This document shows, piece by piece, positions 1-40,000 of a stretch of 40,000 nt of DNA. The translations under genes were made by a program, and so were the position numbers. The stretch covers positions 57,023 through 97,022 of the forward strand of contig JACVCH010000012.1 of assembly GCA_016742175.1 (NCBI GenBank), given 5' to 3'. The stretch is from Rhizobiaceae bacterium (GTDB taxonomy: Bacteria > Pseudomonadota > Alphaproteobacteria > Rhizobiales > Rhizobiaceae). How positions within the stretch are numbered: the first letter of the stretch is position 1; each line of letters begins with the position of its first letter. The notes below the pieces were generated by a model, which made no database searches, was not told the origin of the DNA, and was given only the letters and a program-made list of their open reading frames with translations.

Positions 1-2031
1 GGCTATCTCGCCTCGCGCGACACGATCTTGACGCGGGCGCAACGCGTCTGGGTGATCGGCCACCGCGAGCAGAGCGACAATGAAATCAAGGGCGCCGTGA
101 TCGAGATGGTCGGCGCCTATCTAAATGCGGCCCGCTGGGGAGAAGATGGCCTGCGCAAACGCTTCGAGCGTCGGGGTGCCGACGCCGGGATCACCGGCTG
201 GTTGCCCGCCTGGCATGACGAAGAGCAGAACGACAAGGAAGCTGAAGCATTGGCAGCCTTCGGCTTTTCCCCGCGCGGACATGCGCTTTTTCCGTTCAAC
301 CATCTAGCGATTGAGCAACTCGTCCAGCAGCATCTGACCGTGGCCACTCGGCTCGTCTTCAACCCGCGTCGGGTGATCAACGAAATCCTGCGCCGTCCAC
401 TCCTTATGCGGGGCACGTTCGTCAGCGGGAATTTCCCGCCGCCTGAATTCCACGGGGTGCGTCCCAATGTCTATCTTGCGGGACTGATCCGGCAGACAAG
501 TCAACCTGAGCCCGTCAAGCGGCGCCTTGCTTCCGCGTTAGCCGTTTGGGCCGGCAATGCGGCGAATCATGCTGCGCTTTCCCATGTGTCGCCAGCGATC
601 TTCTCAACCTTTTCGCTGCCGACGCCGGCCGAACTCGCCAACGTGGTATTCGTACCCGAACAGACACCAGCAATTGAGCCCGCCAGACCGACGCGCTACG
701 AAGACGCGCCGCCCGCGCCGACGCCGCCAGTTGCGACCGAGCAGGATCCGCAGGTCGCGGCATGGTCTACCAAGCTTGATGCTTGGGCTAGTGGGATAGA
801 ACTTGTTCAGGCCGATGCGCGCGCACTTCGTAACGCCTTAGCGGATATGCTGAAGGGGGCAATCAATTGGCCGACGCTACGTCTCCCGGATCAAGCGATC
901 GACGCTCGCTCGCTCTGGATCGCCGGAGTCCGCAACAACCCTGTGGTCGGGCGAATCCTCGTCGTTTGTGACAGCCACGAGGACGAGGACGGCACGCTCC
1001 GCGAAGGCTTCCTCGGCGCGCTGAGGTTCGGCTTCAACGGTCATCGCTGGAACTACCCTGAGGCGGACATCGACTATGTCGCAAGCGCTGCCATTATAGA
1101 CCGTCTGCTCGTCCAGTTGACCCCGAAACTCGTTGCGGAAGCGAATGCGCAGACCGCGGTGATCGGGCGCGCTCTGCTCAATCAATCGCGCATTGTGGGT
1201 CTATCCCCTCCGATTCGCCCTGCCGGGGCCGAACCACTTCTACGCGGGCTTTTCTCGCCGCCGCCGCAGGTCGAGACGCAAGCATTCGAAGAAGGATGGG
1301 ACCAACTTCGCGCCCAAGCGACGGGGTCGGTCAACGGCAAGAGTCCGCGCGCGGTGCTGCAGGAACTCCTGCTCGACCGCAGCGCAAGTTTCCAAGGGAC
1401 GGGTAGCAAGCCCTTCGCGGTCGACAGCCCTCGCCTGCTGGACGCGCTTGCCAACGACCTGCCGGCAGGGTCGCTTCCGGAAGGTTTGCCGGACGAGGCG
1501 CGGACCTTCATCCCGACCATGACAGACGCGCGCATCTGGGGGAAACTGCAGGCAGTCATCTCCAAGCTTCGTGTCTTCCGCAGTGAGATTGCGGACTATA
1601 TCGACGAAAGCCTAGACAAGGGCGCCTTTGTTGCCGACCTGCGCGAGATCATCCCTTTATTGCAGAAAACAAACTGTTGGCCTGCCAATGTCGCAATTAA
1701 GCTCAGCGAGTTCGAAATTCGCCTGGCGGAGTTTCAGACCAGCCGTTTCGTAGATTTGGTGGAAAAGACGACGACCATCGTCGACGGGGCGGACCGTGAA
1801 CAGATCCCAAAGTTGCTCAACGCGCTTGGGTCACTCGACTTGGGGTTGATACAGCGCACCATGTCGTTTCTGACTATAGCTAATGAGATCGTGTCTCAAG
1901 CGGAGCCCCGCGTCGCACAGCAGGAGGCGGTTCGAGGTCAATCGGATCCCAGCGCTGTTGCGGCGGAGATCGCCAACCTGCTCGAGGGCCTCATCGAAAC
2001 GCCGCACATGGCAGCGGAGACGACAGTATGA
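1..2031 (+). CDS. Large hypothetical protein, 5'-truncated by the window edge; first visible gene of the helicase/PLD operon
   Basis: Frame 1 is open from nt 1 (GYLASRDTIL...), so the TTG at 28 in the ORF track is not a real start. Stop TGA 2029-2031 overlaps the next ATG (ATGA at 2028-2031). I recognise no catalytic motif by eye. Confidence 0.6.
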   Translation, partial: GYLASRDTILTRAQRVWVIGHREQSDNEIKGAVIEMVGAYLNAARWGEDGLRKRFERRGADAGITGWLPAWHDEEQNDKEAEALAAFGFSPRGHALFPFNHLAIEQLVQQHLTVATRLVFNPRRVINEILRRPLLMRGTFVSGNFPPPEFHGVRPNVYLAGLIRQTSQPEPVKRRLASALAVWAGNAANHAALSHVSPAIFSTFSLPTPAELANVVFVPEQTPAIEPARPTRYEDAPPAPTPPVATEQDPQVAAWSTKLDAWASGIELVQADARALRNALADMLKGAINWPTLRLPDQAIDARSLWIAGVRNNPVVGRILVVCDSHEDEDGTLREGFLGALRFGFNGHRWNYPEADIDYVASAAIIDRLLVQLTPKLVAEANAQTAVIGRALLNQSRIVGLSPPIRPAGAEPLLRGLFSPPPQVETQAFEEGWDQLRAQATGSVNGKSPRAVLQELLLDRSASFQGTGSKPFAVDSPRLLDALANDLPAGSLPEGLPDEARTFIPTMTDARIWGKLQAVISKLRVFRSEIADYIDESLDKGAFVADLREIIPLLQKTNCWPANVAIKLSEFEIRLAEFQTSRFVDLVEKTTTIVDGADREQIPKLLNALGSLDLGLIQRTMSFLTIANEIVSQAEPRVAQQEAVRGQSDPSAVAAEIANLLEGLIETPHMAAETTV

Positions 2032-2762
2032 GCAACTCACTTCCTGCTCGCGTCAGGGCGCTTCGCGAACGGTTGGTTGCTCTTGACCGGCTTGGTGCGA
2101 ATGTCGAGGAAACCGGGCTGCTTGAGGATCTGCGCTTGGACCTCTCGCCGCCCGCTTCCGAGCTTAACCGCGCCTTAGCCCAGCGCGCGCTGCTGATGGG
2201 GTCCGGTATCGAGACGCCAGAGCCGCCGACGCTCGAGACGGCACGAAAGCGAGCGGCGGCGCTGCTCGAGCGGTTCACCACGGAGCGGAAAGCGGCCACG
2301 CTAAAAAAGGGGACTGGATGGGCCAATCTGCTCAAGGAAACGAAGGCGGCCTCCGCCGATGTCTCTGTCTCGGTCATGCGCACTTGGAAAGGATATCGAC
2401 AGACCGTTTTTACCGGCGAGGCTCCAGCATTGGTGAAAGGCCGTATCGCCTTCACGCCGGCGAACAGTGCCGCGTACACGACCTATGAACAGCTCCACCA
2501 GACGTTTCGATCTGAATTTGAGAAACTCCCGGCGGACAAGGCCGCGATCGAACGAGTGAAGGCACTGGCGGCACGACTGACAGAGACGGCGAAAGAGTTC
2601 GATTTCGACGTTCCGGCGGACGTGAAGCGCTACCTCGAGGCCATTCAGAGCGGGGGAGCGAAGCTCGACCTTCTGACCGACGCGGTCCTCAAGTGGCTTA
2701 GAGAGAATGATGCCTTTGACAACTACCGCATCGTGCCGCGGAGCCCAGATGGAAGCCGATGA
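2028..2762 (+). CDS. Hypothetical 244-aa protein, helix-rich and charged, operonic with the helicase
   Basis: ATG 2028 overlaps the upstream stop. Its own stop at 2760-2762 lies 14 nt inside the helicase gene. No recognisable motif. Confidence 0.6.
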   Translation: MSNSLPARVRALRERLVALDRLGANVEETGLLEDLRLDLSPPASELNRALAQRALLMGSGIETPEPPTLETARKRAAALLERFTTERKAATLKKGTGWANLLKETKAASADVSVSVMRTWKGYRQTVFTGEAPALVKGRIAFTPANSAAYTTYEQLHQTFRSEFEKLPADKAAIERVKALAARLTETAKEFDFDVPADVKRYLEAIQSGGAKLDLLTDAVLKWLRENDAFDNYRIVPRSPDGSR

Positions 2763-5700
2763 AGCCCTACTCCTCGCCGTGCTGGATGAGATCGAACAGC
2801 GTGAGGCTCGGCTCCTTACGTGGGGCCTGGTCGACGGCCACGTGTCTGTCGGCGAGTTGCACGGCATCGTCAACATGCTGCTCGACGATCCGAAAATAAA
2901 CGGTGGGGTCTCTTTTGCGGACGCGAGTCAGGTCATGGCTGGACTGACCGATCGTGCCCTTCTGTTCGACATCGGCGAGGAAGCAGGCTCGCAGTACCGG
3001 TCGCGGATGGCGGAAGGAGTGAGGCTCCTGTTCCGATTGCGACAGCTGTTTCCGAAACATCGGGGTCCGATAGGTTGGCAGGCCGCGCCAACCCTTGTAG
3101 CCGACTTCCGTTTTATTTGGCGCCGCCGCCGCTATCCGCGGCGCGAGATTGAAGCTGCGGCGTCGCTCGCGAAGATTGCATCAGCAACGCCTGATCAGGC
3201 TGCGCGCGCCGCCCTTTCGGCGCTCATCGAAAGCTATGGGCCGCGATTTGCGCTCGCAGGCTTTCAGGTCGCTGCGGCTGCGCGGATCCTTGGCGGCTTC
3301 GAAGGTTCGCGGTCGACGGCTACGTTGGTTAGTGCCGGGACCGGTAGTGGCAAGACTTTAGCCTTCTACCTCCCGGCGCTCTCGCGTGCCGCCTCGCATA
3401 TCCAGCGTGACGCCGTGGGCGAGCGTTGGGTCAAAGTTCTCGCGCTCTATCCGCGCAACGAACTTCTAAAGGACCAGTTCGCCGAGGTATACGGTCAGGC
3501 GCGCCGTCTTGATGCCTTGCTCGCGGGGCGCGGACGCAGGAAGCTCCTCATCGGCACGTTCTTCGGTCCGACGCCCCGCTCTGCCGAGAAAGCGCACGAG
3601 GCGCGCAGCGGTTGGCGGCAAACGTCGGCTGGTCTCATCTGCGAGTATCTTCGGTGTCCCTCGCCGGAATGCGTCGGCGACATGGCCTGGCGTGATGCCG
3701 ATCGGCGCGCCGGGCGTGAGCGGCTCGAATGCCTCGGATGCTCAGCTGCAATCGAGAGCGACGAGATTATTCTCACCCGTGAGCGGCTGCAGCGGGAGGC
3801 GCCGGACATCCTGTTCACCACCACCGAAATGCTCAACCAGCGCATGGGGGACGACCGCTTCCGGCATTTGTTCGGGATCGGCGAGCGGGCACAGCGACCG
3901 GTGGAGATGATGCTGCTGGACGAGGTCCATACTTATGCCGGCAGTTCCGGTGCGCAGGTGGCTTTCCTCTTGCGCCGCTGGCGACGGCTTCTCCGGCGGC
4001 ATGTCAGCTTTGTTGGTTTGTCGGCCACACTCAAGGACGGCGCCCGTTTCTTTGCACAGTTGACTGGCTTGTACGAGCAGGCGTCGGTCGAGATCACTCC
4101 CCGCAACAGCGATATGATCGCGGAGGGTGCCGAGTATTTGCTCGCGCTGCGCGGTGATCCCGTGTCTCGCACGGCCTTATTGTCGACGACGATCCAAACG
4201 GGAATGCTCCTCTCCCGGCTCCTCGACGCGCCGGATGAACGGAAGAGCCAGGGCATCGTCGGCGAGCGAGTCTTCCTGTTCACCGACGATATCGACGTCA
4301 CGAACCGCATGTATTTCGCTATGCTCGATGCCGAGGGTCGGCGCAGCAGCGGCGCGCCCGACCTGGCGAACAAGCCGGACGGCGGTCTCGCATCGCTGCG
4401 GCGACCGCTGCCCGTCCAGCATCGCAAACTCCATGGACAGGATTGGGAAGCCGTGGTGGAGATCGGTCACAGTCTCCAGCCGCAGGACCGCAAGTCGGTT
4501 GGGCGGGTCATGTCGATGGACCCAGGGGTTGGCAACAATCTCGACATCATCGTCGCGACCGCGTCGCTCGAGGTGGGATTCAATGATCCCCGTGTCGGCG
4601 CGGTCATTCAGCACAAGGCACCCCGTGACGTCGCGCAGTTCCTGCAGCGCAAGGGTCGCGCTGGCCGATCGCGCCGGATGCGTCCTTGGACCGTTGCGGT
4701 GCTCTCGGACTATGGCCGTGATCGCCTTGCCTATCAGGGCTATGACCTTCTATTCGATCCAGAATTGCCGTTGCGCACGCTCCCGATCGGCAACCGTTAT
4801 GTGATGCGCATGCAGGCGGTCTATGCCACGCTCGACTTTCTGAGCCAGATGTTGGATTCCTCACGCCAAGGAAGCGTGTGGCTAGACCTGTCGACCAGCA
4901 CGGACAGCAACTATCAGCGAGCCCGCCAGACGGCGCTGGCCGGTCTGATCCGCCGCATCCTCACGATCCCGGCCGAACTCGACCGCTACACCTCCTATCT
5001 CGCCTCGTCGCTGAAAATTGAAGAAGACGCGGTCGCGCCTCTGCTCTGGGACCATCCGCGACCACTGATGACGCAGGTTCTGCCGACTGCGCTTCGGCGC
5101 CTCGAAAGCAACTGGCGTGCTTGGGGCCAGCCGGGCGAGGATCATCAGGTCTTCAATTCGCCGCTGCCCGAGTTCGCGCCGGCCAACCTGTTCAGCGATT
5201 TGAACGTACCCGAAGTCGATATTGTCCTGCCGCAACCGGGCAGCGCGACGCCCGAGCGGGTCGCCATGCCGATCGCACAGGCCCTGCGCGAGTTCGCCCC
5301 TGGCCGCGTATCGCGGCGATACGGCATCAGCCATGCGTTCGAGCGTCACTGGTTATGCCCGGCGCTCGACCAGAACCGCGAGCAGGCTGTGCCGCTTGAG
5401 TCATTTGCCCGTCTCGAACGCCTCGGCGATTGGCGCGTCAACGTCGGCGGTTTGCTGCGGCAGGTCCCCGTCTATCGGCCGCGTGTTCTCGAGGTTCAGC
5501 CGCCACCGGGCACCTTGGGCGATACCTCCAACGCTCGTCTTCGCTGGCGCAGTCAACTTGTCGCACGCGATGAGGGCATGGTACTCGATCCGCCGCGTGG
5601 GAGTCCTTGGACCCCGCTGATCGAGGATGTGCGGTTCTACTCCCACGAGGGACTGAGCCCGATCGAGGTCCGCCGTCTGGCGCTTGGAAGTGACGCGGGC

Positions 5701-7302
5701 ATTCGCTTCCGCGATGGCGGCTCGCTCGCCAAGGAGTTTCACTTCGAGGTCGGAGGAGAAGCTGTCGCGCTCGGGTTTAGTCTAGCGGTCGATGCTATGT
5801 GCATCCGCCTGCGGTTCCCCGACGCGTTGTGGTCGAACCTCGGAGCGGAGTCGGATCCGCGCTATCGGGCGATGCGCACGGCGCGCTTCCACCATCTTGC
5901 GTTGCATGGGCAGCTTGGCGAACACGTAGACAATCTGTTCGCACGCGAATGGCTAGCGCATCTGATGCTTGCAGCCCTCAGCAACGAATCGATGGCGCGT
6001 GGTATCTCGTTGCGGGAAGCAGCCGCACGGCTGGCGGACGGAAACGCAGAGTTCAGCCTCGATCAGACGCTCAACATCTTGTTTCAGTCCGCGGTTGTCG
6101 ATGATGCCAATGCCCAGGGCAACCAGCAGGACAAGTTGCGCCAAGATCTGGCCAGTTACGTCGCTGATCGGCAAGTGGTTGCCAGCCTGTTCGACTTAGC
6201 TGCCGTCCTTTGGACGCCTATCGATCCAAACTGGGAGCCATGGCTGCGCGAGCGATACGCTTCGACCGTCGGCGCGGCTGCGCTCAGCGCCATTTCAAGC
6301 CTTTGCCCGCAAATCGATAGCGACAGCCTCATCCTCGATGTGACAGCCGGCCCGCGCGAAGATGATGACGTGCTCGCCGGTATACCCAATGGCGAGATCT
6401 GGATTAGCGAGATGACGCCGGGCGGCAATGGGCAGATCGAGGTGGCGCAGAGTCAATATGTCGAGGATCCACGACGCTTCTTCAGCCTCATGACCGCAGC
6501 GTTGCGCGACAATGACTTCTCGCTCAGCGATTATCAACTGGGTCGCTTCCTCACCTCGGTCGTGGAGAGCGATAGCGCCGATCCGTTGCCGACTGCGGTG
6601 CGTGCGTTCCGAAGTGCCTCGGGCGCGGAGGAAAACCACGCGAGCTTTACCGCACTGCGTCACACGCTGGCGGAGGAAGGCTTTGTCACTTTTCACGCAT
6701 TCATAGTCGCGCTCGCCAATCGCATCCTCCGGCCCGGAACTAGCAGCGACAGCGACGCCTTCTTTCTCGACGCGATGCGCCTTTGGGATGCCGAGGAGGT
6801 GCGGCTCGGTATCGAACTGGATGCCCGCGTGCTCGCGCACCGTCTCGCGCGCTCCGACGACATCGATGCGGCGCTGGCTCTCTCCGGCATGGACCCGCCG
6901 ACAGTCGATCCGGGCCAGTGGCGCTTCGGCGTGATCTATGGACTGCTATGGCCGCGCGGCGCGCACATCCGGCAATCGGGCCTTCGACCCTATTCGCCAT
7001 TCGCCGATTTGCCATTGCCTGATCCGCTGCTGTTGCGGTCCTACTTGGCGGAGGATGCCGCGCTGATCGATGTCGAAGCGGAGGGCTGGCAGGAGCTTTG
7101 CCTCGACCGCCTTGCGGAGGTAGGCGCGGCGACGCTGATCTGCCGAATGGCGGCTTCATCGCTGCTGGCGGACGCGCTGAGCTTCCTGGCTACCAACCCC
7201 GCTCAGTCAGGCTATCTCTCGGTCTTTGCCCGGGTGCAGGCGGTGCGGCGGGTGGAGAACGCCTTCCATGTCGTACTCGATGTCCCGGAGGCGCTGCAAT
7301 GA
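2749..7302 (+). CDS. Very large SF2 DExH-box helicase (1517 aa) with an inserted Cys4 zinc-ribbon-like element and a ~900-aa C-terminal extension; DpdJ-like by context
   Basis: Motifs read in the translation: I AGTGSGKT (nt 3334-3357), Ia LYPRNELLKDQ, Ib TTTEML, II LLDEVH (DEVH nt 3919-3930), III LSAT, V VATASLEVGFN, VI QRKGRAGR. Cys cluster CEYLRCPSPEC...ECLGC at nt 3640-3741. Start moved to ATG 2749, downstream of ORF-track start 2707, to limit overlap with the upstream gene. Stop 7300-7302 overlaps the next ATG. Confidence 0.9.
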   Translation: MEADEALLLAVLDEIEQREARLLTWGLVDGHVSVGELHGIVNMLLDDPKINGGVSFADASQVMAGLTDRALLFDIGEEAGSQYRSRMAEGVRLLFRLRQLFPKHRGPIGWQAAPTLVADFRFIWRRRRYPRREIEAAASLAKIASATPDQAARAALSALIESYGPRFALAGFQVAAAARILGGFEGSRSTATLVSAGTGSGKTLAFYLPALSRAASHIQRDAVGERWVKVLALYPRNELLKDQFAEVYGQARRLDALLAGRGRRKLLIGTFFGPTPRSAEKAHEARSGWRQTSAGLICEYLRCPSPECVGDMAWRDADRRAGRERLECLGCSAAIESDEIILTRERLQREAPDILFTTTEMLNQRMGDDRFRHLFGIGERAQRPVEMMLLDEVHTYAGSSGAQVAFLLRRWRRLLRRHVSFVGLSATLKDGARFFAQLTGLYEQASVEITPRNSDMIAEGAEYLLALRGDPVSRTALLSTTIQTGMLLSRLLDAPDERKSQGIVGERVFLFTDDIDVTNRMYFAMLDAEGRRSSGAPDLANKPDGGLASLRRPLPVQHRKLHGQDWEAVVEIGHSLQPQDRKSVGRVMSMDPGVGNNLDIIVATASLEVGFNDPRVGAVIQHKAPRDVAQFLQRKGRAGRSRRMRPWTVAVLSDYGRDRLAYQGYDLLFDPELPLRTLPIGNRYVMRMQAVYATLDFLSQMLDSSRQGSVWLDLSTSTDSNYQRARQTALAGLIRRILTIPAELDRYTSYLASSLKIEEDAVAPLLWDHPRPLMTQVLPTALRRLESNWRAWGQPGEDHQVFNSPLPEFAPANLFSDLNVPEVDIVLPQPGSATPERVAMPIAQALREFAPGRVSRRYGISHAFERHWLCPALDQNREQAVPLESFARLERLGDWRVNVGGLLRQVPVYRPRVLEVQPPPGTLGDTSNARLRWRSQLVARDEGMVLDPPRGSPWTPLIEDVRFYSHEGLSPIEVRRLALGSDAGIRFRDGGSLAKEFHFEVGGEAVALGFSLAVDAMCIRLRFPDALWSNLGAESDPRYRAMRTARFHHLALHGQLGEHVDNLFAREWLAHLMLAALSNESMARGISLREAAARLADGNAEFSLDQTLNILFQSAVVDDANAQGNQQDKLRQDLASYVADRQVVASLFDLAAVLWTPIDPNWEPWLRERYASTVGAAALSAISSLCPQIDSDSLILDVTAGPREDDDVLAGIPNGEIWISEMTPGGNGQIEVAQSQYVEDPRRFFSLMTAALRDNDFSLSDYQLGRFLTSVVESDSADPLPTAVRAFRSASGAEENHASFTALRHTLAEEGFVTFHAFIVALANRILRPGTSSDSDAFFLDAMRLWDAEEVRLGIELDARVLAHRLARSDDIDAALALSGMDPPTVDPGQWRFGVIYGLLWPRGAHIRQSGLRPYSPFADLPLPDPLLLRSYLAEDAALIDVEAEGWQELCLDRLAEVGAATLICRMAASSLLADALSFLATNPAQSGYLSVFARVQAVRRVENAFHVVLDVPEALQ

Positions 7303-7838
7303 GTTTCGAGACAAGACGGATCTTCAAGAGCGCGGTGACCAGCCAGAATCTCATCCGCGAACTCCTCCAGATGATGTTTCTCGGGGAGCTTCTCGCCCCT
7401 GGCGGAGAGCGTGCCTGGCTGGTCAGCCCTTGGATCAGCAACGTGGTGCTGTTCGATAATCGTGCCGGCGGTTTGGGCTCGATCAATCCCGAGTGGGGCA
7501 ACCGCGAGATCAGATTGATCGAGGTCTTGACCGATGTCATGGCGCGCGGCACCTCGCTCGGTATCGCGACGAGCCTGGACGGTCACAACGATCCCCTCAT
7601 CGATGCGCTCGCCATGGCCGCAGATGAGGCGGGCCTGAACGATAAGTTGTGCGTCGTCCGACGTCAGCATCTTCACATCAAGGGCGTGCTGCTCAAACGA
7701 GGCCTGCTCACCGGCTCGATGAACCTCACGTACAACGGCCTCGAACTGAACGAAGAGATGGTGGTGTACGACACCACGCCAAAGACGCTCGCCGAAGCGC
7801 GGATCAACTTCGAATCCTACGTGGGCATGGGCGTATGA
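7299..7838 (+). CDS. Small single-domain phospholipase D/HKD-family nuclease-like protein (179 aa); DpdK-like by context
   Basis: HKD-type motif HIKGVLLKRGLLTGSMNLT (nt 7674-7724): HxK ... GSxN is present, but the canonical Asp position is Lys. Start is ATG 7299, in an ATGA overlap with the helicase stop. The ORF-track extension back to 7098 lies inside the helicase gene. Confidence 0.75.
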   Translation: MSFETRRIFKSAVTSQNLIRELLQMMFLGELLAPGGERAWLVSPWISNVVLFDNRAGGLGSINPEWGNREIRLIEVLTDVMARGTSLGIATSLDGHNDPLIDALAMAADEAGLNDKLCVVRRQHLHIKGVLLKRGLLTGSMNLTYNGLELNEEMVVYDTTPKTLAEARINFESYVGMGV

Positions 7839-10108
7839 TCGACCATTTGGCCGCGTGTGAGCAGAAGTGGCTGGAACGCTTCTTTACGTCGCCGAACGAG
7901 CTTAGCTGGACATCGCTCGTCGACGGGTCAGCGCCTGCAGACCAGGCAGACCAGGTTCGGCGGTGGCTCTCGCATCTCGGCGCCAAGCGAACCAACGCGC
8001 CGCTCGTTCTCCCATTTGTGCGCGGCGGAGAAGTTACGGGCTGGTATGCTACCACCCAGGGGCCGGCAGGCGGGTATGAGCTGAGGGATGAACTCAATGC
8101 TTGGCTCGGCCCCACTTGGCTGAGCCGCTTCGAGCGAGTCCCGGACGATGCTGCCGATCCGATGGCAACTGCGCTTCGCCGTCGCTTCGAGGGGACGATC
8201 TATCGCTTCACCGGCCCGGACGCCGCCGCCATGCGAACGATCACGGGTCGACTGAACGATTTTGCCGCGTTGCTTGAACTCAAGCCGAGCGCGCCGCGTG
8301 CGCTTATCCGCCCGGTCGGTGCGATACGGGGCGATTTCGAGCGAGCACTGCTGGCCGGCGATGAGGCACGGGCCCAGGCGATGATCGCCGAGTTGAAGCA
8401 GACAGGCCGCCTCAACGAGGAGAACCTCAAATTTCTCGAGGTTCGGCTGAGCGCTGGCCTGGGTTTTTGGCCGCAGATTGCGCGCGATCACTGGCTCATT
8501 AAGACCCTCGCGGAGCTTGCGGCTCCGCCGCAGATTGTCGCCGATCTCATCGAGGCGCTCTACCGAACTTATGTCGACGGCTCTGAGGCGAGCGGCGACC
8601 GGGCTGCGCTGCGGGAAGCCTTTTCCCTCCATGTCGCGACCCCCTATCCCAAGCTTTTTGCCTCCCGTCGCGGCATTCGCGCACCCCGGGTGGTCAAGGC
8701 ATTCGCGTTGTTTGAGCAGTTGCAGGCGAGCCCCGACCCGGCGATCGTCGCCTCGTTGCTCGCCTTATTGCCTGCGGGAACGGACACCGCGCTGTTCGAA
8801 ACGGCTCCTGTCCCAGAATCCAAGCCTGCAACTGTCACGACAATGGACGAGGCAGACGAAGCTTTTGACGACGGGCAGATCGATCGCGCTTTTGAATTTT
8901 ACCTGCGGTTGCCGCCGAGCAGAAAGACGATTAGCAGGTTGGTGTCCTGCGTAGGCTCGATCGGCACTGACGAGGCTCGGGATCGCCTGCTTGGGCTAGT
9001 TGAAGGTTCCAATCCGGCGGTTCTCGACTCCTTGGCACCCGCCGTTGCGACAAAGATCGAAAGCCTGAGGCAGTGGCAGACTGACGATGCTGCGCCCGCG
9101 CAACCTGCAGCCGAGGTAACACCCTGGTTGCGGTGGGCTGAGCAGTTGCAGGCGGGCCAAAATCTCGCCGCTGCCGAACGCGACGCGCAAACCGCTGCCA
9201 CAAGTTGGGATGCGTCGGCTGTAAGAGATAGCGGCAAACTCGCTCAACGTTTTGCCGATATCATCGGAGGTCTCGACGGCGAGGCCAGCGCTGTCAGTCG
9301 CACTGCGGTACCGCAAATCTTCGCAAGCTTCTTCCACGACGAGGACAAGGTGTCACCGGCCGCGAAGCCGATCGCATCCATGCTGTTTCTGTTGATCGCG
9401 ATGGATGATTTTCTTTCACGACCCGACCTGGACCTGATCGCCCGATTGACGACTTTGCTGATCGAGCAGGGATTGTCATCGTCCGAATACGTATCGCTGA
9501 TGGGTGATCTCGAAGATGTGCAGAAGCGGATAGGCTCCTACGCCTATCTGCCTTGGAGTCTGGACCTCAGCGAGGCGCTAGCTATCCTGCCATGCCCGTC
9601 AGACGACGCGCGCGACGCGCGGCTGAGACTCTTTCTGCAAGTACTCGGCCAGACTGCTAGCTTCGCCCATCGTCTGATGCCGGCCGATCTGCTGCCATTA
9701 GAGACGCTAACTAAAGACTACGGTGTCGGCGAGGAGGCTATCACGGCGCTAAGGCGAAGCGCGGAGGTGGTGGAGGCTGACGCACCATCCCCGCCCAGCC
9801 TTGGTGGGAAGACGATTGGCATCTACACACTCGCGGAGGCGGCCGGAATTCGCGCCAAGTCAGCTCTCGAGGCGCTGTTCCCAGGCTGCAAGGTGGTCAT
9901 GAATTCGGATCTAGTCGCAACTGCGCAACTTACGAGTCTAGCGAAGGCGGCCGATTTGTTCGTGTTCACCTGGAAGAGCAGCAGCCACCAAGCCTTCTAC
10001 TGCGTTAAAGATGCCTTGGCGGGCAAGGATCCGATCTGGGCGCCAGGCAAGGGAACAGCGAGCATCTTGCGAGCAGTCCTCGACCATCTTAGAGGCACCG
10101 GTGACTGA
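7835..10108 (+). CDS. Hypothetical 757-aa protein, last gene of the helicase/PLD operon; C-terminal ~100 aa resemble a DUF2325-type domain (from memory, unverified)
   Basis: ATG 7835 overlaps the PLD stop (ATGA 7835-7838); the ORF-track start 7649 would lie inside the PLD gene. The C-terminus ...KAADLFVFTWKSSSHQAFYCVKDAL... resembles the aDlvv..t..vsH.....vK pattern I recall for DUF2325. Confidence 0.6.
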   Translation: MIDHLAACEQKWLERFFTSPNELSWTSLVDGSAPADQADQVRRWLSHLGAKRTNAPLVLPFVRGGEVTGWYATTQGPAGGYELRDELNAWLGPTWLSRFERVPDDAADPMATALRRRFEGTIYRFTGPDAAAMRTITGRLNDFAALLELKPSAPRALIRPVGAIRGDFERALLAGDEARAQAMIAELKQTGRLNEENLKFLEVRLSAGLGFWPQIARDHWLIKTLAELAAPPQIVADLIEALYRTYVDGSEASGDRAALREAFSLHVATPYPKLFASRRGIRAPRVVKAFALFEQLQASPDPAIVASLLALLPAGTDTALFETAPVPESKPATVTTMDEADEAFDDGQIDRAFEFYLRLPPSRKTISRLVSCVGSIGTDEARDRLLGLVEGSNPAVLDSLAPAVATKIESLRQWQTDDAAPAQPAAEVTPWLRWAEQLQAGQNLAAAERDAQTAATSWDASAVRDSGKLAQRFADIIGGLDGEASAVSRTAVPQIFASFFHDEDKVSPAAKPIASMLFLLIAMDDFLSRPDLDLIARLTTLLIEQGLSSSEYVSLMGDLEDVQKRIGSYAYLPWSLDLSEALAILPCPSDDARDARLRLFLQVLGQTASFAHRLMPADLLPLETLTKDYGVGEEAITALRRSAEVVEADAPSPPSLGGKTIGIYTLAEAAGIRAKSALEALFPGCKVVMNSDLVATAQLTSLAKAADLFVFTWKSSSHQAFYCVKDALAGKDPIWAPGKGTASILRAVLDHLRGTGD

Positions 10109-10183
10109 GTTAGATCGAACAGGTATGACCACCGCTTGCCAATAGGGCCTATGCCACCTTGTGGCGTTCATAAATAGTGAACA

Positions 10184-10756
10184 TCAGGGCCTCAGATTCC
10201 ACACCCGATTGTCCCGCGATCGAACCCATGCGAGTACCGGCAGCGCCGCGACGACCATCCACAGTTTGCCAAGAACCTGACCCGGGAGAAGGTCGAGCCC
10301 CCCGAAAGCGAGGGTGAGAAAGACGATGCTATCGATGATTAAGCCTACGATACTGCTGGCGGTGGCAGCCAAGATCAAACCGCGACGCTGAAGCGGAGTG
10401 TATACTAGCAGATCTGCAACCTCCGACAGAGCGAAGGCTGCCGTTGAGGCGACGATCAGTGCCGGGGGTGCGAAAAATACAGATAGGATCGCCCCGATAG
10501 CGATGGCCGCAACCGACCAGGCGAGACCGAGCCGCCTTTGGACAAGATCGCGTAAGACAAGCGCTGCCCCGATGGCGAGGACCCCGCTTGGCGCGTAAAT
10601 TCCAGGCGCAACTGGGATGAGGCACGGACCATCTGGCACGCAGACTGTGCCCACATTTCCGATCATCCAATTGGCAAGCGGGATCGTGCATGCGAACGCC
10701 GCCAAGAATAAGCCACCCTCGATACGTTGCCTTCTATCAAGGTTACGCAATGGCAT
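10184..10756 (-). CDS. YhhQ/VUT-family membrane protein (queuosine-precursor transporter family)
   Basis: Polytopic hydrophobic protein. Segments align by eye to E. coli YhhQ: [24 protein letters not shown] vs ASFMAYALGQILDVHVFNRLRQ, and [20 protein letters not shown] vs ASTLFGNVSDTLAFFFIAF. Start is the internal ATG 10756, giving a 14-nt overlap with the queC stop at 10743. Confidence 0.7.
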
Positions 10757-11462
10757 TCTCCAGAGCCGCAGTGCGGAACTTTTCATATCCACGAGCGCGC
10801 AGATCACAAGCGGGACATTCGCCGCAGCCGCGCCCCCATTCGTTGATATGCTCGACGTCACCATTGTAGCAGGTCAACGTCCCATCCCGGATCAGTTCGA
10901 CGAGAGGAGCACCACCCAGTTTGTCTGCAAGCGACCACGTCTCAGCTTTGTTGATCCACATCAATGGCGTTTCCAAAACAAACCGGCTCTCCATGCCGAG
11001 ATTGAGGGCGACTTGCAGAGCTTTGATCGTGTCGTCCCGGCAGTCGGGATACCCGGAAAAATCTGTTTCGCAGACTCCGGTGACCACATGCTTCAGGCCT
11101 CGGCGATAAGCGACCGCTGCGGCGAAGGTAAGAAATAAGATGTTGCGGCCAGGCACAAACGTATTCGGCAGACCAGATGACATTGTCGCAATTTCAACTT
11201 CGCGCGTTAAGGCGGTATCGCTGATTTCGCCAAGCACAGCGAGATTGAGCACCCGATCGTCGCCAAGCCTCGCGGCCCATCCCGGGAAGGCTTTCGCCAG
11301 GCCGGCGCGGAATTCGATACGCGCATCGAGTTCCGCGCGGTGACGTTGTCCGTAGTCAAAGCCAATTGTCTCGACGCGGTCAAAGCGGTTCAGCGCCCAG
11401 ACGAGACACGTCGCGGAGTCTTGGCCGCCCGAGAAAAGTACGAGTGCACTGCTATCCGTCAT
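10743..11462 (-). CDS. queC: 7-cyano-7-deazaguanine (preQ0) synthase QueC
   Basis: N-terminal PP-loop [15 protein letters not shown] and C-terminal Zn motif [10 protein letters not shown]. Start ATG 11462 overlaps the queD stop (ATGA 11459-11462). The ORF-track N-terminal extension lies inside queD. Confidence 0.92.
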
Positions 11463-11833
11463 TGCGTGTTCTCGGAACCATAATAGCTGCAGGCGCCCGT
11501 GTCGCTGTCGCGGCGAACGGTGACCCGCCACAAGTTCGGACAGACCGGCGCGACTCTTTGCCAAATCCAAAATGACAGATTTTCGATCGTACTTGGACCA
11601 AGATCGGCAATCTCGTCCAAAAGGCGGTGATCAAGCCCATCGCGGGCCTCTTCGAGAGCTTGTTCAAAAAGCGCCAGGTCTACGATCATGCCGGTACGCG
11701 GATCTGGAAGACCGCGCACGGCGACTTCTGCTCGATAGGAATGTCCGTGAATGCGTCGGCTGGGCTCAACGTCCACAGTTCGTTGGAGCGTGTGAGCGGC
11801 GTCAAAACGAAATTCCCTGCTGAGTTCGTACAT
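11459..11833 (-). CDS. queD: 6-carboxy-5,6,7,8-tetrahydropterin synthase QueD
   Basis: 124 aa with FRFDAAH...RIHGHSY (PTPS/QueD metal-binding His motif). Start overlaps the queE stop by 1 nt (TAATG at 11831-11835). Confidence 0.9.
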
Positions 11834-12465
11834 TATCGAATGCCCATGAATTTGTGTGTTTGCAACGATAATCGCCAGCGCGGGTGCTGCAGGCAGTAGG
11901 CAATCGCTGCCGCAGTATTGGTCTCGCGCGCGATGTCATCGCGAGGTTGAAGAAAAAAATGTTCGAAAGCGAGATTTTCGAACGAAAGCGGGTCTACTCC
12001 TTCTTGGGGAAAGACCAGCTTCAACTCATTCCCTGAGGTTTGGATTAAGGGCGTTTCACCCTTGGGACTGACAGTAATCCAGTCGATCTTGGTCGGAGCG
12101 GGAAGCGATCCGTTGGTTTCAAGCGCAACCTCGAATCGAGCCGCATGAAGAGCCGAGACAAGCTCCTCTCCCACCTGCAAAAGCGGTTCGCCGCCGGTCA
12201 GAACCACGAACCGGTCTGTGTCTCCACCGCCCCACATCGCCTCGATGCCAGCCACAAGTGATTGAGCATCCACGAAGCGCCCGCCGCCGTCGCCATCGGT
12301 ACCGACGAAGTCCGTATCGCAAAACTTGCATGCTGCTGTCGCCCGATCACGCTCCCGCCCGCTCCACAGATTGCATCCGGCAAAACGACAGAATACAGCA
12401 GGGCGCCCCGTATGGCGTCCTTCGCCTTGAAGGGAATAGAACATTTCCTTGACGGCATAGGACAT
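11833..12465 (-). CDS. queE: 7-carboxy-7-deazaguanine synthase QueE (radical SAM, short Burkholderia-type)
   Basis: MSYAVKEMFYSLQGEG...CRFAGCNLWSGRE...CKFCDTDF...LQTHKFMGIR is near-collinear with my recollection of Burkholderia multivorans QueE. Start is the internal ATG 12465, 2 nt after the upstream stop at 12468-12470. Confidence 0.92.
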   Translation of the reverse strand: MSYAVKEMFYSLQGEGRHTGRPAVFCRFAGCNLWSGRERDRATAACKFCDTDFVGTDGDGGGRFVDAQSLVAGIEAMWGGGDTDRFVVLTGGEPLLQVGEELVSALHAARFEVALETNGSLPAPTKIDWITVSPKGETPLIQTSGNELKLVFPQEGVDPLSFENLAFEHFFLQPRDDIARETNTAAAIAYCLQHPRWRLSLQTHKFMGIR

Positions 12466-12467
12466 AC

Positions 12468-13556
12468 TCAGGCCGCCTTTTCGGTTTCGGCCAGGCGTCG
12501 CTTGAGCACCTGGACGAGATGAAAAGACAACTGGCGCACATCGGCCGGAACGTTCTGGAGCCCATTCCAACGCCGACGCTCTGCTCCAAATTCCCACTCG
12601 CCCGCGCTCCAGGCGGTTTTTCCTTTGAGCAATCGCAGACCAGCGGCGAACTCGTCCCGAGTCGAGGCGCCCGTGACGCTATTCAAAAAATCCATGACAT
12701 AGCCGAGAGCAATGATGCCGGTGCCATGGAGCAACCGAGATGACTTCGGTGTGTGTCCGATCCAATCCTCCGCGAAGACGTGCCGAACAGCGTGATAGAA
12801 TTCACTCATCGTGGTCACTCCCTTCTCCAGCAGGAGTTGATCCTCACCGGCGTAGAGGCGGAGCGTCCCGTCACTGAGGGAATTCATAATTACCCTTTGG
12901 AGGACGGTATCGCGGATGACGCCTTTGGGGTTTGTTTGCTGTTTGATCAGCCCTCTTAGTGAGGATCCTTCGCGATAGTTCAGCGCTTCAGTAACAAGAG
13001 CGGCTTGCGACCGACTTGACATTCTTGCCGGAAGATCTCCGACTTTAGGCAGAAGCTCATAAACAAGCGCTTTTGGCAGCGGGCGGGTGTTGTTGACCAA
13101 GATGAACTGCTTTTGAAGCTCCTCCTCGGTTTCGCAAAGAAAGCCCGAAACCAGCACCTCGAACTCGCGTTCGCGAAGTTCTGAAAGTGCTGTAAAGCGC
13201 TGTTGCCCATCCACGATCCAGCCGGGAGGGCCATTGGAGGTATCCACAACGAGTTGGTGAAGACGGCCCTCCGGACTCGTTGCTGGCTCCAGCCAGGCAC
13301 CGCCCATGAACGCGACCACGATGGCGTTCGGCAAGATCGCGTTTGGCTTTTCAAGGTAGTCGCGGATCTCGCGAATGTGGCCTGCAATTTGAGGCCTTTG
13401 AAAGCCTTGCAAGGTGCCGCCAGTATCTCGTCCCGCTCGCTCAATGCGAGCAATGCGCGCTACCTCGGAAGCTTTCGCCACGAACGTGAAAACTGCCAGC
13501 TTGTCGCTCTGGATCGGCGCAAGGGCGTCGAACCTAATATGGTGGGAATGGCTCAT
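12468..13556 (-). CDS. dpdB: DGQHR-domain (DndB/ParB-like) protein, DpdB-like, paralog 1
   Basis: Motifs LQGFQR, PNAIVVAF, WIVDGQQRFTAL, KQFILVNNTRPL. Start ATG 13556 overlaps the dpdA stop (ATGA 13553-13556). Confidence 0.75.
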   Translation of the reverse strand: MSHSHHIRFDALAPIQSDKLAVFTFVAKASEVARIARIERAGRDTGGTLQGFQRPQIAGHIREIRDYLEKPNAILPNAIVVAFMGGAWLEPATSPEGRLHQLVVDTSNGPPGWIVDGQQRFTALSELREREFEVLVSGFLCETEEELQKQFILVNNTRPLPKALVYELLPKVGDLPARMSSRSQAALVTEALNYREGSSLRGLIKQQTNPKGVIRDTVLQRVIMNSLSDGTLRLYAGEDQLLLEKGVTTMSEFYHAVRHVFAEDWIGHTPKSSRLLHGTGIIALGYVMDFLNSVTGASTRDEFAAGLRLLKGKTAWSAGEWEFGAERRRWNGLQNVPADVRQLSFHLVQVLKRRLAETEKAA

Positions 13557-14842
13557 ACAGTTTCCTGTCGAAATTCGGATAGGTGCGTGTGAAAGACGTG
13601 AAGGTTGTGAATGCCGCGGCGCTTGTTACGATTGGATGTTCGGAAAATTACTGCCTCAACACCGCTCTCCCGGCAAACCCTGCAACTGCAGTTGTCCCAA
13701 GGTCGATCGCCAAGGGTTTGCGCATAGGCTTTTCGCTGTCGCTTAACGGCATCAGCACGACGCCCGGGCGATGCCTCTTCGTCCCAGTTCAGAGCGGCCC
13801 AATAGTCCATCACACTATCAAGCGCCGGCTCCAAGGCCACGTTGCCATCAGCATAAGCCCGCACATGACGCAGGGCAGCGTCCTCGAGACGTCGCGCATC
13901 TTCCTGGTTGAGACTACCTTCCAGCGCCTTTTGCTTGAGCTTGTTGTTTTGAGTGGCCTGGGGAATGCGAATTGCCGTGTAGTAAGACAGGTCGCCGCCG
14001 GGCGTGCGCGCCCAATAATTCTTTCGGGCATCTTTAAACGCTCGCAAAAGAGGTGACGTCGTATCGAAGCTGGTTACTTTGAACCTGTCGAGCACGGCGA
14101 GTTCCTCGATCTTTCCAAAGCCCAAAAGGTGCAGCCGAACGTGCTCGGGGATTGCGTCCCGCAGGGCGCTTAAGACACGGCTGATTTGTTCAATCCTCAA
14201 AGGTACTGTGCCCCCAATCGCCAAGTAGTCGTAGCCCATATCCGCCAAGTTGCACGCCGCTTGTGCCATGCTTTCGGCAGACCATCCTTGGATGACGCCC
14301 ATCGGCGTGAACTGGGGTCCGAGTGCCTTCGCCGCTTTGTGGAACTCGCTAGCATTCTGGAGGGTAATTTCGTATCGCGAGCGCACATCCTCAGGAACGT
14401 CGCTCAAACGCCGCGTTACGCTTATGTCGTCGAAATCGAAGATAAGGTGATCCGGTGAGCATCCGTGCGTAAAGCCGCCGTCGGCGTAAAACTCGGCTGT
14501 GTCGTCCGCGTGGTAGGGTGGTTCCGGCAGATTGCGATACGAAAAGGCGCCGCAGTCACCCAGCATGATGCTCCCGGGGAATCGATCAAGGGGATACCGC
14601 AAGAATCGACGAGCGCCTTCTCGACGAAACCGCATGAGCTGCGCCTCAGAGTACTTCCCGGGGTGCCCAATGTCGCCGACGATGCCGCGAGATACCAGAA
14701 TCCCGTCATAAGGGGCCTGATCAAGGAACTCATGCGGGTACGCGTCGTCGCGATGGACCGCCCGGCCCTTGCCGTTTCGATCTTCAATGAAATCGTATTC
14801 GGGGTCGATAGTGTCGACGCTGTCGGCAAATACGAACCGCAT
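13553..14842 (-). CDS. dpdA: tRNA-guanine transglycosylase paralog, DNA-guanine transglycosylase DpdA-like (429 aa)
   Basis: TGT-fold signatures: GDCGAFSY, YLAIGGTVPL, and C-terminal Zn motif CSCRVC followed ~22-28 residues later by HNLHVFH. Sits between two DGQHR genes and upstream of queE/D/C. Start is the internal ATG 14842 (MRFVFADSVD...), a 1-nt TAATG overlap with the upstream stop. Confidence 0.85.
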   Translation of the reverse strand: MRFVFADSVDTIDPEYDFIEDRNGKGRAVHRDDAYPHEFLDQAPYDGILVSRGIVGDIGHPGKYSEAQLMRFRREGARRFLRYPLDRFPGSIMLGDCGAFSYRNLPEPPYHADDTAEFYADGGFTHGCSPDHLIFDFDDISVTRRLSDVPEDVRSRYEITLQNASEFHKAAKALGPQFTPMGVIQGWSAESMAQAACNLADMGYDYLAIGGTVPLRIEQISRVLSALRDAIPEHVRLHLLGFGKIEELAVLDRFKVTSFDTTSPLLRAFKDARKNYWARTPGGDLSYYTAIRIPQATQNNKLKQKALEGSLNQEDARRLEDAALRHVRAYADGNVALEPALDSVMDYWAALNWDEEASPGRRADAVKRQRKAYAQTLGDRPWDNCSCRVCRESGVEAVIFRTSNRNKRRGIHNLHVFHTHLSEFRQETV

Positions 14843-15981
14843 TACGCAACCTTCGCAAAGGCATGCATATGGTCGAGGCGCGCCAAATGACCGGATAACA
14901 TTTTGATGTCGCGTCCAACGTTTTGAATGTCGTTCCAGTCTCGCTGAAGTTCCGTCCACCTGCCTGTCGTCCAACGGCAATATGGAGCGATCCGTGACAG
15001 AGACTGTGTCGCGTGGAGGAGCAGGTCCGTCCCTGGCGCTGCACGCGACATGATCCGGTCCATCAAGAGGCTCATCGCCTCAATGCCCGCTGAGTGCATG
15101 AGTCGACTTTCTGTGGCTGGACGGCCCCACGCTTCCGGAAACACCGTGCGCACAGCGCTCCAGTAGGCGACAAGTGTGCGGTACATGGCATCAATGTCGG
15201 CGGGCGATTCTGCTGTCGCCTTGTATGGAGCAAGACAGCCAAGCGCACTGTTGATGCTGTTTCTGATCGCTTTGATCAAGGCCGAGTCCGTCACGACTGC
15301 AGTGGCAGAATCCTCGGACAGTCTCTTGATCAAGCCGAAGAACGGAGACTCTGCAGACGTTTGCAGGAGATTGACCAATTCACTGGGAATTTTCCGAGAC
15401 GAAAGGTCACGCGGGAAGGTGGTGTCCACCTCGGGGAGCAATTCGTTGATCAAGCGAGGATCAAGGGGCCTGGCCTTATTGACCAAGATGAATTGCTCAC
15501 GATGAACTGACAGTTCTTCCGATACGAAGGCAATAACAGGAACCGGGAAGGTTTTGTTCTGAGCCTGGGAAAGCGCGAGTGAGCGCTGCTGCCCATCAAC
15601 GATCCAGGCCGCCTTTGGACCATTGATGGGCAGGGGGATCCGCAGCGTCCCCGCTTCACAAGAGCGTACATCACCGCTCGGCCGTTCGCCCCGCGCCTGC
15701 GTAAAGCGCGCCCGGGGTGAAATGGCGAGAATGATAGCATTCGGGAAGAGCACGGGACCTTGATCTAAGAAATCTGTTATCGCTTGAACGTGACTCAGGA
15801 TTCCTTTGCGCTGAAATCCCTGCAGCCCTCCCTCGCTATCGCGGTGGACACGGCTAATTTCGGCAATTTTCAGCAGGTCAGCACCAGCCACAAAAAACGC
15901 GTAGACCGCTTTGTCCGCCTGTTCCGTGCGAACTGCCCGTACTGCGAGCGTAGGCTCCGCTGCTTTGCGCGGGCGTGTCAT
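14842..15981 (-). CDS. DGQHR-domain (DndB/ParB-like) protein, DpdB-like, paralog 2
   Basis: Same motif set as 12468-13556: LQGFQR, PNAIILAI, WIVDGQQRSLAL, EQFILVNKARPL, SRLMHSAGIEA. Start ATG 15981 overlaps the upstream stop (ATGA 15978-15981). Confidence 0.75.
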   Translation of the reverse strand: MTRPRKAAEPTLAVRAVRTEQADKAVYAFFVAGADLLKIAEISRVHRDSEGGLQGFQRKGILSHVQAITDFLDQGPVLFPNAIILAISPRARFTQARGERPSGDVRSCEAGTLRIPLPINGPKAAWIVDGQQRSLALSQAQNKTFPVPVIAFVSEELSVHREQFILVNKARPLDPRLINELLPEVDTTFPRDLSSRKIPSELVNLLQTSAESPFFGLIKRLSEDSATAVVTDSALIKAIRNSINSALGCLAPYKATAESPADIDAMYRTLVAYWSAVRTVFPEAWGRPATESRLMHSAGIEAMSLLMDRIMSRAAPGTDLLLHATQSLSRIAPYCRWTTGRWTELQRDWNDIQNVGRDIKMLSGHLARLDHMHAFAKVA

Positions 15982-16922
15982 GACAACTTCCTTTCGGTCA
16001 AAGCAGCTTGATAGAGCCGACTAAATCGCGCTTGCTCACAGGCAACTCCCTCTTCGTCCCGAAGCGCGCGCAAGATGCGGGCGACGCCTGTTTCGGTCTG
16101 GAGGCGAACCCCAATCAACTCAAGGATTTCCGCATCAGTCCGCCGCGGCCTAAGGGGTCTCGCAGGCGGTGTCACATTGTCTAAGGCGCTAACGACAGCC
16201 GCATGGTCAGCGTCACGGTCTTGATCATCATTGCCTGAGACCAGCCCTACAAAGTGATGCAGCGCCCGCTGAGAAAAGTCCGCCCGCGTCCCGGGACTGA
16301 TCGCGTCAAAACGCGCGTCGTAAGGCACGAGCGCCGGATGCAACGCTGCCGGCAGCACGGGAGCCAATGAAGCGCCAAATATTCGCAATCGCTTCAAAAC
16401 GTCCGGCCGCAGCGTACCGAGGCTCTCGCCCACCATTTGGGCATATGGACGTGTTAGCGCGATCAGAATACGCCCGGAGGCCGCGCCAACAACATCATCC
16501 CACTGATCCGACAGAGGAGACGATAGAAGACCAGAGAACCAAGCCGCTGCGTCGAATTCACCTCGGACTTTAGCTGCGACAGACTCCGCATGGCCAGAAG
16601 AGACCGTTAGCCCGTACGTTGGCACGTGGCGATCGGCAGGCACCAGACCCAACCCGGCCGAAAGCACGTAGAGCCTTGCCTTAGCGTTCTTTGCTGCCTT
16701 GACCGCCAGCGAGAACCCGCGCCCCGCATAAAGATCCGCCACAGCGATTTCCGCTGGCAGAGTCTGAACTTTCTTAATCCACGCAGCTTGGACTGCGTCC
16801 TGCGGGCCTGGTGGCAAAGCTGCCGGCGTCGAGCAGAACTGAGGTCGCGCTCTTTTTCGAAACGCACAGATTGTGATGATCACATCAACTTTCTTTGGTG
16901 TCGTTTCCCTTGGCGCGTTCAT
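15978..16922 (-). CDS. Hypothetical 314-aa protein, first gene of the modification operon (occupies a DpdC-like position; identity unverified)
   Basis: Long ORF translationally coupled to the next gene. Contains ...ARLYVLSAGLGLVPADRHVPTYGLTV..., reminiscent of the LSxxYGL...PY pattern of DUF328/DUF6884-type proteins. That comparison is from memory and is weak. Confidence 0.6.
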   Translation of the reverse strand: MNAPRETTPKKVDVIITICAFRKRARPQFCSTPAALPPGPQDAVQAAWIKKVQTLPAEIAVADLYAGRGFSLAVKAAKNAKARLYVLSAGLGLVPADRHVPTYGLTVSSGHAESVAAKVRGEFDAAAWFSGLLSSPLSDQWDDVVGAASGRILIALTRPYAQMVGESLGTLRPDVLKRLRIFGASLAPVLPAALHPALVPYDARFDAISPGTRADFSQRALHHFVGLVSGNDDQDRDADHAAVVSALDNVTPPARPLRPRRTDAEILELIGVRLQTETGVARILRALRDEEGVACEQARFSRLYQAALTERKLS

Positions 16923-17335
16923 TTTTCACCCAATAAATGCGCACTAGACACTTCCGACTGCACCGAAGAAATCGATAAGACCTCTACATATGGTGTACCG
17001 GAGTGTGCGCCCTACCACCTGTGTGCGCCATTTACGGTGCCGCTAGATAGCTACAGCAACAGTGAGGGTTTGGCAAAGGGGTGGTCGATAAATGCTATCC
17101 ACGCTGCACAGATTTTCGAAATGTCCGCAGTTATTGCATCCATTTTGAATCATCTTGCGCACTAATGCGTCCCTGGAAGCGTGCTTGACGAACTCTCTGC
17201 CAGTGTCGCAGGTGTCTCAAGCATGATGGACTCCATACGGCAGCCCTAAAATCGCACGGGTCCGCCTCCGCGTGGTGAGAATTGCGCAACTGCGGACAAC
17301 AGAGGGACTGCTCATTGTTGTGGGAGGACTGGCGT

Positions 17336-17400
17336 GGGGAGGCAAAGTCGCTTGGGTCCCTCCCCGTCGCAGGGGCGTCCCGCGGGGTGCGCGGAGCCCC
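17336..17400. repeat. GC-rich inverted-repeat block (two potential hairpins) inside an AT-richer spacer
   Basis: GGGGAGG (17336-17342) pairs with CCTCCCC (17359-17365). GGGGC (17372-17376) pairs with GCCCC (17396-17400), enclosing the palindrome CCCGCGGG (17379-17386). Confidence 0.4.
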
Positions 17401-17553
17401 GGTGTCTGATAGATTTCGTTTATCGTAGAGGGGCTCTTTAGGCGGAAAACCTAATTGCGTTCGCCCTCAGCTTACCTCTCTCAGAATCTCAGGCGATCCC
17501 CTCTCGACAATAGGAGTTCTTATTTTAGCCAGCGTCTGGGAGCGGATTTTGGG

Positions 17554-17873
17554 TGTCATCGCGGGTGTGACGCTGTGACGGGTAAATTAGCCGTGTCACA
17601 TTGCTTCTGTCACATCGTTCAACCAATTCATCTTATTGCGTTTTTTCCTTCAACATCTACTAAGTGTGACGAGTGTGACAGGGTTCTCTAAAGAATCAAA
17701 AATTAAGTTTTGGGGCGCTGCGGCAAGGCAGTGCCAGACCCTTTCCCGGAGTTCCTTCTTTGCTAAGGCAGGACGCCTGCAACCTGTCACAGCGTCACAG
17801 AGGTAGTTAAACATTGAACTTCCCAGAGGTTCGGAGTGTGACAAGAAGAGTGACAGGAATATTAGCCTGTCAC
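17554..17873. repeat. Array of ~11 TGTGAC/GTCACA hexamers in closely spaced pairs of alternating orientation (candidate protein-binding array)
   Basis: TGTGAC at 17566, 17574, 17665, 17674 and 17837, plus GTGACA at 17850. GTCACA at 17595, 17609, 17786 and 17794, GTCAC at 17869, and TGTCA at 17554. Pair spacing is 8-14 bp. About 0.2 copies of one hexamer would be expected by chance in 320 bp on both strands. Confidence 0.7.
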
Positions 17874-17879
17874 GTGCTG

Positions 17880-18476
17880 TCTACAGCAACTGCGCGGCAG
17901 AAGCCGCCCATCTGTTCGAGAAGATCAACCACAGACTGCTGACGCTGGATCGCGAGCGCTGTAGCCGCGAGGCATCTCCCACCGGCATCGATCATCGAGC
18001 AAGGGCATCAAGACCTGCGAGAGCGGCAGGCCGTGCGGCTATGACGAAGGCAAGAAGATCAAAGGCCGCAAGCGTCACGCGTTGGTCGAAACCGACGGTC
18101 GGGCGCTGGTGCTGTTCCCGCACCCTGCCAGCAGACCGGATCGCGACGGTGCGGGTCCGGTGCTGCAGGCCTCTCCGCGACCGTTTCCCTTTCCGCAAAG
18201 TCTTCGCAGACGCAGGCTATCAGGACCGCGCGTCGCGGAAGCCACCTCCATCGCCGTCGAGATCGTCAAGCGGAAGCCCGATCAGGTCGGCTTTGCCGTA
18301 CAGCCGAGGCGATAGGTGGTCGAACGCTTTTCGCCTGGATCAGCCGCAACCGAAGGCTCTGGAAGGACGCGGAGGCCACCATCGAATCCGCCACCGCATT
18401 CCTCTGCGCCCCAGCCGTCATGATCCTCGTCAGACGCATCGCGCGAACTCACGGGCAGTTTCGCCACGGACTCTAA
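17880..18476 (+). pseudogene. IS5-family (IS427/IS1031-like) transposase remnant, 5'-truncated, with a nonsense mutation and frameshifts
   Basis: Across frames the translation reads FEKINHRLLTLDRER..REASPT, GYDEGKKIKGRKRHALVETDGRALV, FADAGYQD, AVEIVKRKPDQVGFAVQPRR*VVERF and AWISRNRRLWKDAEATIESATAFL...LVRRIAR. TAG at 18313-18315 replaces the conserved Trp of PRRWVVERF. A 1-nt deletion lies near 18330. The N-terminal third is missing. Terminal stop at 18474-18476. Confidence 0.85.
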
Positions 18477-18630
18477 GGTATTAAGTCGGATCGAACAGAA
18501 GAGGCTTGCGTTCTGCTGAACAGGGGTCGAGCGCGCCTGAGTGGCCTCCATCAGGTCCTCGATAGCTGGGGTCGATACGAAGCGGTTCTTCGAACGCCGT
18601 TTTACCTTGTTGGTCCACTATAGCGGACAT

Positions 18631-18810
18631 TTATCTGCCTAGCTTCGAGCGACGCACAGCCTCGCTCAGCGCGCGACTTGTCGCCGTTTCGTCAGCCCCG
18701 ACATTGCCGCGCGAAAGGACGATATAGTTAGAGCGAAGACGTCGTGCCGACTCAATGGAGCCGAAAATCGTAAAGATGTTATCGATGGTGCGTGCGAGAT
18801 AGCGGTTCAT
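18631..18810 (-). CDS. Possible small protein (59 aa), unknown function
   Basis: Below the ORF-track cutoff. ATG 18810 is preceded by AGGAG with 5-nt spacing. Translation is MNRYLARTIDNIFTIFGSIESARRLRSNYIVLSRGNVGADETATSRALSEAVRRSKLGR. No homology recognised. Confidence 0.3.
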   Translation of the reverse strand: MNRYLARTIDNIFTIFGSIESARRLRSNYIVLSRGNVGADETATSRALSEAVRRSKLGR

Positions 18811-18922
18811 AGCGGCTCCTACTGTTGCGCCGCAATATATTCATTCTCGCACTGCACGCAACGATTGATCGGGTATGGGAGCACTGCGCCATTTGCGTAT
18901 CGCAATGTCGCGACGGATTGAT

Positions 18923-20662
18923 CTACACCCTTCGGCCGGAAAGGGCCCTTGCTGCACGCCAAGCGAACACCAGAGCGGGACCGAGCGTAATCCCCGGGCC
19001 TGGATAGGCTCCGCCCATTACCGAGCGCATATCGTTTCCACAAGCATGAAGATTTGCAAATGCCTGTCTGCCGTCACGAAGTACTCGACCATCATTGTCG
19101 ACATCTAGACCAGCGGCGGTACCAAGATCCGAAATCACGACCTCAATGCCGTAGAAGGGTCCGCTATCGATCGGCGCCAGGCATGGATTAGGCTTGCAGT
19201 CCGGGTCCCCGAAGTGGCGCTGGTATTCGTCGCTGCCGCGACCAAAGATCGTATCCTCGCCGAGAATGGCATCAGCATTAGTCCGCGCCACGGTTACTGC
19301 GAGTTGGTACGGATCAATCGAAAGCTTGCGAGCAAGTTCGCTAATCGACTGCGCTTCAACAAGATAGCCGTTGGCAAGCATGGAGCGACGTCCGATGCCG
19401 AATGGCTTTGCGGCGCCAAGACCATATCGCCTTAGGAAGTTTCGATCGCAGATCAGAAACGCGCGCGCCGTCTGCCCCTTTGGCGTGACCGCCAGTAGTG
19501 CCTGACAGAAATGATGATAGTTCATCGCCTCATTGACGAAGCGCTTACCCTCAGAGGTGACAGCGATGACGCCGGGTTTGCCTCGATCAGTGACAGTGTG
19601 GGGAAACCGCGCCGCCGACCCATCACTTCGCGTAAAGCGAGATAAAGGTACCCAGAGCGCATTGTCGCCCATCATCGACCTCATGCGGCCGCCAACCGAA
19701 AGCGCGGCTCGAATTGTATCTCCCGCGTCCACAGGTTGGGCCGCCGATGCAAGGCCGGCCTCTAGTGGCAGGTAATGCGCGCGCAGTTCCGGGTCTTGGG
19801 AAAAGCCCCCCCCAGAAAGGATCACTCCACGGCGCGCATTGATGATCAGGCGGTGCCCCCGGCGTTCAAGTTCAACGTCGGTGACGCGCGCGCCTTCCGT
19901 CACGATACGGATAAGATTAGTCGACGTGGAGATTGTCACGCCGGCCGCAAGGCAGCGATCGAGCAGCCTCGCCGCCAGCGCGTTTCCCAGCACCAGCCGC
20001 CCGCCACGCCCGATCGTCAGGCGATCAAGAAGGTGCCGGGCACCGAGACTTGCGATCCTGACCATGTTGCGCCAAGAGGAAAGGGGTTTACGGAAGGCCG
20101 GAAGGTCGGCGCGGTCGACCATCATGCCTCCGAAGAGAGTCATCTCCGGTAATGGAGGGGCAAGAAGATCTCGATGGCGGCCGAGGTGCCTGATGTCGAA
20201 TGGCCGGGCTTCGAGCACACGCCCCCCCAGCGTGGCGCCGGCCGCGGCCTGATAGTAGTCCGGATATCGCAGCACCGGCTGCAATTCGAGTCCTATGTGT
20301 GCGCGCAGAAAATCGATCGCTGGGCCAGCCGAACGGACAAAGGTGGCGAGCAGCGGATCGTCGGCACCATCAGGCACGGTAGCGTGGAGATAGCGTGTGG
20401 CGGCCTCAAGCGAATCCGGCATGCCGGCTTCTTCTGCCAGCCTGTTGGCCGGCGCCCACACCATACCACCCGAGATTGCGGTAGTTCCCCCGATCCGCTC
20501 CGCCTTGTCCACCAGAAGTACATTCAACCCGTCAAAGGCCGCGCAAGCCGCTGCAGTCAATCCCGCAGCCCCTCCCCCGACCACGACGACGTCGTAGGCA
20601 GGCTCGATCGGAATGTCGGCGCCGGCTCGCGGATTTCCTTTGAACCCGCTCATCGCAAGCAT
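18923..20662 (-). CDS. FAD-dependent oxidoreductase (fumarate reductase/3-ketosteroid dehydrogenase flavoprotein-like)
   Basis: N-terminal dinucleotide fold YDVVVVGGGAAGLTAAACAA...LLVDKAERIGGTTAISGG. 579 aa. Start lies 1 nt downstream of the tctA stop. Confidence 0.8.
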   Translation of the reverse strand: MLAMSGFKGNPRAGADIPIEPAYDVVVVGGGAAGLTAAACAAFDGLNVLLVDKAERIGGTTAISGGMVWAPANRLAEEAGMPDSLEAATRYLHATVPDGADDPLLATFVRSAGPAIDFLRAHIGLELQPVLRYPDYYQAAAGATLGGRVLEARPFDIRHLGRHRDLLAPPLPEMTLFGGMMVDRADLPAFRKPLSSWRNMVRIASLGARHLLDRLTIGRGGRLVLGNALAARLLDRCLAAGVTISTSTNLIRIVTEGARVTDVELERRGHRLIINARRGVILSGGGFSQDPELRAHYLPLEAGLASAAQPVDAGDTIRAALSVGGRMRSMMGDNALWVPLSRFTRSDGSAARFPHTVTDRGKPGVIAVTSEGKRFVNEAMNYHHFCQALLAVTPKGQTARAFLICDRNFLRRYGLGAAKPFGIGRRSMLANGYLVEAQSISELARKLSIDPYQLAVTVARTNADAILGEDTIFGRGSDEYQRHFGDPDCKPNPCLAPIDSGPFYGIEVVISDLGTAAGLDVDNDGRVLRDGRQAFANLHACGNDMRSVMGGAYPGPGITLGPALVFAWRAARALSGRRV

Positions 20663-20663
20663 C

Positions 20664-22169
20664 TCAAACTTTTGCCCTGCGCCGGAAGGTGCGTGAGAAC
20701 AGATTGCGCACGAAGGTGCTCTGGAAGCTTAGCGAGATGATGATTAGTGCTAGGAATAGGATCGCCAGCGGGCGGGTGACGAACGGCTCCACGCTGCCCC
20801 CCGAAGCCAGCAGCGCACGTCGCAGACTGACGTCGGCCATGTTCCCTAGCAGCAGGCCGATCACGGCCGGGGCGATCGGGTAGCCGATCTCCTCTAGCAG
20901 GTAGACCACTACGCCGAAGAAGAACATCATGTAAATGTTGAACATGTTGAGACCGAGGGAATAAGAGCCCAGCACGGCAAGGAAGGCGACCACAGGCATG
21001 AGGATGGCGGTGGGGATGCGCAGCACCTGCACCGAGATGCGCACCATTAGGAGGCCGAGCACGAGGATCGTTAGCGAGGCCCACGCCAGCATGGCGGCCA
21101 TCTGCGGGATGAAGTTGGGAAACTCAAATGCAAGCATCGGACCTGGCCGCACGCCATGCAGGTTGAGCGCGCCGAGGAGCATCGCCGCCGGCGGCGACCC
21201 AGGGACGCCGAGCGTCAGGACTGGGATGATGGCGCCGCCGATGCAGGCGTTATTGGCGGTCTCGGCGGCGATGACGCCGCGAACATTACCGGTGCCGTAG
21301 CTTTCTGGTTTGGGATCGAGCTTGCGAGCGGCGTCGTATGAGGCCCAGGCAGCAATGTCCTCGCCCACGCCGGGAATGACGCCGACGCCCACGCCGATTG
21401 CGCCGGAGCGCATTACGCCAAACTTGTTGCGCCAGATTGCAAGCCAATCTGGCATGAGGCTGCCGATATTGGTGACGATTGTCTGCTTCATTTCGCGGTC
21501 GCGCAGGACGCGGAAGACCTGCGGAAGGGCGAAGCCGCCGAGGATGACCGGAACGACGTCGATGCCGCCCGCAAGGTTCGGATTGCCAAAGGTGAAGCGC
21601 TGGTAGCCCTGGATAGTTTCGATGCCAATACCGGCGAGCATGAGTCCGAAGATGCCCGCGATCCAGCCTTTTACGGGCATATCTGGCGCGGTCAGAGATC
21701 CACAGATCAGCACGCCGAACAGCGCCAGCAGGAAGAACTCAACCGACGTGAAGTTGAGCGCCAGCTCGACCAGGAGGGGAGAAAGGAGAACCATGGCAAT
21801 CAGGCCGATGATCGTGCCAATCACGCTGGCCAGCGTGGCGGTGGCAATGGCAATACCGCTCTTGCCCTGCTTGGCCAGGATGTGACCGTCAATGGCTGTC
21901 GCCGCGCCCGCTGCCGATCCAGGAATTCCGAGCAGGATGGAGGAGTGGGAGGGTCCGTAAATGGCGCCGACATAGGCGCCAATCAGCGCGACCATGGCGA
22001 GCTCGGTCGAGAAGCCGAAGGTCAGCGTGCTGAGCAGCGCCACGGCAAGCGTTGCGGTTAGACCGGGTAGTGCACCAAAAATAATGCCGAGCGCCGTTGC
22101 CGATACCATCACCAGCATGTTGATCGGCGTTGCGATTTCGACGAGTTGGACAAGGAAGGATTGAAGCAT
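20664..22169 (-). CDS. tctA: Tripartite tricarboxylate transporter, large permease TctA
   Basis: 501-aa polytopic membrane protein of typical TctA size, adjacent to TctB- and TctC-like genes. Confidence 0.85.
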   Translation of the reverse strand: MLQSFLVQLVEIATPINMLVMVSATALGIIFGALPGLTATLAVALLSTLTFGFSTELAMVALIGAYVGAIYGPSHSSILLGIPGSAAGAATAIDGHILAKQGKSGIAIATATLASVIGTIIGLIAMVLLSPLLVELALNFTSVEFFLLALFGVLICGSLTAPDMPVKGWIAGIFGLMLAGIGIETIQGYQRFTFGNPNLAGGIDVVPVILGGFALPQVFRVLRDREMKQTIVTNIGSLMPDWLAIWRNKFGVMRSGAIGVGVGVIPGVGEDIAAWASYDAARKLDPKPESYGTGNVRGVIAAETANNACIGGAIIPVLTLGVPGSPPAAMLLGALNLHGVRPGPMLAFEFPNFIPQMAAMLAWASLTILVLGLLMVRISVQVLRIPTAILMPVVAFLAVLGSYSLGLNMFNIYMMFFFGVVVYLLEEIGYPIAPAVIGLLLGNMADVSLRRALLASGGSVEPFVTRPLAILFLALIIISLSFQSTFVRNLFSRTFRRRAKV

Positions 22170-22194
22170 GTCGCGTCTCGCGGCTGGTTGCCCC

Positions 22195-22722
22195 TCAGGG
22201 CATTGGCACGAACAGGTGCGTAGTGAAGATGTAGGCCATCAGGGTCGGCACAGCTGCGGCGATGGCGGCGGTTGCGGCGATTCTCATAGGCAGCTTCTTC
22301 CCCGAATCAGGCCACCAGAACGCAGCGATGAAAAGAAAAAGGAATATGGCGCTGACGACACGGAAATCGGCCGAACCAATTCCGAAGAAGATGTAGACGC
22401 CGACCAAAACCATCATGAAGACGACGTTCTGCACACCGCGATTTTGTGGCAGGCCGCGCACCCAACCTGTGAACATGGCGCTGATGTCCGTTCCCCCCAC
22501 TTCCTTCCAGGCCGCGACCAGAACCCGGGCGCTGAATATGACCAGAAGAGTACCCAGAATGGCGGGATAGAGGCCGGGCGACAGATACCATTGCGAACCG
22601 CCGCCGGTGCGCGCGCTCGACCAGGGCATCTGGCTGGCAGCATACAGCATGACCAGTCCTAAGACGATCATGAAACTTGAAAAGACGATGTCGGCCTTTC
22701 GCCGTGCTCTTTCGGGCAGCAT
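22195..22722 (-). CDS. tctB: Tripartite tricarboxylate transporter, small membrane subunit TctB
   Basis: 175-aa protein with four hydrophobic segments, located between tctC and tctA. Confidence 0.75.
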   Translation of the reverse strand: MLPERARRKADIVFSSFMIVLGLVMLYAASQMPWSSARTGGGSQWYLSPGLYPAILGTLLVIFSARVLVAAWKEVGGTDISAMFTGWVRGLPQNRGVQNVVFMMVLVGVYIFFGIGSADFRVVSAIFLFLFIAAFWWPDSGKKLPMRIAATAAIAAAVPTLMAYIFTTHLFVPMP

Positions 22723-22809
22723 CGATTTCCTCCCGTCCCGCTAAATGACATCCCCGTGAAGCACTTGAACGGCGGCGGCCGCTCATGGCCACCGCCGTTG
22801 TCTCAATCA

Positions 22810-23808
22810 TCAGGGCTTTTCAATGCCCAGTTCGTCCGGCGACGTGGTCGCAATGCCCAGATCGAACAACGCCCAGCTCATCGCGTCTTCCATCTTCTGC
22901 AGCTCAGCTTCCGCCTCGTCGCCGTAGAGACCCGAGATCACCATCAGCCGCTCCTGGGCGAGTTGTTGAATCGACGGATCCTGAATCGCAGCCTCGAATG
23001 CTTCGTCAATGATCGCGACGGTTTCCTCGGGGGTGTCTTTCGGGATGGCCATGCCGAGCCACTGGCGGGTTGGGATGTCTTGAACTTTGGGATAGTCGGC
23101 GCCGACGGCCTCGATCTCGCCGATCTCAGGGAAGTCGAACGGCTCCATTTCGGTCATTGCGATTGGCCGCAGTCGCCCAGCGCGAATGAACTCGGCTTGC
23201 TCGCCGACGCCGCTGACCACTGCGTCCACCTCGCCGCTCATGGCGGCAATGTGGGCCGGTGCGCTGCCGTCATACGGCACGTACGTAAATTCAACGTCGG
23301 CCGCCTGACCGGACGCCAGTGCCTTCATGTGCCAAACGCAGCCGAGCGGGCAATGCGAAATGCGCACGCTGCCGGGATTCTCTTTCGATGCATCGACCAT
23401 GTCCTGGAAAGACTTATAGGGCGAATTTTCGGGCACGGAGATCACCCCCGGCCAACCGCCCACCATGTACCAACGCCAGTCCGGCGTGCCAGTGTCGTGG
23501 TAGCCCATTACCTTGACCACTTGCATGGCCTCGGAGGCACCGAGCCAACTATGGCCATCGTGATCCTGATTCCAGACATGTGTCATTGCCACGCCGCCGC
23601 CGCCGCCTGTGCGGTTGACCGCATTGATCCGCGTGCCCAGATGCTTCTGCATCGCTTCAGCGAGCAGACGATTTGTGACATCGGTTCCACCACCGGCCGC
23701 AGCCCAGATAGAGACCTCGATGGGCTTGCTTGGAAAATCCTGCGCCTGTGCGGCACCACCTACGACCAAGGCGGCCGCCATTACGAAACTAGCAATTTGT
23801 GCTTTCAT
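22810..23808 (-). CDS. tctC: Tripartite tricarboxylate transporter periplasmic substrate-binding protein TctC (Bug family)
   Basis: Signal peptide MKAQIASFVMAAALVVGGAAQAQ starts at the internal ATG 23808, with GGAGG 9 nt upstream. Bug-family-like body (...RTGGGGGVAMTHV...). Confidence 0.85.
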   Translation of the reverse strand: MKAQIASFVMAAALVVGGAAQAQDFPSKPIEVSIWAAAGGGTDVTNRLLAEAMQKHLGTRINAVNRTGGGGGVAMTHVWNQDHDGHSWLGASEAMQVVKVMGYHDTGTPDWRWYMVGGWPGVISVPENSPYKSFQDMVDASKENPGSVRISHCPLGCVWHMKALASGQAADVEFTYVPYDGSAPAHIAAMSGEVDAVVSGVGEQAEFIRAGRLRPIAMTEMEPFDFPEIGEIEAVGADYPKVQDIPTRQWLGMAIPKDTPEETVAIIDEAFEAAIQDPSIQQLAQERLMVISGLYGDEAEAELQKMEDAMSWALFDLGIATTSPDELGIEKP

Positions 23809-23897
23809 GTTGCGTATCCTCCACTTTTGACAGGTATTGTTGTTCTCCAATTACGGCCACCCAATCTCCCGACCGCAATTGCCCAACGGTGCCGGCC

Positions 23898-25331
23898 TTA
23901 CATATTGAACAGCACCAGCCGTTCCTCGGTCATGTCGCGAATGGCGTAACGCGGCCCCTCGCGACCAATGCCGCTATCCTTGACTCCGCCATATGCCAGT
24001 TGGTCGGTGCGCCATGTCGAGGTACCGTTAAGAATGACGCCACCGGTGCGGAGCCGCTTGACCGCCCGCATTGCGAGCTCGAGCCGCGCCGTAAAGATGC
24101 CACACTGGAGGCCGAAAGGGCTGTCGCTGATCGTGTCGAAGACCTTCTCAACGTCGTCGAAAGCCTGCAACGAAACCACGGGGCCAAACACCTCCTGGCA
24201 GACGACTTTCATATCCGGCTTCACGCCCGACAGCACGGTAGGCTCGAGTTGTGCGCCAGTGCGACCGCCGCCGGCCATCAACCTCGCACCCTGTGAGACC
24301 GCTTCCTCAACCCAGCTTTCCACACGGCGCGCGGCAGCTTCGTCGATAAGAGTGCCTACATCGGTGTCGGGATCGAGCGGATCACCGAATTTCAGTTTGC
24401 CGACCTCTTCGGCGACGCTCTTGCTGAAGGTCTCGATGACCGAGGAGTGCACAAACACGTTCTGCACCGAGATACAACTTTGGCCGGCAAGGCGCATCGC
24501 GTTGCGCGCGACAAGCGGCGCGGCGGTTTTAAGATCTCCATCTTCGCAAATGATGGTCTGACCAGTACCCCCGAGTTCGAGTGCCACGCGGCGAAGCCCG
24601 CTTGCAGCCTTTATTTCGGCGCCGACGCGAGTTGAGCCGGTGAAGGTAATGAAATCCACCCTTGGATCGCGCACTAGAAGCTGCCCGATTTCGTTGCCGT
24701 AGAGCGAATTGACTGAACCGGCGGGCGCACCTGCATCGACGAACAGGCGAACGAGTTCATGCACAGTGCGCGGCGCTTGCGGCGGCGGCTTAATAACGAT
24801 CGAATTGCCTGCGGCCAGTGCCGGGGCGATCTTATGAGCGGCGAGATTGAAGGGTGCGTTGAAGGGCGTTATGCCGGCGACGACACCTATGGGAAAGCGC
24901 AATAAGAAGGCAATCTTCCCGGCACCCATGGCTGTTCCATCGAGCGGCACGTGTTCACCTTCAATGCGGATCGCCTCCTCAGCCGAGAGGGACAGCGTGT
25001 CCTGCGAGCGAATGATCTCGTTCCGCGAATCCTTGATGGCCTTGCCTGTCTCGCGTGACATGATCTCGGCGATCATGTCGGCTCGCTCCAGCAATAGTGC
25101 GATAGCACGGCGCAGCACGGCGGCCCGTTCGAAGCCGGGCATGGCAGCCATCACTTTCTTAGCGCGAACAGCGGCATTGAGCGCATCGTCGAGATCGACG
25201 CGGGTCGATTCGGGAGCACGCGACACGATATCGCCGCGATAAGGGTCGCGCACGTCGAGAAGCGTGTCCGCTTCGCGCCATGCGCCGTCTATAAGCATGG
25301 GGACAGTGGTCGGCTGCTCGCGCTGGCTCAC
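23898..25331 (-). CDS. NAD(P)-dependent aldehyde dehydrogenase
   Basis: ALDH signatures: GITPFNAPFNLAAHKIAPALAAGNSIVIKPP, LELGGTG (catalytic Glu) and GQSCISVQ (catalytic Cys). 477 aa. Confidence 0.9.
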   Translation of the reverse strand: MSQREQPTTVPMLIDGAWREADTLLDVRDPYRGDIVSRAPESTRVDLDDALNAAVRAKKVMAAMPGFERAAVLRRAIALLLERADMIAEIMSRETGKAIKDSRNEIIRSQDTLSLSAEEAIRIEGEHVPLDGTAMGAGKIAFLLRFPIGVVAGITPFNAPFNLAAHKIAPALAAGNSIVIKPPPQAPRTVHELVRLFVDAGAPAGSVNSLYGNEIGQLLVRDPRVDFITFTGSTRVGAEIKAASGLRRVALELGGTGQTIICEDGDLKTAAPLVARNAMRLAGQSCISVQNVFVHSSVIETFSKSVAEEVGKLKFGDPLDPDTDVGTLIDEAAARRVESWVEEAVSQGARLMAGGGRTGAQLEPTVLSGVKPDMKVVCQEVFGPVVSLQAFDDVEKVFDTISDSPFGLQCGIFTARLELAMRAVKRLRTGGVILNGTSTWRTDQLAYGGVKDSGIGREGPRYAIRDMTEERLVLFNM

Positions 25332-25424
25332 TTTACGATCTCCTCCCTGTCTACCATTCGATCACGATAGGCATTGCAATCTGGTTGTTGACCGACCTTA
25401 TGTTGCGAGAATATGGAATGTCAA

Positions 25425-25438
25425 TTCATAATACGAAA
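25425..25438. promoter_or_regulatory. Conserved box TTCATAATACGAAA in the divergent ALDH/hypothetical promoter region (weaker neighbour at 25405-25418)
   Basis: Matches TTCACAATATGGAA at 11/14 positions. The adjacent GCGAGAATATGGAA matches at 10/14. Confidence 0.4.
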
Positions 25439-25487
25439 TGATTGAGACCGGTCCGGTCTGATATCATGAATGATGCAAGGTGACGAA

Positions 25488-26147
25488 ATGAACAAAAGCG
25501 CGCGCGGGGCTCTGATCATATGGCACGACATGCCGGAAGAGCAAAGAGACGAGATGTTGGCTTGGTACAATAGTGAGCACCATGCGGAGCGCGTGGACAT
25601 AGAGGGCTTTCATGGGGTCCGGCGCTACCATGCAGTCGAGGCGGACCACCAACTGTTCATACATTACGAGACGTCGGGGCCCGAGGTGCTATCGTCGGAG
25701 TCCTACCTCGCGCGGGTCAACGCACCGACCGCGTGGAGCTTGAAGTGCCAGCGGTTAATCCGCAACAATTCACGCACCGTGTGCGCCCTTGAGAGCCGGC
25801 ACGGCACCGCGCGGGGCGGATTCGTGGTGACGCACGCACTCCGTGGAACAGTTGATGAAGAGCGCGCTCAGTCCTTCGCCGCACAGCGAAAGGCAGCCGG
25901 CCAAGTGCCAGGGTTTTTGGCCTGGGAGGCATTTCGCGCCGATAATGGCGCTTCGGCGCTGCCGAGTGCAGAGAAGTCGCTACGGGGCAAGGCCGATGAC
26001 CACATCGCCGGGTTGCATGTATTTCACGTCATGGACCTCGGATCCGCGCGCGCTGTCCGTGACACGCTCCTGCAGGTTCCCGCACTTTTGGGTACCGAAA
26101 CTGGCATTTTCCAGCTTGCGTTCTCTCTATCGCCATCAGAACGGTAA
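25488..26147 (+). CDS. Hypothetical protein (~219 aa)
   Basis: Codon-biased ORF divergent from the ALDH operon. ATG 25488 is preceded by AAGGTGA; ATG 25470 is an alternative start. No motif recognised. Confidence 0.55.
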   Translation: MNKSARGALIIWHDMPEEQRDEMLAWYNSEHHAERVDIEGFHGVRRYHAVEADHQLFIHYETSGPEVLSSESYLARVNAPTAWSLKCQRLIRNNSRTVCALESRHGTARGGFVVTHALRGTVDEERAQSFAAQRKAAGQVPGFLAWEAFRADNGASALPSAEKSLRGKADDHIAGLHVFHVMDLGSARAVRDTLLQVPALLGTETGIFQLAFSLSPSER

Positions 26148-26293
26148 AACTGCGTTGACATACTACAATGAGAAACGCTATTTCATAATGGCGCATTAAC
26201 ATCGGTACTATGAGGTCCGCGTCTTCGGACGCGACATCGTCCCCGGTGCGTTCACCAAAGACGCATGTCCACAGGAGCCGAGAGGAGGCACTC

Positions 26294-27319
26294 ATGTCGA
26301 AGGTCAGGGTCGCCGCGTTCGGCACCGGCTTCTTCAGCCATTATCACTATGACGCGTGGAACCGTATAGAGGGAGTCGAGCTCGTCGGCCTGTGCGTCAA
26401 TTCCAATCGGGAGCGGGCGCAGGAATTCGCGACCCAATACAACGTCCCGGAGATCTTTACGGATCCCGTCGAGATGCTTGATCGCACCCGTCCCGACCTC
26501 GTCGACATCATCACGACGCCTGAAAGCCACACTGCGCTGGTCGAGATTGCTGCCTCACGCGACATCGCTATGATCTGCCAGAAGCCGCTCGCACCGTCGC
26601 TAGAAGAAGCGCATGCGATGGTCAAGTCCGCCGAGGAGGCGGGCGCGCTTCTGATTGCGCACGAGAACTGGCGCTTCAAGCCTTGGAACCGCGAGGTGGC
26701 GAAGCTGCTGCGCGCCGGTGCCATTGGCGAGCCCTACAATATCAGCTTCCGCATGCGGCCCGGCGACGGCCAGGGGCCGCACGCCTATCTCGATCGCCAG
26801 CCCTATTTCCAGAAGATGCCGCGCTTCCTCGTCCACGAGACCGGTGTTCACATGATCGACGTGTTCCGCTTTCTGATGGGCGAGATGAGCGGCGTGTTCG
26901 CCAGGCTGCAGCGTCTCAACCCCGCCATCAAAGGCGAGGACGCTGGGATACTGACATTCGGCTTCGTCAATGGGGCCGCCGGCGTGCTCGACGGAAATCG
27001 TCTCGCCGACTTTGAGGCCGAGAACCCCCGGCTGACCATGGGCATCCTGCTGGTCGAAGGGTCCGAAGGCTCGATCCGCCTCGACGGCGCCGGTCGGCTC
27101 TTCCTACGCGGCAAGGGCGGCGCGGAACGCGAGCACCTCTTCTCATGGACCGATCGCGGCTACGCTGGCGACTGCGTCCATGCGCTGCAGGCGCATGTGA
27201 TCGCCCATCTGCGCGATGGAACGCCGGTGGAGAATACCGGCCGCGAATATCTCCGAAACGTGGAGATCGTCGAAGCCGTCTACCAATCCAACGAAGAAGG
27301 TCGGTGGATCGCGCTTTGA
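26294..27319 (+). CDS. Gfo/Idh/MocA-family NAD(P)-dependent oxidoreductase
   Basis: N-terminal Rossmann segment KVRVAAFGTGFFS...VELVGL. Start ATG 26294 is preceded by GAGGAGG. Size is typical for the family. Confidence 0.85.
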   Translation: MSKVRVAAFGTGFFSHYHYDAWNRIEGVELVGLCVNSNRERAQEFATQYNVPEIFTDPVEMLDRTRPDLVDIITTPESHTALVEIAASRDIAMICQKPLAPSLEEAHAMVKSAEEAGALLIAHENWRFKPWNREVAKLLRAGAIGEPYNISFRMRPGDGQGPHAYLDRQPYFQKMPRFLVHETGVHMIDVFRFLMGEMSGVFARLQRLNPAIKGEDAGILTFGFVNGAAGVLDGNRLADFEAENPRLTMGILLVEGSEGSIRLDGAGRLFLRGKGGAEREHLFSWTDRGYAGDCVHALQAHVIAHLRDGTPVENTGREYLRNVEIVEAVYQSNEEGRWIAL

Positions 27320-27348
27320 CGCGACTGGCCATGTCGAAAGGGAGAAGC

Positions 27349-28206
27349 ATGCGTTACGAGAACATAGTGGTGACGGGAGGAAGTGGGCGGTTGGGCCGCC
27401 ATGTCGTCGAACTGCTCGCGCCGCAGGCGAAGCTGACCGTCATCGACGTCGCACCGCCGGCGCGCGACGACGTCGCCCACGAGAATGTCAGCATTACCGA
27501 CTACGAAGCGCTGAAGCGCGTATTCGCCGGCAAGGACGCGATCGTCCATCTTGCCGCCATTCCCAATCCGCGCACATCGAGCCCGGAAAAGTGCTTCGGG
27601 GTCAACACCACCGGCACCTGGGCCGTGCTGCAGGCGGCCGAGGATGCAGGCGTCAAGCGCGTCATCGTTTGCTCCAGCGATTCCACCACCGGGCTTCACT
27701 ACAATCCTCCCGGCTGGGTGCCGCAGTTTTTGCCCGTAGACGAGACTCATCCACTGCGGGCGATTGAGCCATACTCGCTCTCGAAGGTTGTGACCGAGGT
27801 GGTGGCCAGGTCCTTCGCCGATCGAGGCAAGCTCGAGATCCTCGTCATCCGCCCCGCCCATATTGTCTTCGAGCCGGAATATCCCGAGATCGCGGATCGC
27901 GGCAGCGACGTTCAGAACTATCATCTGTGGGGCTATGTGGCGCCCGAAGACGTTGCAGAGGGATTCCGACTCGCGTTGGAAGTCGAGGATGGCTCTTACG
28001 ACGTGTTCTTCATCGCTGCAGAGGACGGCATGAATACCAGGCCAACGCTCGAACTCCTCAAGGAGCGTTTCGGCGAAGTGCCGGAGGTCCGCAACGCCGA
28101 ACTCTACAAGTCCAATCCGACCGCGGCCGTGTTCGGCATCGAGCATGCGCGCAAGAAGCTCGGTTACGCGCCGAGCAAGACCTGGCGCGACTTCAAAAAG
28201 GCCTGA
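27349..28206 (+). CDS. NAD-dependent epimerase/dehydratase (extended SDR), paralog of 35141-36049
   Basis: VVTGGSGRLGRHV (GxxGxxG) and YSLSK (YxxxK). Start ATG 27349 is preceded by GGGAGA. Confidence 0.85.
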   Translation: MRYENIVVTGGSGRLGRHVVELLAPQAKLTVIDVAPPARDDVAHENVSITDYEALKRVFAGKDAIVHLAAIPNPRTSSPEKCFGVNTTGTWAVLQAAEDAGVKRVIVCSSDSTTGLHYNPPGWVPQFLPVDETHPLRAIEPYSLSKVVTEVVARSFADRGKLEILVIRPAHIVFEPEYPEIADRGSDVQNYHLWGYVAPEDVAEGFRLALEVEDGSYDVFFIAAEDGMNTRPTLELLKERFGEVPEVRNAELYKSNPTAAVFGIEHARKKLGYAPSKTWRDFKKA

Positions 28207-28258
28207 GCACCGCCGACTGGGTGTCACTTATAGGTTCGAATTCAAGGAAGGCTTCCAC

Positions 28259-29083
28259 GTGACCAACAAACCCGAAGGCATCTTTGCCATCAATCTTTAT
28301 TCCTACATCTTTTCCCACACAGCCGCCGACGCGGTGCGCCATCTCGCCGACCAGGGCTATCCCGGCTTCGAACTGATGATGTTCCCGAACCATCTGTGGT
28401 ATGGCAGCGGAAGCACGGCTCAGCGAAAGGAACTGGCAAAGGTGCAGAGCCAGACCGGCGTCAAGTTCGTCTCGTCAAACATGCCCAACATCGACCTTAA
28501 TATCGCCGGCGCGGCGAAGGAGATGCGCGACTACTCGCTCGCGCTGCTGGAGAACTTCATCGAGGTCTCGGGCGAACTGGGTGTGCCCAAGATGGTGATC
28601 GGGCCCGGCAAGGCGAACCCACTCTTCCCAGCGTCGAAGGAATTTCTGCACGGATGCTTCTTCGAGGCGCTGGACCGGTTGGTGCCGGTGGCGGAGAAGA
28701 ACGGCGTCACGCTACTGCTGGAGAACATGCCGTTCGCCTTCCTGCCAGACGCGGATTCGATGGTGGCGATCCTCGACCAGTACGGCAATGACGACATCGG
28801 CATCATCTACGACGTTGCCAACGGTCATTTCATCGACGAAGCACCGGCGGAAGGACTGCGTAAGGTGAAGGACCGGCTGCAATTGGTCCATTTCTCAGAC
28901 ACCAACCAGAAAGTTTACAAGCACGATGCCGTGGGCCTTGGCGATGTGCCCTTCGAGAGCGTCCCCGCCGTCCTCAAGGAAATTGGATACGACGAGTACC
29001 CGGTGTTGGAAGTGGTGTCGCAGGATCCCGACCGCGACACCCGCGACAGCGCCGCCAAGCTGGCGGCACAGGGCTACGCCTGA
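28259..29083 (+). CDS. Sugar phosphate isomerase/epimerase (xylose isomerase-like TIM barrel)
   Basis: Family-typical layout: ...FELMMFPNH..., LLLENMP, LVHFSDTN. GTG start 28259 is preceded by AAGGAAGG. Paralog of 39085-39912. Confidence 0.75.
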   Translation: MTNKPEGIFAINLYSYIFSHTAADAVRHLADQGYPGFELMMFPNHLWYGSGSTAQRKELAKVQSQTGVKFVSSNMPNIDLNIAGAAKEMRDYSLALLENFIEVSGELGVPKMVIGPGKANPLFPASKEFLHGCFFEALDRLVPVAEKNGVTLLLENMPFAFLPDADSMVAILDQYGNDDIGIIYDVANGHFIDEAPAEGLRKVKDRLQLVHFSDTNQKVYKHDAVGLGDVPFESVPAVLKEIGYDEYPVLEVVSQDPDRDTRDSAAKLAAQGYA

Positions 29084-29103
29084 ACGGCCGAAGGGAGGCA
29101 CTC

Positions 29104-29982
29104 ATGACAGTAATTTGCGGATACATTGGCGCCGGCAAGATGGGCGGGCGCATGATCGAGCGGCTGCTGCACGCGGGCAACGAGGTGGTGTTGTGGGGGC
29201 GTTCTCCCGATAAGCTGAAGCCATATGAGGAGGCCGGCGCATCAATCGCGCCGACCGCCGCCGAATTGTGCCGCCGCTGTGACGTTGTGATCACCTCCGT
29301 GTCCGACACCGCGGCAATGCGCGCCGTGGTGTTCGGGCCCGAGGGTATCGCCCAAGGCGCCGGACCCCACAAGATTCTCGTCGACATGTCCACCATCTCG
29401 CCGATCGAGACTGAAGAGATGGCCGCTTCCCTGGCTGAAAAGACGGGCATGATCTGGATCGACGCGCCCGTCTCCGGCGGAACTGGTGGGGCGGCCAACG
29501 GCACCCTGGCGGTGATGGCGGGTGGACCAGAGGACGCAATCGAACGCGTGCGCCCCGTGCTCGAGCCACTGTGCCGCAACCTGACGCGCGTGGGCGACAG
29601 CGGCGCCGGCCAGAAGGCCAAGATGGTCAACCAGACGCTGGTCTCGACCATGTTCGTGCTGCTGTCGGAGGTGCTGAACTTCGCCGAGAAGATCGGCATC
29701 GACGCAAGCACGATCCCGCAGGCCCTGAACGGCGGATACGGCGATTCCAACCTGCTGCAGCGCGAGTGGCCGCGGATGGTGAAGCGGCAGTTTGGGGGGA
29801 CCGGCCCGCACGACACGGCGCTGCAGGTTCTGGCGGTGGTGCGCCTGACGGCAACGGCCGCTGCCTCGCTTATGCCGCTGAATTCACTTGCCGGGGAGAT
29901 GATCCGTCAACGCGTCCATGAGGGCCATGGGGGCGAGGACATGGCTGCCTTGTTCAAGCTCTACGATCGCAAAAGCACGTAG
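29104..29982 (+). CDS. NAD(P)-dependent beta-hydroxyacid dehydrogenase (3-hydroxyisobutyrate/6-phosphogluconate dehydrogenase family)
   Basis: ICGYIGAGKMGGRMIERLL, LVDMSTISP, IDAPVSGG and GAGQKAKMVNQ are HIBADH-family motifs. Confidence 0.85.
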   Translation: MTVICGYIGAGKMGGRMIERLLHAGNEVVLWGRSPDKLKPYEEAGASIAPTAAELCRRCDVVITSVSDTAAMRAVVFGPEGIAQGAGPHKILVDMSTISPIETEEMAASLAEKTGMIWIDAPVSGGTGGAANGTLAVMAGGPEDAIERVRPVLEPLCRNLTRVGDSGAGQKAKMVNQTLVSTMFVLLSEVLNFAEKIGIDASTIPQALNGGYGDSNLLQREWPRMVKRQFGGTGPHDTALQVLAVVRLTATAAASLMPLNSLAGEMIRQRVHEGHGGEDMAALFKLYDRKST

Positions 29983-30015
29983 CGGCGCACGTCGCGCCGC
30001 GGAAAGGCCGAATAC

Positions 30016-30867
30016 ATGTCTCAACCGCCATCCGCGAAGACGCCCCGGGTCTGGCTCATAACCGGCTGCTCAAGCGGCCTGGGGCGCGCCTTCGCAAACG
30101 AGGTGCTTGCCCGCGGCGATGCCGCGGTGGTGAGCGCACGCAACACCGACGCCGTCGCCGACATCGTCGCCGCCCATCCGGAAACGGCGCTGGCGGTGGA
30201 CCTTGACGTCACCTCCGACTCAAGTGTGGAAAGCGCGGTCGAGCGCGCGGTCGCCTGGCGCGGCCGCATCGACGTGCTGGTGAACAATGCCGGCTTCGGC
30301 ACGGTCGGCGCGACCGAGGAGATCGACGATGTCGAAGGCCGCGCCGCCTTCGAGGCCAATTTCTTCGGCGTGCACCGGATGCTCAAGGCCGTGCTGCCGC
30401 ACATGCGTGCACAGGCAGGCGGCCATGTTCTGAATATCTCATCGATGCTGGGCTTCTCGGGCACTGCCGGCTTCTCCTTTTATAGCGCCGCAAAGTTCGC
30501 GGTCGAAGGGCTTTCGGAATCGCTGGCCAAGGAAGTGGCACCGTTCGGCATCAAGGTGACGATCATCGAGCCGGGCCCCTTCCGCACCGATTTCCGCAAC
30601 AGGTCGCTCCACACGGCCCCGCTTCACGAGGCCTATCGCGAGACCCTCGGACCATTCCGCGAGAACATGATGGCGGCCGACGGCAAGCAGCCCGGCGACC
30701 CCGCCAAGGCGGCAGCCCTGGTGTTCGACATGCTGGATGAAGGCGACGCGCCGCTTCGTCTGCCGCTGGGTGAAATCTGCATCGGCCAGATGCGTCAGAA
30801 AATCGAGCAGGTCGAGGGCGACATCGCCCGCTGGGAGACCCGCTCGCGCGCCACCGCTTTCGACTGA
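30016..30867 (+). CDS. Short-chain dehydrogenase/reductase (classical SDR)
   Basis: LITGCSSGLGRA (TGxxxGxG), NNAG and YSAAKFAVEG (YxxxK). Confidence 0.9.
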   Translation: MSQPPSAKTPRVWLITGCSSGLGRAFANEVLARGDAAVVSARNTDAVADIVAAHPETALAVDLDVTSDSSVESAVERAVAWRGRIDVLVNNAGFGTVGATEEIDDVEGRAAFEANFFGVHRMLKAVLPHMRAQAGGHVLNISSMLGFSGTAGFSFYSAAKFAVEGLSESLAKEVAPFGIKVTIIEPGPFRTDFRNRSLHTAPLHEAYRETLGPFRENMMAADGKQPGDPAKAAALVFDMLDEGDAPLRLPLGEICIGQMRQKIEQVEGDIARWETRSRATAFD

Positions 30868-30890
30868 AATTTCATATCGTCGGTTGACTT

Positions 30891-30904
30891 TTCACAATAT
30901 GGAA
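30891..30904. promoter_or_regulatory. Conserved AT-rich box TTCACAATATGGAA upstream of ThDP enzyme 1 (candidate IclR operator)
   Basis: Recurs at 35067-35080 (reverse orientation), 36357-36370 and 25425-25438. A degenerate second copy, TTTCATATCGTCGG, lies at 30870-30883. Confidence 0.5.
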
Positions 30905-30941
30905 AGTTAGCTTGACCAAACATAAGAACGAGTGTGATCCC

Positions 30942-32723
30942 ATGCCCAAAGGCGCAGAACTGATCGTCGATTTCCTCGTCAAGGAGAAGGTGCCGTACGT
31001 GTTCGGCATCTGCGGCCACGGCAATGTCGGAATGCTCGACGCCCTCTACGACGCGAAGGACGACCTCAAACTGATCTCGCCGCGCCACGAGCAGACGGCG
31101 GGTCACATGGCCGACGGCTATTTCCGCGTCCGCCACGAACCGGTGGCGACACTGACCTCGTGCGGGCCCGGTTCGTCCAACATGGTGATGCCGCTGGCGC
31201 TCGCCATGACCGATTCATCCGCCATGATGGCCATAACCGCCAACGTGCCGACCTCTCAGTTCAACCGCAGCCCGTTCCAGGAGATCAACGGCCACTTCCA
31301 AGCCGATTTCCCCTCGGTTATCAAGCCGGTGGTCAAGCGCAGCTTCCAGCCGACCCGCGTCGAGATGCTGCCGCTTGCACTGCGCCAGGGCATGCAGACA
31401 ATGCTGTCGGGACGTGCCGGCCCGGTGCAGATCGACGTTCCCTACAACCTGTTCCAGGAGAGCGCCGAGGTTGAACTCGAGCACAGCCAGGCGACGCGAC
31501 TCAACGCCCGACGCTCGGGTGCCAACGAGGAGGACGTGCGAACGGCGATGGACATGATCCTGGCCGCCGAGCGCCCGGTGCTGTTCGTCGGCCACGGCGT
31601 CACCCTGTCCGAAGCGAGCGAGGAACTGACGGCGTTCGCGCATCGCCTGTCGATCCCGGTCATCTCGTCGCCCAACGGCATGGGCACGCTCGATATGGAT
31701 GATCCGCTGTCGCTGGGCTTCATCGGCCGCAACGGATCCTACCCAGCCAACGAGGCGGGCCGCAGAGCCGATCTCGTGATCGTGGTCGGGGCCCGCTTCG
31801 ACGACAGGTCGGCTTCGTCCTGGCTGAAGGGCTATTCCTGGAATTTTCCGCAGACCAAGCTGATCCACGCCGATGTCGACCATGCCGAGATCGGCCGCAA
31901 CTATGCGCCCGACCTGCCGATCCTGGCCGACGCGCGCACTTTCCTGCGCCAGTTGCTTACCGAGATCGATCGCCGCAACGTGCCGACTGGCCCGCGCCTC
32001 AACGACTGGCGCGCGCGCACCATCGACTGGGCGCGCGAGTGGGAAGCCTTTGTCGGCCCCAAATTCGAGATGCACGCCAGCCCAATTCGTCCCGAACGCA
32101 TCGTCCACGATTGCCAGCGCATCCTCCCAAGCGACGCGATCATGACCTTCGATGCCGGCATCCACCACAACTGGTTCATGCAGTTCTGGAAGGCGCGCAA
32201 TCCCGCCTCCATGCTGAACAGTTGGGGTTTCTCCGGCATGGGGTTCGGTCCGTCGGCGGCGCTCGGGGCGAAGCTCGCGGCACCGGATCGCCCGGTCATC
32301 TCCGTGTGCGGCGACGGCGGCTTCACCATGGTTCCGCATGTGCTCTGTACGGCAGTCGAATACAACATCCCGGTCGTCTGGGTGGTGTGGAATAACTTCG
32401 CCTGGGGCGCGATACGCGACATCCAGTACGGACAGTTCGAGGGCCGCGAGATCGGCACCGCCTTCTATTCGGGCGACGACGGCAAGCCCTATAATCCCGA
32501 CTTCGCGGCCTGGGCGCGTGCTTCGGGCGTGGCAGCCAAGACCGTGACGCGCTCGCAGGATTTCGCCGGCGCGCTAGAAGAGGCGGTCAAGGCGAACCGT
32601 CCCTACCTGCTTGACGTGCATGTCGATGCCGACATCCGGCCGCCCAGTACCGGCACATGGCAACTACCGCCGCGCCCGCACAAGGAGCCGGCATTCGGCA
32701 AGCCCTATTACGTCGAGGCCTGA
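30942..32723 (+). CDS. Thiamine-diphosphate-dependent enzyme (acetolactate synthase/IolD-like superfamily), paralog 1
   Basis: FGICGHGNVG, HEQTAGHMADGY, TSCGPGSSN, and ThDP-binding GDGGF...NN (VCGDGGFTM...VVWNNFAWG). ATG 30942 is preferred over the TTG at 30912. Confidence 0.85.
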   Translation: MPKGAELIVDFLVKEKVPYVFGICGHGNVGMLDALYDAKDDLKLISPRHEQTAGHMADGYFRVRHEPVATLTSCGPGSSNMVMPLALAMTDSSAMMAITANVPTSQFNRSPFQEINGHFQADFPSVIKPVVKRSFQPTRVEMLPLALRQGMQTMLSGRAGPVQIDVPYNLFQESAEVELEHSQATRLNARRSGANEEDVRTAMDMILAAERPVLFVGHGVTLSEASEELTAFAHRLSIPVISSPNGMGTLDMDDPLSLGFIGRNGSYPANEAGRRADLVIVVGARFDDRSASSWLKGYSWNFPQTKLIHADVDHAEIGRNYAPDLPILADARTFLRQLLTEIDRRNVPTGPRLNDWRARTIDWAREWEAFVGPKFEMHASPIRPERIVHDCQRILPSDAIMTFDAGIHHNWFMQFWKARNPASMLNSWGFSGMGFGPSAALGAKLAAPDRPVISVCGDGGFTMVPHVLCTAVEYNIPVVWVVWNNFAWGAIRDIQYGQFEGREIGTAFYSGDDGKPYNPDFAAWARASGVAAKTVTRSQDFAGALEEAVKANRPYLLDVHVDADIRPPSTGTWQLPPRPHKEPAFGKPYYVEA

Positions 32724-32768
32724 AGCGCTTATCATGACGGCCTTAAGCCAGAGTCACGGAAGACACTG

Positions 32769-33725
32769 ATGCGCATACTAGTTACCGGCGGCGGCGGCTT
32801 CATCGGTGCCGCCCTTTGCGGCGCCCTTGCTGCGCGCGGCGACCACGTGCTGGCCGTCGACATCGGCAAGAGCCGCAATCTCGCAGCCGTGCTCGAAGCC
32901 CATCCCGACAGGGCGAGCTATCGCCATGGCGAGGTAACGGAGTGGGCTCAGCTAGCGCAGTGCTTCAAAGAGTTCGCCCCTGATTCGGTCGTCCACTGCG
33001 CGGCGATCGTCGGCGTCACCAACTCTGAAGCCGCGCCCGTGGCGACGTTGCGCATCAACGTCGAGGGATCCCTCAACGTTTTCAATCTCGCCAGGCTGTT
33101 CGACCTCAGACGCGTAGTTAACCTGTCGAGCGAGGAGGTGTACGGCCATTTCGAGGCCGACCGGATCGATGAGACCCACGCCTGCCGGCCGGTCAAGCTC
33201 TACGGGATCAGCAAGTACACCGTTGAACAGTTGGCCCGCGACTTTAGCGAGAGCCACGGACTCTCGATTGTCAATGTGCGCACATGCTGGGTTTACGGTC
33301 CGGGCCTGCCGCGACCGCGCATTCCCAAGACGCTGGTCGACGCTGCCGTCGCCGGTACGCCGCTCCACCTTCCATCCGGCGCCGATTTCCGGGTCGACCA
33401 TACCTATATCGACGATTGCGTCGACGGGTTGATCCGGATCCTCGACGCCGGCGCCCTGCCCCACGACACCTACAACATCGCCTCCGGTGAAGCTGTGTCG
33501 CTCTCCGAAATCGTAGCTGCCGTCAAGGCGGCGGTGCCCCACGCGGACGTCACCGTGACGGCAGGCGAATACCGCCATGGTGGCGATCTCAGGGCCGTCC
33601 GGAAAGGGGCACTGGACGTGACGCGAGCGCGTCGCGATTTCGGTTATGTTCCGCGCTTCGACATTCGCAAGGGCATCACCGCCTATGTTGAGGCTGCCCG
33701 CAAACAGACCCAAGGAGCCCAATGA
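32769..33725 (+). CDS. NAD-dependent epimerase/dehydratase (UDP-glucose 4-epimerase-like extended SDR)
   Basis: ILVTGGGGFIGAAL and YGISKYTVE (YxxxK). Confidence 0.85.
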   Translation: MRILVTGGGGFIGAALCGALAARGDHVLAVDIGKSRNLAAVLEAHPDRASYRHGEVTEWAQLAQCFKEFAPDSVVHCAAIVGVTNSEAAPVATLRINVEGSLNVFNLARLFDLRRVVNLSSEEVYGHFEADRIDETHACRPVKLYGISKYTVEQLARDFSESHGLSIVNVRTCWVYGPGLPRPRIPKTLVDAAVAGTPLHLPSGADFRVDHTYIDDCVDGLIRILDAGALPHDTYNIASGEAVSLSEIVAAVKAAVPHADVTVTAGEYRHGGDLRAVRKGALDVTRARRDFGYVPRFDIRKGITAYVEAARKQTQGAQ

Positions 33726-34090
33726 TGAGCGAGCGAAAGACTGTTATCCACAACATCGCGGAAGTGCCGTGGCACGAACTGCCGGGGCATCATGGCGGGG
33801 CGCTGTCCAAACTCCTGGTGCATCCCGACACGGCCCAGTCGCGGCTGATCGACCATCGAATCTCGTCATACGAGCCCAAGGCCTATGTGGCGCGCCACAA
33901 GCACAAGGTGCAGGAGCAGATCTATCACGTGCTCGACGGCGAGGGCCTATTCGAGTTCGGTGACGAGAAGCGCGTGGTGCGCCGGCACGACGTCATTTTC
34001 ATCCCGCCTGGGATCGAGCACGCGTTTTATAATACGGGGCTGGCCAATCTGGTATTTCTCGTCATCACGACGCCAGTCAATGACGAATAG
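33722..34090 (+). CDS. Cupin-domain protein
   Basis: Two cupin motifs: ARHKHKVQEQIYHVLDGEG and IFIPPGIEHAFYN. ATGA overlap with the upstream stop. Confidence 0.8.
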   Translation: MMSERKTVIHNIAEVPWHELPGHHGGALSKLLVHPDTAQSRLIDHRISSYEPKAYVARHKHKVQEQIYHVLDGEGLFEFGDEKRVVRRHDVIFIPPGIEHAFYNTGLANLVFLVITTPVNDE

Positions 34091-34230
34091 AGCCCATAGC
34101 GACCAAGTTTGCCGCGATGCGAAGTGACGCTGCCAAGATGAGGCAGACTGGCGCGCGAAAGCATGCCGCTCTATAATTAGGATTGCGGTGATGGCGAGTA
34201 TCGCGTCGCTGAATCGATGATGGAGCCCGC

Positions 34231-35040
34231 ATGAGCAGCATGGTGATGGAAACTGAGTCCACGGACGCGAAGACCAAAGAGCGAACCGGTGTCCAGTCCC
34301 TTGAGCGGGCCTTCAAGCTGCTCGAGACGGTGGCGTCGCATCCGCAGGGAATCAGCCTCGCCGACCTATCGAAGAGCGTCGGGCTGCACAACAGCACTAC
34401 GTTCCATCTGGTACGCACCATGGTGTCGCTGGGTTATGTCCGCCAGTCGCCCGACACCAAAAAATATCACGTCGGCAGCATGATCTTCGGCCTCGCCGCG
34501 GCTTCGCGCAGCGAGTCGGAGATGGTGGCATTGGCGATGCCTATCCTGGAGGAACTAGCAGAACTGTCCGGCGAGAGTTCTCACCTCGCGATCATGACAG
34601 GGAACGAAATCGTGATCGCGGGCAGGGTTTCCGGAAGCGGCGTGTTCCAGATGCAGGAGCGGACCGGCGGCGTGCGACCAGGGCATGCTACCGCGCTCGG
34701 CAAAGTGCTTCTGGCACCGCTCGCCATGGCGCAGGTGGACAGGTATTTTGAAGCTAATCCACCGACACCGCTGACCGCTAAGACGATGGTCGACCCTCAA
34801 CGCATACGTGAAGAACTGCGCCAGACGCTGTCGGCCGGCCTCGCATATGATGACGGCGAATTTAACGATGAGGCGCGCTGCGTTGCCGCGCCGGTGAAGG
34901 ACTTCACCGGCCAGACTATCGCCGCCATTGGCATTTCCGCACCGATTTGGCGGCTTACGTTGCAATCGCTGCAGGAAAAAAGCTCCCTGGTACTGAAGGC
35001 TTCGGAGAAGCTGTCGGCGGAACTACGCGGCGCCCCATAG
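34231..35040 (+). CDS. IclR-family transcriptional regulator
   Basis: N-terminal wHTH VQSLERAFKLLETVASHPQGISLADLSKSVGLHNSTTFHLVRTMVSLGYV, followed by a C-terminal IclR effector domain of typical length. Confidence 0.9.
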   Translation: MSSMVMETESTDAKTKERTGVQSLERAFKLLETVASHPQGISLADLSKSVGLHNSTTFHLVRTMVSLGYVRQSPDTKKYHVGSMIFGLAAASRSESEMVALAMPILEELAELSGESSHLAIMTGNEIVIAGRVSGSGVFQMQERTGGVRPGHATALGKVLLAPLAMAQVDRYFEANPPTPLTAKTMVDPQRIREELRQTLSAGLAYDDGEFNDEARCVAAPVKDFTGQTIAAIGISAPIWRLTLQSLQEKSSLVLKASEKLSAELRGAP

Positions 35041-35066
35041 CCGTTAGGCTATAAATTCTCCACTCA

Positions 35067-35080
35067 TTTCATATTGTGAA
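35067..35080. promoter_or_regulatory. Conserved box TTTCATATTGTGAA (reverse complement TTCACAATATGAAA) upstream of epimerase 35141
   Basis: Matches the 30891 box at 13/14 positions when reverse-complemented. Lies in the 100-bp gap between the IclR gene and the next gene. Confidence 0.5.
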
Positions 35081-35140
35081 TTTGATTCTCTTAATGTAGC
35101 AGTTTCTCGATGCCCTGTCCGGGCGCGAGAGGAGCTTCAG

Positions 35141-36049
35141 ATGGCGAAGATACTGGTCACCGGTGCAGGCGGCATGCTTGGTGGCGCGATCGTTGACGAG
35201 TTACGGAAGTATGGGCACGAGGTCGCCGGGCTCGATCGGCGCAAAGGTGAGGCCGACATCGCCTGGCATGTCGGCGACATGACCGATCGCGCGCTGGTCA
35301 ACGCGGCCGCGGCCGGCCAGAATGCCATCATTCATGTCGCCGCGCTTCCGAACATTTGGTCGGGCACCGGGGAGGAACTGATCCGCATCAACGTGGTCGG
35401 CACCTGGCAGGTGCTGGATGCTGCCGAGCAGGCGGGCGTTCGGAGGGTGGTGATTTGCTCTAGCGATTCCGTCGTCGGCTACACGGTACGCGAAGGCGCG
35501 ATGCTGCCGCCGCTCTATCTGCCGGTGGACGAGAGCCATCCGCGCCGGGCCACCGATCCGTACGGCCTTAGCAAGGTGCTCAATGAGGACACGGGACGCA
35601 GCTTCGCGCTGCGCGGCAAGATCGAAGTGGTGGCGCTGCGGCCGGTATTCGTGGCCTACGAGGCCATGTATGGCGAATTGCGCGCCCGCGCCGCCGATCC
35701 CGACAACTACACGCCCCGCATGGCCGGCGGCCCGTCCGGGGCCGGCGGCGGCATGGCATGGCACTATGTCGAGCCGCGCGATGCGGCGCGAGCCTTCCGC
35801 CTGGCGCTGGACGTCAAGGTCGACGGCTTCGAGGAATTCTTCCTGTCGGCCAACAATACGCTGGCGCCCGAGGCGACGCTCGAGCGGCTGGAGCGCATTC
35901 TGGGCTACCTGCCCGAGGTGCGAAATCGCGAGCTCTACGAGAACAACCCCTACGCGCCGCTCTACGACCTGACCAAGGCGCGAGAGCAACTCGGCTTCGA
36001 GGCCAAGATCGATCTGCGCTCCGTGCTCGACCTCGACAAGGACAGTTAA
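35141..36049 (+). CDS. NAD-dependent epimerase/dehydratase, paralog of 27349-28206
   Basis: ILVTGAGGMLGGAI and YGLSK. Long collinear similarity to the 27349 product (e.g. VGTWQVLDAAEQAGVRRVVICSSDS vs TGTWAVLQAAEDAGVKRVIVCSSDS). Confidence 0.85.
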   Translation: MAKILVTGAGGMLGGAIVDELRKYGHEVAGLDRRKGEADIAWHVGDMTDRALVNAAAAGQNAIIHVAALPNIWSGTGEELIRINVVGTWQVLDAAEQAGVRRVVICSSDSVVGYTVREGAMLPPLYLPVDESHPRRATDPYGLSKVLNEDTGRSFALRGKIEVVALRPVFVAYEAMYGELRARAADPDNYTPRMAGGPSGAGGGMAWHYVEPRDAARAFRLALDVKVDGFEEFFLSANNTLAPEATLERLERILGYLPEVRNRELYENNPYAPLYDLTKAREQLGFEAKIDLRSVLDLDKDS

Positions 36050-36052
36050 GCG

Positions 36053-36352
36053 GTGCTGGTTCACACCGCGCACCTGACCTGCCGCGCCGATGCGATCGAC
36101 GCCTTCCGCGAGCGCCTTCTGCGCCACGCGACCGCGACGCTCACGGCGGAGGAAGGATGCCTGCGCTTCGACATCCACCAGGATCGCGAGCGGCCGGAAC
36201 GTTTCTTCCTTCATGAGGTCTATGCCGACCAGGCGGCCCTCGATGTCCATCGCCTTGCGCCGCACTACTTGGCGTTTCGAGACGACACTAGCAATCAGGT
36301 CGTTGAGAGGTTGTGGTGGTTCTGGGACCTGCTCGACGGCAAGCGCCCCTGA
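36053..36352 (+). CDS. ABM-domain (antibiotic biosynthesis monooxygenase-like) small protein
   Basis: 99 aa. FFLHEVYADQAALDVHRLAPHYLAF is typical of the ABM/YgiN-like fold. GTG start lies 3 nt after the upstream stop. Confidence 0.7.
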   Translation: MLVHTAHLTCRADAIDAFRERLLRHATATLTAEEGCLRFDIHQDRERPERFFLHEVYADQAALDVHRLAPHYLAFRDDTSNQVVERLWWFWDLLDGKRP

Positions 36353-36356
36353 TAAT

Positions 36357-36370
36357 TTTACAATATGAAA
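36357..36370. promoter_or_regulatory. Conserved box TTTACAATATGAAA upstream of ThDP enzyme 2
   Basis: Matches TTCACAATATGGAA at 12/14 positions. Lies in the 77-bp gap before GTG 36430. Confidence 0.45.
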
Positions 36371-36429
36371 TTGACATTCTCATTGTCGCATGGTGCTCTT
36401 CCACCGGTTGAAAATCGGGAGGATTTCAC

Positions 36430-38229
36430 GTGGCAGGTACGGCACGCAGCGGCGCCGACATCATCGTCGACGAACTCGTCGACTACGGCATGCCCTACAT
36501 TTTTGGGGTGTGCGGACACGGCAATGTCGGCTTTCTTGACTCGGCCTATCGGGCCTCTAACAAAATCAAGACAATCTCGGTTCATCATGAGCAGACAGCC
36601 GGCTACATGGCCGATGCCTATTTCAAGATTAAGAACGAGGCGGTGGCGACCTTCACCTCCTGCGGGCCGGGCTCATGCAACCTGGTGATCTCGTTGGCCG
36701 CAGCGATGGCCGATTCTTCGGCCTTTCTGGCCGTTACTGCGAACGTGCCGACGAGCCAGTTCAACCGCAACCCGTTCCAGGAAACTGGCTTCCAGAACCA
36801 GGGGGACTTTCCCTCGGTGATCCGCCCTTACGTCAAGCGGAGCTACCAGCCGACGCGCGCTGACATGGTGCCGCTGGCGATCAAGCAAGGCCTTCAACAA
36901 CTGACCAGCGGGCGCCCGGGCCCGGTTAATCTCGACGTGCCGCTTAACGTGTTTGTGGAGACGACGGAGAATGGTCATGCGAGCGCCGATCCGGAACTCA
37001 GCAGCGGCTCGATCGGCAATCCGGCGCAACTCGCGAAGGCCGTCGAGGAACTGCGCGCGGCCGAACGACCGGTCATCGTTGCCGGACAGGGCGTACTTCT
37101 CGCCCAGGCCTCGGATGCATTACGATTGTTGGCCGAGAGGCTGCGTATACCGGTGGTCACCAGCCCAAATGGCAAGGGCGCCATTGACGACCGCCACGAG
37201 CTTGCCTTTGGCACGATCGGCCGCAACGGCACCTATTCGGCCAATGAGGCGACCAAGAACGCGGACGTCGTCTTAGCGCTCGGTTTCAGCTTCGACGACC
37301 GCTCGACCAGCGCCTGGCTGGACGGCTACACGTTCTCAGTGCCGCCAACACGGATCATCCAGGTCGACATCGACCCGCAGGAACTCGGCCGGAACTATCC
37401 CACCCATCGCGGCATCCTCGGGGACGTCAGGGCGACGCTGGAGTTCATGCTGAAAGACATAGTCCGCGAGCACCAGGGGGAGATCTCCTCTGCGCGCGGC
37501 GAATGGATCGAGCGGCTCGGCCGTGCGCTCGCGACTTGGAACAGCTTCCAGGCTACGCACGCATCGTCGCAGCAAGTACCGCTTAGACCCGAGCGCGTGG
37601 TAGATGCGCTCAACCGCTCGCTGCCCGAAAACGCCATCGTCGCCTCCGATGTGGGTGTCCACCACAACTGGATCGTCCAGCTACTGGAAACGCGCCGTCC
37701 GCGACAATTGCTGCAGAGCTGGGGCTTCGCGGCGATGGGCTATGCGACGTCTGGCATTCTGGGCGCCAAGCTGGCTGCGCCGGACCGGCCCTGCATTTCC
37801 GTTTCGGGGGATGGCTCGTTCCTGATGACGCCGCACGTGCTGGCAACGGCTAAGGAATACGACATTCCGGCGGTCTGGGTGGTTTGGAACAACCACGGCT
37901 ACGGCTCGATCCGCGACCTGCAGCTTGGCTTCTTCGGCGGCCGCGAACTGGCGACGAGCTTCACCATCGACAAAACGGGCGAACTCTACAGCCCCGACTT
38001 CTGCAAGATGGCGGATTCGTTCGGCGTCGCGTCGGCGAAGGTCGATGCAGCCGACCAACTCGAAGACGCTATAGCCGCGGCGTTGAAGGCCAATGTGCCT
38101 TATCTGATTGAAGTTCCGGTCGATCGCGACATCAAGCCGGTTGGCACCGGAAGCTGGGCGCTTCCCCCGATCCCGCACGCGGAACCAAACTTCCTTATGC
38201 AGGCGCGGCAGATGGGCCTGACCGTCTGA
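36430..38229 (+). CDS. Thiamine-diphosphate-dependent enzyme, paralog 2 of 30942-32723
   Basis: FGVCGHGNVG, HEQTAGYMADAY, TSCGPGSCN and VSGDGSFLM...VVWNNHGYG. Looks roughly 55-60% identical to paralog 1 by eye. GTG start is preceded by GGGAGG. Confidence 0.85.
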   Translation: MAGTARSGADIIVDELVDYGMPYIFGVCGHGNVGFLDSAYRASNKIKTISVHHEQTAGYMADAYFKIKNEAVATFTSCGPGSCNLVISLAAAMADSSAFLAVTANVPTSQFNRNPFQETGFQNQGDFPSVIRPYVKRSYQPTRADMVPLAIKQGLQQLTSGRPGPVNLDVPLNVFVETTENGHASADPELSSGSIGNPAQLAKAVEELRAAERPVIVAGQGVLLAQASDALRLLAERLRIPVVTSPNGKGAIDDRHELAFGTIGRNGTYSANEATKNADVVLALGFSFDDRSTSAWLDGYTFSVPPTRIIQVDIDPQELGRNYPTHRGILGDVRATLEFMLKDIVREHQGEISSARGEWIERLGRALATWNSFQATHASSQQVPLRPERVVDALNRSLPENAIVASDVGVHHNWIVQLLETRRPRQLLQSWGFAAMGYATSGILGAKLAAPDRPCISVSGDGSFLMTPHVLATAKEYDIPAVWVVWNNHGYGSIRDLQLGFFGGRELATSFTIDKTGELYSPDFCKMADSFGVASAKVDAADQLEDAIAAALKANVPYLIEVPVDRDIKPVGTGSWALPPIPHAEPNFLMQARQMGLTV

Positions 38230-38274
38230 CGCAAATCCACGTCACACGCACGCCCGTCCACATCGGAGAACCCC

Positions 38275-39066
38275 ATGAGCAAAAGCTTCCTACCGGTCGA
38301 TCTGTCCGGCTATCGCGTCGTCATCACCGCAGCCGGCTCCGGCATTGGCAAGGTCTCGGCCGAAGGCTTCCTGGCACGCGGCGCGCGCGTCTATGTCAGC
38401 GACATCCAGCCCGAGCCCCTCTCCGCCACCATCGCCGCCACCGACGGCCTGGAAGGCAGCATCGCCGATGTTGCAGATGAAGCCGCGGTCGATCGCATGT
38501 TCGCCGACGCGCTCGCCAAGCTCGGCGGCATCGACGTCCTGATCAACAATGCAGGCGTGCCCGGTCCCGCCTGCGGGATAGAGAAAGTTACGCCGGAGGA
38601 CGTCGAGAAGACGTTGGCCGTCAACGTCAAATCGCAGTTTCATTGCAGCGCCAGAGCGGTCAAGTCCATGCGCGAGTCGGGCGGCGGCTCGATCATCAAC
38701 ATGAGCTCTGTCGCGGGCCGTCTCGCCTTCCCTAACCGCACCCCTTACGCGGCGGCCAAATGGGGCGTCATCGGCTTCAGCAAGAGCCTGGCGATGGAGG
38801 TTGGCCGCGACAACATCCGCGTCAATGCTATCTTGCCTGGACATGTCGAGGGCGATCGATTCCGCAGCGTTTGGGCGCGGCGCGCCATAGAGGACGGTCT
38901 CGAACCTGAGACGGTCATCGACGAGGTTCTGGATCGCGTCGCTCTTGGGCGCACCGTCGCCGTTGAGGACATCGTCAACATGCAACTGTTTCTGGCTTCG
39001 CCCTTCGGTGCATCGGTCAGCGGACAGGCGCTGAGCGTGTGCGGCGGCGTCGAGATGATGCGCTGA
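38275..39066 (+). CDS. Short-chain dehydrogenase/reductase (classical SDR)
   Basis: VVITAAGSGIGKV, NNAG and YAAAKWGVIG. Confidence 0.9.
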   Translation: MSKSFLPVDLSGYRVVITAAGSGIGKVSAEGFLARGARVYVSDIQPEPLSATIAATDGLEGSIADVADEAAVDRMFADALAKLGGIDVLINNAGVPGPACGIEKVTPEDVEKTLAVNVKSQFHCSARAVKSMRESGGGSIINMSSVAGRLAFPNRTPYAAAKWGVIGFSKSLAMEVGRDNIRVNAILPGHVEGDRFRSVWARRAIEDGLEPETVIDEVLDRVALGRTVAVEDIVNMQLFLASPFGASVSGQALSVCGGVEMMR

Positions 39067-39084
39067 GTGAGAAGGAGCCAGGAC

Positions 39085-39912
39085 ATGACGCGGGAATTGG
39101 CCGTCAACTGCTACTCCTACATATGGAAACTGTCGACTTACGACACCATCGCCCACATCGCCGACATGGGCTATCGCGGCATGGAACTGATGGTGAACTG
39201 GCCGCATCTTTGGCCGTCCGACCTGGGCACCGAAGGCCGGCGCCGCGTGCGTCGTCTCCTCGAAGAGCGCGCCATGCGCATCCTGTCGCTCGCCCCGCCG
39301 ATGCTCGACCTTAACCTGGTCAGCCCGGCGCCGGAGATGCGACGCTACACGCTCGACCATTATATCGCAGTCATCAGGCTGGCGGCCGAATGGAACGTGC
39401 CATGGGTGGTCGTGGTGCCGGGCAAGACACACCCCCTGCTGCCGCTGCCCGACCATTATCGCGACCGCTGGTTCGATGACGCTCTTCTGGAATTAGACCG
39501 CGCCGCCGAGGCCGAAGGCATCGAAATCGCGGTGGAAAACGTCCCCAACTCGTTCCTGCCCCATGCTGAGCACTTGATGGAGCGGCTGGCGCTGATCGGC
39601 AATGATCGCATCGGCATCACCTACGACGTCGCCAACGCCGTCTTTGCCGGCGAGGATCCCGCGCATGGGCTGGAGGTCGTGGCGCCGAGATTGCGCTTCG
39701 TCCATTTGTCCGACACGGGCGTGAAGGTGTGGGCGCATGCGAAAGTGGGGACCGGGGTCGTCCCGTTCGATCGGATCGGCGACGCACTGGAGCGAATTGG
39801 CTTCGAGGGTCCCTCCACTATGGAGATCATCTCGGACCGTCCCGACGAGGACATCCTGGCGAGCCATGCCGCGTTGTCGCGGTTTGGCTGGAACGCGCCG
39901 CCGAAGCGCTGA
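39085..39912 (+). CDS. Sugar phosphate isomerase/epimerase (xylose isomerase-like TIM barrel), paralog of 28259-29083
   Basis: LAVNCYSY... vs FAINLYSY..., IAVENVP vs LLLENMP, FVHLSDTG vs LVHFSDTN. ATG 39085 is preceded by GAAGGAG. Confidence 0.75.
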   Translation: MTRELAVNCYSYIWKLSTYDTIAHIADMGYRGMELMVNWPHLWPSDLGTEGRRRVRRLLEERAMRILSLAPPMLDLNLVSPAPEMRRYTLDHYIAVIRLAAEWNVPWVVVVPGKTHPLLPLPDHYRDRWFDDALLELDRAAEAEGIEIAVENVPNSFLPHAEHLMERLALIGNDRIGITYDVANAVFAGEDPAHGLEVVAPRLRFVHLSDTGVKVWAHAKVGTGVVPFDRIGDALERIGFEGPSTMEIISDRPDEDILASHAALSRFGWNAPPKR

Positions 39913-39918
39913 CCTGCG

Positions 39919-40000
39919 TCAGGAGCGGTGCGCCTCGGAGCCGAGACGACGCCGCTCAAGCGCGTAGAGCACCAGGGCTGCGTAGCGGTAGATGCCGTGC
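39919..40000 (-). CDS. 3' end of an unidentified minus-strand gene running off the window
   Basis: The reverse strand reads ...HGIYRYAALVLYALERRRLGSEAHRS* with its stop at 39919-39921. Too short to identify. Confidence 0.3.
   Translation of the reverse strand, partial: HGIYRYAALVLYALERRRLGSEAHRS

Follow-up and report, generated by a model that had tools for sequence, protein, structure and literature searches.

The window, that is, the whole stretch of 40,000 nt that was analysed, comes from a Rhizobiaceae MAG and starts with an island of two converging operons, one on the plus strand (1-10108) and one on the minus strand (16922-10184). Gene identities were assigned by profile scans with NCBIfam, PADLOC and Pfam, including TIGR models with curated cut-offs. 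For every island gene there is a match to its own Dpd or Que model, in most cases covering the whole length and exceeding the curated cut-off. The features are listed below, with the models or matches behind each in parentheses.

1..2031, plus: dpdH, 3' two thirds only, 676 codons (NCBIfam NF041065, PADLOC DpdH models)
2028..2762, plus: dpdI, 244 aa (NCBIfam NF041066, PADLOC DpdI)
2749..7302, plus: dpdJ, YprA-family DExH helicase, 1517 aa (NCBIfam NF041067, PADLOC PDLC02896, Pfam DEAD and Helicase_C)
7299..7838, plus: dpdK, small PLD/HKD-type nuclease, 179 aa (NCBIfam NF041068, Pfam PLDc_2)
7835..10108, plus: dpdD, last gene of its operon, 757 aa (NCBIfam NF041061, PADLOC DpdD models)
10109-10183: convergence gap of 75 nt between dpdD (plus) and the yhhQ-like gene (minus)
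10756..10184, minus: yhhQ-like (Vut_1/COG1738) putative preQ0 transporter, 190 aa (Pfam Vut_1)
11462..10743, minus: queC, 7-cyano-7-deazaguanine (preQ0) synthase, 239 aa (TIGR00364)
11833..11459, minus: queD-like 6-carboxytetrahydropterin synthase, 124 aa (TIGR03367, TIGR00039)
12465..11833, minus: queE, radical-SAM 7-carboxy-7-deazaguanine synthase, 210 aa (TIGR04508)
13556..12468, minus: dpdB-down, downstream of dpdA, 362 aa (NCBIfam NF041060, PADLOC PDLC02811)
14842..13553, minus: dpdA, DNA-guanine transglycosylase, 429 aa (NCBIfam NF041059, PDB 7UI4)
15981..14842, minus: dpdB-up, between dpdC and dpdA, 379 aa (NCBIfam NF041060, PADLOC PDLC02811)
16922..15978, minus: dpdC, first gene of its operon, 314 aa (PADLOC PDLC02815, Pfam DUF6884)
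17912..18477, just outside the island: truncated IS5-family transposase remnant (blastn)

The DpdA, DpdC and DpdD proteins of this MAG were deposited in GenBank as "hypothetical protein".

Operon structure and restriction genes

On the plus strand, the junctions dpdH/dpdI, dpdI/dpdJ, dpdJ/dpdK and dpdK/dpdD overlap by 4, 14, 4 and 4 nt, those of dpdH/dpdI and dpdJ/dpdK being of the ATGA kind and that of dpdI/dpdJ not. The minus strand reads dpdC, dpdB-up, dpdA, dpdB-down, queE, queD, queC and yhhQ-like, joined in this order by ATGA (4 nt), TAATG (1 nt), ATGA (4 nt), a 2-nt gap, TAATG (1 nt), ATGA (4 nt) and a 14-nt overlap; dpdC and both dpdB genes are translationally coupled to dpdA. Convergence and coupling had been described in an earlier note on this DNA and are borne out, except that queC and the yhhQ-like gene are not joined in the ATGA/TAATG manner given there. 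A run of eleven coupled junctions, combined with family matches whose E-values range from 1e-34 to 0, is far more than chance would produce. All 13 reading frames of the island are intact and align to their profiles over the full length, with dpdH cut by the window edge. In the 75-nt gap between the operons a scan for terminator-like sites found none, and the fold of this gap is indistinguishable from that of shuffled sequences (z -1.69).

The dpdH frame is open from base 1 and the gene runs past the left edge of the window. Its product aligns with positions 358-1012 of the 1014 of NF041065 (E 4.6e-118) and scores 396 bits against a cut-off of 450, a shortfall for which the truncation is the sole reason. 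DpdI also stays below its cut-off (118 of 150 bits), while covering NF041066 from position 2 to 239 of 239 (E 5.3e-34); it matches PADLOC DpdI with E 1.6e-6, and 27 related loci keep its gene in this place, after dpdH and before dpdJ. The remaining three proteins exceed their cut-offs—DpdJ with 1850 bits (cut-off 800, full length; 1627 bits for PDLC02896), DpdK with 195 bits (cut-off 100) and DpdD with 620 bits (cut-off 300, positions 1-704 of 704). The 1517-aa DExH helicase and the HKD nuclease of the earlier note are thereby confirmed, the former carrying GTGSGKT and DEVH motifs and the latter a PLDc_2 match and an HxK...GSMN...E signature that is invariant across 29 aligned relatives.

Modification and preQ0 genes

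DpdA scores 531 bits with NF041059 (cut-off 200) and only 28-36 bits with the tRNA TGT models (cut-offs 307-350), and among solved structures it comes closest to the DNA-guanine transglycosylase of S. Montevideo, 7UI4 (E 1.7e-87), tRNA TGTs reaching only E 3e-4. The TGT paralog proposed earlier is hence DpdA and not a tRNA TGT. Its CxCxxC...H zinc site is present as C385, C387 and C390, followed by GIHN. At the position equivalent to His181, all 13 DpdAs of the present type carry Gln and the S. Montevideo and E. cloacae enzymes His; Gln is probably the state of bacterial tRNA TGTs (Gln203 of Z. mobilis). The equivalents of Asp95, Phe99, Asp130, Gly206/207, Leu236 and Asp256 are conserved, of which Asp95 and Asp256 are essential in S. 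Montevideo DpdA (PMC10164549).

The 314-aa lead gene, previously regarded as unassigned, turns out to be dpdC: it matches PDLC02815 over positions 8-308 of 312 (E 9.9e-78) and, marginally, Pfam DUF6884 (32.4 bits, cut-off 30). No NCBIfam model reaches its cut-off on this protein, the only match being YaaA with 17 of 339 bits. To the gene at the dpdC position in E. cloacae there is only local similarity, 34% over 59 aa. As DpdC is recognised only by a subfamily model of PADLOC and, marginally, by DUF6884, and has no more than this core of 59 residues in common with the enterobacterial gene, the final mark may be dADG or may stay at dPreQ0.

Of the preQ0 genes, queE (338 bits with TIGR04508 queE_Cx14CxxC, cut-off 240, full length) and queC (207 bits, cut-off 150) pass their cut-offs. 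The queD-like protein scores below cut-off with TIGR03367 QueD (68 of 89 bits) and TIGR00039 (77 of 125 bits); the syntenic gene on a Caulobacter plasmid is annotated as 6-carboxytetrahydropterin synthase. The yhhQ-like protein—its start placed at the ATG at 10756 because homolog alignments begin at Met37 of the long reading frame—exceeds the Pfam Vut_1 cut-off (40.6 against 27.2 bits) and falls short of that of TIGR00697, the queuosine precursor transporter (40 against 51 bits). The queC, queD, queE, YhhQ-type and TGT-paralog genes reported from this operon are all present. The embedding of the que genes and the transporter in the island had seemed non-canonical; preQ0 genes and yhhQ inside dpd islands were, however, reported in 2016 (PMC5699537). 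A folE gene is absent from the island.

Two DpdB proteins flank DpdA. DpdB-up reaches 444 bits and DpdB-down 377 bits with NF041060 (cut-off 300), with E-values of 8.7e-130 and 8.7e-118 for PDLC02811; close homologs of DpdB-down are abundant and named DpdB by NCBI. The earlier note had called both DGQHR proteins, and by profile they are; the motif itself reads DGQQR in each, at residues 129 and 116, respectively.

A Dpd island and its relatives

With DpdA, both DpdB copies, DpdJ, DpdK and DpdD all above cut-off, the proposed 7-deazaguanine system is upheld: the region is very probably (about 0.93), as judged from its genes, a restriction-modification island of the complete Dpd type (7-deazapurine in DNA) with common alphaproteobacterial architecture, cut at its left end by the window. 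Such a system labels the DNA of its own cell with a modified guanine and destroys DNA that lacks this label. Gene identities, intact frames, conserved catalytic residues and conserved synteny are established by the present analysis. The reactions of DpdA, DpdB and DpdC, and restriction by dpdD-K, would carry over by analogy from Salmonella Montevideo, where biochemistry and genetics have been established (PMC10164549, PMC5699537). In this scheme, QueD, QueE and QueC would convert the FolE product to preQ0, and the YhhQ-like permease could import salvaged preQ0. In double-stranded DNA, DpdA would replace specific guanines by preQ0, a reaction expected to require ATP hydrolysis by the ParB-like DpdB, and DpdC would hydrate the nitrile to 2'-deoxy-7-amido-7-deazaguanosine. 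The restriction operon would then attack DNA without the mark by means of SF2 helicases/translocases (DpdE, DpdF, DpdJ) and a BrxC-like ATPase (DpdH/I); as the cutting protein we infer DpdK, a probable nuclease of the PLD family.

The island shares the families DpdA, B, C, D, H, I, J and K with the dpd cluster (dpdA-K) of S. enterica serovar Montevideo, and two converging operons with a restriction operon ending J-K-D with Enterobacter cloacae plasmid pPOL9A, where PGAP names dpdA, dpdB, dpdD, dpdK, dpdJ, dpdH, dpdG, dpdF and dpdE. The catalytic Asp residues and zinc site of DpdA and the DGQQR of DpdB are common to all three. Unlike both, the present island has two dpdB genes around dpdA instead of one after it, carries queE, queD, queC and the yhhQ-like gene inside the operon, and encodes Gln at the His181 equivalent; toward E. 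cloacae, DpdA is ~38% identical and DpdC very divergent, with a common core of 59 aa. Essentially the same gene order—dpdH-I-J-K-D converging on queC-queD-queE-dpdB-dpdA-dpdB-dpdC—is found in alphaproteobacterial islands of a Methylocystis MAG (L012), Roseococcus (L014), Gluconacetobacter (L004) and Ensifer (L021), with up to 91% identity for DpdJ and 81% for DpdA; these differ solely by sequence divergence and in whether they have yhhQ and queD. A yhhQ-like gene follows queC in seven related loci (63-70% identity), that of Ensifer among those named, and the order dpdH-I-J-K-D is kept in 26. Hence, this is not a novel variant but the usual alphaproteobacterial version of the Dpd defence island.

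Among the related loci, different lineages combine the two halves, modification and restriction, in different ways. The plasmid NZ_CP073079 of Caulobacter sp. S6 carries the same cassette dpdC-dpdB-dpdA-dpdB-queE-queD-queC (71.7% nucleotide identity, DpdA 81%; both copies called DpdB by PGAP), but without yhhQ and with a divergent Dpd subtype on the restriction side: DpdF, G and H plus a 2102-aa DpdJ (PADLOC PDLC02895), with neither DpdK nor DpdD recognised at the cluster.

The two DpdB paralogs and rival readings

Compared with the characterised system of Salmonella, only the second DpdB paralog is a true difference. The two copies are 35% identical, and in all ten related loci with the whole modification operon in range dpdA lies between two dpdB genes. 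By position, the copies split into two clean clades, "up" and "down", each repeating the same main locus groupings, and DGQQR is kept in 26 of 26 sequences; both copies look catalytically competent. These patterns indicate that the paralogs diverged anciently and are the rule in a mainly alphaproteobacterial lineage, not a peculiarity of this locus. Extra dpdB copies as such were already reported in 2025, with 801 additional ones over 2335 unique islands (PMC12235509). What is left of the non-canonical composition is two diverged DpdB paralogs that always flank dpdA in this lineage, and its Gln-type DpdA.

What the second DpdB does we infer from sequence. Tentatively, DpdB-up and DpdB-down might form an obligate heterodimeric ATPase clamp around DNA, replacing the homodimer of Salmonella DpdB (PMC10164549), and act with a Gln181-type DpdA in a mechanistically distinct subtype whose target-site choice or loading differs. 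Besides the invariant flanking, the paired clades and the Gln, this possibility draws on the identities of both DpdB copies, which follow DpdA and not DpdJ across related loci: in L004, DpdJ is 89% identical against 48% for DpdA, 51% for DpdB-up and 50% for DpdB-down, and in L012 the values are 67%, 81%, 86% and 84%. On the other hand, each paralog could homodimerise or one be regulatory, extra copies are common, the single-DpdB comparators number two, and Gln, if it is the bacterial tRNA TGT state, need not alter specificity.

A non-canonical variant whose restriction machinery is reduced or altered, with one helicase, novel unknowns and a novel lead gene, as the earlier note had proposed, is improbable and already largely refuted. 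One helicase gene is indeed visible, and DpdC, DpdD and DpdH bear no clear Pfam domain apart from the marginal DUF6884 match (none at all in DpdD). Yet the lead gene and the "three large unknowns", the 757-aa terminal gene among them, are DpdC, DpdD, DpdH and DpdI by NCBIfam or PADLOC, and the dpdD-last convergent layout recurs in E. cloacae. The single helicase is an artefact of the window, which ends inside dpdH at profile position 358 of 1014: in the closest relative (L019, DpdJ 91% identical), DpdE (686 bits), DpdF (936), DpdG (317) and a full DpdH (852) lie directly upstream. By analogy, dpdE-F-G presumably lie left of the window here, upstream of dpdH.

Decay into a non-functional remnant is just as improbable: an IS5 transposase fragment adjoins the island, three genes are labelled hypothetical and the source is a MAG, but all 13 frames are intact with full-length profile alignments, catalytic motifs are conserved and tight translational coupling is kept. 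Least credible of all is a tRNA queuosine/archaeosine-type pathway beside an unrelated helicase-nuclease operon, since, although queC, queD, queE and the YhhQ-like gene also serve tRNA queuosine synthesis and the TGT superfamily does include DpdA (34.8 bits with Pfam TGT), DpdA matches the DNA-transglycosylase model and structure far better, is coupled to dpdC and two dpdB genes, and recurs with dpdD-K across many genomes.

Other defence systems share single components with the Dpd island. A ParB-like DGQHR-type NTPase fold beside a DNA-modification enzyme also occurs in Dnd/Ssp phosphorothioation (DndB, SspE), but DGQHR_dnd_1 scores 40-54 bits on the island proteins against a cut-off of 450, no DpdB copy has the EHxxP nicking motif of SspE, and none of dndACDE or sspABCD is present in the island. 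DISARM, Druantia and BRIGADE have a YprA-family helicase in common with DpdJ; a PLD-type nuclease is a further shared feature of DISARM and BRIGADE, and BRIGADE is reported from haloarchaea only (bioRxiv 10.1101/2025.09.15.676423). Unlike in DISARM, no methyltransferase domain was found in the island genes by Pfam, NCBIfam or PADLOC, in agreement with the earlier note. Weak DrmA, DruE and DrmC matches do occur, with the DpdJ and DpdK models scoring 20-40 times higher.

The IS5 remnant aligns by blastn with genes annotated as IS5 family transposases on 182 plasmids (at most 83.6% identity, only ~570 nt) and holds no intact reading frame between 17912 and 18477. It lies in the lowest-GC kilobase of the window (0.54) and is likely a scar at the island boundary.

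Gene content and operon anatomy

Every product of the island is named by curated profile libraries (NCBIfam, PADLOC, Pfam, and TIGRFAM models), and all frames are intact and align end-to-end with their profiles. Judged by these matches, the restriction genes dpdD, dpdH, dpdI, dpdJ, and dpdK are present—dpdH in part—and the assignment of the region as a Dpd system is supported at the sequence level.

Genes of the island and their profile matches
1–2031, plus strand: dpdH, NF041065, E 4.6e-118, 396 bits, profile positions 358–1012 of 1014
2028–2762, plus strand: dpdI, 118 bits, below the 150-bit cut-off, with a full-length alignment and in synteny
2749–7302, plus strand: dpdJ, 1850 bits, above cut-off
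7299–7838, plus strand: dpdK, 195 bits, above cut-off
7835–10108, plus strand: dpdD, 620 bits, above cut-off
16922 down to 10184, minus strand: modification operon of eight genes, in the following order
dpdC: PADLOC PDLC02815, E 9.9e-78, full length; Pfam DUF6884, 32.4 bits (cut-off 30)
dpdB, first copy (14842–15981): NF041060, 444 bits (cut-off 300)
dpdA (13553–14842): NF041059, 531 bits (cut-off 200)
dpdB, second copy (12468–13556): NF041060, 377 bits (cut-off 300)
queE: TIGR04508, 338 bits
queD-like: below the model cut-off
queC: 207 bits
Vut_1/YhhQ-like permease gene: Pfam above cut-off, TIGRFAM below

The plus-strand reading frame is open from base 1, and the DpdH match begins at position 358 of the profile; hence, the first third of dpdH is cut off by the window. 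The two-operon convergent anatomy described in the earlier note is confirmed at the sequence level, with only 75 nt between the operons. Junctions on the plus strand overlap by 4, 14, 4, and 4 nt, and those on the minus strand read, in order, ATGA, TAATG, ATGA, a 2-nt gap, TAATG, ATGA, and a 14-nt overlap—so that the description of all junctions as ATGA/TAATG-type or at most 2 nt holds for 9 of 11 and is slightly off for two. Both dpdB copies are translationally coupled to dpdA. The last minus-strand gene, encoding the YhhQ-like permease, starts at the ATG at 10756, the methionine from which homologs of seven other genomes align. A promoter and terminator scan of 9.9–19 kb returned counts at or below the shuffle expectation and no hit in the convergent gap, which holds no convincing terminator and whose fold is not significant.

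Other defense systems account poorly for these genes. DISARM and Druantia are touched by matches to DrmA (47 bits) and DruE (70 bits), against 1627–1850 bits for DpdJ, and PADLOC finds no match in the island to the partner genes DrmMI/MII or DruA–D. For Dnd/Ssp phosphorothioation, the two TIGR04172 scores of 54 and 40 bits fall short of the 450-bit cut-off, and PADLOC gives no Dnd or Ssp match among the island genes. The plus-strand proteins, some of which had been taken for unknowns, are all named as Dpd products by the profile libraries and do not match housekeeping repair families.

The island is, hence, a previously unlabelled Dpd system within a known and well-surveyed kind. The convergent two-operon layout with dpdD in last position is also found on Enterobacter cloacae pPOL9A, where a gene in the dpdC position, dpdA, and dpdB converge on dpdE-F-G-H-(I)-J-K-D; the window DpdC shares a common core of only 59 aa with that first gene. 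Genes for preQ0 synthesis occur in some dpd clusters, and yhhQ is embedded in certain ones (2016 review, PMC5699537). Across 2335 unique dpd islands surveyed with GATOR-GC, QueD domains are found in 78%, YhhQ is among the neighbors, and dpdB has the most additional copies, namely 801 (PMC12235509). A plasmid of Caulobacter sp. S6 bears the cassette dpdC-dpdB-dpdA-dpdB-queE-queD-queC at 71.7% DNA identity to that of the window, with both copies already named DpdB by PGAP. The proposal of a variant system is, thus, largely unsupported, since layout, embedded genes, and extra dpdB copies are already published, and for the same reason the island has little importance as a discovery. Its practical value is a correction: the exact proteins are those of a Rhizobiaceae metagenome-assembled genome (series MBL0935974–MBL0935982, locus tags IBJ07_14610–14650, on a contig of 112,554 bp), whose annotation calls DpdA (MBL0935980), DpdC (MBL0935982), and DpdD (MBL0935974) simply "hypothetical protein" and both DpdB copies only "DGQHR domain-containing protein". 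The deposited record is older than the Dpd NCBIfam models and is open to re-annotation.

Related loci and the combination of the two halves

A DpdJ scan with one genome per species yielded 30 loci, nearly all of them alphaproteobacterial, with identities of up to 91%. The order dpdH-I-J-K-D is the same in 26 of these (tblastn map), DpdJ of the window carries GTGSGKT and DEVH motifs, and the HxK...GSMN...E residues of DpdK are invariant across 29 relatives. In the closest locus (L019), the genes for DpdE (686 bits), DpdF (936 bits), and DpdG (317 bits) lie upstream and lead into a dpdH of full length (852 bits); judged by ORF sizes, a Methylocystis locus (L012) appears to have the same arrangement of dpdE-F-G before dpdH. 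In the genome of the window, dpdE, dpdF, and dpdG would lie to the left of base 1. The single helicase visible in the window, which had been read as part of a non-canonical composition, is therefore probably an effect of the window edge. The apparent oddities of the island trace to this edge and to families that are not recognizable by eye.

Modification and restriction halves are combined differently across genomes, with discordant histories at loci L001, L004, L012, and L021 (Ensifer). In a Gluconacetobacter locus (L004), DpdJ is 89% identical versus 48% for DpdA and 51 and 50% for the DpdB copies, whereas the Methylocystis locus shows the discordance in the other direction, with 67% for DpdJ versus 81% for DpdA and 86 and 84% for the DpdB copies. 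Within the window, the modification half (10184–16922) has a GC content of 0.565–0.58 versus 0.60–0.65 for the restriction half (1–10108). These sequence comparisons give clear evidence that the two halves recombine independently, as separate modules—a modest point that could interest Dpd biochemists.

The Caulobacter plasmid (L001, NZ_CP073079) bears at 3148–18807 a modification cassette of the window type beside a divergent Dpd restriction set. PGAP lists the members of this set as hypothetical proteins, as helicase-related, or as AAA proteins; by PADLOC they are DpdF, DpdG, DpdH, and a 2102-aa DpdJ (PDLC02895). Neither DpdK nor DpdD was recognized there, and two proteins, of 762 and 230 aa, are without matches. 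In Phyllobacterium endophyticum (L003), a second, fragmentary yhhQ-like sequence at 17488–17705 sits between dpdD and the intact yhhQ, in two pieces that cover about 70 C-terminal residues.

The DpdB pair and its DpdA

The DpdB pair is the sole real departure from canonical composition. The earlier note had called the composition non-canonical; the second DGQHR paralog bears this out, and the rest is mostly canonical. The two copies are 35% identical to each other and sit on either side of dpdA in each of the 10 related loci with the whole modification operon in range. Among plasmid records, nine alphaproteobacterial ones carry two dpdB copies and E. cloacae carries one. In a neighbor-joining tree, the copies separate cleanly by position: one clade ("up") holds those that lie between dpdC and dpdA, the other ("down") those that follow dpdA, and the same main locus groupings recur in both. 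The single E. cloacae DpdB is about equidistant from both clades, at 34–39% identity.

Both paralogs look competent for catalysis. The DGQQR motif, which is tied to NTPase activity in the ParB-like fold of DpdB (PMC10164549), is kept in 26 of 26 sequences, including both window copies. The EHxxP nicking motif of SspE is absent from all 27 DpdB sequences, which counts against one paralog acting as a modification-sensing nuclease. Moreover, in the discordant Gluconacetobacter and Methylocystis loci the divergence of both DpdB copies follows DpdA and not DpdJ, which makes both paralogs part of the modification module.

For DpdA, a tRNA-guanine transglycosylase of the bacterial Tgt or archaeal ArcTGT type is the alternative to be weighed. 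Models of these enzymes reach only 28–36 bits, compared with 531 bits for the DpdA model, and miss their equivalog cut-offs: TIGR00430 scores 28.3 bits (cut-off 306.75) and TIGR00432 31.1 bits (cut-off 350), with only residues 133–268 aligned. The best solved structure is the DNA-guanine transglycosylase of Salmonella Montevideo (7UI4, E 1.7e-87), with tRNA transglycosylases at E 3e-4 only. By these scores, the protein hence goes with DpdA and not with the tRNA enzymes.

Residues were compared in an alignment to 7UI4, with the published numbering taken as chain position minus 20, since GDCGAF then reads Asp95...Phe99 as in the paper. The equivalents of the general acid/base Asp95 and the nucleophile Asp256 are kept, as are those of Phe99, Asp130, Gly206/207, and Leu236, the CxCxxC...H zinc site, and the motifs GDCGAF, S-x-DH, and TSFDTT. 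At the position of His181, which contacts the base in the S. Montevideo enzyme, the window protein has Gln185, the Gln of GVIQGW. Gln occupies this position in 13 of 13 DpdAs from dual-DpdB loci, whereas the DpdAs of S. Montevideo and of single-DpdB E. cloacae carry His; with very few single-DpdB comparators, Gln at position 181 may be a lineage signature. DpdB-like genes on plasmids of Variovorax, Euzebya, and Nonomuraea proved to be orphans that lack an annotated dpdA in their neighborhood, and they were set aside as single-copy comparators for the Gln/His position.

In Salmonella, DpdB forms a homodimer (PMC10164549), and a heterodimer of the two paralogs is, hence, a reasonable hypothesis. 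Together, the strict dpdB-dpdA-dpdB sandwich, the two old paralog clades, and the replacement of His181 by Gln suggest that the ATPase partner may work as a heterodimer, a model open to test and a modest point that could interest those working on Dpd biochemistry. The dual-DpdB/Gln181 lineage is the one aspect of the island that merits pursuit. A further-reaching version would make the mainly alphaproteobacterial modification cassette a functionally distinct subtype: two anciently diverged, co-inherited DpdBs would pair obligately into a heterodimer that acts as clamp or loader on behalf of the Gln181-type DpdA, with site selection or loading unlike that by the Salmonella homodimer, and the cassette would also move as a self-sufficient unit—with its own preQ0 synthesis and import—among different restriction cassettes. 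We regard this as rather unlikely, at roughly three chances in ten.

Some DpdB-like genes lie in other settings. In a locus of Pseudomonas sp. ABY48 (L029), which shares just 38% DpdJ identity with the window, there is an additional, third DpdB-like gene; it falls in the "down" clade and lies at about 23370 on the plus strand, opposite in strand and just past dpdC. On plasmid 2 of Variovorax sp. SRS16 (L033, 8923–10490), an annotated DpdB is directly followed by a DUF6884 (DpdC-family) gene; the pair adjoins a CRISPR-Cas operon of type I-E, and the plasmid gene tables, which are incomplete, list no dpdA in the vicinity. The orphan genes on Euzebya and Nonomuraea plasmids (L034 and L035) include a Euzebya copy amid cytosine methyltransferases.

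Predicted mechanism and surroundings

Work on Salmonella Montevideo has established what DpdA, DpdB, and DpdC do and that dpdD-K act in restriction (PMC10164549, PMC5699537); these functions are carried over to the window genes by orthology. QueD, QueE, and QueC would make preQ0 from the product of FolE, whose gene does not lie in the island, and the YhhQ-like permease might add preQ0 salvage. DpdA, together with ATP hydrolysis by DpdB, would replace guanine in DNA by preQ0, and DpdC would convert the nitrile to the amide—a product that we infer for the divergent window DpdC. DpdE-K and DpdD would restrict unmarked DNA, with DpdK presumably as the cutting enzyme. By the same orthology, dPreQ0 and/or dADG in genomic DNA and a dpdD-K-dependent restriction of unmodified incoming DNA are predicted for this organism.

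To the right of dpdC follow about 2 kb without a credible gene. Within these lies a remnant that coincides with the lowest-GC kilobase of the window.

17912–18477, about 570 nt: fragment of an IS5-family transposase (blastn, up to 83.6% identity to annotated IS5 genes on rhizobial plasmids)

This stretch, which separates dpdC from the first housekeeping gene, is probably the edge of the island. The 40-kb window holds no tRNA gene as integration site, and neither a preQ1 riboswitch nor any other Rfam family reaches a gathering-score match in it. Beyond the IS5 stretch, ordinary catabolic and transport genes follow. At 26210–39912, two similar gene sets at about 27–33 kb and 35–40 kb flank an IclR regulator; each comprises a TPP enzyme, a short-chain dehydrogenase, an NAD epimerase, and a xylose-isomerase-like TIM barrel, which suggests paralogous pathways.

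What the first reader, a model, noticed from the sequence alone, without database searches (positions are those of the whole stretch)
2749..7302. Giant DExH helicase with a Cys4 insertion in the first RecA domain and a ~900-aa uncharacterised C-terminal half
All SF2 motifs are intact, so the enzyme is probably active. A block rich in Cys and charged residues (CEYLRCPSPEC-x19-CLGC, nt 3640-3741) lies between motif Ia (LYPRNELLKDQ) and motifs Ib/II. After motif VI (about aa 660 of 1517) the remaining ~850-900 aa have no motif I recognise. They lack the clustered cysteines expected of a DUF1998/MrfA-type zinc domain, which often accompanies defence helicases. The extension could carry the sensor for unmodified versus deazaguanine DNA.
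Basis: partly seen in the sequence, partly recalled or inferred. Interest (0 to 1): 0.6.

Follow-up and report, generated by a model that had tools for sequence, protein, structure and literature searches.

The report
Ordinary DpdJ defence helicase
This gene encodes a textbook copy of DpdJ, the large helicase of the bacterial Dpd system that marks its own DNA with 7-deazaguanine and restricts unmarked DNA. Its cysteine insert and long "unknown" tail are family-wide features already described in a 2025 preprint, so the finding is ordinary.

Summary
ORF 2749-7302 (+) encodes a 1517-aa DExH helicase with all SF2 motifs. A cysteine block lies at nt 3640-3741, between motifs Ia and Ib. About 850 aa after motif VI match no Pfam domain.

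The protein is not an unknown. It matches the NCBIfam equivalog DpdJ end to end (1850 bits, cut-off 800). It sits in a complete dpdE-F-G-H-I-J-K-D operon, opposite a dpdC-B-A-B-queE-D-C module.

The block holds five cysteines, not four. All five are near-invariant in 79 species and 109 cluster representatives. C303, C308, C328 and C331 are lost only together, which marks them as the zinc ligands. C298 varies independently.

AlphaFold models (pLDDT 90 and 85) and Foldseek place the core next to DISARM DrmA and MrfA. The C-terminal half hits DrmB (probability 0.99) and Alba-fold proteins. It is therefore a cysteine-less OB-CON-DUF1998 "canopy" with helical inserts and an Alba-like end, as Bell et al. 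2025 already reported.

One addition: dpdJ is stop/start-overlapped with the PLD nuclease gene dpdK in 61 of 78 loci and fused in frame to it in 6. This argues for a helicase-nuclease unit.

No modified-base reader domain was found. The scan has met DpdJ-type helicases before on other DNA.

The parts
2749..7302 (+). dpdJ coding sequence (1517 aa plus stop)
   Evidence: NCBIfam NF041067 DpdJ equivalog, 1849.7 bits (cut-off 800), model positions 1-1482 of 1482. PADLOC DpdJ PDLC02896, 1626.7 bits, full length.
2749..3048 (+). N-terminal winged-helix-like domain (aa 1-100)
   Evidence: The AF2 model has helices 3-24, 34-45, 59-68 and 86-95 and a hairpin at 72-85, with pLDDT above 90. Bell et al. 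call this domain MukF-like wHTH. It was not fold-searched on its own here.
3244..4104 (+). RecA1 domain (aa ~166-452), carrying F172/Q173, Walker A, and motifs Ia, Ib, II (DEVH) and III (SAT)
   Evidence: Motif positions. Motif residues are invariant in 70 orthologs. Foldseek best matches are DrmA 7s9w_A (E 1.1e-19) and MrfA 6znp (E 5.6e-17).
3601..3768 (+). Zinc-binding module inserted in RecA1 (aa ~285-340). The Cys block is at nt 3640-3741, with pattern C298-x4-C303-x4-C308-x19-C328-x2-C331.
   Evidence: Conservation: C298, C303, C308 and C328 in 79/79 species and C331 in 77/79; 94-96% in 109 representatives. C303, C308, C328 and C331 are lost together in 5 representatives, and C298 alone in 4. 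The model shows short strands 295-302, 311-315 and 326-328, like a zinc ribbon.
4105..4764 (+). RecA2 domain (aa ~453-672) with motifs IV-VI
   Evidence: Pfam Helicase_C at aa 595-641. TASLEVG 604-610 and QRKGRAGR 633-640. This is the most conserved stretch of the protein.
4786..5109 (+). Helical (HTH-like) domain after RecA2 (aa ~680-787)
   Evidence: Six helices in the C-half model, pLDDT 80-94. This position holds a helical or HTH domain in all YprA relatives according to Bell et al..
5110..5811 (+). Conserved linker plus beta-rich OB/CON region (aa ~788-1021)
   Evidence: Fourteen beta strands in the model. It holds the best-conserved motifs of the C-half (PLPEF..LFSDLN.PEV, REFAPGRVSRR, DTSNA, EVRR). 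Foldseek hits DrmB 7s9v_B with probability 0.99 over 392 columns.
5827..6303 (+). Helical insertion 1 (aa ~1027-1185)
   Evidence: All-helical in the model. This is the least conserved part of the protein. It corresponds to one of the 'two larger helical insertions' of Bell et al..
6304..6432 (+). Remnant of the DUF1998/MZB core (aa ~1186-1228): the LCP motif, strand LILDV, and strand EIWISE followed by PGGNG
   Evidence: The top local hhalign alignment with both MrfA-like and DrmB profiles falls here and is co-linear, but it is not significant (E 0.04-0.3). E1221, G1225 and G1228 are invariant. The Pfam MZB model does not hit it, although it does hit another helicase of the same genome.
6433..7047 (+). 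Helical region 2 (aa ~1229-1433). By the hhalign alignment it begins where the DUF1998 zinc cysteines would lie (about aa 1264-1285, no Cys).
   Evidence: Model helices. In the alignment to DrmB, the first zinc cysteine of DrmB falls on a DpdJ segment without Cys. Cys-bearing columns in the C-half interchange with V, I, A and L, and all four are Cys in only 8 of 109 sequences.
7063..7299 (+). C-terminal Alba-like alpha/beta domain (aa ~1439-1517)
   Evidence: The model shows a beta-alpha-beta-alpha-beta-beta order. Foldseek matches Alba proteins 9mcd, 3wbm, 8xao and 1vm0 and the IF3 C-domain 1tig, probability 0.90-0.96, target TM-score 0.47-0.63. A phage IF3 is also hit in BFVD.
7299..7838 (+). 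dpdK (PLD-family nuclease, 179 aa). Its start overlaps the dpdJ stop (ATGA at 7299-7302).
   Evidence: NF041068 DpdK, 193.6 bits (cut-off 100). Junction sequence. The same 4-nt overlap occurs in 61 of 78 loci, and an in-frame fusion in 6.
2028..2762 (+). dpdI, overlapping the dpdJ start by 14 nt
   Evidence: The only NCBIfam hit is DpdI NF041066, E 5.3e-34, 118.3 bits, below the curated cut-off of 150. PADLOC DpdI, E 1.6e-06. A relative lies directly upstream of dpdJ in 51 of 78 loci.

Best explanation
The gene is a canonical dpdJ. It encodes the YprA/DISARM-type SF2 helicase of the restriction half (DpdD-K) of a Dpd 7-deazaguanine restriction-modification system.

Shown here:
- Family membership and an intact ATPase/helicase core.
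- A conserved zinc-ribbon-like insert in RecA1. Its ligands are most likely C303, C308, C328 and C331.
- A C-terminal half made of a helical domain, a DrmB-like OB/CON/DUF1998 canopy that has lost its zinc cysteines and gained two helical inserts, and an Alba-like end domain.
- Tight genetic coupling to the PLD nuclease gene dpdK, by stop/start overlap and, in one lineage, by fusion.

Inferred from MrfA and DrmAB:
- DpdJ loads on single-stranded DNA of incoming DNA and translocates with ATP.
- The canopy clamps the strand over the two RecA domains and relays conformational change.
- DpdK, docked at or near the C-terminal Alba-like domain, cuts the DNA.
- The zinc module is a structural element on the RecA1 surface. 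Some lineages have replaced all four ligands and kept an intact motor.

This work does not show which Dpd protein reads the presence or absence of dADG/dPreQ0.
For: Identity:
- NF041067 equivalog, 1849.7 bits against a cut-off of 800, over the whole model.
- PADLOC DpdJ, full length.
- Neighbours in the window are DpdH, DpdI, DpdK, DpdD, QueC/D/E, two DpdB, DpdA and DpdC. DpdE, DpdF and DpdG lie just upstream on the same contig.

Core:
- All motifs are present and invariant in orthologs.
- The query differs from the family consensus at only 2 of 211 highly conserved columns.
- N-half model: pLDDT 90.1. Best structural matches are DrmA (E 1e-19) and MrfA (E 6e-17).

Zinc module: conservation and the pattern of concerted loss.

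C-half:
- Model pLDDT 85.2.
- DrmB hit with probability 0.99, and Alba-fold hits with probability 0.90-0.96.
- No Cys cluster.
- The Pfam MZB model hits a different helicase in the same genome but not DpdJ.

Published description: Bell et al., bioRxiv 10.1101/2025.09.15.676423, report the same architecture.

Nuclease coupling:
- DpdK lies downstream in 76 of 78 loci.
- The junction is ATGA or GTGA in 61 of 78 loci.
- Six in-frame DpdJ-DpdK fusions score 170-182 bits on the DpdK model.

Genetics in the literature: DpdA/B/C suffice for modification, and DpdD-K give the restriction phenotype (PMC10164549).
Against: - No DpdJ has been studied biochemically or structurally. Polarity, substrate and partner contacts are all by analogy.
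- The DrmB match of the whole C-half model has a weak E-value (5.8e-3) and low TM-scores, because the model has many domains. I could not search single domains.
- Profile-profile comparison with MrfA-like and DrmB C-termini was not significant.
- In DISARM the PLD nuclease DrmC does not co-purify with DrmAB (PMC9142583), so a stable DpdJ-DpdK complex cannot be assumed from homology.
- The six fusions come mostly from one phylum (Verrucomicrobiota) and may be a single event.
- Zinc binding is predicted, not measured.
Confidence: 0.72

Rival explanations
1. First reader's idea. The C-terminal extension, or the zinc module with it, is the sensor that tells unmodified DNA from dADG/dPreQ0-modified DNA. 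DpdJ would then be the discriminating component of the system.
For: - DpdJ carries three accessory nucleic-acid-binding-type modules that MrfA lacks: the N-terminal wHTH, the RecA1 zinc module and the C-terminal Alba-like domain.
- In DISARM, DNA methylation status is read inside DrmA/DrmB during strand loading (PMC9142583).
- DISARM class 1 DrmA has an EVE-like reader at the position of DpdJ's wHTH.
Against: - No fold typical of modified-base readers (EVE, ASCH, YTH, SRA) appeared among the Foldseek hits.
- The helical inserts are the least conserved parts of the protein.
- Five lineages dispense with the four zinc ligands.
- Seven other restriction-side proteins (DpdD-I, DpdK) are equally uncharacterised candidates for the sensor.
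Confidence: 0.13
2. DpdJ is mainly an allosteric switch or loader of the DrmAB kind. It recognises free single-stranded ends of invading DNA and activates other Dpd components (DpdE/F helicases, the DpdH/I BrxC-like ATPase, DpdD). It does not itself carry the nuclease along the DNA.
For: - The closest solved structures are DrmA and DrmB.
- DrmAB binds 5' overhangs and changes conformation through the DUF1998 hinge, and its nuclease DrmC is not part of the complex.
- The operon holds two further helicases that could be the processive motors.
Against: - Translational coupling of dpdJ to dpdK in 61 of 78 loci and in-frame fusions in 6 argue for a one-to-one physical unit with the nuclease, unlike DISARM.
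- The DUF1998 hinge has lost its zinc site.
Confidence: 0.12
3. DpdJ serves the modification side, opening DNA so that DpdA/DpdB can exchange guanine for preQ0.
For: Gedara et al. speculate that a helicase-like activity may be needed to give DpdA access to DNA.
Against: - Modification was reconstituted in vitro with DpdA, DpdB and DpdC alone.
- Genetics assign DpdD-K to restriction (PMC10164549).
- dpdJ lies in the dpdE-K operon, on the opposite strand from dpdA/B/C.
Confidence: 0.03

Closest known systems
DpdJ of the Dpd system (Salmonella enterica serovar Montevideo dpdA-K cluster; NCBIfam NF041067; architecture in Bell et al. 2025, bioRxiv 10.1101/2025.09.15.676423)
   Same: Full-length equivalog match and the same length class (about 1500 aa). 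The same operon partners (DpdE-K, DpdD, DpdA/B/C, preQ0 genes). The same domain order: wHTH, RecA1 with one zinc module, RecA2, helical domain, OB-CON-DUF1998 without the 4-Cys cluster and with helical inserts, then an Alba-like end.
   Different: Nothing of substance. The gene order of the island differs: dpdD follows dpdK, there are two dpdB paralogs, and the modification operon is convergent. Two conserved columns differ (V385 for P, S1258 for E).
DISARM DrmA + DrmB (PDB 7s9v/7s9w; Bravo et al. 2022, PMC9142583)
   Same: These are the best structural matches for both halves (DrmA E 1e-19; DrmB probability 0.99). The helicase is YprA-type with zinc modules in RecA1. A PLD nuclease gene follows. 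The defence depends on DNA modification.
   Different: DISARM splits the motor and the canopy into two genes, whereas DpdJ is one chain. DrmB keeps the C-x5-C-x15-C-x2-C zinc site, which DpdJ has lost. DrmA has a trigger loop and, in class 1, an EVE-like N-terminus instead of a wHTH. DISARM uses methyltransferases, not 7-deazaguanine. DrmC is not tightly coupled to the helicase.
MrfA/YprA (Bacillus subtilis, PDB 6znp/6znq/6zns)
   Same: An SF2 DExH core (Foldseek E 5.6e-17) with a canopy over the RecA domains. This is the model for 3'-to-5' ssDNA translocation.
   Different: MrfA is half the size. It has no RecA1 zinc module, no helical inserts and no Alba-like domain. It keeps the 4-Cys MZB domain, works in DNA repair, and pairs with the exonuclease MrfB rather than a PLD nuclease.
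DruE (Druantia) and ARMADA helicases
   Same: Same YprA superfamily; giant defence helicases rich in zinc modules.
   Different: Only the helicase core matches (PADLOC DruE about 70 bits). Those proteins have a BrxA-like domain, a beta-barrel zinc module in RecA2 and C-terminal nuclease domains, and they keep DUF1998 cysteines. A DruE-like gene of that kind sits elsewhere in this genome.

Membership tests
DpdJ (NCBIfam NF041067 equivalog) | Full-length match above the curated cut-off | tested here: met
   1849.7 bits against a cut-off of 800, model positions 1-1482 of 1482, protein aa 12-1517. PADLOC PDLC02896, 1626.7 bits.
DpdJ (NCBIfam NF041067 equivalog) | Lies in a dpd cluster with DpdA/B/C and the other restriction genes DpdD-K | tested here: met
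   DpdH, I, K, D, A, B (two copies), C and QueC/D/E in the window (DpdH at 410 bits and DpdI at 118 bits are the only NCBIfam hits for their ORFs but fall below the curated cut-offs of 450 and 150, DpdH being cut by the window edge). DpdE, F and G at C22:49238-55910, directly upstream.
DpdJ (NCBIfam NF041067 equivalog) | One zinc-binding module inserted in RecA1 (Bell et al. 2025) | tested here: met
   Cys block at aa 298-331, between motifs Ia and Ib. Conserved in 77-79 of 79 species.
DpdJ (NCBIfam NF041067 equivalog) | DUF1998 4-Cys cluster lost | tested here: met
   No Cys cluster after aa 331. No conserved Cys set in the C-half of the family. No PF09369 hit in DpdJ.
DpdJ (NCBIfam NF041067 equivalog) | C-terminal Alba-like domain | tested here: met
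   Foldseek hits to Alba proteins and IF3-C, probability 0.90-0.96, about 90 columns.
DpdJ (NCBIfam NF041067 equivalog) | N-terminal MukF-like winged helix | tested here: inconclusive
   The model shows a confident helix/hairpin domain at aa 1-100. It could not be fold-searched alone, and whole-model hits are dominated by the helicase core.
DpdJ (NCBIfam NF041067 equivalog) | Needed for restriction of DNA lacking dADG/dPreQ0 | not testable with these tools
   The literature assigns DpdD-K collectively to restriction. No gene-by-gene data for DpdJ were found.
YprA/MrfA-type DUF1998 helicases | SF2 DExH core of the MrfA type | tested here: met
   Foldseek 6znp_A, E 5.6e-17. Weak sequence hit to YprA 6znp.
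YprA/MrfA-type DUF1998 helicases | OB-CON-DUF1998 canopy after RecA2 | tested here: inconclusive
   DrmB 7s9v_B has probability 0.99 but E 5.8e-3 and TM-scores of 0.16 and 0.24. hhalign to MrfA-like and DrmB profiles picks the expected co-linear core but is not significant.
YprA/MrfA-type DUF1998 helicases | Four-cysteine zinc site of the MZB domain (PF09369) | tested here: not met
   No hit and no cysteines at the aligned position. DpdJ is therefore a derived branch of this family that works like it in outline but lacks this hallmark.
DISARM (DrmA/DrmB) | Helicase and DUF1998 protein encoded as two genes, with DrmMI/MII methyltransferase | tested here: not met
   DpdJ is one 1517-aa chain. 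The DrmB family model NF038324 finds nothing above threshold in this genome. All neighbours are Dpd and Que genes.

The most novel reading that the evidence does not exclude
The accessory modules that set DpdJ apart from MrfA form one platform: the RecA1 zinc ribbon, the cysteine-less DUF1998 hinge with its helical inserts, and the Alba-like end that abuts DpdK. This platform would read whether the guanine in the DpdA target motif is replaced by dADG/dPreQ0 as the strand passes, and would gate the PLD nuclease accordingly. DpdJ would then be the first helicase known to discriminate a 7-deazapurine base during translocation.
Probability: 0.12. Interest if true: 0.6.

Novelty: already known. Interest (0 to 1): 0.22.

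Why it matters
As a discovery it matters little. An annotation pipeline would name this gene DpdJ, and its odd features (zinc module in RecA1, lost DUF1998 cysteines, Alba-like tail) are in a 2025 preprint.

Its residual value is practical, because DpdJ and the whole DpdD-K restriction half remain biochemically untouched. This work adds three things:
- A ligand assignment for the zinc site (C303, C308, C328, C331; C298 separate).
- Lineages that lost the site while keeping the motor.
- Rosetta-stone evidence that DpdJ and the DpdK nuclease act as one unit.

Together these give clear mutants and constructs for a first mechanistic study.

Tried and rejected
- Sequence search of the C-half against PDB chains, with the single protein and with a 71-sequence profile. 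Only helicase-core hits or noise came back.
- Pfam scan of the C-half of 52 orthologs at E up to 1. There was no recurrent family and no MZB or Alba hit.
- hhalign of the DpdJ C-half against profiles I built from MrfA-like C-termini and from DrmB. E was 0.04-0.3, which is not significant. Only the co-linear core around the PGG motif is suggestive. One script failed on a wrong Cys pattern for DrmB.
- A possible relic zinc site in the C-half (columns near aa 886, 908, 1182 and 1186, Cys in about half of sequences). I rejected it because these Cys interchange with V, I, A and L, and all four are Cys in only 8 of 109 sequences.
- Foldseek of the C-half against viral structures found nothing beyond an IF3-fold hit.
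I could therefore not measure Cys-Cys distances or search single domains.
- Literature searches for DpdJ and for DpdD-K found no experimental study of DpdJ.
Full report
**Observation**

The ORF at 2749-7302 (+) translates to 1517 residues without a stop.
- GTGSGKT, aa 197-203
- LYPRNELLKDQ, aa 233-243
- TTTEML, aa 357-362
- DEVH, aa 391-394
- SAT, aa 425-427
- TASLEVG, aa 604-610
- QRKGRAGR, aa 633-640

The cysteine block is exactly at nt 3640-3741. It contains five cysteines (298, 303, 308, 328, 331), not four. The remaining roughly 1190 residues hold only five scattered cysteines. Pfam recognises only DEAD and Helicase_C. The description is accurate.

**Identity**

The protein matches the NCBIfam equivalog model for DpdJ over the model's whole length, at 1849.7 bits against a cut-off of 800. 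It also matches the full-length PADLOC DpdJ model.

The neighbours are as follows:
- On the same strand in the window: DpdH (cut by the window edge), DpdI, DpdK (a PLD nuclease whose ATG overlaps the dpdJ stop as ATGA) and DpdD.
- On the opposite strand: a YhhQ-like transporter, QueC, QueD, QueE, DpdB, DpdA, a second DpdB and DpdC.
- On the same contig, directly upstream of the window: DpdE, DpdF and DpdG, all above their cut-offs.

This is a complete Dpd 7-deazaguanine restriction-modification island, and the gene is its dpdJ.

The family is rare. It was found in 4 of 401 genomes sampled from the phylum. It is nonetheless widespread. A pattern scan found relatives in 570 species genomes, in Proteobacteria, Cyanobacteria, Verrucomicrobiota, Planctomycetota, Acidobacteriota, Myxococcota and others. 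Orthologs 85-91% identical occur in Sphingomonas, Sphingobium, Phyllobacterium, Ensifer and Gluconacetobacter, so the island moves horizontally.

**The cysteine insert**

In 79 species orthologs, C298, C303, C308 and C328 are invariant and C331 is present in 77. In 109 full-length representatives of 50%-identity clusters, each is 94-96% conserved.

The exceptions are informative:
- Four sequences lack only C298.
- Five lack C303, C308, C328 and C331 together while keeping C298, the surrounding scaffold and intact Walker A and DExH motifs.

Concerted loss of four residues is the signature of a metal site. The zinc ligands are therefore most likely C303, C308, C328 and C331 (a C-x2-4-C knuckle and a C-x2-C knuckle about 19 residues apart). 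C298 is an independent, probably buried, residue.

The AF2 model of aa 1-720 (pLDDT 90.1, pTM 0.85) shows short strands at 295-302, 311-315 and 326-328, as in a zinc ribbon. The spacing between motifs Ia and Ib is 100-128 residues throughout the family, so the insert is a family trait. Some lineages keep the motor without the ligands, which argues for a structural rather than catalytic role. Zinc binding itself is inferred.

**The C-terminal half**

Residues 660-1517, searched alone against 1.8 billion cluster representatives, found 1064 clusters (506 at E below 1e-30). In every full-length (about 1500 aa) protein among the 150 listed, the match starts near residue 620-800, directly after the helicase core; the shorter listed proteins look like fragments. 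It is therefore a fixed part of DpdJ, not a peculiarity of this gene.

At the sequence level it matches nothing else:
- No PDB chain, even with a 71-sequence profile.
- No Pfam family in any of 52 orthologs.

The AF2 model (pLDDT 85.2, pTM 0.82) gives this domain order:
1. A six-helix domain (aa 680-787).
2. A conserved linker and a beta-rich region (aa 788-1021).
3. A helical insert (aa 1027-1185).
4. Two strands and a PGG-G turn (aa 1186-1228).
5. A second helical region (aa 1229-1433).
6. A beta-alpha-beta-alpha-beta-beta domain (aa 1439-1517).

Foldseek against the PDB gave only two kinds of credible hit. One was DrmB of DISARM (7s9v_B, probability 0.99, 392 columns, E 5.8e-3). The other was Alba or IF3-C fold proteins (probability 0.90-0.96, about 90 columns, target TM-score 0.47-0.63). 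The N-half model is closest to DrmA (E 1e-19) and then MrfA (E 6e-17).

Profile-profile comparison with MrfA-like and DrmB C-termini that I collected from genomes was not significant. In both cases, however, the top local alignment was the same co-linear core. The DpdJ motif with strand EIWI.E and PGG.G aligns with the DUF1998 strand and PGG.G. The DrmB zinc cysteines then fall on a DpdJ segment without cysteines.

The Pfam MZB model gives an internal control. It hits a different, DruE-like helicase of the same genome but not DpdJ. Cys-bearing columns in the C-half interchange with aliphatic residues and do not co-occur, so they are buried positions and not a metal site.

**What is already published**

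Bell et al. (bioRxiv 10.1101/2025.09.15.676423) place DpdJ in the DISARM-like clade of the YprA family and describe the following:
- An N-terminal MukF-like wHTH.
- A single zinc-binding module inserted into RecA1.
- A helical domain after RecA2.
- An OB-CON-DUF1998 canopy with two larger helical insertions.
- Complete loss of the 4-cysteine DUF1998 cluster in canonical Dpd.
- A C-terminal ALBA-like domain.

My independent models and searches agree with each point I could test.

**Mechanism**

Established for relatives:
- MrfA is a 3'-to-5' ssDNA translocase whose canopy clamps the strand.
- DrmAB binds 5' ssDNA overhangs. It is released from autoinhibition by DNA and uses DUF1998 as a hinge for a long-range rearrangement (PMC9142583).
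- For Dpd, DpdA/B/C suffice for modification and DpdD-K give restriction, with no individual roles known (PMC10164549).

New evidence here concerns the partner:
- dpdK follows dpdJ in 76 of 78 loci.
- The dpdJ stop overlaps the next start as ATGA or GTGA in 61 of 78 loci.
- In six loci (five from Verrucomicrobiota, one metagenomic chromosome) DpdJ is fused in frame to a full DpdK domain (170-182 bits).

This places the PLD nuclease next to the Alba-like C-terminus. It makes a helicase-nuclease unit the most likely working form, in contrast to DISARM, where DrmC is loosely associated.

I therefore read DpdJ as the ATP-driven ssDNA motor that carries or gates DpdK on DNA lacking 7-deazaguanine marks. 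Identity is near certain. The mechanism I put at roughly 60%. Which protein reads the modification is open.

**Verdict**

This is a correct observation of an ordinary, already described protein. The small additions are the ligand assignment, the lineages that lost the zinc site, and the DpdJ-DpdK coupling and fusion statistics. The scan has met DpdJ-type helicases on other DNA before, including a note on the same zinc-ribbon insert and cysteine-less PGG-G signature.

Noticed in passing
L048, L049, L054, L061, L072, L078 (about 10500-11200 in each locus): In these genomes (five Verrucomicrobiota, one metagenomic chromosome) dpdJ has no stop codon and runs in frame into a full DpdK PLD nuclease domain of 187-193 extra residues. 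Each scores 170-182 bits on the DpdK model.
   Followed up: yes
Own genome, contig C13:8934-16999 (locus L130:1935-9999): This is a second YprA-type defence helicase: 1789 aa, DruE-like in PADLOC (270 bits, partial), with an intact MZB/DUF1998 hit. It is directly followed by a DpdE/DrmD/BrxHII-like SNF2 helicase (593 bits to a PADLOC DpdE model). The pair looks like an ARMADA or Druantia-related system in the sense of Bell et al. 2025.
   Followed up: partly
window 2749-7302 compared with loci L009-L028: DpdJ is 85-91% identical between this genome and Sphingomonas, Sphingobium, Phyllobacterium, Ensifer, Rhizobium and Gluconacetobacter. That is far closer than these genera are to each other, so the Dpd island has spread horizontally among Alphaproteobacteria.
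   Followed up: partly
window 6520-6522 (aa 1258) and 3901-3903 (aa 385): These are the only two departures of this DpdJ from columns that are at least 90% conserved in the family: S for E at 1258, next to the place where the DUF1998 zinc cysteines would lie, and V for P at 385.
   Followed up: no
window 12468-13556 and 14842-15981 (minus strand): Two DpdB paralogs flank dpdA, and both are above the DpdB cut-off.
   Followed up: no
Representatives P0182, P0209, P0211, P0214, P0252: These DpdJ relatives have replaced all four putative zinc ligands but keep C298, the insert scaffold and intact Walker A and DExH motifs. They are natural zinc-free variants that could guide mutagenesis.
   Followed up: partly

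Follow-up and report, generated by a model that had tools for sequence, protein, structure and literature searches.

The 40,000-nucleotide stretch of Rhizobiaceae DNA analysed here (the window) carries a complete Dpd island for 7-deazaguanine DNA modification and restriction, with dpdH cut by the window start, in which two DpdB paralogs bracket the transglycosylase gene dpdA. The pair very probably represents two functional, ancient paralogs within a standard module. This bracket is the usual layout outside enteric bacteria and is functionally unstudied in the searched literature. The architecture is common though functionally uncharacterised, and the window is one ordinary example of it, a refinement of a known system and not a new kind of system.

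The modification genes form a tightly coupled minus-strand operon in the order dpdC-dpdB_up-dpdA-dpdB_dn-queE-queD-queC-preQ0 transporter, and the restriction genes dpdH-I-J-K-D adjoin it, dpdD being convergent with the operon (Table 1). As expected of a Dpd restriction-modification island, we found dpdA, two copies of dpdB and dpdC together with dpdD, dpdH (partial), dpdI, dpdJ and dpdK; dpdE, dpdF and dpdG would lie past the window start. The true start of dpdA is the ATG at 14842 ('MRFVF') and that of dpdD was inferred at the ATG of 'MIDHL'. The transporter, which has a homologue with a VUT family annotation at locus L004, probably starts near 10753 because its homologues have 188 aa.

Table 1. 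Features of the Dpd island in the window.
Feature	Coordinates	Strand	Description
dpdH, 3' part	28..2031	+	NF041065 E 5e-118, profile positions 358-1012; cut by window start
dpdI	2028..2762	+	NF041066 E 5e-34, below cut-off
dpdJ, helicase-like	2707..7302	+	1531 aa; NF041067 1850 bits
dpdK, PLD-like	7314..7838	+	NF041068 194 bits, residues 73-241 of ORF 7098-7838; start approximate
dpdD	7835..10108	+	NF041061 619 bits, from residue 75 of ORF 7649-10108
VUT/YhhQ-family queuosine-precursor (preQ0) transporter	10184..10864	-	Pfam Vut_1; TIGR00697 below cut-off
queC, 7-cyano-7-deazaguanine synthase	10743..11465	-	TIGR00364 207 bits; Pfam QueC
queD, 6-carboxytetrahydropterin synthase	11459..11833	-	Pfam PTPS 99 bits; TIGR03367 and TIGR00039 below cut-off
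queE, 7-carboxy-7-deazaguanine synthase	11833..12465	-	TIGR04508 338 bits
dpdB_dn	12468..13556	-	362 aa; downstream DpdB paralog
dpdA, DNA guanine transglycosylase	13553..14842	-	429 aa; NF041059 DpdA 531 bits
dpdB_up	14842..15981	-	379 aa; upstream DpdB paralog, 'up' clade
dpdC	15978..16922	-	314 aa; PADLOC DpdC PDLC02815 E 1e-77; Pfam DUF6884; DUF328-like
Truncated IS5-family transposase fragment	17912..18477		blastn 84% identity to Rhizobium etli IS5 transposase gene

The gene context is that of DpdB, with both genes abutting dpdA and dpdC directly upstream. Congruently with the original prediction, which placed the pair directly beside dpdA with overlapping stops and starts, the TAA stop of dpdB_up and the ATG of dpdA read as TAATG, and the dpdA stop overlaps the dpdB_dn ATG as ATGA, the same overlap that joins the dpdC stop to the dpdB_up start. 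The dpdB_dn/queE junction reads TGAgtATG, so that queE begins 2 nt past the dpdB_dn stop. The overlaps at both ends of dpdA imply coupled, near-equimolar translation. When the 9900-18900 region was scanned for promoters and terminators, sites were fewer than expected by chance and no internal signal appeared between the genes.

Both products are genuine DpdB proteins. Against NF041060, the NCBIfam DpdB equivalog model (curated cut-off, 300 bits), dpdB_up scored 444.3 bits and dpdB_dn 377.1 bits, each spanning profile positions 1-352; the PADLOC DpdB model PDLC02811 gave 431 and 391 bits, and both proteins passed the Pfam DndB (PF14072) gathering score of 29.1, the two scores being 43.9 and 53.6 bits. 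BLASTP aligned the two over 353 residues with 35% identity (E 4e-54), well past chance, and LQGFQR, PNAI, WIVDGQQR, (E/K)QFILVN and ELLP were found in both, as was SRL(L/M)H..GI, in the forms SRLMHSAGI and SRLLHGTGI. The claim of two clearly diverged DpdB paralogs of 362 and 379 aa, sharing all of these motifs, is thereby borne out. The VDGQQR sequence, at residues 128-133 of DpdB_up and 115-120 of DpdB_dn, reaches 90% conservation or more in each clade, and the DGQQR NTPase motif is complete in each copy. The upstream and downstream clades have the same residue, conserved to 90% or more, at 49 alignment positions, among them LxGxQR, PN, VDGQQR, QFxxVN, ELLP and SRLxH, while 39 conserved positions are specific to the upstream clade and 22 to the downstream one. 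At 69% identity or above, each paralog has over 120 90%-identity clusters. Compared with the nearest relative, dN/dS was 0.034 for dpdB_up, 0.028 for dpdB_dn, 0.070 for dpdA and 0.21 for dpdC; by this measure, purifying selection is stronger on both dpdB copies than on dpdA.

To place the window among its relatives we surveyed 80 of at least 585 species-level genome loci, namely those nearest to its DpdA. Intact DpdB genes flank dpdA on both sides in 67 of the 80, and in two more (L063 and L072) the upstream copy is frameshifted; the frameshifts in several genes of L072 suggest assembly errors. Counting the 79 evaluable loci, 69, from many phyla, have DpdB on both sides, and among these species-level relatives two paralogs bracketing dpdA are the prevailing form. 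The downstream copy stands alone in 10 of the 80 loci and the upstream copy alone in none. The Sphingomonas loci L010-L013, as a group, and L028 have cleanly lost the upstream copy and keep an intact downstream one, which makes about two clear secondary losses in the whole survey. Some Pseudomonas loci hold a third DpdB, of the downstream type. The single DpdB belongs to the enterobacterial type, here Enterobacter cloacae and 161 E. coli genomes, with the order dpdC-dpdA-dpdB; the statement that described Dpd systems carry a single DpdB is true only of this type, which includes the Salmonella Montevideo system on which functional work has been done. The positional equivalent of its DpdB, directly after dpdA, is dpdB_dn.

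Two-DpdB clusters are also on record elsewhere. RefSeq plasmid records of Caulobacter sp. S6 and Sinorhizobium americanum CCGM7 plasmid B have both copies named 'DGQHR domain-containing protein DpdB' by PGAP, and further clusters occur in Comamonas testosteroni ATCC 11996 and Mesorhizobium sp. LNJC405B00. The RefSeq/GTDB clusters share the identical architecture dpdC-dpdB-dpdA-dpdB(-queE-queD-queC), from which the window shows no essential difference, its proteins being 84-94% identical in the nearest relatives. In 2,335 dpd islands a GATOR-GC survey found 801 extra copies of dpdB, which it left unanalysed (NAR 2025, PMC12235509). The original prediction was to fall if duplicated DpdB proved both common and already characterised; the duplication is indeed common and recorded, but we found no paper in the searchable literature that characterises the second copy.

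In phylogenies the upstream copies formed one clade (71/71, bootstrap 70-78%). Monophyly of the downstream clade was weakly supported (bootstrap 40-48%), which makes any order of duplication and loss tentative. Over 71 loci the pairwise divergences of the upstream copy, the downstream copy and DpdA rose together (r = 0.91-0.96), and the ratios of their rates were close to 1. The single enterobacterial-type DpdB is 38% and 37% identical to the two paralogs, which are 33% identical to one another in this comparison, and its consensus positions are kept in different subsets, 28 by the upstream and 18 by the downstream copy. The Salmonella-type DpdB looks like an unduplicated intermediate between the two. 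In the Sphingomonas loci that lack the upstream copy, the ratio of downstream-copy to DpdA distance was 0.96-1.07, compared with 1.00 for a sister locus with both; no acceleration of the downstream copy after upstream loss was found in this group, so DpdB_dn apparently can work without DpdB_up. The two dpdB genes are paralogs of ancient origin, inherited together and strongly constrained, and both have kept the ParB-like NTPase signature.

The mechanistic work that we found on bacterial 7-deazaguanine DNA modification all concerns the one-DpdB system of Salmonella Montevideo. Its module has the same DpdA, DpdB and DpdC families, with dpdD and dpdH-K alongside (PMC10164549); the window differs in the second, 35% identical paralog between dpdC and dpdA and in carrying queE, queD, queC and the VUT transporter in the same operon. 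In Salmonella, SAXS and MALS show DpdB to be a homodimer (Gedara et al. 2023, PMC10164549); preQ0 insertion by DpdA depends on the DpdB ATPase, which DpdA-DNA stimulates (PMC10164549). The protein is structurally related to ParB and SspE but lacks EHxxP, and its DGQQR motif is highlighted; in SspE this motif is linked to NTPase activity, and its analogue in ParB is the nucleotide-binding motif GxxRxxA (PMC10164549). Salmonella DpdC, which converts preQ0-DNA to ADG-DNA, needs neither DpdA nor DpdB in vitro. The window's DpdBs share with Salmonella DpdB the DGQQR motif and a proline-containing interdomain linker, and an ATPase activity may be suggested for them from motif conservation, by analogy with Salmonella Montevideo.

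AF2 models of DpdB_up (pLDDT 77.6) and DpdB_dn (pLDDT 84.7) predicted the same two-domain topology, a ParB-like alpha/beta N domain and a helical C domain, joined by a flexible linker of low confidence (residues 165-193 and 169-176, respectively). Foldseek searches of the PDB with both models returned ParB, SspE, sulfiredoxin and PadC as weak matches (E 0.017-0.4), the best for DpdB_dn being ParB 6SDK (probability 0.93, E 0.017); a PDB sequence search with both proteins found no relative. Although the ParB clamp of B. subtilis (6SDK) and SspE recur among the top structural neighbours of both models, the matches are weak and all have E > 0.001, and they are no more than consistent with a ParB/SspE/sulfiredoxin fold for the two. 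Unlike ParB, the window's DpdBs have no evident ParB-type HTH domain or parS context, and Salmonella DpdB uses ATP where ParB uses CTP. Inspection of both translated DpdB sequences showed no EHxxP, the SspE nicking motif, and we rejected an SspE-like phosphorothioate-sensing nuclease on the absence of this C-terminal motif. DndB, a phosphorothioation regulator of the same DGQHR/ParB-like superfamily, is described as a regulator and not as a base-exchange cofactor. With the dnd-associated DGQHR model TIGR04172 the two proteins scored 40 and 54 bits, far short of its cut-off of 450, and no Dnd family was matched by the ORFs tested in the region of about 1-25 kb, leaving no dnd genes nearby; DndB proper was rejected on these grounds, the likeness being confined to the generic Pfam DndB domain.

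Natural fusions of DpdA with DpdB (B C-terminal) and of DpdC with DpdA were found among the homologues; when the 10 longest sequences among the top 150 DpdA representatives were scanned, none had DpdB N-terminal to DpdA. An apparent fusion of DpdA with the downstream DpdB, a single stop-to-stop ORF at the two-paralog locus L021, was rejected, as translation revealed a DpdA stop codon and the downstream gene in another frame.

A heteromeric pair or a repurposed paralog, both raised in the original prediction, may plausibly be at work here. We tentatively favour, at a little below an even chance, a DpdB_up/DpdB_dn heteromer as the ParB-like ATPase partner of DpdA. Both paralogs would be working ATPase partners, their heteromer standing in place of the Salmonella Montevideo homodimer; it would encircle double-stranded DNA as a ParB-like clamp gated by ATP and so enable the exchange of guanine for preQ0 by DpdA, after which DpdC would convert the inserted preQ0 to ADG. 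The homodimeric state and DpdA-DNA-stimulated ATPase of Salmonella DpdB, the near-equal distance of the single enterobacterial-type DpdB from both paralogs and the two-domain topology with flexible linker common to both models argue for it, and the different consensus subsets kept by each paralog are the pattern expected of a duplicated homodimer gene with specialising copies. The DpdA-DpdB fusions show a direct 1:1 association of the two proteins. Co-expressed paralogs of homomeric origin often stay heteromers. Such a heteromer would be a natural ParB-family NTPase clamp turned asymmetric, and could explain how DpdA chooses sparse target sites. Counting against it, the loci L010-L013 and L028 have lost the upstream copy while the downstream one stays intact, the complete NTPase motifs in both copies would fit two independent homodimers equally well, and the third copy in Pseudomonas complicates a simple 1:1 model. 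The low bootstrap of the downstream clade and the weakness of the ParB and SspE matches likewise tell against it. It seems rather unlikely to us that the idea extends to most Dpd systems, such that the DpdA cofactor is an obligate asymmetric DpdB heterodimer with two non-equivalent nucleotide sites, the asymmetry giving strand or site selectivity or DpdA-DpdC coupling, and the Salmonella homodimer is a simplified minority form.

Alternatively, the paralogs may form two separate specialised homodimers, with DpdB_dn as the canonical DpdA ATPase partner and DpdB_up acting at another step, a serious rival that we rate somewhat less likely. One paralog would then have a further, separate role in the pathway; candidate tasks for DpdB_up are recruitment or activation of DpdC on preQ0-DNA, selection of a second target motif, or, as in DndB, an ATP-modulated control over the operon or the modification density. 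The persistence of an unchanged downstream copy after upstream loss suits this arrangement, and so do the position of dpdB_dn, where the enterobacterial type has its only dpdB, that of dpdB_up directly after dpdC, the fusion orders with no B-A case among the 10 scanned, the larger number of clade-specific positions in the upstream copy and the description of the related DndB as a regulatory DNA-binding protein. On the other hand, upstream loss is rare, and DpdC is found in nearly all loci, 68 with the upstream copy and 10 without, so that presence and absence indicate no link between DpdB_up and DpdC and this comparison cannot discriminate; the in vitro independence of Salmonella DpdC from the other two proteins also speaks against such a task. 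Moreover, DpdB_up outscores DpdB_dn with the curated model (444 versus 377 bits), shares more positions with the consensus of the single type (28 versus 18) and does not have the look of a repurposed, derived copy.

Redundant copies from a tandem-like duplication, kept for dosage and having no distinct function, would agree with the motifs and predicted fold that both proteins share, but we consider this improbable because redundant copies would not be co-retained across such divergence: the two are only 33-35% identical, a single clade spanning many phyla unites the upstream copies, dN/dS is about 0.03 for each and either clade has conserved positions of its own. Decay of either copy into a non-functional duplicate is hardly credible, since nothing in the window and only the frameshifted upstream copies of L063 and L072 (2/80) speak for it, and the conservation data, namely intact ORFs, complete hallmark motifs, dN/dS values below that of dpdA, equal rates and the many clusters of either paralog, refute it for practical purposes.

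Beyond dpdC lies a gene-poor gap of ~2 kb that contains the IS5 fragment, whose blastn match covers just 29% of the query; a Pfam scan of the small ORFs of this gap (16.9-18.9 kb) gave no match. The fragment and the gap probably mark the boundary of the Dpd island. The G+C content reaches its minimum here, 0.54 at 17001-18000, compared with 0.565-0.58 in the dpd operon and 0.60-0.65 in the flanks.

The genes on either side of dpdA, which encodes the DNA guanine transglycosylase of a Dpd (7-deazaguanine in DNA) island identified by ORF listing and profile searches, are two real DpdB paralogs, as the original prediction had it. The products of dpdB_up, which lies between dpdC and dpdA, and dpdB_dn, which follows dpdA, share 35% identity over 353 residues (E 4e-54), and both passed the NCBI DpdB equivalog model, with 444 and 377 bits respectively (cut-off 300). 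Every motif listed in that prediction was found in both, and the overlapping stops and starts were read in the sequence as TAATG at the dpdB_up/dpdA junction and ATGA at the dpdA/dpdB_dn junction. The dpdC/dpdB_up junction also reads ATGA and the dpdB_dn/queE junction TGAgtATG. A scan of the modification operon found no internal promoter-like or terminator-like signals above chance; given this and the overlapping or abutting junctions, the modification genes look like one translationally coupled operon.

Genes of the Dpd island in the window, and additional DpdB-like genes in comparison loci (L-numbers; the distant type by example)
Feature	Position	Strand	Remark
dpdC	15978-16922	-	first of the modification operon
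dpdB_up	14842-15981	-	379-aa DpdB
dpdA	13553-14842	-	
dpdB_dn	12468-13556	-	362-aa DpdB
queE, queD, queC	10743-12465	-	in that order after dpdB_dn
VUT/YhhQ-type preQ0 transporter gene		-	last in the row, after queC
dpdH, dpdI, dpdJ, dpdK, dpdD		+	converge on the modification operon; dpdH cut by the window start
Third DpdB	L044:3722-4783	-	
Third DpdB	L045:2399-3460	-	
Third DpdB	L046:3722-4783	-	
Third DpdB	L050:3723-4784	-	
Distant DGQHR/DpdB-like	L006:13257-14468	-	
Distant DGQHR/DpdB-like	L022:11893-13002	+	
Distant DGQHR/DpdB-like	L016:11889-12893	-	
Distant DGQHR/DpdB-like	L029:11885-12895	+	

The inferred dpdD start (the ATG of 'MIDHL') seems to overlap the dpdK stop at 7835-7838. Only ~75 nt (10108-10184) separate dpdD, in the plus-strand restriction operon, from the transporter gene of the convergent modification operon, and no terminator-like hairpin was found there in the scan.

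The G+C content is 0.565-0.58 over the operon versus 0.60-0.65 in the flanks, and reaches the lowest value of the window (0.54) in a ~2-kb gene-poor gap 5' of dpdC (16923-18922), where a truncated IS5-family transposase fragment lies (~17912-18477; matching a Rhizobium etli copy at 84% identity). The lower operon G+C and this fragment suggest that the island was horizontally acquired, the gap probably being its edge. Among named proteins, those closest to both DpdBs come from Mesorhizobium (88-90% identity). While the dpd genes of Mesorhizobium sp. LNJC405B00 (L091) are 84-89% identical to those of the window, its queE, queD and queC (L091:9520-11237) are only 65%, 38% and 62% identical, a drop which suggests that the preQ0-synthesis cassette was exchanged separately from the dpd core.

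We built an alignment of 47 diverse DpdA sequences and took one genome from each GTDB species for the scan. DpdA relatives turned up in at least 585 loci; in the best 80 of these (DpdA identity 73% down to 39%) DpdB genes were called by HMM search of six-frame ORFs. The original prediction took a single DpdB as the rule for described Dpd systems, but the pair proved common: among these best 80 of at least 585 loci, intact copies lie directly on both sides of dpdA in 67, the upstream copy is frameshifted in two more, ten have the downstream copy only and none has the upstream copy alone (L075, not evaluable, was left out). The two-copy loci span Alpha-, Beta- and Gammaproteobacteria, Campylobacterota, Cyanobacteria, Actinomycetota, Myxococcota and others, and include Comamonas testosteroni ATCC 11996 (L040), from a species whose DNA was reported to carry these modifications. 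For each paralog the matches at or above 69% identity make up more than 120 90%-identity clusters, and the same organisms and contigs recur in both match lists; a Dechloromonas MAG, a Logan assembly and Mesorhizobium sp. LNJC405B00 have the same gene order. Among the sampled relatives this is the Dpd modification architecture met most often, and the window is typical of it. The architecture is on record: PGAP annotates 'DpdB' on both sides of dpdA in RefSeq plasmids of Caulobacter sp. S6 and Sinorhizobium americanum CCGM7, and a published survey counted it (PMC12235509). Of the two frameshifted loci, the one from a Scytonema MAG has its upstream DpdB split (L063:5126-6249), and in the one from Dankookia sp. 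P2 splits affect several dpd genes (L072:5907-9255). Either the genes are pseudogenes or the assemblies contain errors.

Both copies are under strong constraint. At 49 positions, which take in every hallmark motif such as VDGQQR, the two clades have the same residue with at least 90% conservation, and the pairwise divergences of DpdB_up, DpdB_dn and DpdA correlate across 71 loci (r = 0.91-0.96, rate ratios 0.94-1.03). Against the closest relative, L090 (dS ~0.8-1.1), dN/dS was 0.034 for dpdB_up, 0.028 for dpdB_dn, 0.070 for dpdA and 0.21 for dpdC, the two DpdBs thus being under the tightest constraint in the operon. Their AF2 models (mean pLDDT 77.6 and 84.7) agree in topology: the N domain is alpha/beta, the C domain helical and the linker of low confidence. 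From the shared motifs, correlated divergence, low dN/dS and common predicted topology, both copies are judged functional; that one is a degraded duplicate is excluded by the conserved motifs and a dN/dS of ~0.03 each. Relative to L090 and L091, dpdC (73% amino acid identity) has changed much faster than dpdA and both dpdBs (91-94%; dN/dS 0.03-0.07).

In the neighbour-joining tree computed from 168 DpdB-like sequences, for which distant DGQHR proteins encoded in these loci served as outgroup, the upstream copies fell into one pure clade (71/71; bootstrap 70-78%); the monophyly of the downstream copies was weakly supported (40-48%). Upstream copies are on average 53% identical to one another and downstream copies 48%, against 33% across the two clades. 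Single-copy DpdBs form two groups. Those of Sphingomonas and Allosphingosinicella (L010-L013) and of L028 are clearly dn-type (dn-clade HMM score ~510 versus up-clade ~250), which indicates that the upstream copy was lost secondarily. In L010-L013 it is cleanly deleted, dpdC ending ~25-80 nt before dpdA, with dpdA and dpdB_dn intact; no acceleration of dpdB_dn was detected relative to the sister Sphingomonas locus L014, which kept both copies. The other group, comprising the enterobacterial L005, six other singles and the DpdB domains of three natural DpdA-DpdB fusions (P0255, P0272, P0275), is nearly equidistant from both paralogs, with 38% identity to up and 37% to dn, above the identity between up and dn; 28 of its consensus positions are common to up only and 18 to dn only. 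Near-equidistance and the different subsets kept fit a scenario, branching order aside, in which a single enterobacterial-like DpdB duplicated and the copies specialised reciprocally.

Our results establish two intact, co-inherited and co-translated DpdB paralogs around dpdA, which would act together with DpdA. In Salmonella Montevideo, preQ0 insertion requires the ATPase DpdB, which SAXS and MALS showed to be homodimeric; its N domain is ParB-like and contains DGQQR, and its C domains enclose a DNA-sized tunnel (PMC10164549). Among the relatives sampled this single-DpdB model system is the minority form. We favour, at somewhat short of even confidence, a DpdB_up/DpdB_dn heteromer that would take over the role of that homodimer, because the ancestral-like protein is homodimeric, the two copies have diverged in a reciprocal manner and bracket dpdA with coupled translation, and paralogs that arose from a homomer and are co-expressed commonly remain heteromeric. 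The main rival, which we rate somewhat lower, is two homodimers with different tasks, DpdB_up serving DpdC, target choice or regulation. Three points speak against the heteromer: the upstream copy can be lost with no detectable shift in the evolutionary rate of dpdB_dn; the nucleotide sites are intact in both copies; and a third copy, of dn type, is present in some Pseudomonas loci. The presence or absence of dpdC, upstream in 78 of the best 80 of at least 585 loci, does not tell the heteromer from the two homodimers. Natural fusions are only DpdC-DpdA (P0266, P0283) and DpdA-DpdB, and none of the long DpdA representatives scanned has DpdB N-terminal to DpdA; this supports a direct contact between DpdA and DpdB on the downstream side and has no bearing on DpdB_up. 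On the occurrence of DpdB, a 2016 review gives no more than its presence in 92% of dpdA genomes, and no function for a second copy is discussed in the literature searched, the original 2016 PNAS paper lying outside that search. The role of a second, equally conserved DpdB, a question not raised there, is mildly interesting, as is the minority status of the model system.

Other layouts also occur. The enterobacterial type has a single DpdB 3' of dpdA (an Enterobacter cloacae plasmid; 161 of 5,426 complete E. coli genomes), and more distant cyanobacterial and Paenibacillus plasmids have different arrangements with a long DpdA of ~690-715 aa, representatives of which are DpdC-DpdA fusions. The third DpdB of four Pseudomonas loci is full-length with all motifs, lies 5' of dpdC in divergent transcription, is dn-type (~486 versus ~234 bits on the clade HMMs) and groups with the single DpdB of L028. 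Finally, in about 20 of the best 80 of at least 585 loci there is another gene, 3-6 kb away from dpdA, for a distant DGQHR/DpdB-like protein of ~400-500 aa. The motif of these proteins reads VDGQQR or VDGQHR, and they score 31-91 bits on our DpdB HMM and 79-138 bits on PADLOC DpdB.

Follow-up and report, generated by a model that had tools for sequence, protein, structure and literature searches.

A repeat array in a tRNA-Arg island of a Rhizobiaceae bacterium, probably an orphaned replication origin of SaPI/PICI design

A dense array of short repeats with the core GTGAC, found within the window (the whole stretch of 40,000 nucleotides analysed here, C22:57023-97022, where C22 denotes the contig), is, with a probability of roughly 85%, the orphaned or relic iteron-type origin of replication (ori) of an integrative element built as int / AlpA / PriRep / ori (PriRep being a primase-helicase), a design known from SaPIs and PICIs; it most likely follows this known design, with no need to invoke an element of a new kind. 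This explains a cluster of repeats that would be puzzling otherwise, and a probable binding protein can be named: judging from sequence, the likeliest present binder of the array is PriRep_B, the product of an intact paralogue of the lost rep gene. An earlier note on this DNA had viewed the array as a platform for cooperative protein binding, and this general idea holds, with binding by PriRep_B as the predicted form of it. In the following, plain positions are those of the window, positions preceded by C22 are those of the contig, and L003 and L004 are loci within C22:44638-112418.

The array and its surroundings

The array is a real and highly non-random feature (Table 1). The observation of the earlier note, 11 to 12 hexamers in 320 bp, is confirmed: the exact hexamer TGTGAC occurs nine times, on the + strand at 17566, 17574, 17665, 17674, and 17837 and on the - strand at 17595, 17609, 17786, and 17794; two further sites share only the core GTGAC (AGTGAC at 17850 and TGTCAC at 17869, which is GTGACA on the other strand), which brings the number of cores to 11, and a twelfth copy near 17556 is degenerate (TGTCAT). 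The arrangement in tandem pairs was described accurately, as the spacing within pairs is 8, 14, 9, 8, and 13 bp and successive pairs switch orientation. With the flanks aligned, the consensus of the repeat is TGTGACAGG, which is longer than the hexamer alone. Genome-wide, TGTGAC is present in 499 copies in 4.30 Mb (0.116 per kb), from which 0.037 copies are expected per 320 bp; the Poisson probability of finding at least nine is approximately 4e-19, and the runner-up 320-bp stretch of the genome contains three. A search of the genome for other clusters of TGTGAC pairs, as had been proposed, accordingly returned none with more than three copies per 320 bp, and a single partial copy of the array beside the gene for PriRep_B. 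The DNA is also AT-rich, with a GC content down to 34-40% at 17600-17700 as compared to approximately 65% for the genome; this trough is bordered by the pairs at 17595/17609 (-) and 17665/17674 (+), with more pairs following on either side.

Table 1. Features of the array and of the adjoining DNA (window positions; for the array, the strand is the direction of the relic rep gene)
Feature	Position	Strand	Remarks
dpdC-like gene (DUF6884), first of the dpd modification operon	15978..16922	-	transcription leads away from the array, parallel to that of the relic rep gene
Iteron array, candidate replication origin of a PriRep element	17554..17874	-	11 GTGAC cores, consensus TGTGACAGG
Iteron pair, TGTGAC x2, 8-bp period	17566..17579	+	exact motif search
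Iteron pair, GTCACA x2 as read on the + strand, 14-bp period	17595..17614	-	exact motif search
AT-rich trough between iteron sets, candidate DNA-opening site	17600..17720	.	GC 34-46%
Iteron pair, 9-bp period	17665..17679	+	exact motif search
Rep-proximal half of the array	17781..17911	-	72-78% identical to C22:100299-100424 (DNA 3' of the intact PriRep gene)
Iteron pair, 8-bp period	17786..17799	-	conserved in the second copy, next to PriRep_B
Iteron pair, TGTGAC and AGTGAC, 13-bp period	17837..17855	+	
Lone iteron, TGTCAC (GTGACAGG on the - strand)	17869..17874	-	
IS5-family transposase gene fragment, between array and rep scrap	17912..18477	+	DNA match
PriRep 3'-end scrap (last ~25 codons and ~40 bp)	18500..18611	-	~78% identical to the paralogue, 1-nt indel, stop codon lost

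As stated in the earlier note, the array is located between genes of the island and the remnant of an insertion sequence. To its left lies the dpd cluster, which on the - strand encodes a DUF6884 (DpdC-like) protein, two DndB-like proteins, a TGT-like DpdA, QueC, a radical-SAM protein, and a transporter of the Vut_1 family (putatively involved in vitamin uptake), and on the + strand contains a DEAD/DEAH-box helicase gene and unassigned ORFs. To its right, the IS5-family fragment matches annotated IS5 transposases on plasmids of Rhizobium and others at no more than 84%; within 16000-26000, strong DNA matches in genomes of the same genus (80-94% identity) are confined to this fragment, the rest being short matches of at most 76%. 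Searching 16923-17900 by blastn against plasmids gave no match, an Rfam scan of 15000-20000 at E <= 1 revealed no known RNA family, and the array was not found in the 60 relatives searched (seven of them of the same genus); it is known from one genome. Between dpdC and the array there is a GC-rich stretch with hairpin potential (17336-17400, 82% GC at 17350-17399), and an ORF of 59 aa with a good ribosome-binding site (18631-18810, -) is found between the rep scrap and a flavoprotein gene.

We give hardly any credence to the array being the end repeat of a transposon or MITE, or a chance cluster. It does abut an IS fragment, but chance is excluded by the probability given above, the IS5 fragment occurs in other genomes without the array, there is no second inverted end, and no other copy is present in the genome save the partial one beside PriRep_B. 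Transposon ends of the Tn7 or Mu type were considered and rejected because a second end is missing and the pattern of orientations is wrong; CRP-like, NifA-like, and DnaA-box sites were rejected as well because, as read from the sequence, both their spacing and their sequence misfit.

The proximity of the dpd genes invites another explanation, also put forward in the earlier note, namely that the array provides multiple operators for the dpd operon, 630-950 bp away, which a transcription factor would control from there. The array is indeed upstream of dpdC, on the correct side, and one weak sigma-70-like match can be found at 17675-17703; yet the start of dpdC is far from the array, the 1.5 kb upstream of the two dpdC homologues found in 400 genomes of the same order (n=2) are devoid of a repeat array, and repeats of the TGTGACAGG type also follow PriRep genes on the 3' side where dpd genes are missing (L051, L056, and the second copy in this genome; see below). 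A role as dpd operators is, thus, very unlikely.

Repeats downstream of PriRep genes

The statement of the earlier note that no replication protein is visible nearby has to be corrected: the window itself contains the scrap of a PriRep gene beyond the IS5 fragment (Table 1), and the intact paralogue is encoded 25 kb away on the same contig. When the array was used to search its own genome, the one other match was C22:100299-100424, 25 kb to the right and beyond the window, where the second copy of the repeats is located approximately 155 bp 3' of the PriRep_B stop codon. PriRep_B is a protein of 936 aa (L003 3567-6377, - strand). It contains a VapE-like domain (PF05272, E = 2e-60), and its PHROG matches are phrog_256 (DNA helicase, E = 2e-201) and phrog_9765 (DNA primase); a profile of the family (PriRep_B and 16 relatives) matches PDB 7PDS_A with E = 5.5e-71 at profile positions 435-817, and PDB 7PDS is the complex of SaPI1 Rep1 with DNA (PMC9371898). 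The gene is part of a module (element B) in which the genes for a P4-type integrase, a 266-aa ORF, an HTH_17 protein, an 80-aa ORF, and PriRep, followed by the repeats, are all arranged on the - strand. The integrase (459 aa, L003 7719-9098) contains an Arm-DNA-bind_3 domain, and the HTH_17 protein (64 aa, L003 6694-6888) is AlpA/excisionase-like. The 266-aa ORF between int and PriRep (L003 6961-7761, -) has no match in Pfam or PHROG; an ORF of the same size is found between int and PriRep in the element of G084 as well (L029 9294-10094, +).

The second copy of the repeats (L003 3240-3420) comprises five GTGAC cores, one of which has a differing flank, and one degenerate core, and its repeats are of the TGTGACAGG type. 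It holds only the sets nearest to the gene and no AT-rich part, and the convergent gene of a GntR/FCD regulator ends approximately 60 bp past it. In this genome, therefore, the intact initiator is accompanied by a truncated array only, whereas the complete array has lost its initiator. As the two copies are just 72-78% identical, a recent duplication is an improbable source, and descent from two related elements is probable. The C-terminal domain of PriRep_B, modelled from the single sequence with AlphaFold2 (residues 741-936), has a mean pLDDT of 36, and a winged helix in this domain is assumed by homology. A word-index protein search with the domain returned the query itself only; an exhaustive HMMER search returned 50 homologues.

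Genes for homologues of PriRep_B are present in 23 of 400 genomes of the same family. In the loci L006-L009, L013, L024, and L025 from such genomes, element-specific repeats are located 0-600 bp past the stop codon (for example, GATGCCACC, GGTGAGAA, AGGGTTCC, ATGGCCCC, GGGTCA, GGGTACAC, and AGTGGGTG), which are nearly missing elsewhere in the respective locus; they form tandem pairs or triplets with a period of 8-11 bp and alternating orientation which flank AT-rich stretches. L027 has a weaker cluster of CGGTAA, and in L016 the repeats are GTGAC/GTCAC, of the type GTCAC[C/T]ACC. In L006, three forward and two reverse repeats are followed by an AT-rich stretch, two forward repeats, another AT-rich stretch, and finally two reverse and two forward repeats, a succession of sets which is nearly that of the window array. 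Beyond their differing arrays, L007 (~390-470) and L013 (~330-400 past the rep stop codon), which are from different genera, have a sequence of approximately 70 bp in common, which may be a shared attachment site or the end of a gene.

PriRep_B alone as the query found no relatives in genome contigs, whereas scanning viral contigs with the family alignment was successful and yielded 78 IMG/VR loci with homologues. Within 450 bp past the stop codon, at least eight copies of one hexamer were found in 39 of these 78 loci, and in none of them within 450 bp upstream or within any intragenic stretch of 450 bp; this comparison is cleaner than the number of copies of the top hexamer per 400 bp, a statistic that is noisy in a GC-rich genome. 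In about half of the homologous loci, these 450 bp are without a strong array. L051, which with 57% identity is the closest homologue, is followed by 14 GTGAC cores with a 9-bp period and L056 by 12, in both cases with the consensus TGTGACAGG, while homologues farther removed use other repeats; gene and array follow each other uninterrupted in the second copy in this genome, in L051, in L056, and in L006. Across homologues, divergence is by far greater in the C-terminal ~175 residues than in the primase and ATPase parts (for L051, 36% as compared to 62-66% identity), as would be expected if the C-terminal domain sets the repeat specificity, which has been reported for SaPI Reps (PMC9371898). 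L057, L059, and L060 show weak C-terminal similarity yet have other repeats, and the link between C-terminal domain and repeat sequence appears to be only partial.

Direct and inverted repeats with a period of 7-9 bp also bear some resemblance to partition sites, for example, the heptad arrays to which omega of pSM19035 binds. An identification of the array as a partition (centromere-like) site for a ribbon-helix-helix or ParB-type protein is nevertheless extremely unlikely, as no par genes are seen beside either copy and the arrays are consistently located at the ends of rep genes. Among the options raised in the earlier note, it is that of iterons which gains support, from the rep scrap, from the paralogue with its TGTGACAGG repeats, and from the arrays that follow rep genes. 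For annotation, this suggests a simple rule: a dense array of alternating pairs of one short repeat, no more than about 500 bp past a gene for a VapE-type primase-helicase (or a scrap of such a gene), may be taken as an origin.

An 18-mer scan of genome contigs gave mostly chance matches and two loci from Anaerolineae MAGs (L042 4513-4761 and L044 3222-3459), with 11 TGTGAC repeats each (consensus cTGTGACag). There, the arrays directly follow the genes for primase-helicases of 971 and 986 aa (RepB_primase, PriCT_1, DUF927), whose detectable homology to PriRep_B is confined to the P-loop. Because the proteins are unrelated, these loci were rejected as evidence of homology and illustrate the design only; the same repeat and design in conjunction with unrelated proteins suggests convergence or an exchange of domains.

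The tRNA-Arg island and the fate of the array

The whole window is situated inside an island of 61.6 kb, which is bounded by a gene for tRNA-Arg(ACG) (C22:44638-44714) and a direct repeat of the last 49 bp of this locus at ~C22:106256-106304, directly past the integrase; the 49-bp repeat is found a third time, with one mismatch, at ~C22:112370-112418. A second island of 6 kb follows in tandem, encoding an AIPR-domain protein, a second integrase, and an IS1595 transposase. Just inside attL there are two adjacent ORFs of 301 and 397 aa (L004 1060-3162); the former reads like a tyrosine recombinase, and the two may be an insertion of the recombinase-in-trio type.

The dimensions of the island bear on a further proposal of the earlier note, that the hexamers are recombinase arm-type sites at an island end; the recombinase would be a tyrosine recombinase and the array would mark an attachment site, be it current or abandoned. 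Sites of this type consist of short repeats that occur in both orientations, the island carries a P4-type integrase with an Arm-DNA-bind_3 domain, and in L007 and L013 the array is located near the distal end of the element. The window array, however, lies approximately 30 kb from either att core and, thus, from either end of the island, and no core-like sequence was found in the window with up to three mismatches. A better candidate is the motif GAGTC[A/G]CCACC (GAGTCACCACC), for which the window was searched without a match; its four copies in the genome all belong to tandem pairs inside attL and attR (L004 779-800 and L003 9121-9142), which have the same orientation and are 64-93 bp away from the core of the former and 115-146 bp away from that of the latter. 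From this placement, the pairs are probably the arm-type sites of the P4-type integrase. Arm sites should be found on both arms, within ~250 bp of the att core, and the hexamers of the window array are not distributed in this way; in G084 (L029), the array motif is present only after PriRep, with none in the 100 bp that separate tRNA-Leu from int, and across the 78 loci the arrays follow the stop codon of the rep gene. We, therefore, regard arm-type sites as very improbable.

If the array is the orphaned origin of a PriRep element, its mode of action can be sketched from homology and anatomy: the C-terminal domains of PriRep hexamers would bind the TGTGACAGG repeats, the protein would melt the AT-rich stretch at ~17600-17720 and load itself in both directions, and the fused primase domain would then prime synthesis. 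Since the cognate rep gene is lost save for its last ~110 bp and the IS5 fragment has come to lie between this scrap and the array, the origin is orphaned in cis; with the cognate gene gone, the site can act only if PriRep_B binds it in trans. The first element would have lost int, alpA, and the greater part of rep in an IS5-associated deletion. Located beyond the ori and transcribed in parallel with the lost rep gene, the dpd cluster occupies the place where PICIs have their accessory genes (PMC6092414), and for this reason it was probably cargo of the decayed element. A dpd modification/restriction cluster in such a position inside a tRNA-Arg island fits the known pattern that defence systems travel on satellites and small integrative elements.

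It is conceivable, though on balance unlikely, that the window array serves the entire composite island of 61.6 kb as a functional origin. This reading draws on the facts that an integrase and a PriRep, both intact, and an AlpA-like protein are each encoded once in the island, that the repeats of PriRep_B itself are truncated and without the AT-rich part, that there are cognate att cores with matching candidate arm sites, and that the complete array has the same TGTGACAGG repeat. PriRep_B could then fire the window array over a distance of 25 kb, in the way P4 uses ori and crr; if the array fires, be it in the excised or in the integrated state, the neighbouring dpd defence cluster would be amplified.

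Comparison with P4, phages, SaPIs, and PICIs

The alpha protein of satellite phage P4 is a multifunctional primase-helicase, the C-terminal domain of which binds short iterons of the octamer type; the iterons are clustered at two sites, ori and crr, which act in cis, and ori is not located directly 3' of alpha. Ziegelin and co-workers are said to have described ori and crr together with the alpha primase-helicase in 1993. The ori/crr/alpha system is also mentioned in a study of PICIs (PMC6092414). A primase-helicase, two separate clusters of iterons, and a P4-type integrase acting at a tRNA gene would be the analogous features here; unlike in P4, the iteron sequence is a different one and the clusters are 25 kb apart and come from diverged paralogous elements.

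The closest phage homologues of PriRep_B, with 36-41% identity, are found in Ruegeria phages (DSS3-P1 group) and in Synechococcus virus S-ESS1 and are annotated as DNA primase/helicase or virulence-associated protein E. In S-ESS1 (the same 60362-bp contig as L060) a repeat cluster is likewise located downstream of the gene, but at a distance of ~300 bp, and these are full-size phages with other repeat sequences.

The ori of SaPIs is located immediately downstream of rep and contains 6-12 penta- or hexanucleotide iterons, half of them on each side of an AT-rich region and at least two per side opposed in direction, which are recognised by the winged-helix C-terminal domain of Rep (PMC9371898). 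The initiator of this design, Rep or a fused Pri-Rep, is a self-loading helicase which opens the DNA at the ori. PICIs of E. coli have an ori of the same organisation, and rep plus ori of EcCICFT073 drives plasmid replication; in Gram-negative PICIs the order is int / alpA / pri-rep / ori, and accessory genes come after the ori (PMC6092414). In the window, in contrast, the rep gene is destroyed and an IS5 fragment inserted, and the array has more sets (six) spread over 320 bp. Further, the island is a composite of 61.6 kb as compared to the 10-15 kb of a PICI, the host is a high-GC alphaproteobacterium, genes for capsid remodelling and terS or cos functions were not seen in the module of ~6 kb, and it has no known helper phage. 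Otherwise, the array resembles the origins of this group (SaPI1 Rep1, SaPI5 PriRep5, EcCICFT073) in that it lies 3' of the rep scrap with only IS5 in between, in that its 11 short cores are within the range of 6-12, and in that its sets of opposed orientation surround an AT-rich stretch. The helicase part of PriRep_B, the intact paralogue of the gene left as a scrap in the window, is homologous to SaPI1 Rep1; element B has int, the AlpA-like gene, PriRep, and the repeats on one strand and a specific att (the 49-bp repeat of tRNA-Arg), and, as in PICIs, accessory genes follow the ori.
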